Source: Rebecca billardiae RCC1528
Lineage: Eukaryota > Protista > Haptophyta
Reading direction: 5' to 3'
NCBI GenBank assembly: GCA_965240325.2
Contig: OZ251234.1
Coordinates: forward strand, 2,209,568-2,273,567
Length of the DNA stretch: 64,000 bases
The notes under the pieces were generated by a model. That model ran no database searches. It was not told where the DNA came from and saw only the letters and a program-made list of their open reading frames with translations. The stretch's first letter is position 1. Each line of letters starts with the position of its first letter. A program made the position numbers and the translations under genes. This document shows, piece by piece, positions 1 to 64,000 of this stretch.

Positions 1-577
1 GGGGGCGGTTGCAGGCCCTCTGTACCCCCGAGGGCACGTGAGCGCGCGCGCGTAGTCTAGATCGCGCTCCGGGACGCACGCGCGCCACCACGCGTTGTGG
101 CGCCGCGCGCCGACCTCCCGAGTCGGCCCGAGCTCGGCCGCGCGCCGTCGCGGGCGCAGGCCGGATTTTTTTCGGCCGCGACCCCGAGGCGAATTGGAGA
201 AGCCGACGCGTAGTAGTAATGATTCATCCCATGCTCAGTCAAGCCGATGAGATCATAGGGAGGTCGAGATGTCGTTGAAATTATGCTCAGTCAATGATCA
301 ATTACCTCGCCGCGATCTCGGCGTTGTTGCGGTAACCAAGTGAGTCTGGCACAAGTTAAATCTACCGAGGTTTTTAACCTTCATAGCAATCTCGCGGCTT
401 CAAATGGTAATGCATTAACGCTGCTGATGCCCCTCCAGGTGCGCATCTCCGCTGCGAACCCCGCCGAACGGCCTTCTTGTTGAACCGGATACCGTACCGG
501 CACGGCCGAGCAGGCGAGCACGCCCTTCTTCCAACGGGACGACCTGCTTCGCGTACAGTTCGCACGTGGACTTCCGC

Positions 578-1915
578 ATGTCGTCCCTGGTGGCTATCCT
601 CGGCACCGGCGAGCACCTCCGACTCGTGATCGACGAGCTGGACGAGGACGACGCCCTCTGCGTGGCGCTCTGCTGCAAGGCGACGCACGACGCCACGCTC
701 GCTCGATTCCCCGCGGGCATCTGCACGCGCACGGAGGCGGCTTGCAAATCGACGGCGCATGCAGCCTGGGCTATGGGCCTCGGCGAGGGGCACTCGCCGG
801 CGGGCGCTCGCGTCTGGGCGGCGGCGGCGCGCCTCAACCGAGTCCACATCATGCGCGTGCTCGTCAAGCTCGGCATCGACGCCGACGGCAGCGCGCTGTG
901 CGAGGCCGCACGGCACGGCTCTCTCTTCAGCGTCGAGTGGCTGCTCGTGCACCACGGGCTGATCCCGGGCCCGCGCGAGGTCGAGGCGGCGGCGGCGGGC
1001 GGTCAGCCACGTATCCTCGAGCGCTTCCTCACCCTCAGCGGCGTCCGCTGGGACTCCGACGCGTACGTCGCCGCGGCGCGCAGCGGCTGCACCGTGTGCA
1101 TCCGGCTGCTGATGGAGCACGAGACGGACGCCTTCGACCTCGACCTCGACGTGTACACCAACTACACCGACCCGTCTGTCCCGCACGAGCTGGCGGCGGA
1201 GGCAGCGCCGCCGGCGGAGCTGGGGCGGCTCGAGACTCCCACGCTCGCCCCGCGCGACCAGCCCATCCCCGCGCCGGACTCGGCCGCGCGCCTCGCCTCA
1301 CCGGCCTCGTCGCGGCCGGCGCCGCCCCAGCAGCAGGAGCCAGCCGGCCCGTTGCGGAGGTGGCTGCGGCGCGTGCTCGGCCTGGCGGCATCCTCGCCCG
1401 AGCGGCAGCGGCGAAGCACGCCGACGACGGCTTCGCCGCCGCCGCCTGGCCCCAGCCCGCTGCCGCCGCCATCGCCCTCCGCCACGCAGCCGGCGCAGGA
1501 GGACACCCCGTGGTACGAGCAGCAGGGCCGACCGCCGACGGCACCGCCGCCGCCGGTCGTGCGCAGGCGGTGGGACGAGCGCGCGTGCGAAGCGGCGGCG
1601 GCCGCGCGACAGTTGGAGGCGCTCGAGGTCCTGCTCGTCCACGGCGCGCCGTGCACGACGCGGGCGCGCCAGTATGTCACGCCCCACGCCGCCGTGCCCA
1701 TAGCCGACGGCTTGACGAGCTCGTATCATCATCACTCACATCAGCTGCAGCAGTGGGCGCCGGGCGGCTCCGATGAGGCGCGCTCGCACGCCACAGACAC
1801 GGATGATCAGATGGCAGCCGCGGTCGCGACGGTGGCGAGTGGCGATGGCGATGACTCGGCACCGGGCGACGCCGACAGCTGGATGCGGGCCGTGAGCGCT
1901 GGCGGCGGCGGATGA
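578..1915 (+). CDS. Ankyrin-repeat-like protein with a Pro-rich insert
   Basis: The ORF has its first ATG at 578. It carries degenerate ankyrin-type units: ALCEAARHGSLFSVEWLL, AAAAGGQPRILE, WDSDAYVAAARSGCTVCIRLL and WDERACEAAAAARQLEALEVLLVHGAPC. Confidence 0.7.
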   Translation: MSSLVAILGTGEHLRLVIDELDEDDALCVALCCKATHDATLARFPAGICTRTEAACKSTAHAAWAMGLGEGHSPAGARVWAAAARLNRVHIMRVLVKLGIDADGSALCEAARHGSLFSVEWLLVHHGLIPGPREVEAAAAGGQPRILERFLTLSGVRWDSDAYVAAARSGCTVCIRLLMEHETDAFDLDLDVYTNYTDPSVPHELAAEAAPPAELGRLETPTLAPRDQPIPAPDSAARLASPASSRPAPPQQQEPAGPLRRWLRRVLGLAASSPERQRRSTPTTASPPPPGPSPLPPPSPSATQPAQEDTPWYEQQGRPPTAPPPPVVRRRWDERACEAAAAARQLEALEVLLVHGAPCTTRARQYVTPHAAVPIADGLTSSYHHHSHQLQQWAPGGSDEARSHATDTDDQMAAAVATVASGDGDDSAPGDADSWMRAVSAGGGG

Positions 1916-3610
1916 CCGCGCCGCATTATCGTCACGCTACTACTTACTATCTGATGGCCTCGCGCGCGGACATGCACGGCATCAGTGCGACATATATATA
2001 TATATCGTAGTATCTAACAGTGACGCTGATGACGAGCAGTGACTGACTGAGTGACGACGACGACCCGCGCCGTAGACTCACGCGGTAGAGGGCGGGTCAG
2101 AGCCCCACTGGGGGGTGCGTGGCCCAAAATCCAACTTCCTGTCGTCTTGAGATGAGGCTCTCAAACTTCGGGATGTCAATGTTCGCCTGAAATGAGCTGG
2201 GGTCACGCTGACAAGTTTTGCGGAAAAATGCCTCACATACTGGAGATATACGACCTCAATCTCGACGCGATCTCGGCAACATTAGTGAGGGGAGATCTAT
2301 ACACGACGATCTCCAAGGTGATCTCGCTATTTGCATCAGGCCAGAATCGCACCGTCTAGATCACATTTTGGCAGTCTGAAATTGGCACGGGCGGATTCTA
2401 CACCCTGGAATTAAGCCTTAACGCCTACTAACTAGTTCGTCCAAGTAAATACTACGACCCGTGTGATAGCTAGTTCATGCTAATAAGAGATTTCGGGAGA
2501 TTGTGGCACCCGAGAGTGTAACGGTCGGAGCTCTCGGACCCCACTACCGGGGTAAATTATTACCGGCGGGCCGCGCCGCGCCGCCGGAACGCCCTGCCCC
2601 CGTTGCGGCTGCGATGATGATTTCGATCGTCGTATAGTCATCTGCTGATCAGATGATGATATATATATATATGCATCGCGTCGTCTGCATATCATCATCA
2701 GGCCGCCTGCTGCTGATTATGGCCCGCGGTGCAGGGCGGAGCGCGCAGCGTGGAGCCCGCACCAGCGGGCCCGAACCACGTTTCAAAAAGATCTTTGATC
2801 AAGAAAAAAGGGACGGGGGGCGGCGGAAAAAAGGGACGGGGGGCGATTTTTAGGGCTGGCGGAGACCGAGTTTCGAGTTTTTGAGATCGCATTGAGAGGT
2901 CTATCAGGCCAAAAAAAAGCGCGCCCAGCTGATTCCCTTAAGTAAAGTGCGATCTGGACGTCAGCTGGACGTGACATTAGTGTAACGGTTCGTTACGAGC
3001 GAATCGTACTCGTCTTCCCGGATCGCGTGACGTCCGGACTGGGCCACATCCGGATCGTCGGAGGTGACGTGCCCCGGCACCGGATCGATGGGCGATGGCG
3101 GATATGCGGGACGGCGCCTGCACGTGCCTCCGGACCCGCCTCCCGCTTGCTGCTCACGCAGTCAGCTGCGACCGTGGCGCATGATCGCAGAAGCAGTGCC
3201 GGCAGTACGGCCTGCATCAGCTAGTGCCGCGCCGTCGTGGCGCGCGCGGTACGGTTGCGCGTTTGCAGCGCTCGCCGCTCGGCGGCGACGGCACGCGCGT
3301 GCGGCTCAGGTGTGTCAAATGCGGTCTCGTCGGCGCGCTTTCGCCTGCCACCTCGTGCACCCGTGCCGCCAGTTTCATCGTCTTCATGAGGACTGCTGCT
3401 GCTGTCGCCATCCGCTCTCCATCACCCCGAGTCGCCGGTCGCGCGGCGCGCGCGGTAGGCACTAGGCAGGGCGTACGGTCACTCACCCGTGCAACGGGTC
3501 AAGTGGCCAGAGTACGTCTGGTCGTTGGCTGGCACGGGCCGCAGCGCTAAAGCACCCTGCTGTCACACCCGACTCCTTCAGTACTCCGAGCTCCGCGGCA
3601 CGACTCACTC

Positions 3611-3760
3611 GGCACGATCGCGGACGGGTCGGATCCGAGCTGATCAGCCAGAGTTGGACACAGTTTGGCAGCTACTAGTAGTAATTCCGATGCCGATGGC
3701 ACGATCGCGGACGGGTCGGATCCGAGCTGATCAGCCAGTTGGACATTTGGCAGCTAGTTG
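3611..3760 (+). repeat. Imperfect ~65-bp direct repeat, 2 copies
   Basis: GGCACGATCGCGGACGGGTCGGATCCGAGCTGATCAGCCA occurs at 3611 and 3698. Both copies continue with similar GTTGGACA..TTTGGCAGCTA. Confidence 0.85.
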
Positions 3761-4028
3761 TCAGACGGACGTCCGATTTGACGACCGGTGCCGGGTGCGG
3801 TCTCAGGTCCGCTGCTGTGATTGTGTGAAGTGTGAATGAGTCTCGCGGTCGCGCAGGCAGGGCGACGGTCGGACTAATATAGCTTCAGTCATCTCAGAAC
3901 CGACTTCAACTGGCGAACTGCCACTACGGCGGAGAGCCGCGATTGCACGGCCACCGCGGGCCCCCAACTGCGTTGATTCTATGCAGAAAAGGACCGCGGA
4001 ACGCGGTCCTTATTATATATATATATAT

Positions 4029-7008
<2,980 letters not shown>

Positions 7009-7015
7009 ATATATA

Positions 7016-8012
7016 TCCCCTTACCGCAGGTTGCTTCTATACGAAGCAAAGATGGGTTCGCCCCCGCGGGTGCGTGCTCGACGGGCAGGTGGACGCCGCG
7101 AGAGGGCGCGCGATGGCTGAGAGGCATCTTCGTGAGCATCTTCGTGGGCCACCCGAGCCTCATCGCCGCCGCCCTCCCCCTCACTCCGGTGCCACGGCGT
7201 CCAAACGGAGTGCCAAACGAGTGTTCGAGCACGCCCAGAAGCAAAGTTTTGAGGGGTGCTCAGTTCGCCTCTGAGGTGCTCGTATCGCTACGGTATGGTG
7301 CCGCACGCGGTACCGCATCAGGCGGGGTGAAGGACGTCATCCGCCGGTCGGCTCTCGGGCTGCCAGTCAGTGCCTGTGGTGCTCGGACGCTGCTCTCCGA
7401 GCTCGAGATCCATCATGCGGCTTCCTGTGTGACGTCGGCAATGAGGAGGGTGTACTTGCGCAGCGGGGCGCGCGCGTCGCGCATGCGATCGAAACCGAAA
7501 CAGACGAAGAAACCTGACCGCCCATCCCGCCGAGCTCCTGGCTGACTTGCACTCGGCAATCACGCCGCGCGCGCGGCCTGCGGCTGCTGCGTGCGGCAAG
7601 CCGCCGAGCGTGTCACGCGCGACTAGCAGGTGAGTGAGTTCAGCGCGACGAGTCAGGTGAACGCGCGCAGACCAGCGCGTGCAGTACGTACACCGCCTAC
7701 AGCCATCTCGACCGATCGCCTACCTGCCTGAAGCAGCTGCAAGGCGTGCAGCCGGGTGTCGCGGGCACACGGCCAGCCTGGCGGGCACGACACGCCCGTA
7801 CGGCAGCTCGGCGCGCTGCCGCGCGATGCCATCGTGGAGGCATTGTAGCTGGAGGGACCAGTCTGGCGGCTGTCTGAGGGTAGCTAGACCATGCCTGCAC
7901 AGTATCATGCGGCGTTCAGCGCCCAAATGCGCCCTGACTGGCCGCAAGGCGCCCTCAGCGGACGCCGTCAACTTTGCTTCCATACGAAGCAAAGTGAACT
8001 GCGGTAAGGGGA
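7016..8012 (+). mobile_element. ~1-kb non-autonomous TIR element (TCCCCTTACCGCAG family, TA TSD; Tc1/mariner-like by TSD)
   Basis: It has a 14-bp TIR, TCCCCTTACCGCAG/CTGCGGTAAGGGGA, with TA on both sides, and subterminal TTGCTTC-N5-GAAGCAA palindromes. A homologous copy lies at 55128-56126. Confidence 0.88.
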
Positions 8013-8014
8013 TA

Positions 8015-8676
8015 GCTACAGGGTGAGCGACGGCCGCAACGGTGCGGTGCGCCACCGCGCGGAACTCGTCCCGCGCGAGCGGCGCAAGCAGCTGCAGCTC
8101 CTCGACCGCGAGGTCTATGGCACGCTTGAGGGCCAGGTGGGCCCATACGAGGCGCGGCTCGACACCTTCCCCGCGATCGTCCCGATTGTCGTGGGGGCGT
8201 TCGGCGAGTGGAGCGCGGAGGTGGACCTCACCCTCAAGAAGATCGCCAAGATGGGGCGGGACACGTGGCGCGCGCGCCTCAGCGCGCCCTCGCGCCCCGC
8301 CGCCGAGCGCGCGCTGCTCGGCACCATGCGGCGCGAGCTGGGCATGCGCTGCCTGCGTGGCCAGGCCAAGATGCTCATCGCCCGCGCGCGCATGGCGCAC
8401 GTGCGCCCGGGGGCACGCGCCCGCGGGGGCACTGCGTACGACGACTGCTTCGAGACGACGGCTGACGACGCGTGGCACCGCGACCACCGCGGTGGCGCGC
8501 GCGCGTCGACGCCAGACGGTGCGTCGAGCTTCCGCTCGGCGATGGAGTGATGGGCGACTACGAGGGGGGGGGACGACGGCGAGGAGCGCTGATCCTGGTG
8601 TTTGTCTCTGCTGCTCGATCTGCCGCTACAGCTTGCTGACTCTTCGGACGCCTGCCCGTTGCATACCACGTCGTTA
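8015..8676 (+). mobile_element. 5'-truncated non-LTR retrotransposon fragment with an RLE-type C-terminus (CRE/R2-group-like)
   Basis: ORF 8023-8550 encodes PIVVGAFGEWSAEVDLTLKKIA...RRELGMRCLRGQAKML, which resembles the tail of restriction-like endonuclease domains. A short 3' region follows and ends in (AT)9. Confidence 0.7.
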
Positions 8677-8694
8677 ATATATATATATATATAT

Positions 8695-9383
8695 GTCTAG
8701 CCACTCCGCCATGCCCGGCTCGTACAAGGCGTCGGGTACGAATGGACTCTGGAGCTGGATGGTCGCGGCGCGCGGCGTCGTGGAGTAGACAGACCACAAT
8801 GATCAATCATGGAACGATCAGGTTAGCTATGTTGGGATTTGAGCAACGAACGACAGCGGGCGCTGGCAGCGGCGTGGCGGTTGAGCTGCTGCCCGAGGTC
8901 GAGAGGGCGCCCGCGAGAACGATGAAGCGTGCGGGTTGACGCGACAGCGGCGAGAGCAAGAGACCATTGCATGAGGGGCGACGCGGCGAAGACAGATGAT
9001 GACGTCGCGCCGCCGAACGATCAGGCGGGGAGCCGGGCCACACAGACAGCCAGCGACCTTACCGAGCAGAGGGGCTGCGGCGACTGCGGTGCACCTCCTG
9101 CAGCGGAGCGTGCACCCGGCAGTGCCCGATGCAGGCGATTCCCTTGCCCAGCTCGGCGCCTTCGTCGTGAGCAGCCCCATGGCGCCCCCGAGAGCGAAGC
9201 CTGATCGATCCGATGTGAGCGGTAACCAACCGAGTCCTGCAGGTGCGCCGCTGTGGGCCAGATTGGCAGCGCACCAGGACTCCTGCGCGCGGCGGTGCGC
9301 ACAGGACAACGCAGGAATGCCGTGCGAGCCGGATTCTTGGCGTCGCTCATAGACACTCAGTTATAGGTTCCCTATAACGCCAC
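8695..9383 (+). mobile_element. TIR-less GTCTAGCC...hairpin-GCCAC element, tandem unit 1
   Basis: It starts right after (AT)9 and ends GTTATAGG-TTC-CCTATAAC-GCCAC. It is near-identical to unit 2. Confidence 0.8.
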
Positions 9384-10253
9384 GTCTAGCCACTCCGCCA
9401 TGCCCGGCTCGTACAAGGCGTCGGGTACGAATGGACTCTGGAGCTGGATGGTCGCGGCGCGCGGCGTCGTGGAGTAGACAGACCACAATGATCAATCATG
9501 GAACGATCAGGTTAGCTATGTTGGGATTTGAGCAACGAACGACAGCGGGCGCTGGCAGCGGCGTGGCGGTTGAGCTGCTGCCCGAGGTCGAGAGGGCGCC
9601 CGCGAGTCCCGTTTATAAGTTGGAGCGGGCGTCCAAGTAGTCGTTGATGAATCCCGTTTAGAAATAGAAGAGACGAGGACTGCGCGGCCGCGCGCGCACG
9701 ATCGATCGCGACGCGCGGCGAGCAGACACGCGTCAGAGTGCGCCGCACCCGCGCGACGCACGGGCGCGAGGCGAGCGCGTATCTCAAACGATGAAGCGTG
9801 CGGGTTGACGCGACAGCGGCGAGAGCAAGAGACCATTGCATGAGGGGCGACGCGGCGAAGACAGATGATGACGTCGCGCCGCCGAACGATCAGGCGGGGA
9901 GCCGGGCCACACAGACAGCCAGCGACCTTACCGAGCAGAGGGGCTGCGGCGACTGCGGTGCACCTCCTGCAGCGGAGCGTGCACCCGGCAGTGCCCGATG
10001 CAGGCGATTCCCTTGCCCAGCTCGGCGCCTTCGTCGTGAGCAGCCCCATGGCGCCCCCGAGAGCGAAGCCTGATCGATCCGATGTGAGCGGTCAACCAAC
10101 CGAGTCCTGCAGGTGCGCCGCTGTGGGCCAGATTGGCAGCGCACCAGGACTCCTGCGCGCGGCGGTGCGCACAGGACAACGCAGGAATGCCGTGCGAGCC
10201 GGATTCTTGGCGTCGCTCATAGACACTCAGTTATAGGTTCCCTATAACGCCAC
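9384..10253 (+). mobile_element. TIR-less GTCTAGCC...hairpin-GCCAC element, tandem unit 2 with an extra 180 bp at 9607-9786
   Basis: It is fused head-to-tail to unit 1 (CGCCAC|GTCTAG) and is followed by ATATAT. Confidence 0.8.
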
Positions 10254-10695
10254 ATATATTATTACTCCTTCGCGCGTCAGCGCGCGCGCAGAGCAGCGGC
10301 AGACGGCGGCGGAGCCGCATCGGCGCATCAATGCGTCTGCTCACACATCGGTCCGAATGGTCCGTCGCCGAGACCGGCCACCGGGCCTGCCGGAATGGTC
10401 GTCATCGTCAGCGCGCGGCCGCTCGGCCACGCGCACTGCGCAGCTGGGCGGGACGGGTAAGCCCACCGGGCAGCAGCGCGTTCGTCGCCATGTCCTCTCC
10501 TCCCTGCGATGGCGCGTGCGCGCGGGACACGGCGTGCGCGTGGGCACGTGGGCGCGGTGCGCGGTGCGCGGTGCGCGGTGGGCGCGCTCGACCGAGCGGT
10601 GCGGGGCTAGGGGAGGGCGGGCGGCAGGGCAGGTCCGGGCTGCGCGCGGTGGCGCGCGCTCGCACGCGCACGCACCCGCCTCGCCCCCGGCCTCG

Positions 10696-11129
10696 TCACT
10701 CCTCCTCCTCCGCCTCGCTGCTGTCCGCCTCAGCGGCGGCGGCGCGGCCGCGGCCGCGGCCGGCGCGGCCGAGCCCACGGCCACGGCCACGGCCGCGGCC
10801 GCGGCCGCGGCCGGCGCCGCGCGACGCGACGAGCAGGACGTAGGCGGGGTGGCTCGCGGCGGTCTGGCGGCGCGCGCGCGTCTGCGCGAGCGAGGTGGAC
10901 GCGTCGAGCGGCGCCGGCCGCGGCGACGCGGGCGCGGAGGACAGCGGCCGCTCGGACGGTGCGGAGGGCGAGGGCGGTGTCGCAGTGGGCGCGGACGGGG
11001 CCGGCCGCTCGCCTCCGCCGTCTGACGAGCGCGCGGGCACGGCGGCGGCGGCGGCTGCGGCGGTGGCGGCGGCGGCGGCGGCGGCGGTGGCGGCGTCGGC
11101 CGCCGCGGCCGCCGCGGCGGCCGCCGGCG

Positions 11130-11160
<31 letters not shown>

Positions 11161-13969
11161 ACGCCCGCGCCCACGGCCGCGGCCGCGGCCCGTCGTGGAG
11201 ACGGAGGCGATGGAGCCCACGCCCACGCCCGCGCCCGCGGCCGGCGCGGCCGGCGCGGCGGCGGCGGCGGGCTCCGATTCGCTCGAGCCCGCGGCGGCGG
11301 CGGCGGCGGCGGCGTCGGCGGCGGCGTCGGCAGCGCTGCGCCGTCGCTTGCGCGACGGCGCCGCGGCCGCCGGCTGCGGCGCGGGCGCGGGCGGCGGCGG
11401 CGGCGCGCCCGGCGCCGCCAGCCCCCAGAGCGCCAGCATGGGCGCAGGCAGCGCCTCTGTGCGGCAGCGGCGGCAGCAGCGGCGGCAGCAGCGGGGGCGG
11501 AGGGGCGGGGCGGCAGCGGGCGCAGGGGACAGGGGGTCAGCCCGCGTACCGTGCGCCGGGCCGCTGGCGCGGGGCGAACGAGGCGGCGCGGGCTCCCCCC
11601 CAGGGATAGGGTTCGGGTTGCTCCCCCCCAGGGGCGGCAGCAGCCGCAGCAGCGCCGCACAGCCCGCGCGCGGCACGGCGCCAGACAAAGGCCAAGGCGG
11701 CCGCCGCGCTGCGCCGCGCGCCCCAGGCCCCCGGGCCGGGCGCGGGTTGGGGGTCAGGGTTCGGGTTGGCGCGCCGTGCAGGAGGCGGAGGCGCACCGAG
11801 AGGGTGGCACACGCGGCCGTGGTACAGCACCAAGTTCATGTGCTCGCGGCAGGAGGCGTGCAGGATCACTGCGACAAGGGCGCCGTACTCGCCGCCGATC
11901 GAGCCGGGGGCGGGCGCCGCGGCGGCGTCGGCGGCGTCGGGCTCGGGGGCGCACGCGGGCGGCGCGGGCGCGGACGCGCCCGCGGCGCCGACGGCCGACG
12001 GCCCCACGGCCGGCGGCGGCAGCGCGAGCGCGGGCGGCCCGCCCGCCGGCAGCGGCGGCAGCGCGGCGGCGGCCGCGGCGCCGCGGCCGCCGCCGCGGCC
12101 GCGGCCGCGGCCGCGGCCGCGGCCCGCCGACACGGCCGCGGCCGCGGCTGAGGGCCAGCCACCGCCGCGGCCGCGCGCCGCCGCCTCGTAAGCCGTGCGC
12201 GCGGCGGCGGCGGCGGCGGCCGAGGCGGCGGCGGCCGCGGCCGCCGCCATGTTGGCCGCGGCCGCCGCGTTCGCCGCCGCGGCCGTGGGCGAGGACGGCT
12301 CGATCGGCTGCGGGGGCGGGCAGGGAGGCGGGCGGGCGGGCGGGCGGGCGCGTGTCGCGCTGAGCGCGGCGCACTCTCCCCGTCCCCAGCTCAGGCGCCA
12401 GCCATCGGGCCGGGGCCCGCCGCCGGCCGCGCGAGCGCGCGTCCGAGGCGGCAGCTGCTGGCCCCGCCGCGTGCGCGCGCGCACCGCCCGGCCCGACCGG
12501 TCCGGCCGGGACGCACCGGGCCACTTTGCGCGCGCGCCCGCCCGCCCGTGCGCGCCCGCCCGTGCGCGCGCGTGCGTGCGCCCTGGCTGTGCCGTGCCGC
12601 GCCTGTGTTCGGGCGAGGTGTTCGGCTGAGGTGTTCGGGCGAGTGGCGCGCGCGCGGGGCTGGCTCACCTTGGGCATGATGCGCGTGAAGCGCTGCGAGG
12701 ACGGCATGCGCTCGTCCACAATCAGCAGGCAGAGGCGGAAGTGCGAGGCGATGGTCTCCATCGCGAAGCCGTCGGCCCAGACGCAGTTGCGCCCGCCCAC
12801 CTTGCGCCCCATCAGCCGCACCTTGTCCCGCAGCTGCTGCAGACTCTCCACGCCGGCCATGAAGCCAAAGCCCTCCGCGCGCTGCCCGTGCAGCAGCCGG
12901 TACATCGAGAACGTCTCGACCGACATGGACTCGGCGACGACGTTGCGCAGCATGTCCACGCTGCGGGGGCGGGGGGCGGGGGGGCGGCGAGGGGAGGGGC
13001 GGGTCGGGGGCGCAGCGGACGCGCCGTCCGCCCGCCCGCCCGGCGCGCGCCCATCCATCCGCACACACACCCCGCGCGCGGCGCCCGCGGGCGCCCCGCC
13101 CTCCGGTGCGCGCGCGCCGTGCGCGCTGCGGGTCCGGCGGCGCACCCGCGCGCGCGCGCGTGCACCCCAGCGGCGTGCAGTGCGCCCCGCCTGCAGCGCG
13201 TGTGCACCCCCGTGCCGTGCCCCCGCGCCTGCCCCTGCGCCCGCCCCTGTGCCCGCGGCTGGGTGGCCCACCTGATGAAGTAGTACCCAAGCTCCTTGAG
13301 CGCGAGCTGCACGGCCTCGTAGAAGCAGTCGCCCGAGGCCTCGGTGTACCGCACCGACACGCCCGGGTCGTTGCCCAGCCGCGCGCGCACCGCCGACGTG
13401 CGGCTCATCAGCATGTCCGTCGAGCCCGACGGCGGCGCGGTCGCGGACGCCGACGCGGCGGCCGCGACGATCGGCCGTGGCTCCGAGTCGTCGTCGTACT
13501 CGTCGTCGTCGTCGGGCTGGGCGGCGCGCGCGGCGGTGGAGATGGAGCGGCTCCCGCCGCCCTCGGCCGCGCCCACGCCCGAGCCCGCCTCCGCCGCCGA
13601 CACGGCGCGCGGCCTGCCCTTGGCGGCGGCGGCGCCGCCCGCCGCGCGCGGCGCGCGCGCCGACGTCGCGGCCGCGGCGGGCATCGCGGGCACGGCGGCG
13701 CGTGCGCGCGGTATGGTGGCGGCCGTGCGGAGCGCGGCGCGAGCGCCACGCAGCCTCTCGTCCGCCGCCCGCCCCTCGCCGCCCTCGCGACGCGCGGACG
13801 CTCGCGCCCGCCGGCCGCGGGGTGTGTGTGGCGCGGCGTGGGGTCGGCCGCAGCCCCAGCCACAAAGCTCACGCCCGCAAAGGGCCCTGGCCGGGTGGCG
13901 GCCAGACTTGCCCGTGTGCCGTCGTCGGGCGCCGGCTGCCGCTCGGACGACGCCGTTTCGGAACATCAT
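10696..13969 (-). CDS. OTU-like cysteine protease (putative deubiquitinase), multi-exon
   Basis: The motifs ASGDCFYEAV, CVWADGFAMETIA..FRLCLLIVD and EHMNLV match the OTU Cys, Trp and His boxes. GT-AG introns at about 13271-12961, 12668-12308 and 11796-11457 join the frames. The ATG is at 13969 and the tail is RG-rich. Confidence 0.72.
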
Positions 13970-14198
13970 CGTCGCCGCGCGATGATCGCCAATAATAGCG
14001 CGCACGGACGCCGGACCGAATGTCCGGATGACCATATATCGGCGATTGATGTGCCAGCCAATCATTGATGGTCCTTTGCCCGACCGTCCGGACCCGCGTC
14101 AGCCTCACTCAGCCTCCAATCACCGGACTCTGGGCGCCCGCCAGGGCCGGACTTTTGGGCATGGCTCAGTCCTCACCCAGCACGGCGATGGCGGCCGA

Positions 14199-15374
14199 AT
14201 GCTCGTGCGCCCCGAGGATGTGCGTGTGCGCGAGCAGATCGGCGAGGGCGCGTACGCGCAGGTGGTCGCGTGCACCCTCGCCGGCGCGCCTGAACGCCTC
14301 GCGCTCAAGGCCGTGCGCCTCGTCGACGCCGCCGCGCGCGACGCGCTGCGCGCCGAGCGCGAGGCGCTGCGCGCGTGCGCGGCGCCGCCGTGCGCGCACG
14401 TCGTGCGGCTGCACGCGGCGTTCGTCGACGGCGAGCTGGGCTGCCTCGTGCTCGAGCTGTGCGCGCGCGGCGACCTCCGCGCCGCCATCCGCGCCGCGCC
14501 GCGCGGCCACCTCGGCCTGCGCTGCGCGCGCACGCTGTGCGCCGAGCTGTGCGCCGCGCTCGCACACGTGCACCGCGCGCGCTGGGCGCACGGCGACGTG
14601 AAGCCGGCCAACGTGGGCCTGCGCGCGAGCGGGCACGCCGTGCTCCTCGACTTTGGCAGCGCCGCGCCGCTCGACGCGGGCGACGCCCGCCCGTGCCGCC
14701 GCCGCCACCTGCCCGGCACCGCCGCGTTCGCGCCGCCCGAGCTGTGCGCCGCTGAGAGCGCGGCCGCGCACGGCGGGCGCGCGGGCGACGTGTGGGGCGC
14801 GGGGTGCGCGCTGTACGCCATGCTGGCCGGCGCGGGTGGCGCCTCGCCCTTCGAAGGCGCGGCGCGCGCGGTGGATGGCGGTGGTGCCGACGCCGCCGAC
14901 GCCGCCGACGCCGACGCCGCCGACGGCGGCCGCGCGGCGGAGGCGCGCGTGCTCGCGCGCGCGGCGCGCGGCGCGTACGCGTGGCCTGCCGGCGCGGAGG
15001 CGCGCGTCGGCGCCGCGGCGGTCGACTGCGTGCGGCGCATGCTCGCGGTCGACCCGGCCGCGCGGCTGGGCGCGCTCGGAGGCGACCGCGAGGAGCCGAG
15101 CGCGCCGGGCCCACGCGGGGCTGGCCCGCGCGACACCCCGGCGCGGCCGGCCGCCGTTCCCGCGGCCGCGCCGCCGGCCGCCGAGCAGCGGCCGCGTCCT
15201 GGTCGGCCCGAGTCCGCTGAGCCGCACGGCGGCGCGGCGGACGGCCTCGGGCGCGGGCGCGACGACCCGGGCGCGTGGGTGGAGGCGCTGGGCGCGCACG
15301 CCTTCTTCGCACCGCTGCCCGCGCCGTTCGCGCAGCTGCACGCGCTGCGGGCGCCCGAGCTGGACGAGGCGTAG
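14199..15374 (+). CDS. Ser/Thr protein kinase (AGC/PDK1-like, divergent)
   Basis: Kinase motifs occur in canonical order: IGEGAYAQV, ALK, HGDVKPAN, DFG, GTAAFAPPE, DVWGAGC and DPAARL. Confidence 0.92.
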   Translation: MLVRPEDVRVREQIGEGAYAQVVACTLAGAPERLALKAVRLVDAAARDALRAEREALRACAAPPCAHVVRLHAAFVDGELGCLVLELCARGDLRAAIRAAPRGHLGLRCARTLCAELCAALAHVHRARWAHGDVKPANVGLRASGHAVLLDFGSAAPLDAGDARPCRRRHLPGTAAFAPPELCAAESAAAHGGRAGDVWGAGCALYAMLAGAGGASPFEGAARAVDGGGADAADAADADAADGGRAAEARVLARAARGAYAWPAGAEARVGAAAVDCVRRMLAVDPAARLGALGGDREEPSAPGPRGAGPRDTPARPAAVPAAAPPAAEQRPRPGRPESAEPHGGAADGLGRGRDDPGAWVEALGAHAFFAPLPAPFAQLHALRAPELDEA

Positions 15375-15762
15375 CGTACCGGTAGCGCAGCGGGTTGGGA
15401 ATCGGTGAATCGCCGTTGTGCGGGTAGCTTCTCCTTCTGGTCAGTGCGTCGATATTGGACTGACACCCTCATTTACCGCTATCATAAACCGCCACGTCAA
15501 TAATGGGTCGCAAGCGCCCAACAGGTTTTCGACGGGCTGGCCAATTATGGGAAAGAGAACTTGAGACGTTGAGGCCGTACGGGTACCTTGTTGAGACGTG
15601 GTCAGACTTTCGACTGACGAGCGGCGTCCGGTACCCGCACATAGACTGACGGAGAGCACCCGCGCGCGCGCCGTCGCAGAGGGTTATTCTTAGCTCGCCC
15701 TTCTTCGCACGGGGCCACAACGCGCGATGCTCGCCCCGCGCCACCGAGGGCGCGAGCGAGCC

Positions 15763-18700
15763 ATGGCGCGGGCCGCGGCGTCCGCCGCGGTGCTGATCCT
15801 TGCCGCTTGCGTGCCCGACCTGCGCTCCCTCACCTTCCCGCCGCCGCCGTCCCGCGCCTCCTGCGCGGGGACGGCTGCCGCCGGTGCGGAGGCCCTGCCC
15901 GCGCCTTTCGGCCGCGCGCTGCGTGCAGGCGGGCTGAGCGGCGCCGTGTGGCGTGTGCCGTTGGCGCTGACGGTCGCTATGGGGCCTACGCGCCAGACGC
16001 CCGCCGCGGGTGCGCTGCTCAGCCTCGCCGCGTCGGCGGTCATTGGCGCAGCGCCTGCAAGCGCGCAGACGATCAGCCCACCGCCGTTCCCGCCGCCGAG
16101 CCCGCCGCCGGGCCCGCCGCCGAGCTCACCGCCGAGCCCGCCGCCGAGCCCGCCGCCATCACCGCCACCGCCACCCCCCCCGGGCCCGCCGCCGAGCCCG
16201 CCGCCGAGCCCGCCGCCGGACCCGCCGCCGAGCTCACCGCCGAGCCCGCCGCCGAGCCCGCCGCCAAACCCGCCGCCGCCGCCGCAGCCGAGCCCGCCGC
16301 CGAGCCCGCCGCCGGACCCGCCGCCGAGCTCACCGCCGAGCCCGCCGCCGAGCCCGCCGCCAAACCCGCCGCCGCCGCCGCCGCCGAGCCCGCCGCCGAG
16401 CCCGCCGCCGGACCCGCCGCCGAGCTCACCGCCGAGCCCGCCGCCGAGCCCGCCGCCAAACCCGCCGCCGCCGCCGCAGCCGAGCCCGCCGCCAAGCCCG
16501 CCGCCGGACCCGCCGCCGAGCTCACCGCCGAGCCCGCCGCCGAGCCCGCCGCCAAACCCGCCGCCGCCGCCTCCGCCGAGCCCGCCGCCGAGCCCGCCGC
16601 CGGACCCGCCGCCGAGCTCACCGCCGAGCCCGCCGCCGAGCCCGCCGCCAAACTCGCCGCCGCCGCCGCAGCCGAGCCCACCGCCAAGCCCGCCGCCGGA
16701 CCCGCCGCCGAGCTCACCGCCGAGCCCGCCGCCGAGCCCGCCGCCAACACCGCCGCCGCCGCCGCAGCCGAGCCCGCCGCCAAGCCCGCCGCCGGACCCG
16801 CCGCCGAGCTCACCGCCGAGCCCGCCGCCGAGCCCGCCGCCAAACCCGCCGCCGCCTCCGCAGCCGAGCCCGCCGCCAAGCCCGCCGCCAAGCCCGCCGC
16901 CGAGCCCGCCGCCCAGCCCGCCGCCAAGCCCGCCGCCAAGCCCGCCGCCGAGCCCGCCGCCGAGCTCGCCGCCGAGCCCTCCGCCGGACCCGCCGCCGAA
17001 CCCACCCCCGAGCCCGCCGCCAAGCTCACCGCCGAGCCCGCCGCCGAGCCCGCCGCCGCCGCCGCCGCCCCCGCCGCCCCCGCCGCCGCCCCCGCCGCCC
17101 CCCCCGCCGCCGCCCCCGCCGCCCCCCCCGCCGCCGCCGCCGAGCCCGCCGCCGAGCCCACCACCGTCGCCACCACCACTGCCGCCACCACCGAGCCCAC
17201 CGCCGCCAAGTCCGCCGCCGCCAAGCCCACCGCCACCGAGCCCGCCGCCGCCGAGCCCGCCGCCACCGAGCCCGCCGCCGCCGAGCCCGCCGCCGCCGAG
17301 CCCGCCGCCGCCGAGCCCGCCACCGCCGGTGCCGCCGCCGCCCAGCCCGCCGCCGCCGAGCCCGCCGCCGCCGAGCCCACCGCCGCCCAGCCCGCCGCCG
17401 CCCAGCCCGCCGCCACCAGTGCCGCCGCCGCCGAGCCCGCCGCCGCCGAGCCCTCCGCCACCGAGCCCGCCGCCGCCGAGCCCGCCGCCGCCGGTCCCGC
17501 CGCCGCCGAGCCCGCCGCCGCCGAGCCCGCCGCCGCCGAGCCCACCGCCGCCGAGCCCGCCGCCGCCGGTGCCGCCGCCACCGAGCCCACCGCCGCCGGT
17601 GCCGCCGCCGCCGAGCCCGCCGCCACCGAGCCCGCCGCCGCCGAGCCCACCGCCGCCGGTGCCGCCGCCGCCGAGCCCGCCGCCGCCGGTGCCGCCGCCG
17701 CCGAGCCCGCCGCCGCCGAGCCCGCCACCGCCGGTGCCGCCGCCGCCCAGCCCGCCGCCGCCGAGCCCGCCGCCGCCGAGCCCACCGCCGCCCAGCCCGC
17801 CGCCGCCCAGCCCGCCGCCACCAGTGCCGCCGCCGCCGAGCCCGCCGCCGCCGAGCCCTCCGCCACCGAGCCCGCCGCCGCCGAGCCCGCCACCGCCGGT
17901 GCCGCCGCCGCCCAGCCCGCCGCCGCCGAGCCCGCCGCCGCCGAGCCCACCGCCGCCCAGCCCGCCGCCGCCCAGCCCGCCGCCACCAGTGCCGCCGCCG
18001 CCGAGCCCGCCGCCGCCGAGCCCTCCGCCACCGAGCCCGCCGCCGCCGAGCCCGCCGCCGCCGGTCCCGCCGCCGCCGAGCCCGCCGCCGCCGGTGCCGC
18101 CGCCGCCCAGCCCGCCGCCGCCGAGCCCGCCGCCGCCGAGCCCACCGCCGCCCAGCCCGCCGCCGCCCAGCCCGCCGCCACCAGTGCCGCCGCCGCCGAG
18201 CCCGCCGCCGCCGAGCCCTCCGCCACCGAGCCCGCCGCCGCCGAGCCCGCCGCCGCCGGTCCCGCCGCCGCCGAGCCCGCCGCCGCCGAGCCCGCCGCCG
18301 CCGGTGCCGCCGCCACCGAGCCCACCGCCGCCGGTGCCGCCGCCGCCGAGTCCGCCGCCGCCGAGCCCGCCGCCGCCAAGCCCACCGCCGCCCAGCCCGC
18401 CACCGCCCAGCCCGCCGCCGCCGAGCCCACCGCCACCATCATCGCCACCTCTGCCGCCGCCGCCAAGTCCGCCACCGCCAAGCCCTCCGCCACCCAGTCC
18501 ACCACCGCCGAGCCCGCCGCCGCCGAGCCCACCGCCACCGCTGCCGCCCCCAAGCCCGCCACCGCCGAGCCCGCCGCCGCCGAGCCCGCCGCCGCCGAGC
18601 CCACCGCCGCCGAGCCCTCCGCCGCCGAGCCCACCGCCACCGATGCCCCCACCGAGCCCGCCGCCGCCCAGTCCGCCGCCGCCAAGCCCGCCGCCGCCGA

Positions 18701-21700
18701 GCCCGCCGCCACCGAGCCCGCCGCCACCGAGCCCGCCGCCGCCCAGCCCGCCACCGCCGAGCCCGCCACCGCCGTTGCCACCGCCGAGCCCGCCGCCTCC
18801 AAGCCCGCCGCCTCCTAGCCCGCCGCCGCCCAGCCCGCCACCACCCAGCCCGCCTCCGCCCAGCCCACCACCGCCGTTGCCGCCGCCGAGCCCGCCGCCT
18901 CCGAGCCCGCCGCCGCCTAGCCCACCGCCGCCGAGCCCACCGCCACCGAGCCCGCCGCCGCCCAGCCCGCCACCGCCGTTGCCACCGCCGAGCCCGCCGC
19001 CTCCGAGCCCGCCGCCACCGAGCCCGCCACCACCGAGCCCGCCGCCGCCCAGCCCGCCACCGCCGAGCCCGCCACCGCCGTTGCCACCGCCGAGCCCGCC
19101 GCCTCCGAGCCCGCCGCCGCCGAGCCCGCCGCCACCGAGCCCGCCGCCGCCCAGCCCGCCACCGCCGAGCCCGCCACCGCCGTTGCCACCGCCGAGCCCG
19201 CCGCCTCCGAGCCCGCCGCCGCCGAGCCCGCCACCGCCGAGCCCGCCGCCGCCGAGCCCGCCGCCGCCGAGCCCACCGCCGCCGAGCCCTCCGCCGCCGA
19301 GCCCACCGCCACCGATGCCCCCACCGAGCCCGCCGCCGCCCAGTCCGCCGCCGCCAAGCCCGCCGCCGCCGAGCCCGCCGCCACCGAGCCCGCCGCCACC
19401 GAGCCCGCCGCCGCCCAGCCCGCCACCGCCGAGCCCGCCACCGCCGTTGCCACCGCCGAGCCCGCCGCCTCCAAGCCCGCCGCCTCCTAGCCCGCCGCCG
19501 CCCAGCCCGCCACCACCCAGCCCGCCTCCGCCCAGCCCACCACCGCCGTTGCCGCCGCCGAGCCCGCCGCCTCCGAGCCCGCCGCCGCCTAGCCCACCGC
19601 CGCCGAGCCCACCGCCACCGAGCCCGCCGCCGCCCAGCCCGCCACCGCCGTTGCCACCGCCGAGCCCGCCGCCTCCGAGCCCGCCGCCACCGAGCCCGCC
19701 ACCACCGAGCCCGCCGCCGCCCAGCCCGCCACCGCCGAGCCCGCCACCGCCGTTGCCACCGCCGAGCCCGCCGCCTCCGAGCCCGCCGCCGCCGAGCCCG
19801 CCGCCACCGAGCCCGCCGCCGCCCAGCCCGCCACCGCCGAGCCCGCCACCGCCGTTGCCACCGCCGAGCCCGCCGCCTCCAAGCCCGCCGCCGCCGAGCC
19901 CGCCGCCACCGAGCCCGCCGCCGCCCAGCCCGCCACCGCCGAGCCCGCCACCGCCGTTGCCACCGCCGAGCCCGCCGCCTCCGAGCCCGCCGCCACCGAG
20001 CCCGCCGCCACCGAGCCCGCCGCCGCCCAGCCCGCCACCGCCGAGCCCGCCACCGCCGTTGCCACCGCCGAGCCCGCCGCCTCCGAGCCCGCCGCCACCG
20101 AGCCCGCCGCCACCGAGCCCGCCGCCGCCCAGCCCGCCACCGCCCAGCCCGCCACCGCCGTTGCCACCGCCGAGCCCGCCGCCTCCGAGCCCGCCGCCTC
20201 CTAGCCCACCGCCGCCGAGCCCACCGCCACCGAGCCCGCCGCCGCCGAGCCCACCGCCACCGCTGCCGCCGCCCAGCCCGCCGCCGCCCAGCCCGCCTCC
20301 GCCCAGCCCGCCACCACCGAGCCCACCGCCGCCGCTGCCGCCGCCCAGCCCGCCGCCGCCCAGCCCGCCGCCACCAAGCCCGCCACCGCCGAGCCCACCG
20401 CCACCGCTGCCGCCGCCCAGCCCGCCGCCACCCAGCCCGCCGCCGCCCAGCCCGCCGCCGCCCAGCCCGCCTCCGCCCAGCCCGCCACCGCCGAGCCCAC
20501 CGCCGCCGCTGCCGCCGCCTAGCCCGCCGCCGCCCAGCCCGCCGCCACCAAGCCCGCCACCGCCGAGCCCACCGCCGCCGCTGCCGCCGCCCAGCCCGCC
20601 GCCACCCAGCCCGCCGCCGCCCAGCCCGCCGCCGCCAAGCCCACCGCCACCGCTGCCGCCGCCCAGCCCGCCGCCACCCAGCCCCCCGCCGCCCAGCCCG
20701 CCACCGCCGAGCCCGCCACCGCCGCTGCCGCCTCCGCCGCCGCCGTCGCCGCCGCCCAGCCCGCCGCCCAGCCCGCCGCCCAGCCCGCCGCCGCCGAGCC
20801 CGCCGCCGCCAAGCCCGCCGCCACCGAGCCCGCCGCCTCCCAGCCCGCCGCCACCGAGCTCGCCGCCACCGCCACCTCCGTCGCCGCCGCCGAGCCCGCC
20901 TCCGAGCGCGCCGCCGAGCCCGCCGCCCAGCCCGCCGCCGCCGAGCCCGCCGCCACCCAGCCCACCGCCGCCGAGTCCGCCGCCACCCAGCCCACCGCCG
21001 CCGAGTCCGCCGCCGCCGCCCCCGCCGTCGCCGCCGCCCAGCCCACCTCCGAGCCCGCCTCCGAGCCCGCCGCCCAGCCCACCGCCCAGCCCGCCGCCGC
21101 CCAGCCCGCCGCCACCCAGCCCACCGCCGCCGAGTCCGCCGCCACCCAGCCCACCGCCGCCGAGTCCGCCGCCGCCGCCCCCGCCGTCGCCGCCGCCCAG
21201 CCCACCTCCGAGCCCGCCGCCCAGCCCACCGCCCAGCCCGCCGCCACCCAGCCCGCCGCCACCAAGCCCGCCGCCGCCGAGCCCACCGCCACCGCTGCCG
21301 CCGCCGAGCCCGCCGCCGCCCAGCCCGCCGCCACCCAGCCCGCCACCGCCGAGCCCGCCACCGCCGCTGCCGCCTCCGCCGCCGCCGTCGCCGCCGCCCA
21401 GTCCGCCGCCCAGCCCGCCGCCCAGCCCGCCGCCGCCGAGCCCGCCGCCGCCCAGCCCGCCGCCACCGAGCCCGCCGCCTCCCAGCCCGCCGCCACCGAG
21501 CCCGCCGCCACCGCCACCTCCGTCGCCGCCGCCGAGCCCGCCTCCGAGCGCGCCGCCGAGCCCGCCGCCCAGCCCGCCGCCGCCGAGCCCGCCGCCACCC
21601 ATCCCACCGCCGCCGAGTCCGCCGCCACCCAGCCCGCCGCCGCCGAGTCCGCCGCCGCCGCCCCCGCCGTCGCCGCCGCCCAGCCCACCTCCGGGCCCAC

Positions 21701-22000
21701 CTCCGAGCCCGCCGCCCAGCCCACCGCCCAGCCCGCCGCCGCCCAGCCCGCCGCCACCCAGCCCACCGCCGCCGAGTCCGCCGCCACCCAGCCCGCCGCC
21801 GCCGAGCTCGCCGCCACCGCCTCCGCCGTCGCCGCCGCCCAGCCCACCTCCGAGCCCGCCGCCGCCGAGCCCGCCGCCACCGAGCCCTCCACCGCCCAGC
21901 CCGCCGCCGCCGAGCTCGCCGCCGCCGCCGCCGCCCTCGCCGCCGCCGAGCCCGCCGCCGAGCCCGCCGCCGAGCCCACCGCCGCCGAGCCCACCGCCGC

Positions 22001-22032
<32 letters not shown>

Positions 22033-22803
22033 AGCTCGCCGCCGCCACCACCGCCGTCCCCACCACCAAGCCCGCCGCCTTCGCCGCCGCCACCGCCGCC
22101 GCCATCCCCGCCGCCGAGTCCGCCGCCAAGCCCGCCGCCAAGCCCTCCGCCGCCGAGCCCACCGCCGCCAAGCCCACCGCCGCCGAGCCCGCCGCCGCCA
22201 AGCCCGCCGCCGCCGAGCTCGCCGCCACCGCCACCGCCGTCTCCACCGCCATCCCCGCCGCCCAGCCCGCCGCCGCCTCATCCGCCGCCGCCGCCGCCTC
22301 CCACGCCCCCACCCAGCCCGCCGCCGAGCCCGCCGCCGCCGAGCCCGCCCCCGCCGAGCCCGCCGCCGCCGAGCCCGCCGCCGCCGAGTCCGCCGCCGCC
22401 GAGCTCGCCGCCGCCACCACCGCCGTCCCCACCGCCAAGCCCGCCGCCGTCGCCGCCGCCACCGCCGCCGCCATCCCCGCCGCCGAGTCCGCCGCCACGC
22501 CCGCCGCCAAGCCCTCCGCCGCCGAGCCCACCGCCGCCGAGCCCGCCGCCGCCGAGCCCGCCGCCGCCAAGCCCGCCGCCGCCGAGCTCGCCGCCACCGC
22601 CACCGCCGTCTCCACCGCCATCCCCGCCGCCCAGCCCGCCACCGCCTCATCCGCCGCCGCCGCCGCCTCCCACGCCCCCACCCAGCCCGCCGCCGAGCCC
22701 GCCGCCGCCAAGCCCACCGCCGCCGAGCCCGCCGCCGCCGAGCCCGCCGCCGCCGAGCTCGCCGCCGCCGCCGCCACCGAGCCCGCCGCCGAGCCCGCCG
22801 CCG

Positions 22804-22836
<33 letters not shown>

Positions 22837-22974
22837 CCACCCACGCCGCCCCCCAGCCCGCCGCCGAGCCCGCCGCCGCCAAGCCCACCGCCGCCGAGCC
22901 CGCCGCCGCCGAGCCCGCCGCCGCCGAGCTCGCCGCCGCCGCCGCCACCGAGCCCGCCGCCGAGCCCGCCGCCG

Positions 22975-23006
<32 letters not shown>

Positions 23007-23145
23007 ACCTCCAACGCCGCCCCCCAGCCCGCCGCCGAGCCCGCCGCCGCCAAGCCCACCGCCGCCGAGCCCGCCGCCGCCGAGCCCGCCGCCGCCGAGC
23101 TCGCCGCCGCCGCCGCCACCGAGCCCGCCGCCGAGCCCGCCGCCG

Positions 23146-23178
<33 letters not shown>

Positions 23179-23317
23179 CCACCCACGCCGCCTCCGAGCC
23201 CGCCGCCGAGCCCGCCGCCGCCGAGGCCGCCGCCGCCGAGCCCACCGCCGCCGAGCCCGCCGCCGCCGAGCTCGCCGCCGCCGCCGCCGCCTTCGCCGCC
23301 GCCGAGCCCGCCGCCGC

Positions 23318-23349
<32 letters not shown>

Positions 23350-25377
23350 CCTCCCACGCCGCCGCCGAGCCCGCCGCCAAGCCCTCCGCCGCCGAGCCCG
23401 CCGCCGCCGAGCCCTCCGCCGCCGCGCCCGCCGCCGCCGAGCTCGCCGCCGCCGCCGCCACCATCCCCGCCACCGAGCCCGCCGCCGAGCTCGCCGCCGC
23501 CGCCGCCGCCTTCGCCGCCGCCGAGCCCGCCGCCGCGCCCGCCGCCGCCGAGCCCGCCGCCGCCCCCGCCCCCCACGCCGCCGCCGAGCCCGCCGCCGAG
23601 CCCGCCGCCGCCGAGCCCACCGCCGCCGAGCCCTCCGCCGCCGAGCCCGCCGCCGCCGAGCTCGCCGCCGCCGCCGCCACCATCCCCGCCGCCGAGCCCG
23701 CCGCCGAGCCCGCCGCCGAGCCCGCCGCCGCCGAGCTCGCCGCCGCCGCCACCTCCCACGCCGCCCCCCAGCCCGCCGCCGAGTCCACCGCCGCCTCTCC
23801 CGCCGCCGCCGAGCCCGCCGCCGCCCAGCCCGCCACCACCCAGCTCGCCGCCGCCCCCTCCGCCCTCGCCGCCGCCCAGCCCCCCGCCAAGCTTGCCGCC
23901 GCCACCGCCGCCCTCACCGCCGCCGAGCCCGCCGCCGAGCTCGCCGCCGCCACCGCCGCCCTCACCGCCGCCGAGCCCGCCGCCGAGCTCGCCGCCGCCG
24001 CGCCCGCCGCCGCCGCCACCACCGACGCCGCCGCCCAGCCCACCACCGAGCCCTCCGCCGCCCAACCCGCCGCCACCCAGCCCACCGCCGCCGAGCCCGC
24101 CGCCGCCGAGCGCGCCGCCGCCGCCGCCGCCCTCGCCGCCGCCGAGCCCGCCACCGCGCCCTCCGCCGCGCTCGCCGCCGCCGCCACCGCCCTCGCCGCC
24201 GCCCTCGCCGCCGCCCTCATCGCCGCCGAGCTTGCCGCCGCCGCCGCCGCCCTCGCCGCCGCCCAGCCCGCCGCCGAGCCCTCCGCCGCCGAGCCCGCCG
24301 CCGCCGAGTCCGCCGCCACCCAGCCCGCCGCCGCCGAGCTCGCCGCCTCCGCCGCCTCCCCCAATCCCGCCGCCTTCTCCGCCGCCATCTCCACCGCCGC
24401 CCCGCGCGCCGCCGCCCCCGCCGCCCAGCCCGCCGCCCTCTCCGCCGCCGCCCAGCCTGCCGCCGCCGCCGCCGCCCAGCCCGCCGCCCAGCCCGCCGCC
24501 CTCTCCGCCGCCGCCCAGCCCGCCGCCGCCGCCGCCGCCCAGCCCGCCGCCCAGCCCGCCGCCCTCTCCACCGCCTCCGAGCCCGCCGCCACCGAGCCCG
24601 CCGCCGCCGAGTCCGCCGCCGCCGAGCGCGCCGCCGCCGCCGCCGCCCACGCAGCCCTTGCCTCCGCCCCCGGCGCCGCCGCCGAGCCCGCCGCCGCCGA
24701 GTGCGCCGCCGCCGCCGCCACCGAGCCCGCCACCGAGCCCGCCGCCGCCGTCGCCACCGCCACCGCCGCCACCAAGCCCACCGCCGTCACCGCCACCGCC
24801 GCCGCCGCCGAGCCCGCCGCCCTCGCCGCCGCCGTACCCGCCGCCACCGCCGCCGCCGAGCCCGCCGCCGAGCCCGCCGCCGCCGCCGCCGCCGAGCCCG
24901 CCGCCCTCGCCACCGCCCCATCCGCCGCCGAGCCCGCCGCCGAGCCCGCCGCCGAGCCCACTGCCGAGCCCGCCGCCGAGCCCGCCGCCGAGCCCGCCGC
25001 CGAGCCCGCCGCCGCCGCCGCCGCCGAGCCCGCCGCCCTCGCCGCCGCCCCATCCGCCGCCGAGCCCGCCGCCGAGCCCGCCGCCGCCGCCGCCGCCGAG
25101 CCCGCCGCCCTCGCCGCCGCCCCATCCGCCGCCGAGCCCGCCGCCGAGCCCGCCGCCGAGCCCACTGCCGAGCCCGCCGCCGAGCCCGCCGCCGAGCCCG
25201 CCGCCGCCGCCGCCGCCGAGCCCGCCGCCCTCGCCACCGCCCCATCCGCCGCCGAGCCCGCCGCCGAGCCCGCCGCCGAGCCCGCCGCCGAGCCCGCCGC
25301 CGGTGCCCCCGCCGGCGCCGCCGCCCAGCCCACCGCCGGCCGCGCCGCGCCCGCCGCCGCCCGCACCGCCGCCGCAA

Positions 25378-25409
<32 letters not shown>

Positions 25410-25584
25410 CGCGCCGCCGCCCTCGCCGCCGCCGCCTGCGCCGCCACCCGCTCCGCCGCCGAGCCCGCCGCCGAGCCCGCCGCCGAGCCCGCCGCCGAGC
25501 CCGCCGCCGGTGCCCCCGCCGGCGCCGCCGCCCAGCCCACCGCCGGCCGCGCCGCGCCCGCCGCCGCCCGCACCGCCGCCGCAA

Positions 25585-25616
<32 letters not shown>

Positions 25617-26439
25617 CGCGCCGCCGCCCTCGCCGCCGCCGCCTGCGCCGCCACCCGCTCCGCCGCCGAGCCCGCCGCCGAGCCCGCCGCCGAGCCCGCC
25701 GCCGAGCCCGCCGCCGAGCCCGCCGCCGAGCCCGCCGCCGAGCCCGCCGCCGAGCCCGCCGCCGAGCCTGCCGCCCTCGCCACCGCCGCATCCGCCGCCG
25801 AGCCCGCCGCCGAGCCCGCCGCCGAGCCCGCTGCCGAGCCCGCCGCCGAGCCCGCCGCCGAGCCCGCCGCCGAGCCCGCCGCCGTCGCCGCCGCCGAGCC
25901 TGCCGCCCTCGCCACCGCCCCACCCGCCGCCGAGCCCGCCGCCGAGCCCGCCGCCGAGCCCGCCGCCGAGCCCGCCGCCGGCGCGCCCGCCGGCGCCGCC
26001 GCCCAGCCCACCGCCGGCCGCGCCGCGCCCGCCGCCGCCCGCACCGCCGCCGCAACCGCCGCCCTCGCCGCCGCCGTCGCCGCCGCCCGAGCCGCCGCCC
26101 TCGCCGCCGCCGCCTGCGCCGCCACCCGCTCCGCCGCCGAGCCCGCCGCCGAGCCCGCCGCCGAGCCCGCCGCCGAGCCCGCCGCCGCCGCCGCCCGCGC
26201 CGCCGCCCTCACCGCCGCCGTCACTGCCGCCTGCGCCGCCGCCGACCCCGCCGCCGAGCCCGCCGCCCTCGCCGCCGCCGAGCCCGCCGCCGCCGCCGCC
26301 GCCCGCGCCGCCGCCGTCGCCGCCGCCCAGCCCGCCGCCCAGCCCGCCGCCCAGCCCGCCGCCGCCCAACGACATGCCGCCGAGCCCGCCGAGCCTGCCG
26401 CCGCCGCCGCCGCCGAGCCCGCCGCCCTCGCCGCCGCCG

Positions 26440-26472
<33 letters not shown>

Positions 26473-26598
26473 CCGCCGAGCCCGCCGCCGAGCCCGCCGC
26501 CCTCGCCGCCGCCGAGCCCGCCGCCCTCGCCGCCGCCGGCGCCGCCGCCGGCGCCGCCGCCCTCGCCGCCGCCCTCGCCGCCGCCGAGCCCGCCGCCG

Positions 26599-26665
<67 letters not shown>

Positions 26666-26685
26666 CGCCGAGCCCGCCGCCGCCG

Positions 26686-26728
<43 letters not shown>

Positions 26729-29700
26729 CGCCCTCGCTCCCGCCGCCCACGCCGCCGCCGCCCTCGCCGCCGCCGCCGAGCCCGCCGCCGCCGAGCCGCG
26801 TGAACACGACCAACTACCGCGCGGTCGTCGACGTGCCGCGCACGCTGCACCTGGGCGCGTGGTGGCTGCCCGCCGGCTCCGCGGCCAAGTGGGCGGCCGC
26901 GCCGGACGGCGGCGGCGGGCTCGAGGGCATCAACTGCTCGCTGCCCGCGGACGCGACGCTCGGCGGCGAGCAGCTCGTCGACGCCGAGGGCAACGTCACC
27001 TTCACGCTGGGCGTGGCCGCGTGGCGCCTCGGCTTCTGCTACTTTGCGCCGCCCGGCTCGGCCTCGCCCGGCGCGGGCGCGTGGACGCTCGAGAGCACGC
27101 TGCTGCTCGACGCGCTGGACGTGCTCACGCAGTCGAGGGCCGTCGCGGTCGCGGGCGTGCCCGCGCGCGTCGCGCTCGGCGGCGTGGGCGTGGGCACGGG
27201 CGACGCGGCCAAGTGGGTGGCCGCGGCCGAGCTCGCCGCCGCCGGCGGCTCGTGCGACGGCGCGCCGTCCGCGCACGACGGCGGCGGCGCGCTGCAGCTC
27301 GTGGGCGCGCGCGTCGAGCCCACCTTCCCCGCGACCGCGTCGGGGCTGGCGCTGTGCTACCGCTTCGCCGGCTTCGAGGCGTTCAAGCTGTACGCGCAGC
27401 TCACGCTCGACGTGTACGGGCTGGACGCCGGCCCGCTCGCCTTCTCCGTCGTCGCGGGCGCGTCCACGTCCGTGGCGCTCTCCGGCGCCGGGCTGGGCGC
27501 GGCCGACTCGCTCAAGTGGGTGCGGCCGGGCGCGACGAGCTGCGCGGACGCGCCGCGCGCCGCGTACGGCGGCGCGGTCGCCATGGGCGCGGGCGGCGCG
27601 AGCGCCGCGTTCACGCCGACGCTCGGCGCGCTCGGCCTGCAGCTGTGCTACAAGTTCGGCTCGCAGCCGCACGCGCTCTACCCCAACCACACGCTGGACG
27701 TGCTGCAGGCGCAGACGCCCGCGGCCACGGTCGCGGTCGCGGGCGTGGCCGAGCGCGTGGTGTTTGGAGGGACCGGGCTGGCGCCGGGCGACCTCGCGTT
27801 CTGGCTGCCGCCCGGCGCCGCGTCGTGCGACCCGACGCTCGGCGCGAGCGCGGTGCAGCCGCTCGACGCCGCGCTCGGCGCCTCGTTCACCGTCGCCGCG
27901 CCCGCGCGCGCGCACGCCCTCTGCTACGCGCACGGCGGCGGTGGCGGCGCGTACACGCGGTACGACTCAGTCGCGCTGCACGTGCACGCGGTGCTCTCGC
28001 CGAGCGGCACGCGCGCGGTGGCGGGCGTGGCCGAGGCGGTCGAGTTTGACGGCGTCGGCCTCGCGCCGGGTGACCGCTTCTTCTGGGCCGAGGCCGAGGC
28101 GGACTGCCTCGCGGGCGCCGCGCGCGCGGTCTACGGCGGCGCGCTCAACGTGAGCGTGCCGCGCACCTCGGCTGAGTTCACGCTGCTCGCGCCCGCGCCG
28201 GCCGGCGGCGTGCTCGGCCTGTGCTACGAGTTCGCGGGCGAGCCGTGGGCGTGGTACCCGGGCCTGGCGCTGCAGACGCTGCACGTGAGCGGCCCCGCGG
28301 CGAGCGCCGTGGTGGTCGACGTGGCCGAGACGATCGCCTTTGCCGGCACCGGCGTGGGCGCGGGCGACGCGGCCAAGTGGGTGGGCGCGGACGCGACGGA
28401 CTGCGCCGAGACGCCCGCGGGCTACGGCGGCGAGCAGGCCGTCTCGGCGGCGGGCGAGGCGAGCTTCACGCTGAGCGCCGCCGGGCTGGGCCTGCAGCTG
28501 TGCTACGCGTTCGCGGGCGAGCCGTTCCGGCTGTACGGCCCGGCGGAGGGCGTGGCGCGGCTGCTCGACGCGCGCGAGGTGCAGGGCCCCGCGGCCACGG
28601 TCGCGGTCGTCGGCGTCGCCGAGAGCGTCGGCTTCAGCGGCGTGGGGATCGGCGAGGGCGACACGGCGTACTGGGTCTCGTCGTCCGCGAGCTCGTGCGG
28701 CTCCGAGGCGCCGCTCGCCGCGTACGGCGGCGAGCAGGCCGTCTCGGCCGCGGGCGTGGCGAGCTTTGCGCTCGCGCAGACGAGCGTCGCCGACCCGAGC
28801 GGCCTGCGGCTGTGCTTTGCGTTTGCGGGCGAGCCGTACAAGCTGTACGCGGGCGTGGTGCTGCACGCGTACGACGTGGACGGCCCGGCGTTCACGCGCG
28901 TCGTCGCGGGCGTGGCCGAGGCCGTCGCCTTCTCCGGGTACGGCGTGGGCGGCGCGGGCGACACGGCCAAGTGGGTGGGCGCCGACGCGGCCGACTGCGG
29001 CAGCACGGTGAGCGGGTACGGCGGCGTACAGAACGTGTCGAGCGGCGGCGCGGCCACATTCGACGTGCAGACCCCCGACCTCGGGCTGCGGCTGTGCTAC
29101 GCGTTCGGTGGCGAGCCGTTCAAGCTGTACGCCGGCCTCACGCTCGACGCGCCCTCGGTGCTCGCGCCCAACCGCACCGTGTTTGTCGTGGGCGTGGCCG
29201 AGTCGGTCACGTTTGGCGGCGTCGGGCTGAGCGATGCCGACGAGGCGTTCTGGCGGCCGAGCCCGGCGGCGTGCGCGGCCGGGCCGGTCGCCTCGCTCGA
29301 CGGCGCGGTCGCCGTCTCCGCCGCGGGGCTCGCCACCTTTGCGTTCAGCGCGCCCGAGCTCGAGCTCGAGCTCTGCTACAGGCACGGCACCGAGCCGGCC
29401 GCGCGGTACGCCCGCCTCCGCGCGCGCGCTGCGCAGGTGCAGGGCCCGAGCGGCACGCGCGCGGTGGTGGGCGTGAACGAGACGATCCAGCTCGAGGGCG
29501 TCGGCCTCGCGCCGGGCGACGCCCTCTTCTGGGCCGAGGCCGAGGCGGACTGCCTCGCGGGCGCCGCGCGCGCGGTCTACGGCGGCGTGTCGGTGCTGGA
29601 CGCGCAGCTGCGCGCCAACGTGAGTCTGCTCGCGCCCGCGCCGGCCGGCGGCGTGCTCGGCCTGTGCTACGAGTTCGCGGGCGAGCCGTGGGCGTGGTAC

Positions 29701-32700
29701 CCGGGCCTGACGCTGCAGACGCTGCACGTGAGCGGCCCCGCGGCGAGCGCCGTGGTGGTCGACGTGGCCGAGACGATCGCCTTTGCCGGCACCGGCGTGG
29801 GCGCGGGCGACGCGGCCAAGTGGGTGGGCGCGGACGCGACGGACTGCGCCGAGACGCCCGCGGGCTACGGCGGCGAGCAGGCCGTCTCGGCGGCGGGCGA
29901 GGCGAGCTTCACGCTGAGCGCCGCCGGGCTGGGCCTGCAGCTGTGCTACGCGTTCGCGGGCGAGCCGTTCCGGCTGTACGGCCCGGCGGAGGGCGTGGCG
30001 CGGCTGCTCGACGCGCACGAGGTGCAGGGCCCCGCGGCCACGGTCGCGGTCGTCGGCGTCGCCGAGAGCGTCGGCTTCAGCGGCGTGGGGATCGGCGAGG
30101 GCGACACGGCGTACTGGGTCTCGTCGTCCGCGAGCTCGTGCGGCTCCGAGGCGCCGCTCGCCGCGTACGGCGGCGAGCAGGCCGTCTCGGCCGCGGGCGT
30201 GGCGAGCTTTGCGCTCGCGCAGACGAGCGTCGCCGACCCGAGCGGCCTGCGGCTGTGCTTTGCGTTTGCGGGCGAGCCGTACAAGCTGTACGCGGGCGTG
30301 GTGCTGCACGCGTACGACGTGGACGGCCCGGCGTTCACGCGCGTCGTCGCGGGCGTGGCCGAGGCCGTCACCTTCTCCGGCTACGGCGTGGGCGCGGGCG
30401 ACACGGCCAAGTGGGTGGGCGCCGACGCGGCCGACTGCGGCAGCACGGTGAGCGGGTACGGCGGCGTGCGCACCGTCGGCGCGGGCGGCGGCGCGACCGC
30501 CGCCTTCTCCACGCCGGGCGTGGGGCTGCGGCTGTGCTACCGCTTCGCGGGCGAGCCGTTCAAGCTGTACGCCGGCCTCACGCTCGACGCGCTGCGCGTC
30601 GCCACGCCGGCCTCGACGCTCGCCGTCGTGGGCGTGGCCGAGCCGGTCACGTTTGGCGGCGTCGGGCTGAGCGCGGGCGACGAGGCCTTCTGGGCGCCGT
30701 ACAACGGCACGGCGATCGACTGCGCGGAGGCGCCGGCGGCGGGCGACCCGTACGGCGGGCTGCAGACGCTCGACGCGGCGCTCACGGCGAGCTTCACCTT
30801 CAGCGCGGCGCACGCCGACCTGCGCCTGTGCTTCCGCCACCGCGACGAGCCGCGCGTGTACCGCGCGGCCGTGCGGCTGCTCGCGGCCGAGGTGCAGGGC
30901 CCCGCCTTCACCGTCGCGGTCGCGGGTGTGGCGGAGGCGGTGCCGCTGGCGGGCGTGGGGCTCGGCGCGAGCGACGCGGCGTACTGGGTCGCCGACGCGT
31001 CGGCGTGCGACGCCGCGGGCGCGGGCGCCGACGCGTCGCTCGGCGGCGCGTTCGCCGTCTCGGCGTCGGCCGTGGGGCGCTTCACGCCGAGCGCCACCGG
31101 CGCCGGCCTCTCGCTCTGCTACCGCTTCGCGGCCGAGGCGTGGCGGCACTACCCCGGCGTGACGCTCGACGTGTACGCGCTGAGCGCCTTCAGCGGCGGG
31201 CGGCGCGCCGTCGTGGGCGAGCGCAAGGCCCTCACCTTCTCCGGCTTTGGCGTCGCGCCGGGCGACGCCGCGTACTGGGTGCCCGCGGGCACGGGCGCGT
31301 GCGCGGCCGAGCCGCCGCTCGTGCAGTGGGGCGGGCTGAAGGCGCTGGGCGCGGGCCTCGGCGCGTCGTTCACCTTCTTGCCCGGCACGGGCGGCCTCGG
31401 GTACGCGCTGTGCTACCGCTTCCGCGCCGAGCCGTTCGCGCTGTACGCCAACCTGACGGTGGACGCGCTCGAGATCAGCGGTCCGTTTGTGGTGATCGCG
31501 GTCGTCACGTTCGAGGAGACGATCGCGTTCGAGGGCGTCGGGATGGGCGAGGGCGACGAGGCGTTCTTCCTCACGGCGGGGAGCACGGCGAGCTGCGCGC
31601 AGTCGACCGCGGCGAGCGGGCGCGCGAGCGGCGCGGCCAACGCGCTGGTGAGCGCTGCGGGCGAGGCCTCGTTCACCTTTGGCGCGGTCGCGACCGGCCA
31701 CCGGTTGTGTTACCGGTTTGGCGGCGCGTCCGAGGGCCTGCCCTGGCGCCAGTTCTCCGCGCTCACGCTCTCGGTGACGGTGCCGGACGACCCGTTCGCG
31801 CTCGCCGACTTCAGCGGGCTCGCGCCCGTCGCCGCGCCCATCGGCACCGCCTTCGGGTACACCAGCGTCACCGTGTTTGGCTCGGGCTTCGAGCTGGGCG
31901 CGCAGAGCAAGGCGGGCATCATCCACTGCGTGTTTGGCGAGGGTGCCGAGCAGCGGCTCGTGCTCGTCGACTCGATCTCGCCGACGGAGATCGTGTGCAC
32001 CGCGCCCACGCTCGACGCGCCGGCGGTGACCTCGCTCGCGCTCGTCGCGGACGAGACCGACGCGGACGGCGAGCCGCGCGAGCCCATCGCCATCACCAAC
32101 GTGTTCGCCTTCTTCGACATGGACGCCGTCTCCGTGCGCGCGCTCGCGCCGCCGGGCGCGCCCAAGGGCACGAGCGCCGTGCAGCTCGCGGTGATCGGCA
32201 CGAACTTCTCGGACTTTGGCGGGCTGACGTGCGCGTTCATCGGCGACAACTTCGCCGGCGGGCGCGTCGACGTCGGCGCCACGCTGCCCGACTCGGGCAC
32301 GTCCGAGCTGCTCTGCGCCGCGCCGTACATCTCGCCGACCGCGTCCGCGCAGCCGATCGCGGTCGAGGTGTCGCTCAACGGCCAGGCCTTCACCGACGAC
32401 GGCGTGCCGTTCACGCTGTACACGGCGCTGCTCGAGGCGGGCGAGCCGAAGGGCGCGCCGCTCGACGGCGGCGACGGCACGCGCCGGCGCGCGCTCGCCG
32501 GCGCCACCGCGATCACGCTGAGCGGCTCGGGCTTTGTCGACCTCGGGCCGGGCGCCGCGCTCTGCTTCTACGTGTCCGCGGCCGACGGCGGCTCCGTCTT
32601 CCAGGCGCCCGCCACGGTGCTCGACGCGGCGACGGCGGAGTGCGAGACGCCGGTGGGCGCGGGCGCGGGCGTGTACACCGTCTCGCTCTCGCTCAACGGC

Positions 32701-35700
32701 GGCGTGCACCTCGCGCCGCTCTTCTTCGACGAGGTCGTCTTCGAGCTGTACGACATCGCCGACGTGTCGGTCGCCAAGCTCGTGCCGCCCGGCGGGCCGG
32801 TGGCGGGCGGCACGCGCGTCACCGTGTTCGGCACGGGGTTCAAGGAGTACGGCGACGACGCGAGCGAGGCGACCAAGCTGTTGTGCTGCGTGCTCGACCG
32901 CTCGGGCGCGTGCTTCGCCAAGGCGACGCTCCTCGCCGACGAGGCCGGGCTCAACCGCGCGCTGTGCACCGTGCCCGCGCTGGGCGTGGCGGGCAACCAC
33001 ACGCTCGACGTCTCGCTCGCCGGCGGCAGCCTCGCGTCCACCACCGACGCGGGCGTGCGCTTCGTCGTGTACGACGAGCCGCGCGTGGACGCGGTCGCGC
33101 CGGCGGAGGGCAGCGCCGACGGCGGCACGCTCACGACGATCGTCGGGCAGGGCTTCGCCGCGCTCGCCGACGCCGACCTCGGGTACGGCGCGGACCCGGC
33201 GTCGTTCCTGCGCGTGCGGTACGGCCCGACGACCGCCGCGGCGCCGCTCTCGTTCAACGACACGCACATCGTGCAGCTGTCGAGCTGGGGCGCGGACGGG
33301 GCGGCGGCGGTGCGCGTGAGCCTCAACGGGCGGCAGTACGCGCCCGCCGCCGCGGCCGACGCCGCGACCTTCACCTTCGTCGGCCTGCACCCGCCCGCGA
33401 TCGTGGAGGCGCGCTTCAACGACGACGCGACCGCGCTGATCGTGCAGCTCGACGACCAGCCGACCGACCGCGGCGGCATGACGGGCTCGGGGCCGTGCTC
33501 GCAGGTGCTGGACAACGTGACGGTCGCGCGCATCCGCGGCGGCATCGCCGCCGAGCCCGCGTGCCACTGGTCCGACGACTCGACCATCGTCGCGCAGCTC
33601 AACTACCTGACCGAGCTCGCGCCGGGCGACAGCGTGGCTCTGCAGCGCGAGGCGATCAGGCCGCTGCTCTCGGCCGCGCCGTGCCCGACGCTCTGCGCGG
33701 ACGACTCGGCGCTGATCGACGCGGACTTCCCGTGCGAGGCCTGCGTGCAGCCCGCCGCCGCGCTCAACGGCCCGACGCAGGTCTCCGACTGCCCGGGCGA
33801 GTCGATCACGCTCGACGCCTCCGGCTCGGACGGCGGCGGCATCAAGGCGCTCACGTACCGCTGGGCGGTCGACCCGAGCCGCTCCGACTTTGCCGACGAG
33901 CTCAACGCGATCCTCGCGTCCGAGGCGGGCGACTCGGTCACGCTGAGCGACCTGCCCGGCGCGGCGGGCTCGCAGTACGTCTTCCTGCTGCGCGTCGCCT
34001 CCTTCCTCGGCCTCCAGTCCGCGCTCGCCGAGTGGACCGTCACCAAGGTCTCGGGCGCCGCGCCGGGGCTCTCGATCGACGGGCCGTTCACGCAGCTCGT
34101 GCAGCCGGCCAACGAGCTGCTGCTGCAGGGGCGCGCGACGATCGCGGGGTGCTGGCCCGACGGCGTGGACCCGACGGTGGCGTTCGCGTGGATGCACCTC
34201 GGCACGACCGACACGGCGAGCGGCGAGGCGCTCGCCCACGACCTCGGCCTGAGCGGGCTGGACAAGGTGGGGCTGATCGTGCCAGCGTTCAGCCTCACGC
34301 CCGGCCGCACGTACGCGCTGCGCCTCGACGCGACGATGGCGTCCGACGCGTCGGTGGCGTCGAGCGCGGAGGTGCGGCTGCGGGTGATCCAGATGCCGCT
34401 CGCGCCGGTCATCTCCGGCGCCGACCGGCGCGTCTCCTCGCTCGCCGAGCTCGTCGTCGACGGCTCGGCGAGCTACGACCCGAACGCGCCGCCGGGCGCG
34501 GACGCGCTGCTCGCGTACGCGTGGGGCGGCACCAACGGCACCGGCGCGCCCGTCGACTTTGGCGGGCTCGGCGTGGGCACGGACGGGGCGGTGCTGCGCG
34601 TGCCGCCGGAGGCGCTGGAGCCGGGCAACTACACGCTCACGCTCACCCTCTCCAAGCCCAACATGACCGCGCAGTCCGCGTCGATCGGCGTGGAGGTCGT
34701 GTTCGAGCGCGTGCCGATCATCTCGTTTGCGCCGCTGACCGCGACCAAGTACAACGTCGAGTGGGACCTGCCGTCCGAGCGGTTCGCGCTGCAGGCGACG
34801 CTGGACGAGGGCTCGCGCGCGGACGCGGCGGCGGGGCGGGTGCGCTTCGCCTACGCCTGGCGCGCCTTCGTCGACACGCCCGCCGGCTACGTCGACGCCG
34901 GGCTCGAGCTGTCGAACGCGGAGCGCGTGACGACGACCGGCGCGGCGACGCTCTCGCTCGCCTTCCGCTCGGGCACGCTACAGCCGGGCGCGCTGTACAG
35001 CTTCGAGCTCACGGTGAGCGGCGGGGCGCGCGACGCGTTCGCCTCCGTCACGATCCAGATGAACCGGCCGCCGTACGGCGGCGGCTTCTTCGTCACGCCC
35101 AAGTCGGGCGGGCGCGCGGTGAACGACGACTTCACGCTGCACGCGACCGGCTGGACGGACGACCGCGAGGACCTGCCGCTCTCGTACGGCTTCGAGTACC
35201 AGGAGGCGGGCACCGACGTGGTGGAGGTGCTGGAGGAGCTGGTCAAGGCGAGCACCCTGCGCGCCAAGCTGCCGCAGGGCACGCTCGCCATCGCCGTCCG
35301 CGTCTTCGACGTGCACGGCGCGTCGACGCGCGCGAGCAGCAGCGTGGTGGTCGAGGCCGCGCAGCTTGACTGCGCGGCCGTGCAGGCCGAGCTGGACGCG
35401 GCGTACCGGGACTCGGTGTCGGGCAACGGCGGGCGCGCGCTGCGCTCGCAGTCGGCGCTCGCCAAGACGGGCTCGTCGAGCGACTGCGCGACGAGCCGCG
35501 GCAGCTCGGCGCGCCGCCGCCTCCAGCGGCGGCTGCAGGCCGCGGAGGACGGCGGCGCGCCGAACGGCACCGCGGCCAACGGCACCAACGGCACCGCGCC
35601 CTTCGACTGCGCGGACGCGGAGGACGCGACGGAGGAGATGCTCTCGATCGTCGGCATCGTGGCGAACTCGACGGTGACCACCTCCACGCTGCGCCGCCAG

Positions 35701-38700
35701 CTCGCCGGCGTGCTCGCCGCCGTGCTCGGCGCGAACGCGTCGGCGCTCTCGGCGTGCGCGCAGCTCGCGGGCGTCGAGCTCGCGCTCGACGTGATCATCG
35801 AGACGACCGCCACCGGCGTCGACGCGTCGGCGGCGTCGTCGCTGTTCACGTCGATCGTGTCGGTGCTGCAGGGGAACACGACGGCGTTCGACAACGCCAC
35901 GCTCGCCTGGCTCAACGCCGCGGCGACCGAGGCCGTCGCGACGATGGGCTCGTCCTTCCTCGCGTTCTCGGTCGCGGACGAGGCGAGCTCGGAGCTGAGC
36001 GCGGACAACCTCAACATGAGCGCCGCGCGCAAGTCGGGCTCGTCGGTGGCGAACGCGTCGATCGCGGGGCCGGGCGGCGCGGGCGGCGTGCTCGTGCCCT
36101 CCACCGTCTTCGACGGCCAGCTCGCCAACGAGACCGCCGCCGTCGACGTCGTGCAGTACCTCTTCTCGCGGAACACGCAGGGCGACCCCGCCGAGCAGCC
36201 CGGGCTGGGCGCGCTCACGACCGGCGTCTACTCGATCACGCTCGCCTCGTCGAGCAGCGGCGCCGAGCTGGCGATCGGCGACCTCGCCGAGCCGATCATC
36301 GTGGCGATCCCGCTCACCAACGAGGACGACCGCGTGTACGGGCCGGCGGGCGACTGCTCCGAGTTCGCCGCGTGCAACGGCCGCGGCGCGTGCGTGCGCG
36401 CGGACGGCGCGCCCGCGCACGGCGCCAACGGCACCGCCGCCGCCGCCAACGGCACCGCCGCCGCCGCCAACGGCACGGCCGCGGGCGGCGGCGCGGCGGC
36501 GTGCTTCTGCGACGCGCCGTGGTACGGGCCGAGCTGCCTGCTGCAGGCGGTGTGCCACTACTGGGACGTCGCCGACGAGCGCTGGTCCACCGACGGCTGC
36601 GCGACCGTCGACACGCCCGCGGGCGGCGACAACGGCACGCTCTACTGCGCGTGCACGCACCTCACCGACTTTGGCGGCGTCAGCGTGCCCACCAGCCCGG
36701 AGGAGCTCGAGGCGGACGCGTCGCAGGTGACGTTCAACACGTTCGGCGCGGACGACGCCGCCGCCGTCTTCACCACGCCGCCCGACCAGCTGCTCGCGCA
36801 GAACCCGTCGATCTTCATCCTGATCGGCACGCTCAGCGGCGCGTGCCTGGCGGCCATTGCGCTCGGCTACTGGAAGGACGGCCGCGACGACAGGCGCGCC
36901 GCGGCGAAGAAGGCGGCGGCGGAGGCGGCGGCGGCGAAGGCGGCGGACGAGGTGGCGCAGGCCGAGACCCTCGCGCTCGCGCAGCTCTCGCGCGCCGACG
37001 CCGCCGCCGACGCGGTCGACGCGCGGCTCGAGGCGATGGACGCGGCGATGGTCGAGGCGCGGCGCAAGGCGGCGCGCGTGATGACCAAGCACGCGCGCGG
37101 CCGCACGGTGCGCAAGAAGACGCACGAGGCGGCGGCGGCGGAGGACCCGGAGGAGCAGGCGCGGCTGCTCGCGGAGGTGCGCCGGCTGAGCACCGCCACC
37201 GCCGCCACCGACGCCGCGCCCGCCGCCGAGCCCGCGGCGAGGAAGCAGCGGCGGCTGACGCGCGCGGTGCGCGCGCTCGTGGAGGCGCTCGAGTCCGACC
37301 ACACCGTCCTCGGGCTCTACTTCGGGCACGACCCGGAGATCAGGCGGCCGCAGCTGGTGATGATCCTGTTCACGCTGCTGATGCTCGAGGTGCTCGTCGA
37401 GTGCATCCTCTTCGCGCCCTCCTCCTCCTCCGCCGGCCCGATCAACCTGACCGTGATCGTGATCAACGCGCTCATCTGCGCGGGCATCGCCGCGCCCGCC
37501 ATCGTCCTCATGAAGGCGCTGTGGCACTGGGGCTACGAGAAGCCCGCGCCGATCGTCGCGCGGCTGGCGAAGCTCGCGAACGTCGCGGTGGCGCCGAGCG
37601 TGCGCACCAAGCGCCGCTCGATGCTCGCCGGCGCGAAGGACTTTGCGGGCGTGCGGCCGGGCAGCGGCGGCACCAGCCGCGCGCCCAGCCGGCCCACCAG
37701 CGCAGGCTCCGCGGGCTTCGGCTCCGCGGGCTCGAGCTTCGGCTCCGGCCGCAAGAGCGGCGCCAAGGCGCGGCCGGGGAGCGCGGCGGGCGGGCGCGCG
37801 AGCGTGGGCGGCGCGCCGCCCAGCTGGAGCAAGCGCGTCGACGAGTACATCGCGCGCCAGGCGGCCGCCGAGGACGAGGACGACGACTTTGGCACGAGCG
37901 GGCTCGTCGCGCCGCCCGCCTCGCCCGCCGTCTCGCAGCACGCGCGCGCGCGGCACGCGCCGCCGCCGCCGGGCGGGATCGCCGAGGGCGCGGCGGACGA
38001 CGAGCGGCCCGCCTCGCCGCCGCCCTCGCCGCCGCGCCCCGGCCGCCCCTTCCGCCGCGGCCGGCTGGAGCAGAGCACCGTGCACATGGCGGGCGCGGAC
38101 GCGGCCGCGGCGGGCGGCGCGCGCCGGCCGGCGGCGCGCTCGGCGCGCGCGCGCCGCGCCGAGGTCGCGGCGGTGCACGCGGAGGAGGGCGCGGCGGAGG
38201 AGGAGCAGGGCGACGGGCGCGGGAGCGGCTCGGTCCTCTCGCGCCGCGCGCGCGCCGCGCTCGTCGCGATCCACGCGGAGCAGGCGGAGGAGGCGGCGGA
38301 GGCGGACGCGGCCGAGGCGGCGGCGGACGCGGCCGCGCTCGCGGCCACGCCGCCGCGCGCCGTGCGCTCGCCGAGCGGCAGCCCGGTGCTGCGCGGGCGC
38401 GCGCACCGTGCGGGCGGCGGCGCCTCGCCGCAGTCCGCCGTGCGCGTGCACCGCGAGTCGCCGCTCATCCGCTCGCGCCGCGGCAAGATGTCGCCGTCGC
38501 CGCCGCTCGAGCCTCGGGCGGGCGGCGGCGCGCCGCGGATGCCGCCGCTGGCGCTGGGCGAGATGGCGGCCGGCACGGGCGCGCGCGGCGCGTCGCCGCG
38601 CCCCGGCTCGGCGGGCTCGGCGGGCTCCGCCCAGCTCTCGCGCCCGGGCTCGGGCCGCTCCCGCCTGATGCTCGCGAGCGTGCCGCAGCTGCCGGGCACG

Positions 38701-40946
38701 GCCGCGGCGGTCGGGTGCGCGCCGGACGGCCCCGCACTTGGCGGCACGACCTACTCGCCTCTGCGCGCGCCGCCCTCGCCGCGCACGGGCGACACGCCGC
38801 GCTCGGACGTGTCGGCGGGCTCGGAGGGCGCGAGCGTGGCGAGCGGCACGAGCCGCGGCGAGGCGGCCGCGCGCCTCGCCGCCTCCTTCGGCGCGGCCGC
38901 CGCCGCCGACGCCGACGCCGACTGCGCCGACGCGGCCGCCGAGGGCGTGCGCGGGCGCGGGGTGCGCGGGGTGGCGCGCAGCGGGGTGGCGCGCAGCAGC
39001 AGCAGCCCGTCCAGCCGTGCAGAGGCAGAGGCGGAGGCGGAGGCAGAGGCAGAGGCAGAGGCAGAGGCGCGCGCGGACTCGGAGGCGGACGGCGATGGCT
39101 CCTGGCTGCGCACGGGCGCGGGCGCGCTGCAGACGCACCTCGAGCAGCTCGCGACGCGCGAGCAGCGCCGCGGCTCGTGGTTCAAGCGGCCTCGGCTGCA
39201 CACCGAGGAGTTTGCAGACTCGCCGCGCACGCTGCCCGGCTCACCGGGCGGGCCGAGCGCGCCGCAGAGCGCGCGCTCGGCGCGCGCCGCCGAGGGCGGG
39301 GCGGAGGGCGCGCCGCAGGGCGCGCCGCGCGCGCGCGCGCCGCCGCCGGCGCGCGTGTGTGCCGAGCGCGTGGGCTCAGAGCGCGTGGGCTCACGCCGCG
39401 GCTCGGCCGACAGCACCGGCAGCGGCGGCGGCAGCGGCAAGCGCTCCTCCGGCGGGCGAGCGGCCGCGCCGCCGCCGCCGCCGCCGCCGGCGGCGGCCGC
39501 GCGGCCGTCGAGTCGCGAGGGCGGGCTGAAGCGGCCGGGCAGCCGCGAGGCGAACGTGAAGGTGGTCGAGGTGGCGCCCGCCGTGCGCGTGCCGAGCCGC
39601 GAGCGCGCCCGCCCGCCCGCCGGCTCAGAGCCGCGCGCGGCCAGCATCGAGGCCGTCACGCGCAGCGCGGGCGCCGCGGCCGCGAGCGCCTACCAGGACC
39701 CGCCGCCGCGCGCCAGGCCGCCGCCGCCGCCGCCGCCGCGCGCCGAGCCCGGCTCGGCGGGCGCGGAGGGCGGCGCGCCCATCACGCCCGCAGGGCCCGC
39801 GGCCGCCTCGTCGCGCGTCCTGCCCACGCCGACCGCGGGCGCGAGCGCGGCCGCGGGCGCCGCCGCGGCGGGCGCGCCCGCGGGCGCCGCCGCGGCGGGC
39901 GCGCCCGCGGGCGCGTGCCGCAAGGTGCGGATCTCGCTGCCGACCGGGCCCCCCGCGGGCGAGGGCGAGGGCGGCAGCGTGGCGTCGTCGCCCGCGACGC
40001 GCGGCGCGCGCGGCTCCCGCGCCTCGCGCCCCTCTCGGCCGTCCAACGCGCGCGCCGCCCGCCCGTCCAAGGCCGAGTCCGTCCTCTCCGAGATCGCAGA
40101 CTCGCAGCGGGAGCGCATCGCCTCGCTCGTGGGCAAGACGGAGCTGCGCGCGGTCGCGGCCAGGGTGCGCGGCGGCTCGGCGTACGTGATGACCTCGCGC
40201 GAGCTCTCCGAGATGTGGCGCTCGTTCAAGAAGTTCGACAAGGACGGCTCGGGCGAGCTGCAGGCGACCGAGCTGCGCGCGCTCATGCGCACGCTCGGCA
40301 TGCGGCTGTCCGAGGCCGAGGCGGAGGTGCTCGTCAAGGAGCTCGACGCAAACGACACGGGCGGCATCGAGTTCTCGGAGCTGGTCGCGTGGTACACCGA
40401 CCGGATGAACGTGCGCGCCCGCGCGCCGCGCGACCGCCGCCGCCGCCGCCGCCGCCGCCTGCCGCCGCGCCCACCGCCCACTGCTCAGCGCTGCCCCCCC
40501 TCCCCTGCGCTGCCCCCCTCCGGCGCCCCCCTCCCGCGCAGGCGTTCGAGGAGGCGGAGGCGGAGCGGCGCAAGAAGCGCTCGAGGCTGCGCGTGATCTG
40601 GGAGGACAAGATGAAGCTGCCGCGCCGCGCCAAGATCACCATCGCGTGGGCCACGTGCTGGTGCCTGTACATCGGCGCCGCGTACCTCTCGGTCGTGTTT
40701 GCCGTGATGTTTGGCGAGCACGTCTTCTCGGCGCTGCTGCAGGCGTGGGGCCTGGCGCTCACGCAGACGTTCGTGGTGGACGAGCCGTTCATCATCTGGC
40801 TGTACCTGCTCATCCCGACGATCCTCGACGCGCTCACGTCCAACGACCTCGCCGCCGAGCTGCTCGCCAACTTCATCGCCTCGGGCGTGGGGCAGGCGCT
40901 GGCCGGCTGCGTCAACGTCGTCAAGGCGATCGGCGGCGGCGGCTGA
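15763..40946 (+). CDS. Giant polycystin-1/PKDREJ-like surface receptor (~8,350 aa): extensin-like stalk, 17 beta-rich repeats, 5 IPT/TIG, REJ, EGF-like, GPS, ~5 TM, IQ-like, 2 EF-hands
   Basis: A 24.6-kb open frame, an intron at 40411-40541 (GTGCGC...CGCAG) and a last exon ending at 40946. GPS motif: CHYWD..WSTDGC..LYCACTHLTDF. EF loops: DKDGSGELQATE and DANDTGGIEFSE. The start could instead be the ATG at 15727 or 15979. Confidence 0.88.
16075..26796 (+). repeat. Coding Ser-Pro(3-6) extensin-like repeat array (~3,574 codons)
   Basis: AGC(CCG)n units continue for 10.7 kb in frame with no stop codon. Higher-order duplications are present, for example a 672-bp offset between 18643 and 19315. 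Confidence 0.97.
26800..31790 (+). repeat. 17 tandem ~97-aa coding repeats, including a near-identical DNA duplication (offset ~1,443 bp)
   Basis: The consensus is P..t.aV.GVaE.v.F.G.G...GD.a.W...C...YGG...aSFT...L.LCY.F.GEP..LY. Segment 28183-29027 matches 29626-30467 almost exactly. Confidence 0.92.
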
Positions 40947-41360
40947 GCCCAGGCGCCCAGCGCGCACCCTCGCGAGCCGCGTGCTGTGAGTGAACATGAT
41001 GGCTACGCCGCCCTGCTATATTTATTCGCGTCGCCGCGCGTCCGTCAGTGAGGCATCGGCGGGCGCTCGTGCCATCGCACGCTCGATGGCGCGGCAGGCA
41101 CTGCTCATGTGCTGGCTCTGGGCGCGGTTTCAATGCGCGCGCGTTGAGCCGCCACGCACGACTCTCATCGTCATCGTCCGACTACGAAGAGTGCCGCGCC
41201 GGCGCGGACGCGCAGCGGTAGTGACGCCGTGATGCGCGCGCAATATATGCTAGCTGACGATATATGCGTCGCGTAGCTAGTCGTATACGTCGTCATCGAT
41301 AACATCGTGACGCGACGATCGATGACGAGCGCGTTGCCGTACGCATGCAGCGTATATATA

Positions 41361-41416
41361 GGCTGCTACAGCTTGCTGACTCTGACGCCTGCCCGTTGCA
41401 TACCACGTCATCGTTA
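41361..41416 (+). mobile_element. Short copy of the 3' end of the retroelement at 8015-8676
   Basis: GCTACAGCTTGCTGACTCT..GACGCCTGCCCGTTGCATACCACGTC..GTTA matches 8625-8676 and lies between TA tracts. Confidence 0.7.
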
Positions 41417-41434
41417 ATATATATATATATATAT

Positions 41435-43547
41435 GTCTAGCCGTCCTCGCGAACGCCGACGCCAACTGCTGGCCGAAGGTGGGCACGCCGCCTGGCATGT
41501 CGATGCCGAGGCGGCTGCGTAGTGTGTTCCTACTCAGTGGGATTTACGTTAGGTGGGCCCACAGCCATTTAAAAATGAAAACACAATCTCTCTGGCTTTT
41601 TTGGACCGCAGCCGTGCTCTTTTTCTCGCGCTGAAGTCCCTTTTTCCAGGCCGCCAAACTCCCGGTCCGGGAAGCCGGTCGCTCGCGAAAACGATGACCG
41701 GGATCGACCTGTGCGCGTCGTGAGCGCGTTGTCCGCCGCGCTTGCCCGCCTACCATGCGAGGCACGCTGCGCCGCACGCCCGTGGCATACTGCGTAGCCC
41801 TCTGGAACGAGCCATGCGAACGGTTCATCCCTGGGTCATCTTCCCGGTCCGCCATCTCTCGCCGACAGTCGCGCGTTCAAACACCGGAACAGCTTTGAGG
41901 ATTGTAATGCGTGCACAACGCGAGCTTGGGACGCACTCGAATCAACTCGGACACTCTGGAGCGTTACTCGGACAGCATCTGCATGGTATCCTGGCAAGGC
42001 CCAGCTACTTCTGTGGCCCTGCGGAGACCCGCCTCGTGGGTCAGGTCCCCGGAAGTCTGTGCGGTGTGACCGAACGCTGTGGCTGTTCACATGATCGTGG
42101 GCACTTGGGGAAGGATCTGATGGTCAAACAGCGGTCAAAGTGGATGCGTGTGCCGTCTGTTACCTTCCCGGCCTCGACTCAACTCTCAGTGCCGACGCAC
42201 CTCAGGTGTTTGGAAGCTACGAGCCCCTTGGAGGGCCTCGAGCCACACGATTGCACGAGGTCGGGCTGCGCGTCAAGCCGGGTAGATCGCAGCTGATGCG
42301 CTTGTTGAGCCCTGTCGTGGCTCTACGCGTACCTCAAGAGCCCAGCTACTCCCCCCGCGCGGCCGCACAGCAGTCGCCCCGCCTCTGCTTGGTCATCCGC
42401 TGTGCGCCGTGCTCGCTGCGGACAGTACAGTTGATGCGTTCACCAGTGATTTGAGCCCTTCGTGAGCCTGCCCGAGCACGTTGGTGGCGCCGCCGACGCC
42501 GGTGCACGGTCAGCAGGCGTATCAGCTTACCTGCGAGCCATGTCTCGCCCTGCTGCCACGCAGGAAGCGGTGATGAGTGCACATCGCTACGCGCGCGCGC
42601 GCACCACTGCGAGCCAGCTCGGCGCTGCGACGAAGCGGCCGTTGCGCACAGTTAGGCAAAGGACGGTCCAGCTGAGGACAGCTCGGACACAGCTTGGTCG
42701 CAGTGTAGAGCAACGGTTAGGTCGGGGCATGAGAAAAGGCGTTCGATGCATAGCAGTGCCTGCCTTGAACGCCACAGATGAGCTCTCGACGAACCTTGTC
42801 CGCCGTGTTTACGCTGCGGGCTGCTGGATGGGCCCGGCGCCGCGTGCACCACTCCTGCTTGCCTTGACCACGGCGGGCGGGCTGGCGCCGCGACTCGGTG
42901 CGGCTCAATCTTTGCCCACGGCTCCTTAAGACTCATCCTTCGAGGGTAGAAGGGTTGGAAAAATTCTTAGATGTCACATGCACGCCGTACGGCTGCTACG
43001 AGAGCAGTCTGAAACAGTCTGAAATACTATGGCAGCCATGCTGATCAGCATGGCGGTGTATATGTAACGCACGGGTGTAACGGCCGTTATCCCGTATTCT
43101 CACAGTGCCCATATACGCCGTATATGTGACAATGGGTGTGCATGCTGCTGAAGACCTATGATCAGCTCATCAAAGTGCTATATCAAAGTGACGTCTGTCG
43201 ACCCTATATATCACGTTTAAGACGCCCGTTACATGGCCGTTACATTGGTCACAGGCCATTTCCAATAAGTAAATAGGACCACCGTTACTCCCTATATTTA
43301 CAGCATGTACCACTGGTTTTTTAACCAGGCAGGCCAGGGGCCATCTCCTGGGGCTGGAATCCAGCCCGAGACGAAAGTATACATCGCGCTACGAGCTCGC
43401 GTTCTGCGTCACTATAATCCCACAGTGGCCAACGTGGGCCCACCTATTTACGTGTCCGCTCCGATGCCTTGGCGAGCGGCAGCAGATGCGGTGGGCATGC
43501 CGCTCGCCGTCGAATCAGCGCAGTTATTGTACCAATAATAACCCCAC
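41435..43547 (+). mobile_element. Short (~210-bp) GTCTAGCC...hairpin-CCCAC element interrupted by a 1.9-kb TIR insertion
   Basis: It starts (AT)9-GTCTAGCC and ends GTTATTG-TAC-CAATAATAAC-CCCAC-ATATAT. Confidence 0.7.
41550..43446. mobile_element. Nested TIR element (TAGGTGGGCCCAC TIR, 7-8-bp TSD; hAT-like?)
   Basis: 13-bp TIRs lie at 41550-41562 and 43434-43446. TTTACGT is duplicated at 41543-41549 and 43447-43453. GC content is lower than in the genes, and no transposase was recognised. Confidence 0.8.
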
Positions 43548-43581
43548 ATATATGGCGCGGCGGCGCGCCATATCATCATCA

Positions 43582-43885
<304 letters not shown>

Positions 43886-44159
43886 CGCGCCACTGCTGCT
43901 GATGATGACGATGATGCTCGCTGATGACGACGACTGACGATGATGTATGCAGTGCCGATATGCTGATATGCCGCTGCGCGCACCTGCTCCCGGCATCGGG
44001 CCCATCAGGCGGACCGAGGCAGCCGCGGCGCGAGCTCCATCTGACAGCGCAGATGATACATACGTCGTACGATACCAGGATGGCCTGGACGATGCAAGTA
44101 GCAGCGTCGTCCTGCCGCCCGGCCCGTGCCGCCGCAGGCTATGCACGCTCGCGGTGCCG

Positions 44160-46544
44160 TCAGACGGAGAGGACGCCGTCCTCGTCGTAGTCGTACTCGT
44201 CCCACCGGCCGCCCCGCGCGCCCGCCGGCTCGCGCCAGTCCGCACCGTCGTCGTGCGTGGCGTACGCGCCGCCCGCGCCCGCGTGGCCCGCCGCGCGCCG
44301 GTACGGCGCGCCCTCGCTCAGCCGGCTCGGCCGCGGCATCGGCTGCGCGTCGCGCACCGGCACGGGCGGGCGCGGCGGCGGGGCGGCGTGGTCCAGCGCG
44401 GGCACGCGCGGCACGGGCAGCCGGGGCGGCGCGGTCGGCGGCGCGGCGGGCTCGCCACGCGGGCTGCCGCCGCCGCTGCCGCCACCACCGCCGCGCTCGC
44501 GCACCCAGTCGCGCAGCGTGCGGCGCGGCGCCGTGTGCGAGCGCGCGCGGCGCAGCCCGCCGCCGCCGGGCTCGGCGGCGGCGGCGGCGGCGGCTCGGGG
44601 CGAGGCGGCGCCGTCCGCGGCGGCGGCCGCGCGCGCCTTGGCGACGGTCGCCGCCGCGGTCCGCGCGAGCTGATTGAGCGCGTTGCGCTGCGGCCCGTGC
44701 TGCTGCTGCGCCGGCGGCTGCGTCGGCCGCGCGCCCGCCGCGCCGCCGCCGTGCACCGCGGCCACGGCCGCTGCCATCGCGCCCGCGTGCGTGTGCAGCC
44801 CATCGCTGCTGCCGTCCGGCCTCAGCGAGCCCTTGCGCGAGGCGTTGCGCGAGCCGCGGCGCGGCGGCGGCGCGCCGCCCGAGCGCCGCCCGTCCGCGCC
44901 GCCGCCGTCGTGTGAGCCGCGCGCGGCCGCGCCGCGCGCGCGGCGCCGCCGCTCGGCGCCGCCGCCGTGCGCGCCGCCGTGCGCGCCGCCGTGCGGCTGC
45001 TGCGGCTGCTGCCGCCCCGGCCGGCGCGCCGCCCACGCGTGCGGCGCCGCGCCGCCGCCGCCGCCGCCGCCGCCGCCGTCGTCGCTGGCGCCGTCCCAGT
45101 CGTCGTGGTCGAGCGGCGCGACGGCGCCGTCGCCGCCCGACGCGGCCGACGCGGTCGAGCGGCGCGAGCGCTCCGTGGGCTCCTCCCCGCGCGGCGAGAA
45201 GGCGTCGGAGGTGGCGCTCGAGTCGGCGCGGCTGAGCCGGCCGTGGTACACGGCGCTCGGCCCGGCGGAGCTCGAGCGGCTCAGCTCGGAGCGGCTCGAG
45301 TTGAGCGGCGAGTGTATCGGCGACCAGCCCGCATGGCCGTCCGCATGGCCGTCCGCATGGCCGCCCGGCCGCCCGTCGCGTGAGCCGCGCACGTCCCACT
45401 GCGCGTCCCACTGTGAGTCCCGCTGTGCGTCCCGCTGCGCGTCCCACTGCGCGTCCGCGTCGGTGTGCCGCCGCCGGCCGCGCGCGCGCGCGCTGCCCAG
45501 CCAGCCCGCCGCGCCGCCCACCGACGCCGCGCGCTCCTCCGCCCAGCCCAGCTCGGCGCCGCCGCCGCCCCCGCCACCGTGCGGCGGCCGCTCCTTCTCC
45601 GCACCCAAGCGCTCGGCGCTGGGCGCGCGCAGGGCGAGTGCAAACTCGTTCAGGTCGACGTCGCCAGAGCCGTCGGCGTCGGCGAGCTCCCAGGCGGCGC
45701 GGAGCTGGCGCGCGGAGGGCGCGCCGCCCACGCCGCCCGCGCGCCCGCGCCGCGCCGCCTCCGCCGCGCTCGCCCACCCCAGCCCCGAGCCCCGCGCCAC
45801 GGCGACAAAGTCGCCCAGAGAGATGAGCCCGGCGCGCGAGCGGTCGTACCTCGAGAAGTCAGAGACGAGGGCGGCGACGCCGTCGGGGCCGAGGCCGCGG
45901 AGGGCGTGCAGGTCGTCGGAGGGCGGGACGCTGCCCATGCACTTCGCCACGTACGGCGCGTCCCCCCACTTCTCCGCGCACACCAGCCGGCGGTGGTACC
46001 GCTCGGACGGGTGGTGCGGCGTGCGCGCGCGCGAGCGGCGGTGCACGTACACGGGAGAGCCGTCGGGCGCGGCCTCCTCGGACCAGCCGTCGGGGAGCGG
46101 GTCGGTGAGCAGCTCGATCACGAGCGGGAGCAGCGGCCGGTCCGCCGGCAGCTCCGCGCCCAGCCGGCGCGCGTACGCCGCGAGCTGCGGCGCGGAGAGC
46201 GACTTGGCGCGCGCGGCGCGCGCCGACGACGCGGCGGGCGGGTGGCGCGCGAGCAGCGCGCGGTCGGCGACGGCGCGGGAGAGGTGCGGCGAGTCCTCGC
46301 CGGGGGGCGCGGCGGGCTCGCCCGCCGCCGCGCCCCGCCCCGGAGCCGACGCGCGCGGCGTGCCGAGGCCGAACGACCACTTGCGGCCGGCGCCGCCGAC
46401 GCCGCGGCCGGCGCCGTCCGCGCCCGTGGGCGAGCCGAGCGCGCCCGAGGACTCGGACGAGCTGATCGAGGGCGTGGGGGCGCCGCGCGGCTTGTGCGGC
46501 CCGGGCAGCACCGGCTCCGCCCCCGGAGGCCGGCGCCGCAGCAT
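44160..46544 (-). CDS. CEP164-N-terminal-like WW domain plus EF-hand protein
   Basis: [57 protein letters not shown] is a WW domain with flanking helices. EF-like loops are [12 protein letters not shown] and [12 protein letters not shown]. The ATG is at 46544. Confidence 0.72.
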
Positions 46545-47016
46545 GCAGGCGAGCGCGCGGGCCCGCTGTGCTGCTGCTGCTGTCGCGGGGGCGCTTGGCG
46601 CAAGAGCAGGCGCCCTGATGCTGCGCGTGCCAGCAGCCGGCTGATGGCTGCGGGAGGCTGTTGCTTGCTGCTTGCTCGCGGCTGCTCTTCTTCCGCTTCG
46701 GACGGCGATGCTGCGATGGGCAGCGCGGGGAACCAATCAGGCTGCGAAAGGTGCCAGAATTTGGGGCATCTGGACCAAAATCGTGGATAGGGGCTCGATT
46801 AACCACATATGCGATGCCAACCGACGCGATGCAAAACCACCGCGTCTATCTGCCCCAATCTCGCGATTCGCGGCCGAATGGGCTGAAACGGCCATCTGCT
46901 CGGGCGAGATCGCCCTCCCCCTCGGCGCGTCCGGGCGGCGCCGCGGTTGACCAACGTGCGGTCCCGGACGCCGGCCACTCGCCTGGGCGCGCGCTCGACC
47001 GTCGACGGCCGGCGCT

Positions 47017-49193
47017 ATGGAGCTCGACGAGCAGCCGCCGAGCGGCGACCACCTGCTGCCGCAGGAGCGCGCGCCGGAGCACGGCGGCCGGCACGGCGGC
47101 GCGCGTGTGGGGCCACTCTGCGCGCCACTGCCGCTCCACCTCGGCCCCGCACCCGCCCGCGCCGGCCCGCGCGCCCAAGCGCACGGCCTGTCCGCAGCGC
47201 ACGAGGAGGAGGAGGAGGAGGAGGGGGAGGAGGGCGAGGAGGAGGAGGACGAGGATGAGGAGGGCGAGGAGGAGGAGGAGGAGGAGGAGGGAGACGAGGG
47301 GTACGCCGACGATGGCGCCGACGAGGACGACGAGGGCGAGGAGGAGGAGGAGGAGGAGGAGGAGGGGGGGGAGGAGGAGGAGGGTGGCGAGTTGGAGCTG
47401 CAGACACACACGCGCCCGCGCGCACACGCGCACGCACAGCACGCGGTGCACAGCGCGGCCGCAGCCGCCGGGCCGGCACGTGGCGAGGCCGCGCATGCGC
47501 ACGCCGCGGGCATGGGCCTGGCGTCCGCACTGTCGGCGCGGCTCGCGCCGCCGCCCGCCGCGCCCACGCCTTCAGGTCCCACGCCGAGTGGCGCGGGGCA
47601 GAGCGCGCACACCGTGCCGGCGCCGTCGAGCCTGCTGCGCGGCGGCGCGCCCGCTGCGGCGGCGGCGGCGCCCAGCGAGGCGTCCGACGGCACCCGCCCC
47701 GTCCCGCGCCAGCGCCCCAAGTCCCGCCGAGATCGCGATCTCGAGCGGCGCGTGTACGCGCGCGTGCGCGAGGCGCTTGGCTCTCTCTTCGACGACGAGC
47801 CCCAGAGTGCGCAGGAGGAGGCGGCGCGCTCCGAGCTGCGCGCGCGCGCGATCTCGCACGCGCTGTGCAAGGCGGACAAGCCGCGCGTGCTCGAGGTCAT
47901 CGCCAAGTCGCTCGCGCGCCGAGGGCGCGGCGGTGCGCGCGCGCGCGCGCGCGCCCCGCCACGCCCTCGGCCGTGCGCGCTGCCGGCGGTGCGCGCGCTC
48001 AGCGCCGGCAGACCGCCGCGCGCCGACCGCCGCGCGCGCAGGCCCGCAGGCGGGCCTGTCGAAGAAGGCGCGGCAAAAGTCGGCGGCGTACCTCGCGCCG
48101 CTGCTGCGCAACCGCTTCGGCGACTCCGTCCCCACGCTGCAGGACGGCATGCAGGCGGTGGTGGACGAGTGCCTGGGCGCGGGCGCGGCCAGCGTCAGCA
48201 TCGTCACCGCGCAGGGCAAGGCGGCAGCGGAGGAGCAGTGCACCAAGGGTGGGGGCGCCGCGCTGAGCTGAGCCGAGCTGGCCTGCGGCCGAGGGAGCCG
48301 CGCGGCCGCGCACGCGCCCCCCCCGCGCGCGCTCACGCCCCTTTGTGCGCGCCCCCCTTTCCCCCGCCCCCGCGGCAGCCCTGCTGCGGCACGCGTCCAT
48401 GTCAGTGGCCAAGTGGCGGCGCTGCCGCGCGGAGCTCAAGGGCGTCTTCCCGGCCGTGGGCGGGGTGGAGTTTGTGAAGCCGTGGGTGTACGTGGAGCGG
48501 GTGCGCAACCAGACGCCCGCGCTGCCGAGGCCGCCGCCGGCGATCACGCGCGTGGAGGACGGCAGCGGGCGGCGCGTGCCCACGGGCGGCAAGCGCGCCG
48601 CGGGCGCGGGCGGCGGCGCGCCGCGGCAGCGCCGGGAGACGCCCGCCGGCGTGGCGGCCGCGAGCGGCGGCGCGCCGCCGGCGCGGCGCGCGGCCGAGCG
48701 CGCCGCCGGCCGCGCCGCCGCGGCCGCGCGACCCGGCCTGGTCGCGGGCGGCGGGTCGGCGGCCGCGGCGGCGGCCGCGGCGGCCGCGGCGGCGGCGGTC
48801 AGCGGGCACGCGGGCGCTCAGCACGCGCGCGCCGCGGCGCTCGCCGCCGCGCGCGGCCTCACGCCGAGCGCGCCGCCCGGCTCGGCGGCCGCCCTGCCGC
48901 GCCACGCCGCAGCGGCCGCGGCGAGCGCGGCCGCGGGCGTCGTCGGGCTGTGGGGTGGCGCGCCGCCGGCCGCGCTGAGCGGCGCGTGGGGCGCGCCGAC
49001 CGCTTCGGCCGCCGGGCACGGCGGCTGGCCGCGCCTCGCGCCGCCACTGCCGCTGCCGCTGCCGCCGCCGCCGACGGGCGGCGCGCCGCCGCCCAGCCTC
49101 GGTCGCGCGGGCAGCGGCGGGGCGGGCAGCGGCAGCGGCTGGCCGCCGCATCAGCTGCGCGCGTCGGCGGCGGTGGACGAGGCCGCACCGTGA
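47017..49193 (+). CDS. Uncharacterised protein with a long acidic tract, probably 3 exons
   Basis: The ATG at 47017 is followed by a poly-E/D region at ~47200-47390. Globular-looking segments in three frames are separated by intron-like stretches at about 47935-48049 and 48249-48378. Confidence 0.6.
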
Positions 49194-49664
49194 TGATAGA
49201 CTGTCGACGAATCTGATATGCGCTGTCGATCGGACTCGGGCGGAAGCCGCCGCGTCGTGATTAATATGATATATGACGCGATATATGATCATATAGCAGT
49301 GGCGCGCCTGAGGGGCCCGGCGGCCCGGCGCGGGGCGGCGCGGCCTGGCCGCTGCCCGCTGGCGCGGCGGCTGCACATATGATGACGATGACGACGATCG
49401 ATCATCACGATGACGACGCGATGCGACGACTGATGTAAGACGACGAGTCGTAGTCGTCAGCGGTGACGATGACGCGCGACTGATGGCGATGTATATATAT
49501 ATATGATGCGACGAGCGCTGTCGCCGCGCTGTCATCAGAGTAGAGCTGTGTGCCGGGCGGGCGGCGTGCTGGTCAGCGCGCGATGAGTCATGCCTCACGG
49601 GAGCGAGTGCCGCCGCCCCTGCTGCCTGCGTATGGGCGGCCCGCCCTCGGATCGTCAGCACGCC

Positions 49665-50606
49665 TCAGCGGGCGGGCGCGCTGCTGCCGCGGGCGGCCGT
49701 TCCCCCGTTCCCGCCGTAGAAGTCGGCGAGGAACGCGACGCACGCGCGCCACGCGCTCGCCTGCGGCTCCTGCCCCGCGCGCACCTGCGCCATGGACGCC
49801 CAGAACGCATGGCCCGCGCGCGGGTAAACGCGCAGCGTGGCGGCCACGCCCGCGCGCGCGAGCGCCTCGCGGAAGGCGTCGAGGACGAACGGCGGGAACT
49901 GCGGGTCGCGCGCGCCGTACAGCGCGCACAGCGGCGCGCGCAGCCGGCGCAGCGCCGCCACGTCCGTGAGCGGGCTGCCGTACAGCACCACAGGCGCCGC
50001 GTCCGGCTGCTGCCCCGCGCAGTAGCGCAGCGCCTTGCCGCCGCCGTAGCAGAAGCCGAGCACCGCGACGCGCGAGTCGGCGGACGCGCCGCGCTGGGCT
50101 CGGGCGTACGCGACCGCGTCCGCCAGGTCGGCGTTCACCCGCTCCTGCGGCGTCGAGAGCGCGAGCCAGATCGCGCGCGGCACGAAGTCGGTCGCCACGC
50201 CGCGGAACGTGTCGGGCGCGAGCGCGATGCAGCCGAGCTCGTCCGACAGCGCGCGCGCCTTCTCGGCGATGGGCGCGTTGAGGCCGAAGAACTCGTGCAC
50301 GACGATCAGGATCGGCGTGGGCCCGCCGCCGACCGACGCGCCGGCCGGCGGCCTCGCCTCGAACGCGTGGATGACGCCGCCGTCCGCGCGCGGGATGCGA
50401 ACGTTGGCCACGTCCGACACGCGCGCAGAGCGCCAGAGCGGGCCGGCCGCGAGGTGGTGCGCGGCGCTGCGCAGGTCGCCGAGGAGCGCGCTCGCGCCGA
50501 GCCGCGCGGGGCGCAGCCCGGGCAGGCCGCCGACGGCGGGCGGCGCCGCCGCAGCAAGCAGCAGCAGAGAGGGCGGCAGCAGCAGCGGGCGACGAGCGGC
50601 CGCCAT
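49665..50606 (-). CDS. Dienelactone hydrolase family protein with an N-terminal targeting peptide
   Basis: Motifs VHEFFGLN, ALAPDTF, the nucleophile motif GFCYGG, YGARD and YPRAGHAF give a Cys-Asp-His triad. The N-terminus is hydrophobic. Confidence 0.92.
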   Translation of the reverse strand: MAAARRPLLLPPSLLLLAAAAPPAVGGLPGLRPARLGASALLGDLRSAAHHLAAGPLWRSARVSDVANVRIPRADGGVIHAFEARPPAGASVGGGPTPILIVVHEFFGLNAPIAEKARALSDELGCIALAPDTFRGVATDFVPRAIWLALSTPQERVNADLADAVAYARAQRGASADSRVAVLGFCYGGGKALRYCAGQQPDAAPVVLYGSPLTDVAALRRLRAPLCALYGARDPQFPPFVLDAFREALARAGVAATLRVYPRAGHAFWASMAQVRAGQEPQASAWRACVAFLADFYGGNGGTAARGSSAPAR

Positions 50607-50685
50607 CGTGGTGGATGTGCTGCCGCGGGACGTCCCGCGTCCGCGGCAACTCGGCGCAGCCGCAGGGCGGCAACTCTACTATTCT

Positions 50686-50727
50686 ATTGATGACGAATAG
50701 AGTTAGCTAACTCTATTCGTCATCAAT
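50686..50727. repeat. Perfect 42-bp palindrome
   Basis: ATTGATGACGAATAGAGTTAG|CTAACTCTATTCGTCATCAAT. Confidence 0.97.
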
Positions 50728-50894
50728 CAGTAGGCTCAGCATGGCGTCTTCTTGCCGACAGCCGACGACGACTGATGATGATGCACACGTATTCCCGAAA
50801 CGGCAGCGCTCCCACTCGGTATCGTTATGAGCAGCAGCAGACCTTCCTCATGCCGCGCATCAGCATCGTCGCGTCGATGTGTTACGACGACGTG

Positions 50895-52131
50895 TCATGC
50901 GGAGATGCCGCCCCCGGCCGGCCGGCGCGCGCCCTCATCCGCGGCACCCGGCTCGCCCGCGGCGTCGCCGAGCCCGAGGCGCTGCATGCGCCACGTGTGC
51001 GTGACGCCGCGCTGCACCGGCCGCGGCCGCCGGCCCGTGCGCGCGCGCTCGAGCGAGCGGCTCACGTCCTCCCGCAGGTCGTCCGCGCCCGACTCGGCGC
51101 ACGCCCAGCGGCGCAGCGCGCGCACGTCCCCCTGCTCGCCCGACGGGCCGAGCACGGCGAGCAGCGCGCTGAACGCCACGTTGGCAGTGAGCAGCGAGAA
51201 GGCGATGGTCGAGAGCATGAACACGCCGAACTGGTAGAAGATGAGGAAGCGCGTGAGCAGCAGGAACGCCGACGCGCCGATCGTCGTGATCGCGCCCGAC
51301 TGCACGCTGATGCCCACCTCGACGAGCGCGTGCGTCAGCCTCGCCTCGCGCCCCGCCTGCGGCGCGCTCACGTACGCGAGCGCGTAGTGCACGACGAAGT
51401 CGACGGAGAAGCCGACGACGATGGTGGCGCAGATCGCCTCGATCAGCCCGAGGCTCCAGCCGAGCATCACCATCAGCCCGAGCGTGCACACCACCACGCC
51501 GCAGATGCAGACGAACGCCAGCGCCGCCACCGCCACGTTGCCCACAAACAGCAGCAGCGAGACGGAAGCGAACCCGAGCGCGGTGAGCACGCCGCTGAGC
51601 GTGGAGGAGATGTACGCCTGCGACATGCGCATGCCCGTGAACAGCCCCGAGCTCGTCGTCACGAAGAAGGGCGGCTGCTCCGCCGGGCGGCGCTCGTTCC
51701 ACGCCGCTTCGAACTGCAGCGCGGCCGCGTGCCCGGGCGCGACCTCGCCAATCCCGTACGCCAGCCGCGGGTTGAAGTCGATGTACACGCCCTGGACCAG
51801 GAAGTGCATGCGCGAGATGCGCGCGTCGCCGTCCGCGCCCACGCTCACCGTCTTGGCCTGCACGAACTTGTACCCCTGCGCCAGAAGGGGCGGCGCGCAC
51901 GAGGCGGGGGGCGCGGCTGAGCGCGCGCGCACGGCTCGCGGCTCGAGGCACGACGGCAGCGCGCGCGGCGCGCGCGCGCGCACGTCGCCCGGTGGCGTGT
52001 CCCCCTCGGGCGGGCGCAGGAACTCGTCGAGCTGCTCCCAGAACACGCGGCGCTCCTCGATCGGGAAGCCGATCTGCCGCGCGCGCAGCCAGCTGCGGAA
52101 GTCGTTCATGCTGCGCGCGCGCGCGCGCGCG

Positions 52132-52165
<34 letters not shown>

Positions 52166-52776
52166 AAGAGGTGGGCGGTGGGCGGTGGGCGGTGGTGGGA
52201 ACGCGCGGCGCGGCGCGGCGCGCGGTGCGGCGCGCGCACAGGCAGCTGGAGATCCGCCGGTTGTACACGAACTGGCCGCGCGGGCCGGGCGCGCGGATGC
52301 GCCGCGCCGCCTGGCACACGTCGAGCAGGTAGGCCTGCATGCGCTCCGAGGAGGGGTCGAAGGAGGTGTCGAACACGGCGTGTCCGCACGGGCCGTAGTG
52401 GCATGCCTCCGACTCGAACTCGAACTTGGAGTGGTTGGCGTAGTCGTTGGCGCCCACGCCCCACACCATCCACAGCTGCGCGCGCAGGTTCGCCTGCGAC
52501 TCCTGCCAGCCCGAGCGCACGGACACGATCGCGCGCCACATCGGGTCGTCCGCGGGCAGCCACTGCGGCGAGTCACTCGCCGGCTGCAGCTGCGAGGCGA
52601 CGCCGCCAAAGGAGGCATACAGCACGGCGCACGCGCAGAGCACGGGGTAGCGCCGGCGCAGGATGAACGGCGCGTACACGTCGCGGAAGAAGACCTCCGT
52701 GCGGTTCAGCGCGCCGGCGCCGCCGGGCTCGGCGTGGCTCGCGCGCGACTGGGCGGAGGGGCGGCGGCTGCCGAGA

Positions 52777-52833
<57 letters not shown>

Positions 52834-54994
52834 GACTGCTCGGTCGGGCGGCGGCTGCCAAAGGGCCCGCCCTCGGCGGAGGGGCGGCGGCTGCCGAGCG
52901 GCACCTCGGGCGTGACGTCCTCCGCCGCCGCGCCGCCGCCCTTCGTGTGCGCCGGCGGCTGCGGCGGCGCGGCCGGCGGCTGCGGCTGCGCCGGCTGCGG
53001 AGGCGGCTTGCGGCGCGGCGCGAGCGGCGCGAGCGCGGCGCGCGCGCGCTCGAGCGCGCGCGCCGGCGGCGTGCGGCGCCACACGGGCTCGGGCACGCAG
53101 CAGAGCGCGCGGGTGCGCAGGTGCGTGTCCCACACGAGCATGAGCGCGGGCACCACCGTCACGTCGAGCACCCAGTTCGCCAGGATCGCCGAGGCCGCGA
53201 GGATGCCGAACGCCGCCATCGGCATGATGGGCGAGGGGATGGCCGCGCAGAAGGCGAGCGCGGTCGTCATGTTGCACGCAAACATGGACGTGGCGGCGCG
53301 GCGCCAGACGTACGACATGCGGTACGTCCGCGCCGCCGCCTCGCCGTACAGCGCGCCCCACAGCGCCAGCCCCGCCGCGCTCTGCTCGTACGCGTCGAAG
53401 ACGATGAAGACGGAGTCCGCGCCCAGCCCGAGCAACACGAACAGCAGGAACATGTTGAGCGGGTCGAAGAAGGACACGCCGCACACGAGGATGGAGAAGA
53501 AGGCGCCGACGGGGAAGCAGAGCACGATGCCGAAGAGGCACGCCGCCGAGAGGAACACCGAGCGCGTGTGCAGCCAGATCCACAGCGCGACGAACATCAC
53601 CGCGCCCATCGCAAAGTTGACGTCCCGCGCGAGCACTTTGTCAAAGTACACGTTGACCACGGGCAGGGGCGCGAGCCAGCGCATCGCGAGGGAGCCCTCC
53701 GCGTCGAGCGCCTCGCGCAGCGCCTCGACGGCGGGCACCAGCCCGATCAGCCAGCCCTCCACCTCCGCGCGCTGCTCCTCCGCGCGGTCGTGCTCGTCCG
53801 CGTACCCGCCGAGCGGCAGCCCCGTCTGCACGGGGAAGCGCACGATGTGCGCGGCCTTGTCGCCTCGCTCGTAGTACGCGGGCAGCAGCGTGGAGGCGGG
53901 GAGCCACGAGACGCGCGAGGCGAGGTCGTCGGACTCGTCGGGCGGCTCGAGCTCCGCGTCGAGCGCGCGCCACCCCGCCTCCAGCCCGCGCCACTCCCCG
54001 GGCTCGCAGCCGTCGGGCCGTGCGCAGAAGTAGGGCAGGGGCGAGTACGGGCGCTGGCAGCGGTGCTCGTGCTCGGCCACGCCCTCGCACCCGGGCGGAG
54101 AGAGGCAGGCGACGCGCGAGACGGCGAGCGCGGCCTGCTGCACCTGGCTCGCCAGCCCGACGATCGCGCCGATCGCGCCGCCGTCCGCCTCCCACCCGCC
54201 CGCCGCCACCAGCGCCGCGCACTCGGACGCCACGTCGCGCACGGCGCCGCACGAGCCGCGCGCGCGCTCGCACAGCCGCTGCGCGTCCGCGGACATGTCG
54301 GCCGCGGCGGCCTCGGCGGCGGCGGTCTGCGAGGAGCCCGCCGCGAGCACGAGCGCGCCCGCCGCGTCGTACGTCCCGTTCGCGTGCGCGCACGGCCGCG
54401 GCGTGCGCCACGGGCAGCGCTGGCAGTAGGAGTCGTACCCGGCCGCGCGCGTGATCACGCGCGTCGCGCGCAGCATGCGGTCGAGGTTGGGCTCGGTGAA
54501 GACGGGCGCGGCGCGGTTCGGCTCGCCGTCGGCGTCGACCTCCTCGAAGATGAAGGTGAAGCCCTCGCCCAGCACCGTCTGCCGCTCGAGCTGCGCGGAG
54601 GCCACGTCCACGGTGCGCTGCGCGTTGATCACCATGTCCATGCGGTACGTCTCCACCGCGTCGGTGGGCGAGTACGCTGCGGCAAAGGAGGGGCGCGCGG
54701 CGGGGGCGGGGCGCGCGCGCTCGGCCGGCCGCGCGCCTCCGCGGCGCGCGCGCGCTTCGCGTGCGCCGTGCGCCGTGCGCTGCGCGCTGTGCGCTGCGCG
54801 CTGGCTGTGCGCGCACCGATCCGGCCGGTGCTGCGTCCAAACGAGACGCGGATGCTGCGCGCGCCGAGCACGCCGAGCAGCAGGTAGAGCGCGTACGTGA
54901 GCACGGCGACGAGGAGGGGCGCGCGCGCGATCAGCCTGCCCGCCGGGTGCGGCGGCGTGCGCCGGAACTCCTCGAGCTCGTCGACGACGACCAT
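50895..54994 (-). CDS. Dispatched/Patched/NPC1-like RND sterol-sensing membrane protein, 4 exons
   Basis: It has two TM bundles with LGLGADSVF and VGFSVDFVVHY GxxxD motifs. Introns lie at about 54816-54677, 52238-52111 and 51983-51875. The ATG is at 54994. Confidence 0.88.
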
Positions 54995-55127
54995 GACGGC
55001 TGCTGCTGTGCCGCTGGCGGGTGAGCAGTGATGCGCGCCGGCCCGCTGCTGATGCGGTGACATGCGCCTACACCTCATATCGTCAAGATTCGTCAGCCAG
55101 CTACCGCTCAGCTAGTAGTCTTATCTA

Positions 55128-56126
55128 TCCCCTTACCGCAGTTCAATCTGCTTCGTATGGAAGCAGATTTGACGGCGGCCGCTGCGCGCGCTTTGCGGCC
55201 CACCCACGCGCGCCTGGGCGTTGAACACGGCTTGAGAGTGTCCAGGCATGGTCTAGCTACCCTGAGACAGCTGCCAGCCTAGTACCTCCAACTTCACCGC
55301 CTCCACGATGGCAACGCGCGGCGGCGCCGAGCTGCCGTCGTGCTGGCTGGGCGCTCGACTGGCCCGCGACACCCGCACTCCTTGCAGCCGCTTCAAGCAC
55401 GTGGGCGACCGACAAAGATGATTGTAGACAGTGTACATACTGCGCGCGTTACTCTGCGCGCGTTCGCATGACCGATCACGCTGAAAGTGCCCAACAGCCA
55501 GTCGCGCGGGACACGCTGAGGCACATTGCTCGCTCCTTTCCTTGCGGCACGCCGCACGCGGTGTGTACACCGAGCGCAAGTCAGGCAGGCGCTTGGCGGG
55601 AGTGGTGGTATCGCTTCTTCGCTTGTCTTGGCGTCGATCGCAGGCGCGACGCGCGTACCCCTCGCAAGTACACCCTCCTCGTGCTCAGTGTCACTCGCGC
55701 GGAGCCCACGGTGAGGGATCTTGAGCTCGAGGTGCAGCGTACGAGTCTACGGGCGCTGAGTAGCAGCCTACCAACCGGCGCACGGGTGACGACCGTCATC
55801 CATTACGATATGATACCCCTCCCAGCCTCACGCCGCAGCCTGAAGATCACCTCCGCAGCGGTTTGAGCACCATTCCAAATCTGCTTCGTGGCATATATAT
55901 ATATATAATATAGTTCAAACGCTCGTTTGGCACTCCGTCTGGACGCCGTGGCACGAGAGAAGGGGAAGGGCGGTGGCGGCGAGGCTTGGGTCATCGATGG
56001 GTATGGTCCCAAAGATGCCCCCAAGCGTGCGCGCGCCCGCTCGCGCCGTCTACCTGCGCGCCCAGCGCTCCCACGCCGCCGCCCACCCAAATCTGCTTCG
56101 TATAGAAGCAGACTGCGGTAAGGGGA
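55128..56126 (-). mobile_element. Second, diverged copy of the TCCCCTTACCGCAG TIR family (TA TSD), in opposite orientation
   Basis: It has the same 14-bp TIR with TA flanks. Internal blocks are shared with 7016-8012 (AGGGTAGCTAGACCATGCCTG and AGGAGGGTGTACTTGCG). Confidence 0.88.
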
Positions 56127-56167
56127 TACGATATGACTGCTTTTCAGACTGCTAGCAGTTACGATCC

Positions 56168-59100
56168 TCAGATGATGCCATCGGCATCCGCCGCGGCGGG
56201 GGCGTGGGCAGCAGCGCCGAGCGGCGCGACGTTCATGTCGACGACGTGGACGTCATCCTCGACGTCGGAGCCGACCGTCGCGGCGCTCGTGCGCTGCGCC
56301 GCCGCGGGCCCGGCCCCGTCGGCCTGCCCGCCGCCCTGCGCGCCCGGCAGCAGCTGCACGCCGCTGTGCACCGCGGGCAGAGGGCCCGGCGCCGCCAGCC
56401 CGGCGGCGCCCGCGGAGGGCGAGGCGGGCGGCGGCTGCCGCGGCTCGGGCGGCGCGCCGAGCATCTGCACCGCGTCCGAGCCCGCGCCGCGCGCGCTGGG
56501 GCGTGCGCTCGGGCCGGCCGCCGCCGAGGAGGTGGAGCGGCTGTCCACGCCCGACGTGCGGCTGCGCTGCAGCAGCAGCGGCAGCCGGCGCGCGCTCGGC
56601 GAGTGCGCCGAGTGCGTGTCCTGCGCCAGCTCGGACGCGCGCACGCGGTTGTGCGTCCACGAGCCGCCGAGCCGGCCGCCGGCGGGCGCCGACTGGCGCG
56701 GCGCGCGCGTGCCCTTCACGCGCGGGCTGCGAGGGCGCGACGCCGGCTGCCGCCGCATCGACGAGGCGGACGCGCTCGCGCACGAGCTGGCTCGGCGCAG
56801 CGCGTCCGCAGCGGCCGCGACCGAGACGCGCGCCGACGCGCCGACGGGGCGCGCGCGGCGCGGCGCGAGCGGGCGGAGCTTGCTCGCGGCGATCCCCTCG
56901 CCCTTCGCCACCGCCCACTTGAGCACGTACTCCAGCCGCGAGTCCGGCCGCGTCGCGCCCACAAAGTCCGGGTCCTCGATCACCTCGCCGAGCGCGAGCA
57001 GCAGCGGCGCGGGCTTGAGCGTCGTGTTGAGCAGACGGATGCCGAGGTCGTCCCGGCGCAGGAAGGAGACGTCCGCCTTGACCCACAGCACGTGGTGCAC
57101 GTGGCGCAGGGGGCGGTGGGTGAAGGGCACGCGCGCCGCCTCGCCCGCCCCCTCCGTCGACGCCTCGGCCGCCGCGGCGACGCGGCCGCGCGGCGCCGCG
57201 GCCGCCGCGGCCGCCGCGCCGCCGCTTTGCCCGCGCTCGGCCGCGTCACCCTCCTCACCGCCCGGCACGCCGGCGCTGGTGGCGCGCGACTGGCGCATCT
57301 GCGCGATCTCGTCGGCGAGCGCCGCCTCCGACCCGGACGGGCGCGAGTCGGGCGGCGCCGGCGCGACGGTGGCGGGCGAGCTGCCGCGCGCCCTCGCGTC
57401 CGCCGCCGACGCCACCGACGCCGCGCCCGCGCCGCTGCCGCCGCGGCCGCCCTGGGGCGGCTGGGGCGGCTGCGCGCGCAGCGAGCCGACGGAGAGGGTG
57501 AGCGTGGTGTCGGCGAAGCCCAGCGACGGCGAGAACGGCGTCGCGCTTGTGCTCCGCCGCGCGCCCGTCGGCGTCGTCGGCGCGCTCGCCGCACCGCCGC
57601 CCGCCGAGACGGCCGAGTGTCGCGCGCTGCCGTCTGCGCTGCCGCCCCGGCTGCCGCCGCCGCCGCCGCCGCCGCCGCCAAAGCTAAAGTTGGTCACGGC
57701 CGAGGCGCGGCGCGACTCGTAGCCGAAGCCGCCGCCGTACGGCCCGGTCGAGTCGCGCCGGCTGCCCCCGCCGCCGCTCGTCGCGACCGAGCCGCGCCCC
57801 GCGCCCTCCGCGCCGCCGTGCGCGCCGCCGTGCGCGCCGCCGTGCGCGCCCCCGCCGCCGCCCACGAGCACGACGTGCGCGAGGTCGCGCCACGCGTGCT
57901 GCGAGAGCCGCGTCATCAGCCGCTCCGAGGCGGGGCGGGCGTAGATGCGCACGACGAGGGGCCACGCGGCGAAGGCGAGGAGGACGGGCACCGCCACGTC
58001 CGACGCGTACACCGAGTGCGCCGCGACGCACGCCGGCGACCACGCCTGCGCCGCCACGCCGATGCCGAGCGCGTACACGCCGCCCAGGCAGAGCAGCGTG
58101 AACGACACGGTCTCGGGCATCCAGCCCGTGTTGTACACGCGCACGTTGGAGATCCAGAGGAGCGACTGGAGCAGGAGGACGGCGGCGGGGCCGATCGACG
58201 CGCGCTCGAGCGTCTGCAGCAGCAGCGTCGTCGCCCACCCCGTCGGCGCCATCGCCAGCCGCGACAGCCGCATCGGGCATGCGGACGCGTGCGGCGTGGA
58301 GACGGCCACCTCAAACGGCAGCGCCAGGGACGAGAAGCACAGCGTGAACACGCCGAGCAGCACGAGCTGGCGCGGGCGGAGGGCGGAGAGCGTGCCGCCG
58401 AGCATGATGGGCAGCAGCAGCAGCAGCGCCAGGTAGTTGGGCAGCCGCAGCGCCACCGGGCGCAGCACCCACACCCCCTGGAAGCGGTCGTTGGTCTTGG
58501 CCGCCTCCGTCCAGTGCACGCTCGGGCCCTTGGCGCCGCGCGCACCCTCGCACCGCGCGAGCACGTCGTGCTGCGTGCCGTTGGACGGGATGAGGCGCGC
58601 GTCGTACGCGGCGTCCATCACGACGCGCCAGCGGTCGAGCCCGACCACCGAGCCCTGCACGTCCCACCCCCAGCCGAACGTGCGGCGGAACGCGTCGCCG
58701 TGCGCGCCCGGGCTCTGCGCCGCCAGCGCCTCGTACTGCGCAAACGCGGCGCTGAAGTTGAGACGCCCCGAGATCGCCTGGGAGAGGACGCGGCCGCCGA
58801 GGCGGTCGGCCTCGGGGATGCGCCACGCGGCGGCGGAGGGCGCGTCCGGGTCCATGCGCAGCTTCACCTCGTGCCAGCACGCGCCCTCCTCCGCCGCCAG
58901 CCCCTTGTCCGCGCACCACGCCGCCAGCTGCACCGCGCCCACCTCCACGTCTCCGCGCCACGCGCGCAGGAAGCGCACGCGCCCGCCGTGCTCGGCCGCG
59001 CAGCGGCGCATGAGCGGGAGCTGCGTGCGCGCGGCGGGCCAGTTCTGCTCGACGACGACCTCGCGCCGCTGCAGGAACCCCGCGGCGAGCGTGAGCCGCG

Positions 59101-59893
59101 CCCCCTCCGCCTCCGCGTGCGCGCGCACGCAGCGGATCTGGTGTGTGTTGAGGTGCTGCTGCGAGAGCGCGTCCGCAGGCAGCGCCGCGTCCGCCCAGCG
59201 CACGAGCGAGAGGGACGGGTACGTGCACTCGAGGCCGAGCTCGTACGTGGCGGAGCCGGTGAGGATGTACATCGAGCCCGGGTGGTGCGCGGAGAAGAGC
59301 AGGCAGCGGCGCAGCGCCTCCTCCACGCTCAGGCCGCGCGCGCCTCGGCACGCGCCCTCGGCCGCGTCCGCCCACCGGCCCATCTGCGCGCGCGTGCCGT
59401 CGGACCAGCCGGTGCACTCGAGCAGGCGGCGCGAGGCGCGGAGGCCCTCCTCGCCGGCCGTCCCCTCGAACACGAACGCGTCGGTCTCCCTGCACGCGCC
59501 CGTCCCCATCACCGCCTCGTTGAGCGAGCGCGCGAGCGCGGCCGCGTACTCGTAGTCGCCCTCGCGCCCGACCGCGCTCAGGTTGAGGGACAGGGTGGAG
59601 AAGTCGACGAGCGGCGTGTCGTCGGGGTGCGCGGCGTCGAGCCCGATCACCGTGTACGCCGCCGCCCCGCGCGCGCCGTGCGCCTCGAGCGCGCGCTGCA
59701 GGTCGGGCTCGTACGCGTGCGTGCGCCCAAACTGCACGTTCAGCCCCTCGGCCGAGCGCTCGGACTGGAGGAAGAGCGGCAGCACGAAGCCGACGAGCTC
59801 GACGGTGGTGGAGAAGAGCGCGCGCGAGAGCGCGAACGCGATCACGAACGCGCGCCACCCGGCCCAGCACGCGCGCCCGCGCCGCGCGCCCAT
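56168..59893 (-). CDS. Uncharacterised multi-pass membrane protein (~1,240 aa)
   Basis: A long intron-less ORF encodes an N-terminal hydrophobic segment, a ~450-aa Cys/Trp-containing domain, ~6 hydrophobic helices and a low-complexity tail containing a small globular block. Confidence 0.7.
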   Translation of the reverse strand: MGARRGRACWAGWRAFVIAFALSRALFSTTVELVGFVLPLFLQSERSAEGLNVQFGRTHAYEPDLQRALEAHGARGAAAYTVIGLDAAHPDDTPLVDFSTLSLNLSAVGREGDYEYAAALARSLNEAVMGTGACRETDAFVFEGTAGEEGLRASRRLLECTGWSDGTRAQMGRWADAAEGACRGARGLSVEEALRRCLLFSAHHPGSMYILTGSATYELGLECTYPSLSLVRWADAALPADALSQQHLNTHQIRCVRAHAEAEGARLTLAAGFLQRREVVVEQNWPAARTQLPLMRRCAAEHGGRVRFLRAWRGDVEVGAVQLAAWCADKGLAAEEGACWHEVKLRMDPDAPSAAAWRIPEADRLGGRVLSQAISGRLNFSAAFAQYEALAAQSPGAHGDAFRRTFGWGWDVQGSVVGLDRWRVVMDAAYDARLIPSNGTQHDVLARCEGARGAKGPSVHWTEAAKTNDRFQGVWVLRPVALRLPNYLALLLLLPIMLGGTLSALRPRQLVLLGVFTLCFSSLALPFEVAVSTPHASACPMRLSRLAMAPTGWATTLLLQTLERASIGPAAVLLLQSLLWISNVRVYNTGWMPETVSFTLLCLGGVYALGIGVAAQAWSPACVAAHSVYASDVAVPVLLAFAAWPLVVRIYARPASERLMTRLSQHAWRDLAHVVLVGGGGGAHGGAHGGAHGGAEGAGRGSVATSGGGGSRRDSTGPYGGGFGYESRRASAVTNFSFGGGGGGGGGSRGGSADGSARHSAVSAGGGAASAPTTPTGARRSTSATPFSPSLGFADTTLTLSVGSLRAQPPQPPQGGRGGSGAGAASVASAADARARGSSPATVAPAPPDSRPSGSEAALADEIAQMRQSRATSAGVPGGEEGDAAERGQSGGAAAAAAAAPRGRVAAAAEASTEGAGEAARVPFTHRPLRHVHHVLWVKADVSFLRRDDLGIRLLNTTLKPAPLLLALGEVIEDPDFVGATRPDSRLEYVLKWAVAKGEGIAASKLRPLAPRRARPVGASARVSVAAAADALRRASSCASASASSMRRQPASRPRSPRVKGTRAPRQSAPAGGRLGGSWTHNRVRASELAQDTHSAHSPSARRLPLLLQRSRTSGVDSRSTSSAAAGPSARPSARGAGSDAVQMLGAPPEPRQPPPASPSAGAAGLAAPGPLPAVHSGVQLLPGAQGGGQADGAGPAAAQRTSAATVGSDVEDDVHVVDMNVAPLGAAAHAPAAADADGII

Positions 59894-60146
59894 GCTCGAG
59901 GAGCGAGCTCCGCCGCCGCGCGGGGGGGGGGCCACTCAAAGCGGAACGACGGGGCTCGTCAATGCCTGATCCGTAGCTGTAGATGAGTACCGTACTACCG
60001 CCGTTCAAGTGCTACCCGTACACCTAAGTAAACTCAGCTCAGTCAGCTGCCATTCAGGCTAATCTATATCGACTGTCTGGAGAATTCTCATGATGATGGC
60101 GTTGGAGCGAGCACCCTCCGGGACCGGTGCGGCTCGGTTGATAATT

Positions 60147-61265
60147 CTAGCGCGGCCCGCGCCCCCCGCGCACGAGCGCGGCGACGTGCAGCGACGCGGC
60201 GTGCCGCTCGGACGGGCGCGGCGCGACGAGCATCTCCGGCGCGAGCTCGAGCGCGCGCGGCGGCGGCGGCGCGGCGCGCGGCCGCGCGGCGGCGGCGGCG
60301 GTCGCGGCGCGCGGCCGCGCGGCCGCCGCGCGCTCCGCGGCGGCGGCGGTCGCGGCGGTGCGCGCGTCGGCGGCGTCCCACGCCTCGAGCGCGCGCGCGT
60401 GCGCCCCCTTCGCCCGCGCCGCCCCACGCCGCTCCGCCGCCTCCGCGTCGCGCAGCGCGAGCAGCGCCGCCGGCCCGCGCGCGGCCTCGTGTCCGCGCGT
60501 GCAGCCCGCGGCCGCGTACGGGTTGGGCAGCCCGCCGTCCGCGGCCTCGGCCGGCGGGGGCGCGGCGTGGAGGAAGGCCTCGCGGCCGTGCGTCGGCCGG
60601 CGCTCGGGCAGCCGCGCCTCCCAGTCCACCGGCAGCTTGGCGCACAGCCGCACGAGCTCGTCGTCCGCCATCGCCCACACGAAGGTCGGGCGGCGGCCGT
60701 GGCCGCCGTACGGCGCTGGCCGGTCGGGGCCGGCGCCCGTGTCCGCCCACGGCGGGAAGGAGGGCGAGGCGAGGGGCAGCGGGCCCTCGCGCGGGCGCGG
60801 CGGGGAGGGCGGCGACGCCGCGCGCGCGCGCGCGCCCGCCGCCGCGCCCGCCGCCGCCGCCGCCGCGCCCTCGCCGCCCAGCGCCGCCGCGCGGTCGGCG
60901 CGCGCGCGCTCGAGCCGCAGCAGCCACGTGTGCAGCGCGCACCGCGTCGGCGCGGCGAGCACGAGCGAGACGGGCTCGGCGTCGTCGGGCGCGCGCTCGG
61001 CGGGGCGCACGCGCAGCTCGAACGTGTGCTCGCGCCGCGCCGCCGCGCCGCCCGCCGCGGGCGCGCGCGGGGCGGCGAGCAAGTCGGCCACGCGCACCGC
61101 GCCGCGGCGCGCGGCCGCGCCCGGCAGCGCGCGCGCGCCGTCGAGCCGCAGCTCGGACGGGTCGAGCGCGGCCCAGACCTCGCGCCACGCGGCGCCCTCG
61201 AGCACCTCGAGCGCGCCCGAGTGCGGCACGTGGCGCACGTACATCGACACGCCGCCGCCGGGCAT
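60147..61265 (-). CDS. PH-domain-containing protein
   Basis: The PH pattern is HSGALEVL..WREVWAAL..L..GAVRV..HTFEL..LVLAAPT...LHTWLLRL. Confidence 0.7.
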   Translation of the reverse strand: MPGGGVSMYVRHVPHSGALEVLEGAAWREVWAALDPSELRLDGARALPGAAARRGAVRVADLLAAPRAPAAGGAAARREHTFELRVRPAERAPDDAEPVSLVLAAPTRCALHTWLLRLERARADRAAALGGEGAAAAAAGAAAGARARAASPPSPPRPREGPLPLASPSFPPWADTGAGPDRPAPYGGHGRRPTFVWAMADDELVRLCAKLPVDWEARLPERRPTHGREAFLHAAPPPAEAADGGLPNPYAAAGCTRGHEAARGPAALLALRDAEAAERRGAARAKGAHARALEAWDAADARTAATAAAAERAAAARPRAATAAAAARPRAAPPPPRALELAPEMLVAPRPSERHAASLHVAALVRGGRGPR

Positions 61266-61444
61266 CGCGCGCGCGCCTCGTCCAAGGCGATGAGGAGGGC
61301 TGGCCGTTCAAACCGCCGGCGCCGCCATGCTGCACTCCGCGCGCAATTTTCGCGCGCGATATAACTTTGCTTGTAGATCTCGCCGCATGAATTCGCGCAG
61401 GCCACTGACGCGCGCGCGTCTTCCGCGTGATTCCACCCGCCGCC

Positions 61445-62012
61445 ATGCTCGGCGCGCTCGCGTGCGCGGCGCTCGCCTTCAGCGCGCCGCCGCTGGCGCG
61501 CCCCTCGAGGAGCCTCTCGGCCATGCGCACGGCGCCATTCGCCCCGCCCCTCGCCCAGCCGCTCCCGCCCCGCGCCGCCGCCCCGTCGCGCTGCGCCGCG
61601 CGGATGGACGAGTCGCCCGACAACCTGATCGAGTGCGCGCGACGCGCGCGCGGCGCGGCCGGCGGCCGTGCGCGCCGGCGCGCTCCCACGCGGCACGCGC
61701 GCGCGGTGCGGTGCGCTCACTCGCTCCGCCCCGCCACCGCCGGACGCGCGTCCCAGGTACTCGCTGCGCATGCTCGGGTTTGGCGCGTCCGCGGTGGCGG
61801 GGCTGGTGTTCACCATCTTCATCGGGCCGATCCAGGCGTTCATGCGCAACCCGAAGACGGGCGCGATCGCCGGCGTGGTGCTCGCCGCGCTCGCCGTCGG
61901 CCTCGGCGTCACGCTCAGCGCGATGCTGGGCGCGGACACGTCGGACATGCCGCGCGAGGCGGTGCAGCAGGCCGACTCCTTCAACGACTTTGTGCCGCCG
62001 CGCATCGAATGA
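61445..62012 (+). CDS. ycf33: Nuclear-encoded Ycf33/DUF751-like small plastid membrane protein, 2 exons
   Basis: A signal peptide is followed by AF and a transit-like region. The intron at 61633-61756 joins the frames. The mature part has 2 TM segments with MRNPKTGAIA...TLSAMLG, which resembles DUF751. Confidence 0.62.
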
Positions 62013-62338
62013 GGCGCAGCCTGGTAGTAGCAGCGGCTCTGAGGAGACGTGCGCGTACATCCCGCGGTGGCGGGCGGCGCGATCACACCGGGCGGGGCGC
62101 ACGTGCTTGTCGGCAGTGCGAGGACGCGGGCGAAGCTGTGCCGACGAGGCGGCCGCAGCCAGCAGCCGTGACTCGTGGGCAATAACTTTTTTCCCGCTCC
62201 CACTCGTCGAGTAATAATCCCGATTTTTTAAAGAAGAATTCGCGAGCGAGGAAAGTTCCGGTGACTTTGACCCGCCGCGCCCGGACCGGGGGCCGCCGAT
62301 GGGGCGAGGGCGCGGGGTTCAATTTCAAAGCGCCCGCG

Positions 62339-64000
62339 ATGGACGCGCTGCCGCCGGGCGCGCGCGAGGCGGCGGCCGGGCTGGCGGCGGCGACGCTCGA
62401 CGCGTACGCGGCGCGCGGCGCTGCGCTCTCGTACTCGCGCCGCTCGTCCATCTCCACCGTCGCGCCCGTGCGCGAGGAGGACGAGGGCGAGGGCGAGGGC
62501 GAGGGCGAGGGCTACGCGCCCTTTGGCTGGCAGCGCGCGCGCGTCGACCACCAGCCGCGCGCGCGCTGGCCGGCGGAGGAGGAGGGCGAGGGCGAGGAGT
62601 ACGAGGCGTGGGGCGGCTCCCCGCCGGGCAGCCCGCGCCTCTCCGTCCCGCCCGGCGTGCTCGACGAGCTCTGCCTCCAGTCCGTCTGCCTGCAGCAGGA
62701 GCGAGACCAGCTGGCGGCGCAGCTCGAGGAGAAGGACGCCACCATCCGCTTCCTCAGCCACGCGCTCGAGGCGCGCGACGAGCTGCAGGCCAAGTACGAG
62801 CGCAAGCTCAGCGCGGTGTCGAGCACGCTCGGCGCGCGCCTCAGCCGCATGTCCGAGGGTGCGCGCCGCGCGCGCGCGTGCGCCGCGCGCTCGTGCGCCG
62901 GGCGCTCATCTCCCTCCACTTGCGCGCGCGTGCGCCCGCGCCGCGCAGTGCTCGCGGTGAGCGTCGAGAAGGAGGAGGCGCGGGAGGCGCGGCGGCACTC
63001 GCTCGCCGCGCCCGTCACCGCCGCGCGCGGCGGCGCGCTCTCCGCCGTGCGCGCCGGCGCGGCGTGCGCCAACGGCTCGCCGCGCGCCTCCGCCTCCGCC
63101 TCCGCCTCCAGCGGCGGCGGCGGCGCGTGGTGCGCCGCACCCGCCGCGCCCAAGCCCAAGCAGGGCGGCGGCGCGGCCGGCGCGCGCGCGCAGCCCGCGC
63201 CCGACCAGGCCGTGCAGACCTCGCCCGCGCGCCGGCTCGAGCCGCCGCGCCGCTCGGACGTGGGCGTGGGCGTGAAGACGCCCGAGCCGGTGCGCCCGCC
63301 CCGCCGCGCGCGCTCCGCCGCGCGCGCCGTCGCCGTCGCCACCGTGAGCGTCGGCGTCGGCGGCTCGCCGCCGCCGCCGCCGCCGAGCGCCGCGGGTGCG
63401 GGCGCGGGTGCGCCGCCGCCCGTCGCGGTGGGCACGGCGCTCGACGCGTCGAGCGGGCGCAGGCACACGCCCGAGACGCGCGCCAACTCGCCCGAGCGCA
63501 GCACGACGCCCGCCACGCTGCCCGCCTTGCCGCCCTGCCGAGGCTCGATCCTCTTCTCCCTGAGCGGCCTGGGGCACAGCACGCCAGCGGCGCCGCGCGC
63601 GGGCAACGGCGCGGCGTCGGCGCGGCACGCGGCCGCGCTCGTGCGCGCGAGCGGCGGCGAGCGGCGCCGGCCGGGCAGCGCGAGCGGCGCGCGCCGGCGC
63701 GGCGACAGGCGCGGCGACAGCGCCGCGGTCGTCCTCGGGCGAGGCGTCGCCGCCAGCCTCGGGCTCGGCCCGTCCGCCTCCCCCTCCGTGCTCTCAGCGC
63801 ACGGCCTCGGCCTCAGCGTGGCCGCGTCGCGCGCGGCGGGCGCGATGCGCGCCGCGTGCCGCGCGCCGGGCGGCTCGTCCATCGACGACAAGCTCGATCG
63901 GGTGCGGCGCGCGCGCCTTCCTCCGCCCGCGGCCGAGCGCGCGCCGCACCCGCGCCCAGGTCACGCTCAAGCGCGTGCGTGGTGGCCGCGCCCGCCCCGC
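62339..64000 (+). CDS. Partial gene encoding a coiled-coil/low-complexity protein (runs off the window)
   Basis: The ATG at 62339 follows an AT-richer leader. The frame encodes LQQERDQLAAQLEEKDATIRFLSHALEARDELQAKYERKL. Intron-like segments lie near 62859-62949 and 63902-63959. Confidence 0.6.
   Translation, partial: MDALPPGAREAAAGLAAATLDAYAARGAALSYSRRSSISTVAPVREEDEGEGEGEGEGYAPFGWQRARVDHQPRARWPAEEEGEGEEYEAWGGSPPGSPRLSVPPGVLDELCLQSVCLQQERDQLAAQLEEKDATIRFLSHALEARDELQAKYERKLSAVSSTLGARLSRMSEGARRARACAARSCAGRSSPSTCARVRPRRAVLAVSVEKEEAREARRHSLAAPVTAARGGALSAVRAGAACANGSPRASASASASSGGGGAWCAAPAAPKPKQGGGAAGARAQPAPDQAVQTSPARRLEPPRRSDVGVGVKTPEPVRPPRRARSAARAVAVATVSVGVGGSPPPPPPSAAGAGAGAPPPVAVGTALDASSGRRHTPETRANSPERSTTPATLPALPPCRGSILFSLSGLGHSTPAAPRAGNGAASARHAAALVRASGGERRRPGSASGARRRGDRRGDSAAVVLGRGVAASLGLGPSASPSVLSAHGLGLSVAASRAAGAMRAACRAPGGSSIDDKLDRVRRARLPPPAAERAPHPRPGHAQARAWWPRPPR

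Follow-up and report, generated by a model that had tools for sequence, protein, structure and literature searches.

What kind of mobile element leaves two fused, unequal copies of itself between AT repeats, and how are its ends joined? The locus that raises the question lies at 8695-10253 of a 64,000-nucleotide stretch of DNA from the haptophyte Rebecca billardiae RCC1528 (the window, the whole stretch analysed, with a GC content of 76%). An earlier note on this DNA proposed a non-autonomous family that lacks TIRs, targets microsatellites and joins its ends with no target bases between them, and placed it among HUH or rolling-circle transposons. The first part of that description is supported by the observations below, and the family is real, non-coding and apparently young. 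HUH is no longer the leading reading, since the terminal features of Helitron1, Helitron2 and Replitrons that were tested fail (a G start, a T^A target, end pairing of only 5-6 bp and no terminal direct repeat). In its repeat order the tandem matches split-direct-repeat tyrosine-recombinase retroelements, a reading that had not been considered.

The starts and ends first described are all present. GTCTAGCC occurs at 8695, 9384 and 41435, and a hairpin followed by SCCAC closes the elements at 9383, 10253 and 43547 and, inverted, at 4029. Chance does not account for these ends (4 matches in the window against 0.00 expected in 100 shuffles). On one strand the terminal loops are GAA, GGA and GTA, all GNA triloops as claimed; a GNA loop on either strand is found in only 9 of the 109 perfect triloop hairpins of the window, and four of these are family ends. 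GT...AC termini are read on either strand, and the junction places the insertion point at T^A. The ends thus lie outside the canonical Helitron TC...CTRR pattern, as had been noted, and the Helitron1 rule (5'-TC, CTRR-3', A^T) does not describe them. Junction (AC/GT, the slash marking the joint) and target (AT/AT) are both RY/RY. No target bases lie between the units; any duplication within (AT)n would be invisible, and no empty site turned up.

The terminal hairpin, already recognised in the earlier note, is the top of a larger stem-loop that had been missed: its outer stem pairs both ends and closes only across the junction. In the middle tier, the last five bases of one end pair with five bases 30 nt inside the other end. 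An in-register five-base match of that kind occurs at 0.02% of window positions, and by its pairing the true far end is among the top 1.5% of AC-ending 25-mers. On the minus strand the junction fold has a z score of -4.05 as DNA and -4.51 as RNA, to both of which the inner hairpin contributes, and 0 of 200 shuffles were as stable. Over five ends from two species, 97.5% of cells are paired and three pairs have changed on both sides, which bears out the compensatory pairing claimed for the hairpin; 2 of 500 shuffles scored as high, a figure that is not a probability because there are only five related rows. Compensatory changes are also seen in the junction stem between two families (8695-10253 and the element at 4029). 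It is probable that the ends are recognised in single-stranded, folded form and that they are joined with no target bases in between.

The seamless CCAC/GTCT junction, with no target bases in it, is not an assembly artefact, since contigs of two other studies (runs X1 and X2) cover it. The X1 junction contig corresponds to 9354-9413, with 30 letters on either side of the junction at a depth of 3.8, and the X2 contig spans 9282-9428 with no differences. A few positions differ between X1 and the window. In one X1 contig the terminus and its (AT)3 recur beside a different flank, which marks a minimum of one further insertion site. Another observation from X1 is a contig that departs from the hairpin at 9375 into other sequence, perhaps an insertion into the hairpin.

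With plus-strand labels, 8695-10253 is an unequal tandem, A(223)-B(466)/A(223)-C(180)-B(467). The fusion of two copies in the original description stands, and the copies are unequal: copy 1 is without 180 bp that copy 2 has at 9607-9786 (segment C). The two B repeats (9787-10253 and 8918-9383) are identical except for one extra C at 10093, which is absent from the X1 contig. On the minus strand, which bears the GNA loops, the arrangement is A1-[180 bp]-B1A2B2, the split-direct-repeat order of Ngaro (Table 1). This order is found at 8695-10253 only, and a dimer with a 180-bp deletion would look the same as A1-[internal]-B1A2B2. On inspection, segment C was rejected as an intron (no GT-AG) and as a nested TIR element (no duplication). 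A solo LTR with TG...CA ends was also rejected, those bases being absent from the junction.

Table 1. Positions in the window of the family members, their parts and their flanks
Positions	Strand	Feature	Basis or remark
4029-4837	+	Second member, probable 809-bp solo	Hairpin, partner and far-end match
8014-8676	+	5'-truncated RLE-type non-LTR retrotransposon, separate from the element	5' border approximate
8677-8694		(AT)9 flank between RLE 3' end and element	Sequence
8695-8917	-	Repeat A1 (B2 in Ngaro order)	223 bp; far terminus at 8695, reading TAGAC on the minus strand
8918-9383	-	Repeat B1 (A2 in Ngaro order), bears terminal hairpin	466 bp
9338-9400	-	Three-tier stem-loop spanning the junction; AC/GT joint between 9384 and 9383	Fold z-scores
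9384-9606	-	Repeat A2 (B1 in Ngaro order)	223 bp, 100% identical to 8695-8917
9607-9786	-	Segment C, unique internal 180 bp, TATA-like motif	No microhomology at borders
9787-10253	-	Repeat B2 (A1 in Ngaro order), starts at hairpin end	467 bp
10230-10248	-	8-bp hairpin, GAA loop, 5 nt inside terminus	Same hairpin at 9360-9378
10254-10259		(AT)3 flank beyond hairpin end	Sequence
41362-41434	+	Last ~55 bp of the same RLE element and (AT)9	Recurs from 8014-8676
41435-43547	-	Third member, 2113 bp, non-coding	GTA-loop hairpin 43523-43542

The read data of X1 bear on whether segment C was lost from one copy of a dimer. One unbroken A-C-B contig covers 9384-10245 at a depth of 16, and no X1 contig crosses the A/B joint at 8917/8918, though contigs can drop links. 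These data lean, with moderate weight, to whole A-C-B units, and the pattern fits a plain dimer or circle with a 180-bp deletion private to the 8695-10253 locus. The lack of microhomology at the borders of C, and a diverged X1 relative that loses its match exactly at the end of A, lean away from the dimer of whole units.

The other two members of the window are single copies. The inverted hairpin end at 4029 is confirmed (GGA-loop hairpin 4034-4052, partner GTGTC 4058-4062), and no GTCTAGCC partner for it is found within the window. A candidate far end, GACAC, lies at 4833-4837 just before an (AC)n array. Its assignment implies compensatory change at two of five pairs, and an inverted repeat (4074-4084/4811-4821) would form a further lower stem. 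From these matches the element probably ends at 4837, an assignment of moderate strength given that 11% of AC-ending 25-mers pair as well and that some of the match comes from the (AC)n array. That array is long (4838-5031); it starts directly at the probable far end, and the terminal bases of the element may have been its source. In the member at 41435 the two ends do not pair with each other, and no split repeats were seen; a chimeric origin or decay of the copy could explain this, or end pairing may not be essential. A 13-bp inverted repeat (41550-41562/43434-43446), about 100-115 bp inside both of its ends, may be a nested element or subterminal motifs.

Further copies, beyond the additional X1 site, have been detected in a second species, Pavlovales sp. 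CCMP2436. There the same hairpin end is present in two of five TE-rich loci (L069:9803 and L072:4473), on a new stem of 8 bp capped by a GCA loop; 300 shuffles of L069 gave 0 matches to the end pattern. The L072 copy follows an RY tract and the L069 copy a T/A run. Interiors are unrelated beyond about 40 bp, neither copy shows split repeats in this assembly, which has gaps, and the far ends are ambiguous, with no unique assignment. An apparent far end at L069:1110 was rejected on inspection, as it looks like a copia LTR border. No coding partner, RT, RNase H or recombinase was found in the five loci. A TA-duplicating MITE (L069 9833-9999) sits directly after the family hairpin and splits the junction partner, and about 5 kb of minisatellite-like repeats follow the other copy (L072 4889-9759) up to the next RY tract. 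A reading frame of L073 matches the Pox_A32 packaging ATPase (E 3.6e-05), a similarity that could possibly mark a Polinton-like virus remnant in CCMP2436.

No member encodes a protein or RNA family that could be recognised. Pfam searches of 78 reading-frame pieces of the element regions gave no transposase, RT or recombinase; Atlas searches of two ORFs and Rfam likewise gave none of these and no ribozyme; and no RT, RNase H or recombinase was found in any member or nearby. The Rep or recombinase frames that the earlier note proposed to look for in the longest copies are not recognisable by Pfam, Atlas or Rfam. A Penelope-like reading is disfavoured by the same null results on the element regions. 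Pattern scans of metagenome, viral and prokaryote contigs returned 62 matches; none is a relative, since they have lower GC, no complete hairpin and no similarity to the window.

The immediate neighbour at 8014-8676 was assigned to the RLE type from a homologous C-terminal domain in proteins that carry RVT_1, and it has relatives in CCMP2436. Its homologues, when traced into metagenome contigs, led to short contigs only; when traced into CCMP2436, they led to the two family ends and no coding partner. Both outer GTCTAGCC ends are preceded by the RLE 3' end and exactly (AT)9 (8622-8702 and 41362-41442), and the RLE variant at 41362 matches the X1 consensus at two positions. Under random pairing among the TA tracts of the window this adjacency has p 0.005-0.04, a range to be read with the non-independence of nested insertions. 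It may reflect shared targeting, one element targeting the other, or 3' transduction in which the tail and 8 further bases were carried along.

Between 4014 and 10259, unrelated elements form a nested stack within TA tracts. For example, 58-bp perfect inverted repeats (5024-5081/6959-7016) bound a TIR element of ~2 kb between TA tracts, and related non-coding TIR elements of ~1 kb with similar terminal repeats are found at 7017-8011 and at about 55128-56126. A separate 10-bp hairpin with a GAA loop (3989-4011) ends one base before a TA tract; its end grammar is different, and it is possibly a Helitron-type end. Elsewhere in the window, an open frame of 8289 codons with an 11-kb proline-rich repeat (15727-40596) probably encodes a giant surface protein. 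A Patched-like protein of the host shares 59% identity with one from a cluster that includes a Pavlova sp. CCMP459 sequence; together with the CCMP2436 relatives of the RLE element, this makes a haptophyte of the Pavlovophyceae the probable source.

The explanation that we hold to be somewhat better than even is that these are non-autonomous Ngaro/PAT-type tyrosine-recombinase elements and their solos. The element at 8695-10253 behaves as a split-repeat recombinase element, and its class membership we infer from layout and ends. Read on the minus strand, it would be a miniature element of the order A1-[180 bp]-B1A2B2, with the elements at 4029 and 41435 as solo or recombined forms, and RT and recombinase would come from an autonomous partner. 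The internal B/A junction would serve as template for a joined-end intermediate, whose junction would fold into a GNA-capped stem-loop. Exchange of AC/GT with AT/AT in the microsatellite would follow, carried out by the recombinase and leaving no visible target duplication.

Several observations point this way. Repeat order and identity match the published A1-[ORFs]-B1A2B2 order of Ngaro and VIPER, for which solo AB forms have been described (PMC8547959, PMC6681497). Junction and target are both RY/RY with no target bases between units, and the stem is closed only across the junction, with compensatory changes between the two families. The HUH terminal rules fail, and DIRS-type cDNA is single-stranded, the specificity of its recombinase having been left open (PMC7192593). 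Against the Ngaro/PAT assignment stand the absence of an enzyme, the X1 sample without the A/B joint, the other copies without split repeats, and a junction without the 3-bp target identity of DIRS1-like elements.

A distinctly less probable reading is that of non-autonomous, Helitron2-like HUH rolling-circle elements, with 8695-10253 as a head-to-tail dimer whose copy 1 has a 180-bp deletion. The plus-strand 5' GTCTA would then be a short asymmetric inverted repeat, with its partner ~30 nt from the 3' end, before the hairpin. That position does match the Helitron2 geometry (PMC3627910), in which the 3' repeat lies 20-30 bp from the end and upstream of the hairpin (here partner 9350-9354, end 9383). 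In Fusarium Helitron2, GAA-loop hairpins are present, joined ends have been amplified and tandems occur (PMC5148889). The whole A-C-B units and junction in X1 and the unrelated interiors of monomers also suit it, and HUH is still a live rival because no enzyme was found. However, the inverted repeat of Helitron2 is 8-15 bp, and here it amounts to 5-6 bp (5 Watson-Crick pairs and one G-T) in two members and to nothing in the third. The junction fixes G rather than T as the first base, and insertion is at T^A where T^T or A^T would be called for. At the end opposite the hairpin, element 1 shows no significant 5' hairpin (fold z -0.33); the corresponding end of element 3 folds at z -1.8 to -2.2, and the two have nothing in common. 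No RepHel is found in the window.

A tyrosine-recombinase DNA transposon of Crypton type, excising or copying as an AC/GT circle with no RNA step, is an unlikely source of the family. It would account for the lack of TIRs and of a visible duplication, for the joined ends and for the occurrence of both monomers and dimers. Cryptons, however, have flanking direct repeats of 4-6 bp that match the target (PMC13465315, PMC9977147), whereas junction and target of the family share only RY/RY; no recombinase was seen. More doubtful still is a system built on a single-strand transposase, whether Replitron-like, IS200/IS605-like or undescribed. Hairpins with a GNA cap are well suited to recognition as single strands. 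A conserved hairpin at one end only counts against such a system, as does the failure to find an enzyme. Replitrons have one subterminal palindrome and are probably present in haptophytes (PMC10288648), but they also have short direct terminal repeats, which the family lacks. Chance motifs or an assembly artefact are scarcely credible, and for the ends and the junction they are excluded: only three loci are present in the window and the additional base of copy 2 could be an error, but the shuffles gave 0 matches, the junction and a second insertion site are found in other runs, and the same end occurs in a second species.

The end pattern can be used to annotate these repeats in Pavlovales genomes, whatever the mechanism. 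If the partner were a RepHel, this would be a Helitron2 family with unusual ends, of less interest. End joining and target choice of split-direct-repeat retroelements have hardly been tested so far, and these elements are short enough to single out a candidate cis-signal, about 60 nt long and conserved by covariation in both species, along with (TA)n as a simple target. With them, the hairpin of a single strand and the duplex circle can be set directly against each other as substrates. A bolder and quite tentative proposal is a Pavlovales-wide tyrosine-recombinase lineage whose substrate would be the folded single-stranded junction, recognised by its shape like attC, with RY/RY exchange with a (TA)n duplex and no crossover identity. 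If so, any DNA between two matching ends would be movable, with or without an RNA step. At the integron attC and CTX phage attachment sites a tyrosine recombinase acts on a folded single strand, and shape matters more than sequence. These are bacterial systems, and they are cited as analogy only, with no homology claimed.

Among known eukaryotic elements, the likenesses are divided. Replitrons share the lack of TIRs and differ in having a Rep and fuzzy ends, those of the family being sharp. Cryptons are also TIR-less and insert by exchange without true duplication; the structured ends of the family set it apart. DIRS1-like elements have ITRs and a 3-bp junction identical to the target, whereas the family has no ITRs and sets AC/GT against AT/AT. 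With Helitron2/Helentron (HLE2) elements such as FoHeli it shares terminal pairing ~30 nt from the other end beside a hairpin, the GNA loop, joined ends and unrelated interiors. The likeness to Ngaro, PAT, VIPER and SIRE lies in the A1-[internal]-B1A2B2 arrangement with identical repeats of a few hundred bp (PMC8547959, PMC6681497, PMC9210276), and for Ngaro, PAT and VIPER also in an internal junction that joins both termini, the lack of TIRs and the solo forms. In contrast to those three, the element has no ORFs, its internal part is only 180 bp, and one sample is without the A/B joint. No description of a junction stem-loop or of (TA)n targeting for split-repeat elements was found in the literature covered, which included few subscription journals. 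Within that literature, what distinguishes the family from Ngaro, PAT and VIPER is this covarying, GNA-capped stem-loop at the junction, together with its (TA)n target.

What the first reader, a model, noticed from the sequence alone, without database searches (positions are those of the whole stretch)
15763..40946. ~8,350-aa extensin-stalk polycystin-1-like receptor with built-in EF-hands
Seen in sequence, in order: signal-like N-terminus, ~3,570-aa SP3-6 array, 17 repeats, 5 IPT-like domains, REJ-like region, EGF-like motif, intact GPS (HL|T at 36658-36666), TM1, an IQ-like motif (VMTKHARGRTVRK), 2 TM segments, a ~900-aa disordered loop ending in an EF-hand pair, and 2 more TM segments. No PLAT domain or 6-TM channel module was recognised. 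Established knowledge: REJ-GPS-TM is the PKD1 architecture, GPS sites autoproteolyse, and a polyproline II helix rises ~0.31 nm per residue, so the stalk could reach ~1.1 micron. Inference: a cleavable, Ca2+-regulated mechanosensory or adhesion filament, such as a flagellar hair, haptonema or cell-coat component.
Basis: partly seen in the sequence, partly recalled or inferred. Interest (0 to 1): 0.8.

Follow-up and report, generated by a model that had tools for sequence, protein, structure and literature searches.

The report
Giant proline-filament polycystin-1-like surface receptor
A very GC-rich alga encodes a real membrane protein of about 8,360 residues: a free proline filament that could reach about 1.1 micrometre, then 22 Ig-like domains, then the self-cleaving front half of a polycystin-1-type receptor with its own calcium-binding module; it is one of about 90 such genes in this genome.

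Summary
Window 15727-40410 is one unbroken 8,228-codon exon. A 131-nt GT-AG intron (40411-40541) joins it to a last exon, 40542-40946.

In order, tools confirm:
- a signal-like N-terminus;
- a 3,576-residue Ser-Pro3-4 array;
- 17 two-Cys repeats (no Pfam family; confident Ig/TIG-like fold);
- 5 TIG segments;
- a PKD-like domain and REJ (E 6e-48);
- a GAIN fold with a canonical GPS;
- TM1, an IQ-type motif, TM2-3, and an ~890-residue loop;
- a canonical EF-hand pair;
- at least 2 further TM segments.

There is no PLAT domain and no channel half.

One correction: the proline array is not a stalk under a head. It sits at the distal N-terminus with no head domain. The upstream ORF is a separate kinase gene.

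The gene belongs to a family of about 90 REJ loci in this genome, which this scan has already reported on other contigs. Relatives elsewhere keep the same order, with Ser-Pro segments from ~100 to 3,576 residues.

The closest functional precedent is Chlamydomonas Mstax, by analogy rather than homology.

No sequencing run was listed. Transcript continuity, array length, cleavage, glycosylation and location are therefore untested.

The parts
15727..16071 (+). N-terminal region, aa 1-115. Start candidates are Met1 (15727), Met13 (15763, signal-like hydrophobic core aa 14-30) and Met85 (15979, cleaner signal peptide ending ..APASA|QT just before the array). No folded head domain.
   Evidence: no Pfam hit; unrelated to the Cys-rich cap and promoter of paralogue C27.
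16072..26799 (+). Ser-Pro3-4 array: 3,576 aa, 742 X-Pn units, one Tyr only. Predicted polyproline-II filament of about 1.1 micrometre if extended.
   Evidence: longest exact internal DNA repeat 656 nt. The same position holds ~100 aa in relative P0001, 690 aa in C19 and 2,380 aa in C27.
26800..31779 (+). 17 tandem ~97-aa two-Cys repeats with an Ig-like / E-set (TIG-like) fold and no Pfam family. A 5-unit block is duplicated.
   Evidence: AlphaFold pLDDT 93.4. VIA-align Z 8.1 to the CNNM4 ectodomain, 7.9 to plexin IPT, 7.7 to CAMTA1 TIG.
31789..33390 (+). Five IPT/TIG segments.
   Evidence: E 1.9e-4, 0.18, 0.018, 6.7e-6, 5.2e-6; whole-segment E 1.3e-19.
33790..34005 (+). PKD-like Ig domain (K319L-like_PKD).
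   Evidence: E 2.9e-8, 34 bits against a cut-off of 27.
34300..35376 (+). REJ domain.
   Evidence: PF02010, E 6.4e-48; own-genome hit at this place, 162 bits.
35626..36675 (+). GAIN domain: helical subdomain A, beta-sandwich subdomain B, GPS at 36553-36675, and predicted cleavage HL|T at 36658-36666. A six-Cys EGF-like insert with NGT sequons lies at 36355-36537.
   Evidence: model, pLDDT 66, core 70-90. (Foldseek: BAI3 GAIN 7.9e-11, BAI2 2.4e-10, CELSR1, latrophilin). (C..W..W..GC..CxCxHLTxF invariant in 8 relatives)..
36664..36747 (+). Post-cleavage stalk (tethered-peptide position), conserved across the family (T.F....VPTS...NTF).
   Evidence: invariant columns.
36811..36867 (+). TM1.
   Evidence: Kyte-Doolittle 2.26.
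37078..37116 (+). IQ-type motif in cytoplasmic loop 1. Degenerate here (M-T-xxx-RG-xxx-R), canonical [VLI]QxxxRGxxxR in relatives.
   Evidence: alignment. (the family profile's best PDB hits are IQ proteins RSP23 at 0.021, Sp17 at 0.048 and the myosin-5A IQ at 0.4, all aligned on this motif; marginal E-values).
37354..37509 (+). TM2 (37354-37410) and TM3 (37453-37509), with a 14-aa outer loop carrying an NLT sequon. Preceded by the conserved E.DHTVLGL.FG...RRP.L motif.
37510..40176 (+). Low-complexity cytoplasmic loop of ~890 aa. Coding signal is kept, but the sequence has diverged strongly from paralogue C27.
   Evidence: GC3 0.93-1.00 in nearly all 40-codon windows, against a flat 0.86-0.91 in the intron. 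(66-75% DNA identity to C27, against 96-99% in the ectodomain).
40219..40398 (+). EF-hand pair. Loops DKDGSGELQATE and DANDTGGIEFSE both have canonical Ca2+ ligand positions.
   Evidence: EF-hand_7, 6.6e-10. The pair is conserved in 5 of 6 distant cluster representatives and in P0004 and P0005.
40411..40541 (+). Intron, 131 nt, GT..AG, phase 0.
   Evidence: P0005 reads contiguously across it. In C27 the equivalent stretch is diverged but in frame.
40542..40946 (+). Last exon, 134 aa plus stop. TM4 at ~40635-40715, a weaker amphipathic segment, TM5 at ~40785-40835, and a short C-terminal tail.
   Evidence: Nearly identical in C27. No Pfam hit.

Best explanation
This is one functional gene of two exons for a multi-pass surface glycoprotein of about 8,360 residues.

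From the membrane outwards it has:
- a 5-helix (possibly 6-helix) anchor;
- a GAIN domain with an intact GPS;
- a REJ domain and a PKD-like domain;
- 5 TIG domains and 17 Ig-like domains (roughly 90 nm);
- at the free N-terminal end, a 3,576-residue Ser-Pro3-4 filament.

The filament is probably hydroxylated and O-glycosylated into a stiff polyproline-II thread of up to ~1.1 micrometre.

Shown here: the architecture, the folds, and conservation of the order across relatives.

Inferred working:
1. The thread acts as a tether or drag element.
2. Pull on it is passed to the GAIN/GPS junction, which is non-covalently held after autoproteolysis.
3. Displacing the N-terminal fragment exposes the conserved post-cleavage stalk to the 5-TM bundle.
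4. The cytoplasmic EF-hand pair (TM3-4 loop) and the IQ helix (TM1-2 loop) couple this to Ca2+, perhaps by binding each other in cis.
5. A separately encoded PKD2-type channel may be the partner.

The gene is a headless member of a family of about 90 genes whose other members carry ligand-binding heads at the tip of the rod.
For: Gene reality:
- Pfam hits lie in one frame across 9 kb.
- All ectodomain indels against paralogue C27 are multiples of 3, and dN/dS is 0.26 (repeats) and 0.39 (PKD/REJ).
- GC3 is about 1.0 through the loop.
- The intron is supported by a contiguous relative.

Array as coding sequence:
- It is in frame with the signal peptide and the body in three independent loci, at different lengths.
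- A ~100-aa Ser-Pro segment sits at the same position in a relative from another organism.

Folds:
- Repeat model pLDDT 93, Ig/TIG-like.
- GAIN fold.

Signalling parts:
- GPS and stalk residues are invariant.
- The EF-hand pair is conserved in 5 of 6 distant relatives.
- IQ-type motif.

Genomic setting:
- At least 25-30 PKD_channel loci are encoded elsewhere.
- At least 49 P4H-type and at least 36 GT77-type loci exist in the genome.

Precedent: Mstax has ~8,000 aa, a distal N-terminus, Hyp-rich thread segments (a Ser-Hyp-rich N-terminal segment and a ~660-nm repeat stem) and a polycystin-type anchor.
Against: - No RNA or read evidence: none was listed.
- The 10.7-kb array length rests on the assembly alone. 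Its longest exact internal repeat is 656 nt.
- The N-terminus is unrelated to the closest paralogue's cap, so this could be a 5'-replaced young copy.
- dN/dS is near 0.9 in several segments, although few differences were available.
- The IQ motif is degenerate in this copy.
- The 5-TM bundle showed no detectable sequence similarity to any solved structure, PC1 included.
- Hyp glycosylation in this lineage is only inferred.
- No Tyr cross-link motifs are present.
Confidence: 0.6

Rival explanations
1. It is a structural hair or coat axis rather than a receptor. The Ser-Pro thread is the shaft of a surface or flagellar filament, possibly sheathed by other glycoproteins as Mst1 sheathes Mstax. 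The REJ-GPS-5TM part is only the anchor.
For: The Mstax precedent. The array is distal and headless. The thread reaches micrometre length. The glycosylation enzyme families are large.
Against: A plain anchor would not need conserved GPS and stalk residues, an IQ motif and an EF-hand pair. About 90 paralogues, many with ligand-binding heads according to earlier scan notes, look more like a receptor repertoire. No Mstax-type Hyp11-(X2Hyp)n-Hyp12 repeats and no PKD2-like TM region are present.
Confidence: 0.22
2. It is a young, 5'-replaced duplicate with no function of its own. It is kept similar to the C27 copy by gene conversion and is drifting towards pseudogene status.
For: The ectodomain is 96-99% identical to C27, while the cytoplasmic loop is only 66-75% identical and the 5' end is unrelated. 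It has no cap or head. dN/dS is about 0.9 in the TIG, GAIN and TM segments.
Against: There are 8,228 codons without a stop or frameshift. All ectodomain indels are in frame. The intron keeps GT-AG and the last exon is conserved. GC3 is coding-like throughout. Both EF loops are canonical.
Confidence: 0.1
3. It is an artefact of the gene model or the assembly. The array may be inflated or mis-joined, or it may be partly intronic or untranslated, so that the real protein starts near the repeats.
For: At 87% GC other frames are also open. The array could not be checked with reads. In C27 a real intron is read through in frame, so in-frame introns can hide.
Against: The signal peptide, array and body share one frame at three loci with different array lengths. 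A short Ser-Pro segment sits at the same site in another organism's relative. The array has structured sub-blocks rather than one collapsed unit. At 10.7 kb it is within the span of long reads.
Confidence: 0.08

Closest known systems
Polycystin-1 / PKDREJ / sea-urchin suREJ family (REJ-GPS receptors), including the brown-alga candidate Esi0130_0068 (PMC4700764)
   Same: A PKD-like Ig domain, REJ domain, GAIN/GPS with HL|T, then TM1 immediately after the cleavage site. Large modular ectodomain. Link to Ca2+ signalling.
   Different: No PLAT in the first cytoplasmic loop. Only 5 (possibly 6) TM segments instead of 11. No channel-like TM6-11 or TOP domain. Instead it has an IQ-type motif and an internal EF-hand pair, plus a 3,576-aa Ser-Pro array and 17 novel Ig-like repeats. 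No sequence similarity to solved PC1 chains was detected.
Chlamydomonas Mstax, the mastigoneme axial protein (bioRxiv 10.1101/2024.12.24.630281, citing Huang et al. 2024)
   Same: About 8,000 residues. The N-terminus is at the distal tip. A Hyp-rich linear thread hundreds of nm long. A polycystin-type membrane anchor with a cytosolic part.
   Different: Mstax has lectin domains, 34 Hyp11-(X2Hyp)n-Hyp12 repeats and a PKD2-like channel-type TM region. This protein has SPPP/SPPPP units, Ig/TIG domains, REJ-GAIN/GPS and a non-channel 5-TM anchor. No homology was shown, so the resemblance is by design only.
Adhesion GPCRs (GAIN-GPS plus 7TM)
   Same: A predicted GAIN fold that matches BAI2/3, CELSR1 and latrophilin GAIN domains. 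A conserved GPS and post-cleavage stalk, consistent with a tethered-peptide, force-triggered mechanism.
   Different: No class-B 7TM domain. The TM count is 5-6. REJ lies upstream.
Extensins and algal hydroxyproline-rich glycoproteins (from my own knowledge: Chlamydomonas sexual agglutinins)
   Same: Ser-Pro3-4 repeats of the kind that are hydroxylated and arabinosylated into PPII rods. Agglutinins are flagellar-membrane adhesion fibrils.
   Different: No Tyr cross-linking motifs (1 Tyr in 3,576 aa). Integral multi-pass membrane anchor. Hyp modification in this lineage is untested.
This scan's 'giant stalked REJ-GPS-5TM receptor' family in the same genome (s1-363204, s1-338770, s1-332068)
   Same: The same base: TIG-REJ-GPS-5TM. 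Here I add that the EF-hand pair and IQ-type motif are conserved across relatives of this base. A Ser-Pro rod is present, and the same genome has about 90 REJ loci.
   Different: Those members carry a lectin, RCC1 or LRR head at the tip and many introns. This one has no head, the rod is the N-terminal end, there is only one intron, and the rod is much longer (~1.1 micrometre, against ~0.36-0.4 micrometre for the two members whose rod length the notes give).

Membership tests
Polycystin-1 (PKD1) family sensu stricto | REJ domain | tested here: met
   PF02010, E 6.4e-48, 163.9 bits.
Polycystin-1 (PKD1) family sensu stricto | GAIN domain with a GPS immediately before TM1 | tested here: met
   PF01825 2.8e-6. 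GAIN fold matches at E 7.9e-11. All motif residues present.
Polycystin-1 (PKD1) family sensu stricto | PLAT domain in the first cytoplasmic loop | tested here: not met
   No PLAT hit in aa 7048-7210 at E<=1. The whole genome has only 2 PLAT loci, neither coinciding with a listed REJ locus.
Polycystin-1 (PKD1) family sensu stricto | 11 TM segments with a channel-like C-terminal six-TM half | tested here: not met
   5, possibly 6, hydrophobic segments. No PF08016 hit. The gene ends at 40946, and the listed PKD_channel loci include none on this contig.
Adhesion GPCR | GAIN/GPS | tested here: met
Adhesion GPCR | Class-B 7TM domain | tested here: not met
   No 7tm Pfam hit. 5-6 TM segments only.
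Extensin-type HRGP | Ser-Pro3-5 repeats | tested here: met
   318 SPPPP and 206 SPPP units.
Extensin-type HRGP | Tyr-containing cross-link motifs; secreted wall protein | tested here: not met
   One Tyr in 3,576 aa. C-terminal TM segments are present.
Extensin-type HRGP | Pro hydroxylation and O-arabinosylation | not testable with these tools
   Circumstantial only: at least 49 P4H-type and at least 36 GT77-type loci in the genome.
Mstax-like mastigoneme axial protein | PKD2-like TM region | tested here: not met
   No PF08016 hit.
Mstax-like mastigoneme axial protein | Hyp11-(X2Hyp)n-Hyp12 repeats and lectin domains | tested here: not met
   Unit census and Pfam scans.
Mstax-like mastigoneme axial protein | Location as the axis of a flagellar hair | not testable with these tools
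   Needs microscopy or proteomics.
REJ-GPS-TM-IQ-EF-hand 'half-polycystin' family (this scan; no published name found) | GPS-stalk-TM1-IQ-TM2-TM3 module followed by an EF-hand pair and terminal TM segments | tested here: met
   The profile of this module finds 299 cluster representatives (27 at E<=1e-30) among 1.84 billion. 5 of 6 tested carry the EF-hand pair, 5 of 6 GPS and 3 of 6 REJ; several are short. At least 90 own-genome matches.

The most novel reading that the evidence does not exclude
Members of this family are themselves the fine surface or flagellar hairs of this alga. Each hair would be the ectodomain of a self-cleaving polycystin-1-type mechanoreceptor: a micrometre-long glyco-thread whose pull is read out at the GAIN/GPS joint and converted to a Ca2+ signal by a built-in EF-hand/IQ pair. 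That would be an independent, channel-less counterpart of the Mstax-PKD2 mastigoneme of green algae.
Probability: 0.15. Interest if true: 0.85.

Novelty: new variant of a known kind. Interest (0 to 1): 0.6.

Why it matters
Polycystin-1 and adhesion-GPCR GAIN domains are thought to sense force, but what pulls on them is debated. Here the GAIN/GPS joint is fused to a thread that could be about a micrometre long, and a Ca2+-binding module is built into the same chain. The gene sits in a family of about 90 members whose Ser-Pro segments range from 100 to over 3,500 residues. That gives a natural series for testing how tether length, cleavage and Ca2+ feedback relate. It also points to candidate components of the poorly known cell surface of Pavlova-like haptophytes. 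Finally, it shows that gene callers and ORF-based views can miss or mis-split such genes.

Tried and rejected
Read evidence:
- The look-up of sequencing runs on 31800-37800 listed no run. Read laying could therefore not be used, and there was no read or RNA test.

Homologue searches:
- phmmer of REJ-GPS-TM against PDB sequences: no hit.
- Profile of the TM module against the PDB: no polycystin hit, only marginal IQ-motif hits.
- Word search for giant kin (4.5-14.5 k aa) carrying the 17 repeats: blank. Given the length window and the word method, this says little.
- Word search with a 1,401-aa REJ-GAIN-TM query: only 3 hits.

Fold search:
- Foldseek of the repeat model against the PDB: only weak Ig V-domain hits (E ~0.01). 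VIA-align then gave TIG/E-set matches at middling Z.

Gene structure:
- Looked for a head exon upstream. The upstream ORF is a protein kinase gene ending at 15374, and no cap-like sequence occurs anywhere in the window.
- Looked for hidden in-frame introns in the loop by codon-position GC. None was evident.

Other checks:
- Tested whether the 6,448-aa ORF on C16 with a PKD_channel hit is an Mstax-like gene. It is not Pro-rich.
- Literature searches for REJ or polycystin in haptophytes gave nothing relevant. Most hits were 'Polycystinea'.

Exon handling:
- The two exons were searched separately by reference.
- No joined protein was saved, printed, or sent to any search or fold tool.
- In one search a script joined candidate exon ends in memory only, to test the reading frame.

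Full report
**1. The observation**

The window is extremely GC-rich: 75-90% over the feature. ORF 15727..40596 on the + strand runs 8,289 codons without a stop.

It opens a signal-like hydrophobic stretch.
- A third Met at 15979 gives an even cleaner signal peptide, ending just before the array.
- After the EF-hand pair the frame decays into Arg/Pro junk.
- A GT..AG intron of 131 nt (40411-40541) restores a conserved last exon, 40542-40946.

Two things support the splice:
- In a relative's 4.9-kb contig (P0005), the EF-hand pair runs straight into the homologous TM segments.
- In paralogue C27, the flanks are nearly identical while the intervening stretch is diverged.

**2. Domain by domain**

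- **Array.** It is 3,576 aa, 77.7% Pro and 17.8% Ser. It has 742 X-Pn units, chiefly SPPPP (318) and SPPP (206), arranged in sub-blocks with different higher-order patterns.
- **Repeats.** Seventeen ~97-aa two-Cys repeats follow. They have no Pfam family. With an alignment of 26 units the model is confident (pLDDT 93.4). It is an Ig-like beta-sandwich. The best matches are the CNNM4 ectodomain (Z 8.1) and then IPT/TIG domains: plexin Z 7.9, CAMTA1 7.7, EBF1 7.2. These Z values are middling, so only the fold class is claimed.
- **TIG, PKD, REJ.** Five TIG segments, three of them over the Pfam cut-off. A PKD-like domain and REJ at E 6.4e-48.
- **GAIN/GPS.** The 439 aa before TM1 model as five helices plus a beta-sandwich ending in the GPS (pLDDT 66, core 70-90). 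Foldseek returns GAIN domains first: BAI3 7.9e-11, BAI2, CELSR1, latrophilin. The GPS signature C..W..W..GC..CxCxHL|TxF is invariant in eight relatives, including an oomycete protein.
- **EGF-like motif.** Here it is a six-Cys insert with NGT sequons. Relatives give sub-threshold EGF_Teneurin hits at the same spot.
- **Membrane part.** TM1, then a helical loop with an IQ-type motif, then TM2 and TM3.
- **IQ motif.** It is degenerate in this copy but canonical ([VLI]QxxxRGxxxR) in relatives. The family profile's best PDB hits, though marginal, are IQ proteins aligned on that motif.
- **Loop and EF-hands.** An ~890-aa low-complexity loop keeps the coding signature: GC3 is about 1.0, against a flat 0.86-0.91 in the intron. 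It ends in an EF-hand pair whose two loops have canonical ligand positions.
- **Last exon.** Two clear TM peaks and one weaker peak.
- **Absent.** There is no PLAT and no PKD_channel.

**3. Correction of topology**

The array is not a stalk under a head.
- The ORF just upstream (14028-15374, +) is a protein kinase with its own stop.
- The 350 nt between it and the ATG have stops in all frames.
- The first 115 aa have no domain hit.

With the TM segments at the C-terminus, the folded domains are therefore membrane-proximal, and the Ser-Pro thread is the free distal end.

**4. Family and relatives**

- The genome (72 Mb, 41 contigs) has 103 REJ matches, roughly 90 loci. Many lie in open frames of 5,000-21,000 codons. 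The TM module finds about the same set.
- Earlier notes of this scan describe members on other contigs with lectin, RCC1 or LRR heads. So this family was found before on other DNA.
- **Closest paralogue, C27.** It has a signal peptide, an 85-aa six-Cys cap, a 2,380-aa array and the same 17 repeats. The ectodomain and TM1-3 are 96-99% identical at DNA level, and every indel there is in frame. The cytoplasmic loop is only 66-75% identical, and the 5' end is unrelated. This mosaic suggests gene conversion of the ectodomain.
- **Paralogue C19.** It has a ~2,000-aa head, a 690-aa array and 12 repeats.
- **Another organism.** P0001, from Logan contigs of run SRR30664515, has a small head, a ~100-aa Ser-Pro segment, 12 repeats and the same base.

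The position of the Ser-Pro segment is therefore conserved while its length varies 35-fold.

An exhaustive profile search with the GPS-stalk-TM1-IQ-TM2-3 module finds 299 cluster representatives (27 at E<=1e-30) among 1.84 billion. Five of six examined have the downstream EF-hand pair. The 'built-in EF-hands' are thus a family trait.

**5. Mechanism**

The sequence shows a PC1-type REJ-GAIN/GPS ectodomain on a non-channel 5-TM anchor, with cytoplasmic IQ and EF-hand elements and a distal proline thread.

The following steps are inferred:
- The thread is hydroxylated and glycosylated into a PPII rod. The genome has at least 49 P4H-type and at least 36 GT77-type loci, which is circumstantial.
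- The thread acts as a tether or drag element.
- Force at the cleaved GPS exposes the conserved stalk to the TM bundle.
- Ca2+ feedback runs through the EF-hand pair, possibly binding the IQ helix in cis. Both are cytoplasmic by the N-out topology.
- A PKD2-type channel may be the partner; at least 25-30 such loci are encoded separately.

The main rival reading is a purely structural hair axis like Mstax. Mstax has ~8,000 aa, a distal N-terminus, Hyp-rich thread segments and a polycystin-type anchor.

**6. Comparison and novelty**

REJ-GPS multi-TM proteins are known in animals and have been noted in a brown alga (PMC4700764). Hyp-rich threads on a polycystin-type anchor are known from Mstax.

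I found nothing in the searched literature on:
- a REJ-GAIN/GPS front half without PLAT or channel;
- an IQ motif plus an internal EF-hand pair in such a protein;
- micrometre-scale Ser-Pro arrays on it;
- its expansion to about 90 genes.

It is a new variant of a known kind. Within this scan it is a further, headless, long-threaded member of a family already reported.

**7. Limits**

- No sequencing run was listed. Expression, the array length, cleavage, glycosylation and localisation are therefore untested.
- The organism's identity ('Pavlova-like' in earlier notes) was not tested here.

Noticed in passing
window 14028-15374 (+): A separate protein kinase gene (Pkinase, E 4.5e-31) ends 350 nt upstream of the giant gene's ATG.
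   Followed up: partly
window 26800-37509 versus L004-L006 (G000:C27:538297-559344): The similarity to the C27 paralogue is a mosaic. The ectodomain and TM1-3 are 96-99% identical, the cytoplasmic loop 66-75%, and the 5' end unrelated. This suggests gene conversion limited to the ectodomain.
   Followed up: partly
L006 (C27 paralogue, 3' end): The equivalent of the 131-nt intron is in frame and stop-free in the C27 copy, so a plain ORF reads straight through it. In this GC-rich genome, in-frame introns can hide inside long ORFs.
   Followed up: partly
L010-L012 (G000:C16:~880,600-900,000, minus strand): A 6,448-codon open frame, Ala/Gly-rich rather than Pro-rich, with LRR-like and ankyrin-like stretches seen by eye. 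A PKD_channel match (E 2.5e-8) lies near its C-terminus. It may be a giant intracellular-domain polycystin-2-type channel.
   Followed up: partly
G000:C17:2190921-2193914 (about 16-19 kb before the window): A second REJ-GPS-TM family member (open frame 4,436 codons) lies in tandem upstream.
   Followed up: no
whole genome G000: There are at least 49 P4H-type 2OG-oxygenase loci, at least 36 GT77 (Nucleotid_trans) loci, and at least 25-30 PKD_channel loci. These are large families for a 72-Mb genome.
   Followed up: no
window 44160-46736 (-) and 50895-54656 (-): The downstream ORFs are an EF-hand protein and a Patched / sterol-sensing-domain protein. Between them and the giant gene, 41-44 kb drops to 50-66% GC and was not examined.
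   Followed up: no
P0001 residues 1-120 (L003): This relative's small head ends in a two-Cys motif (C..NYDPTATFDDASC) just before its short Ser-Pro segment. It was not identified.
   Followed up: no
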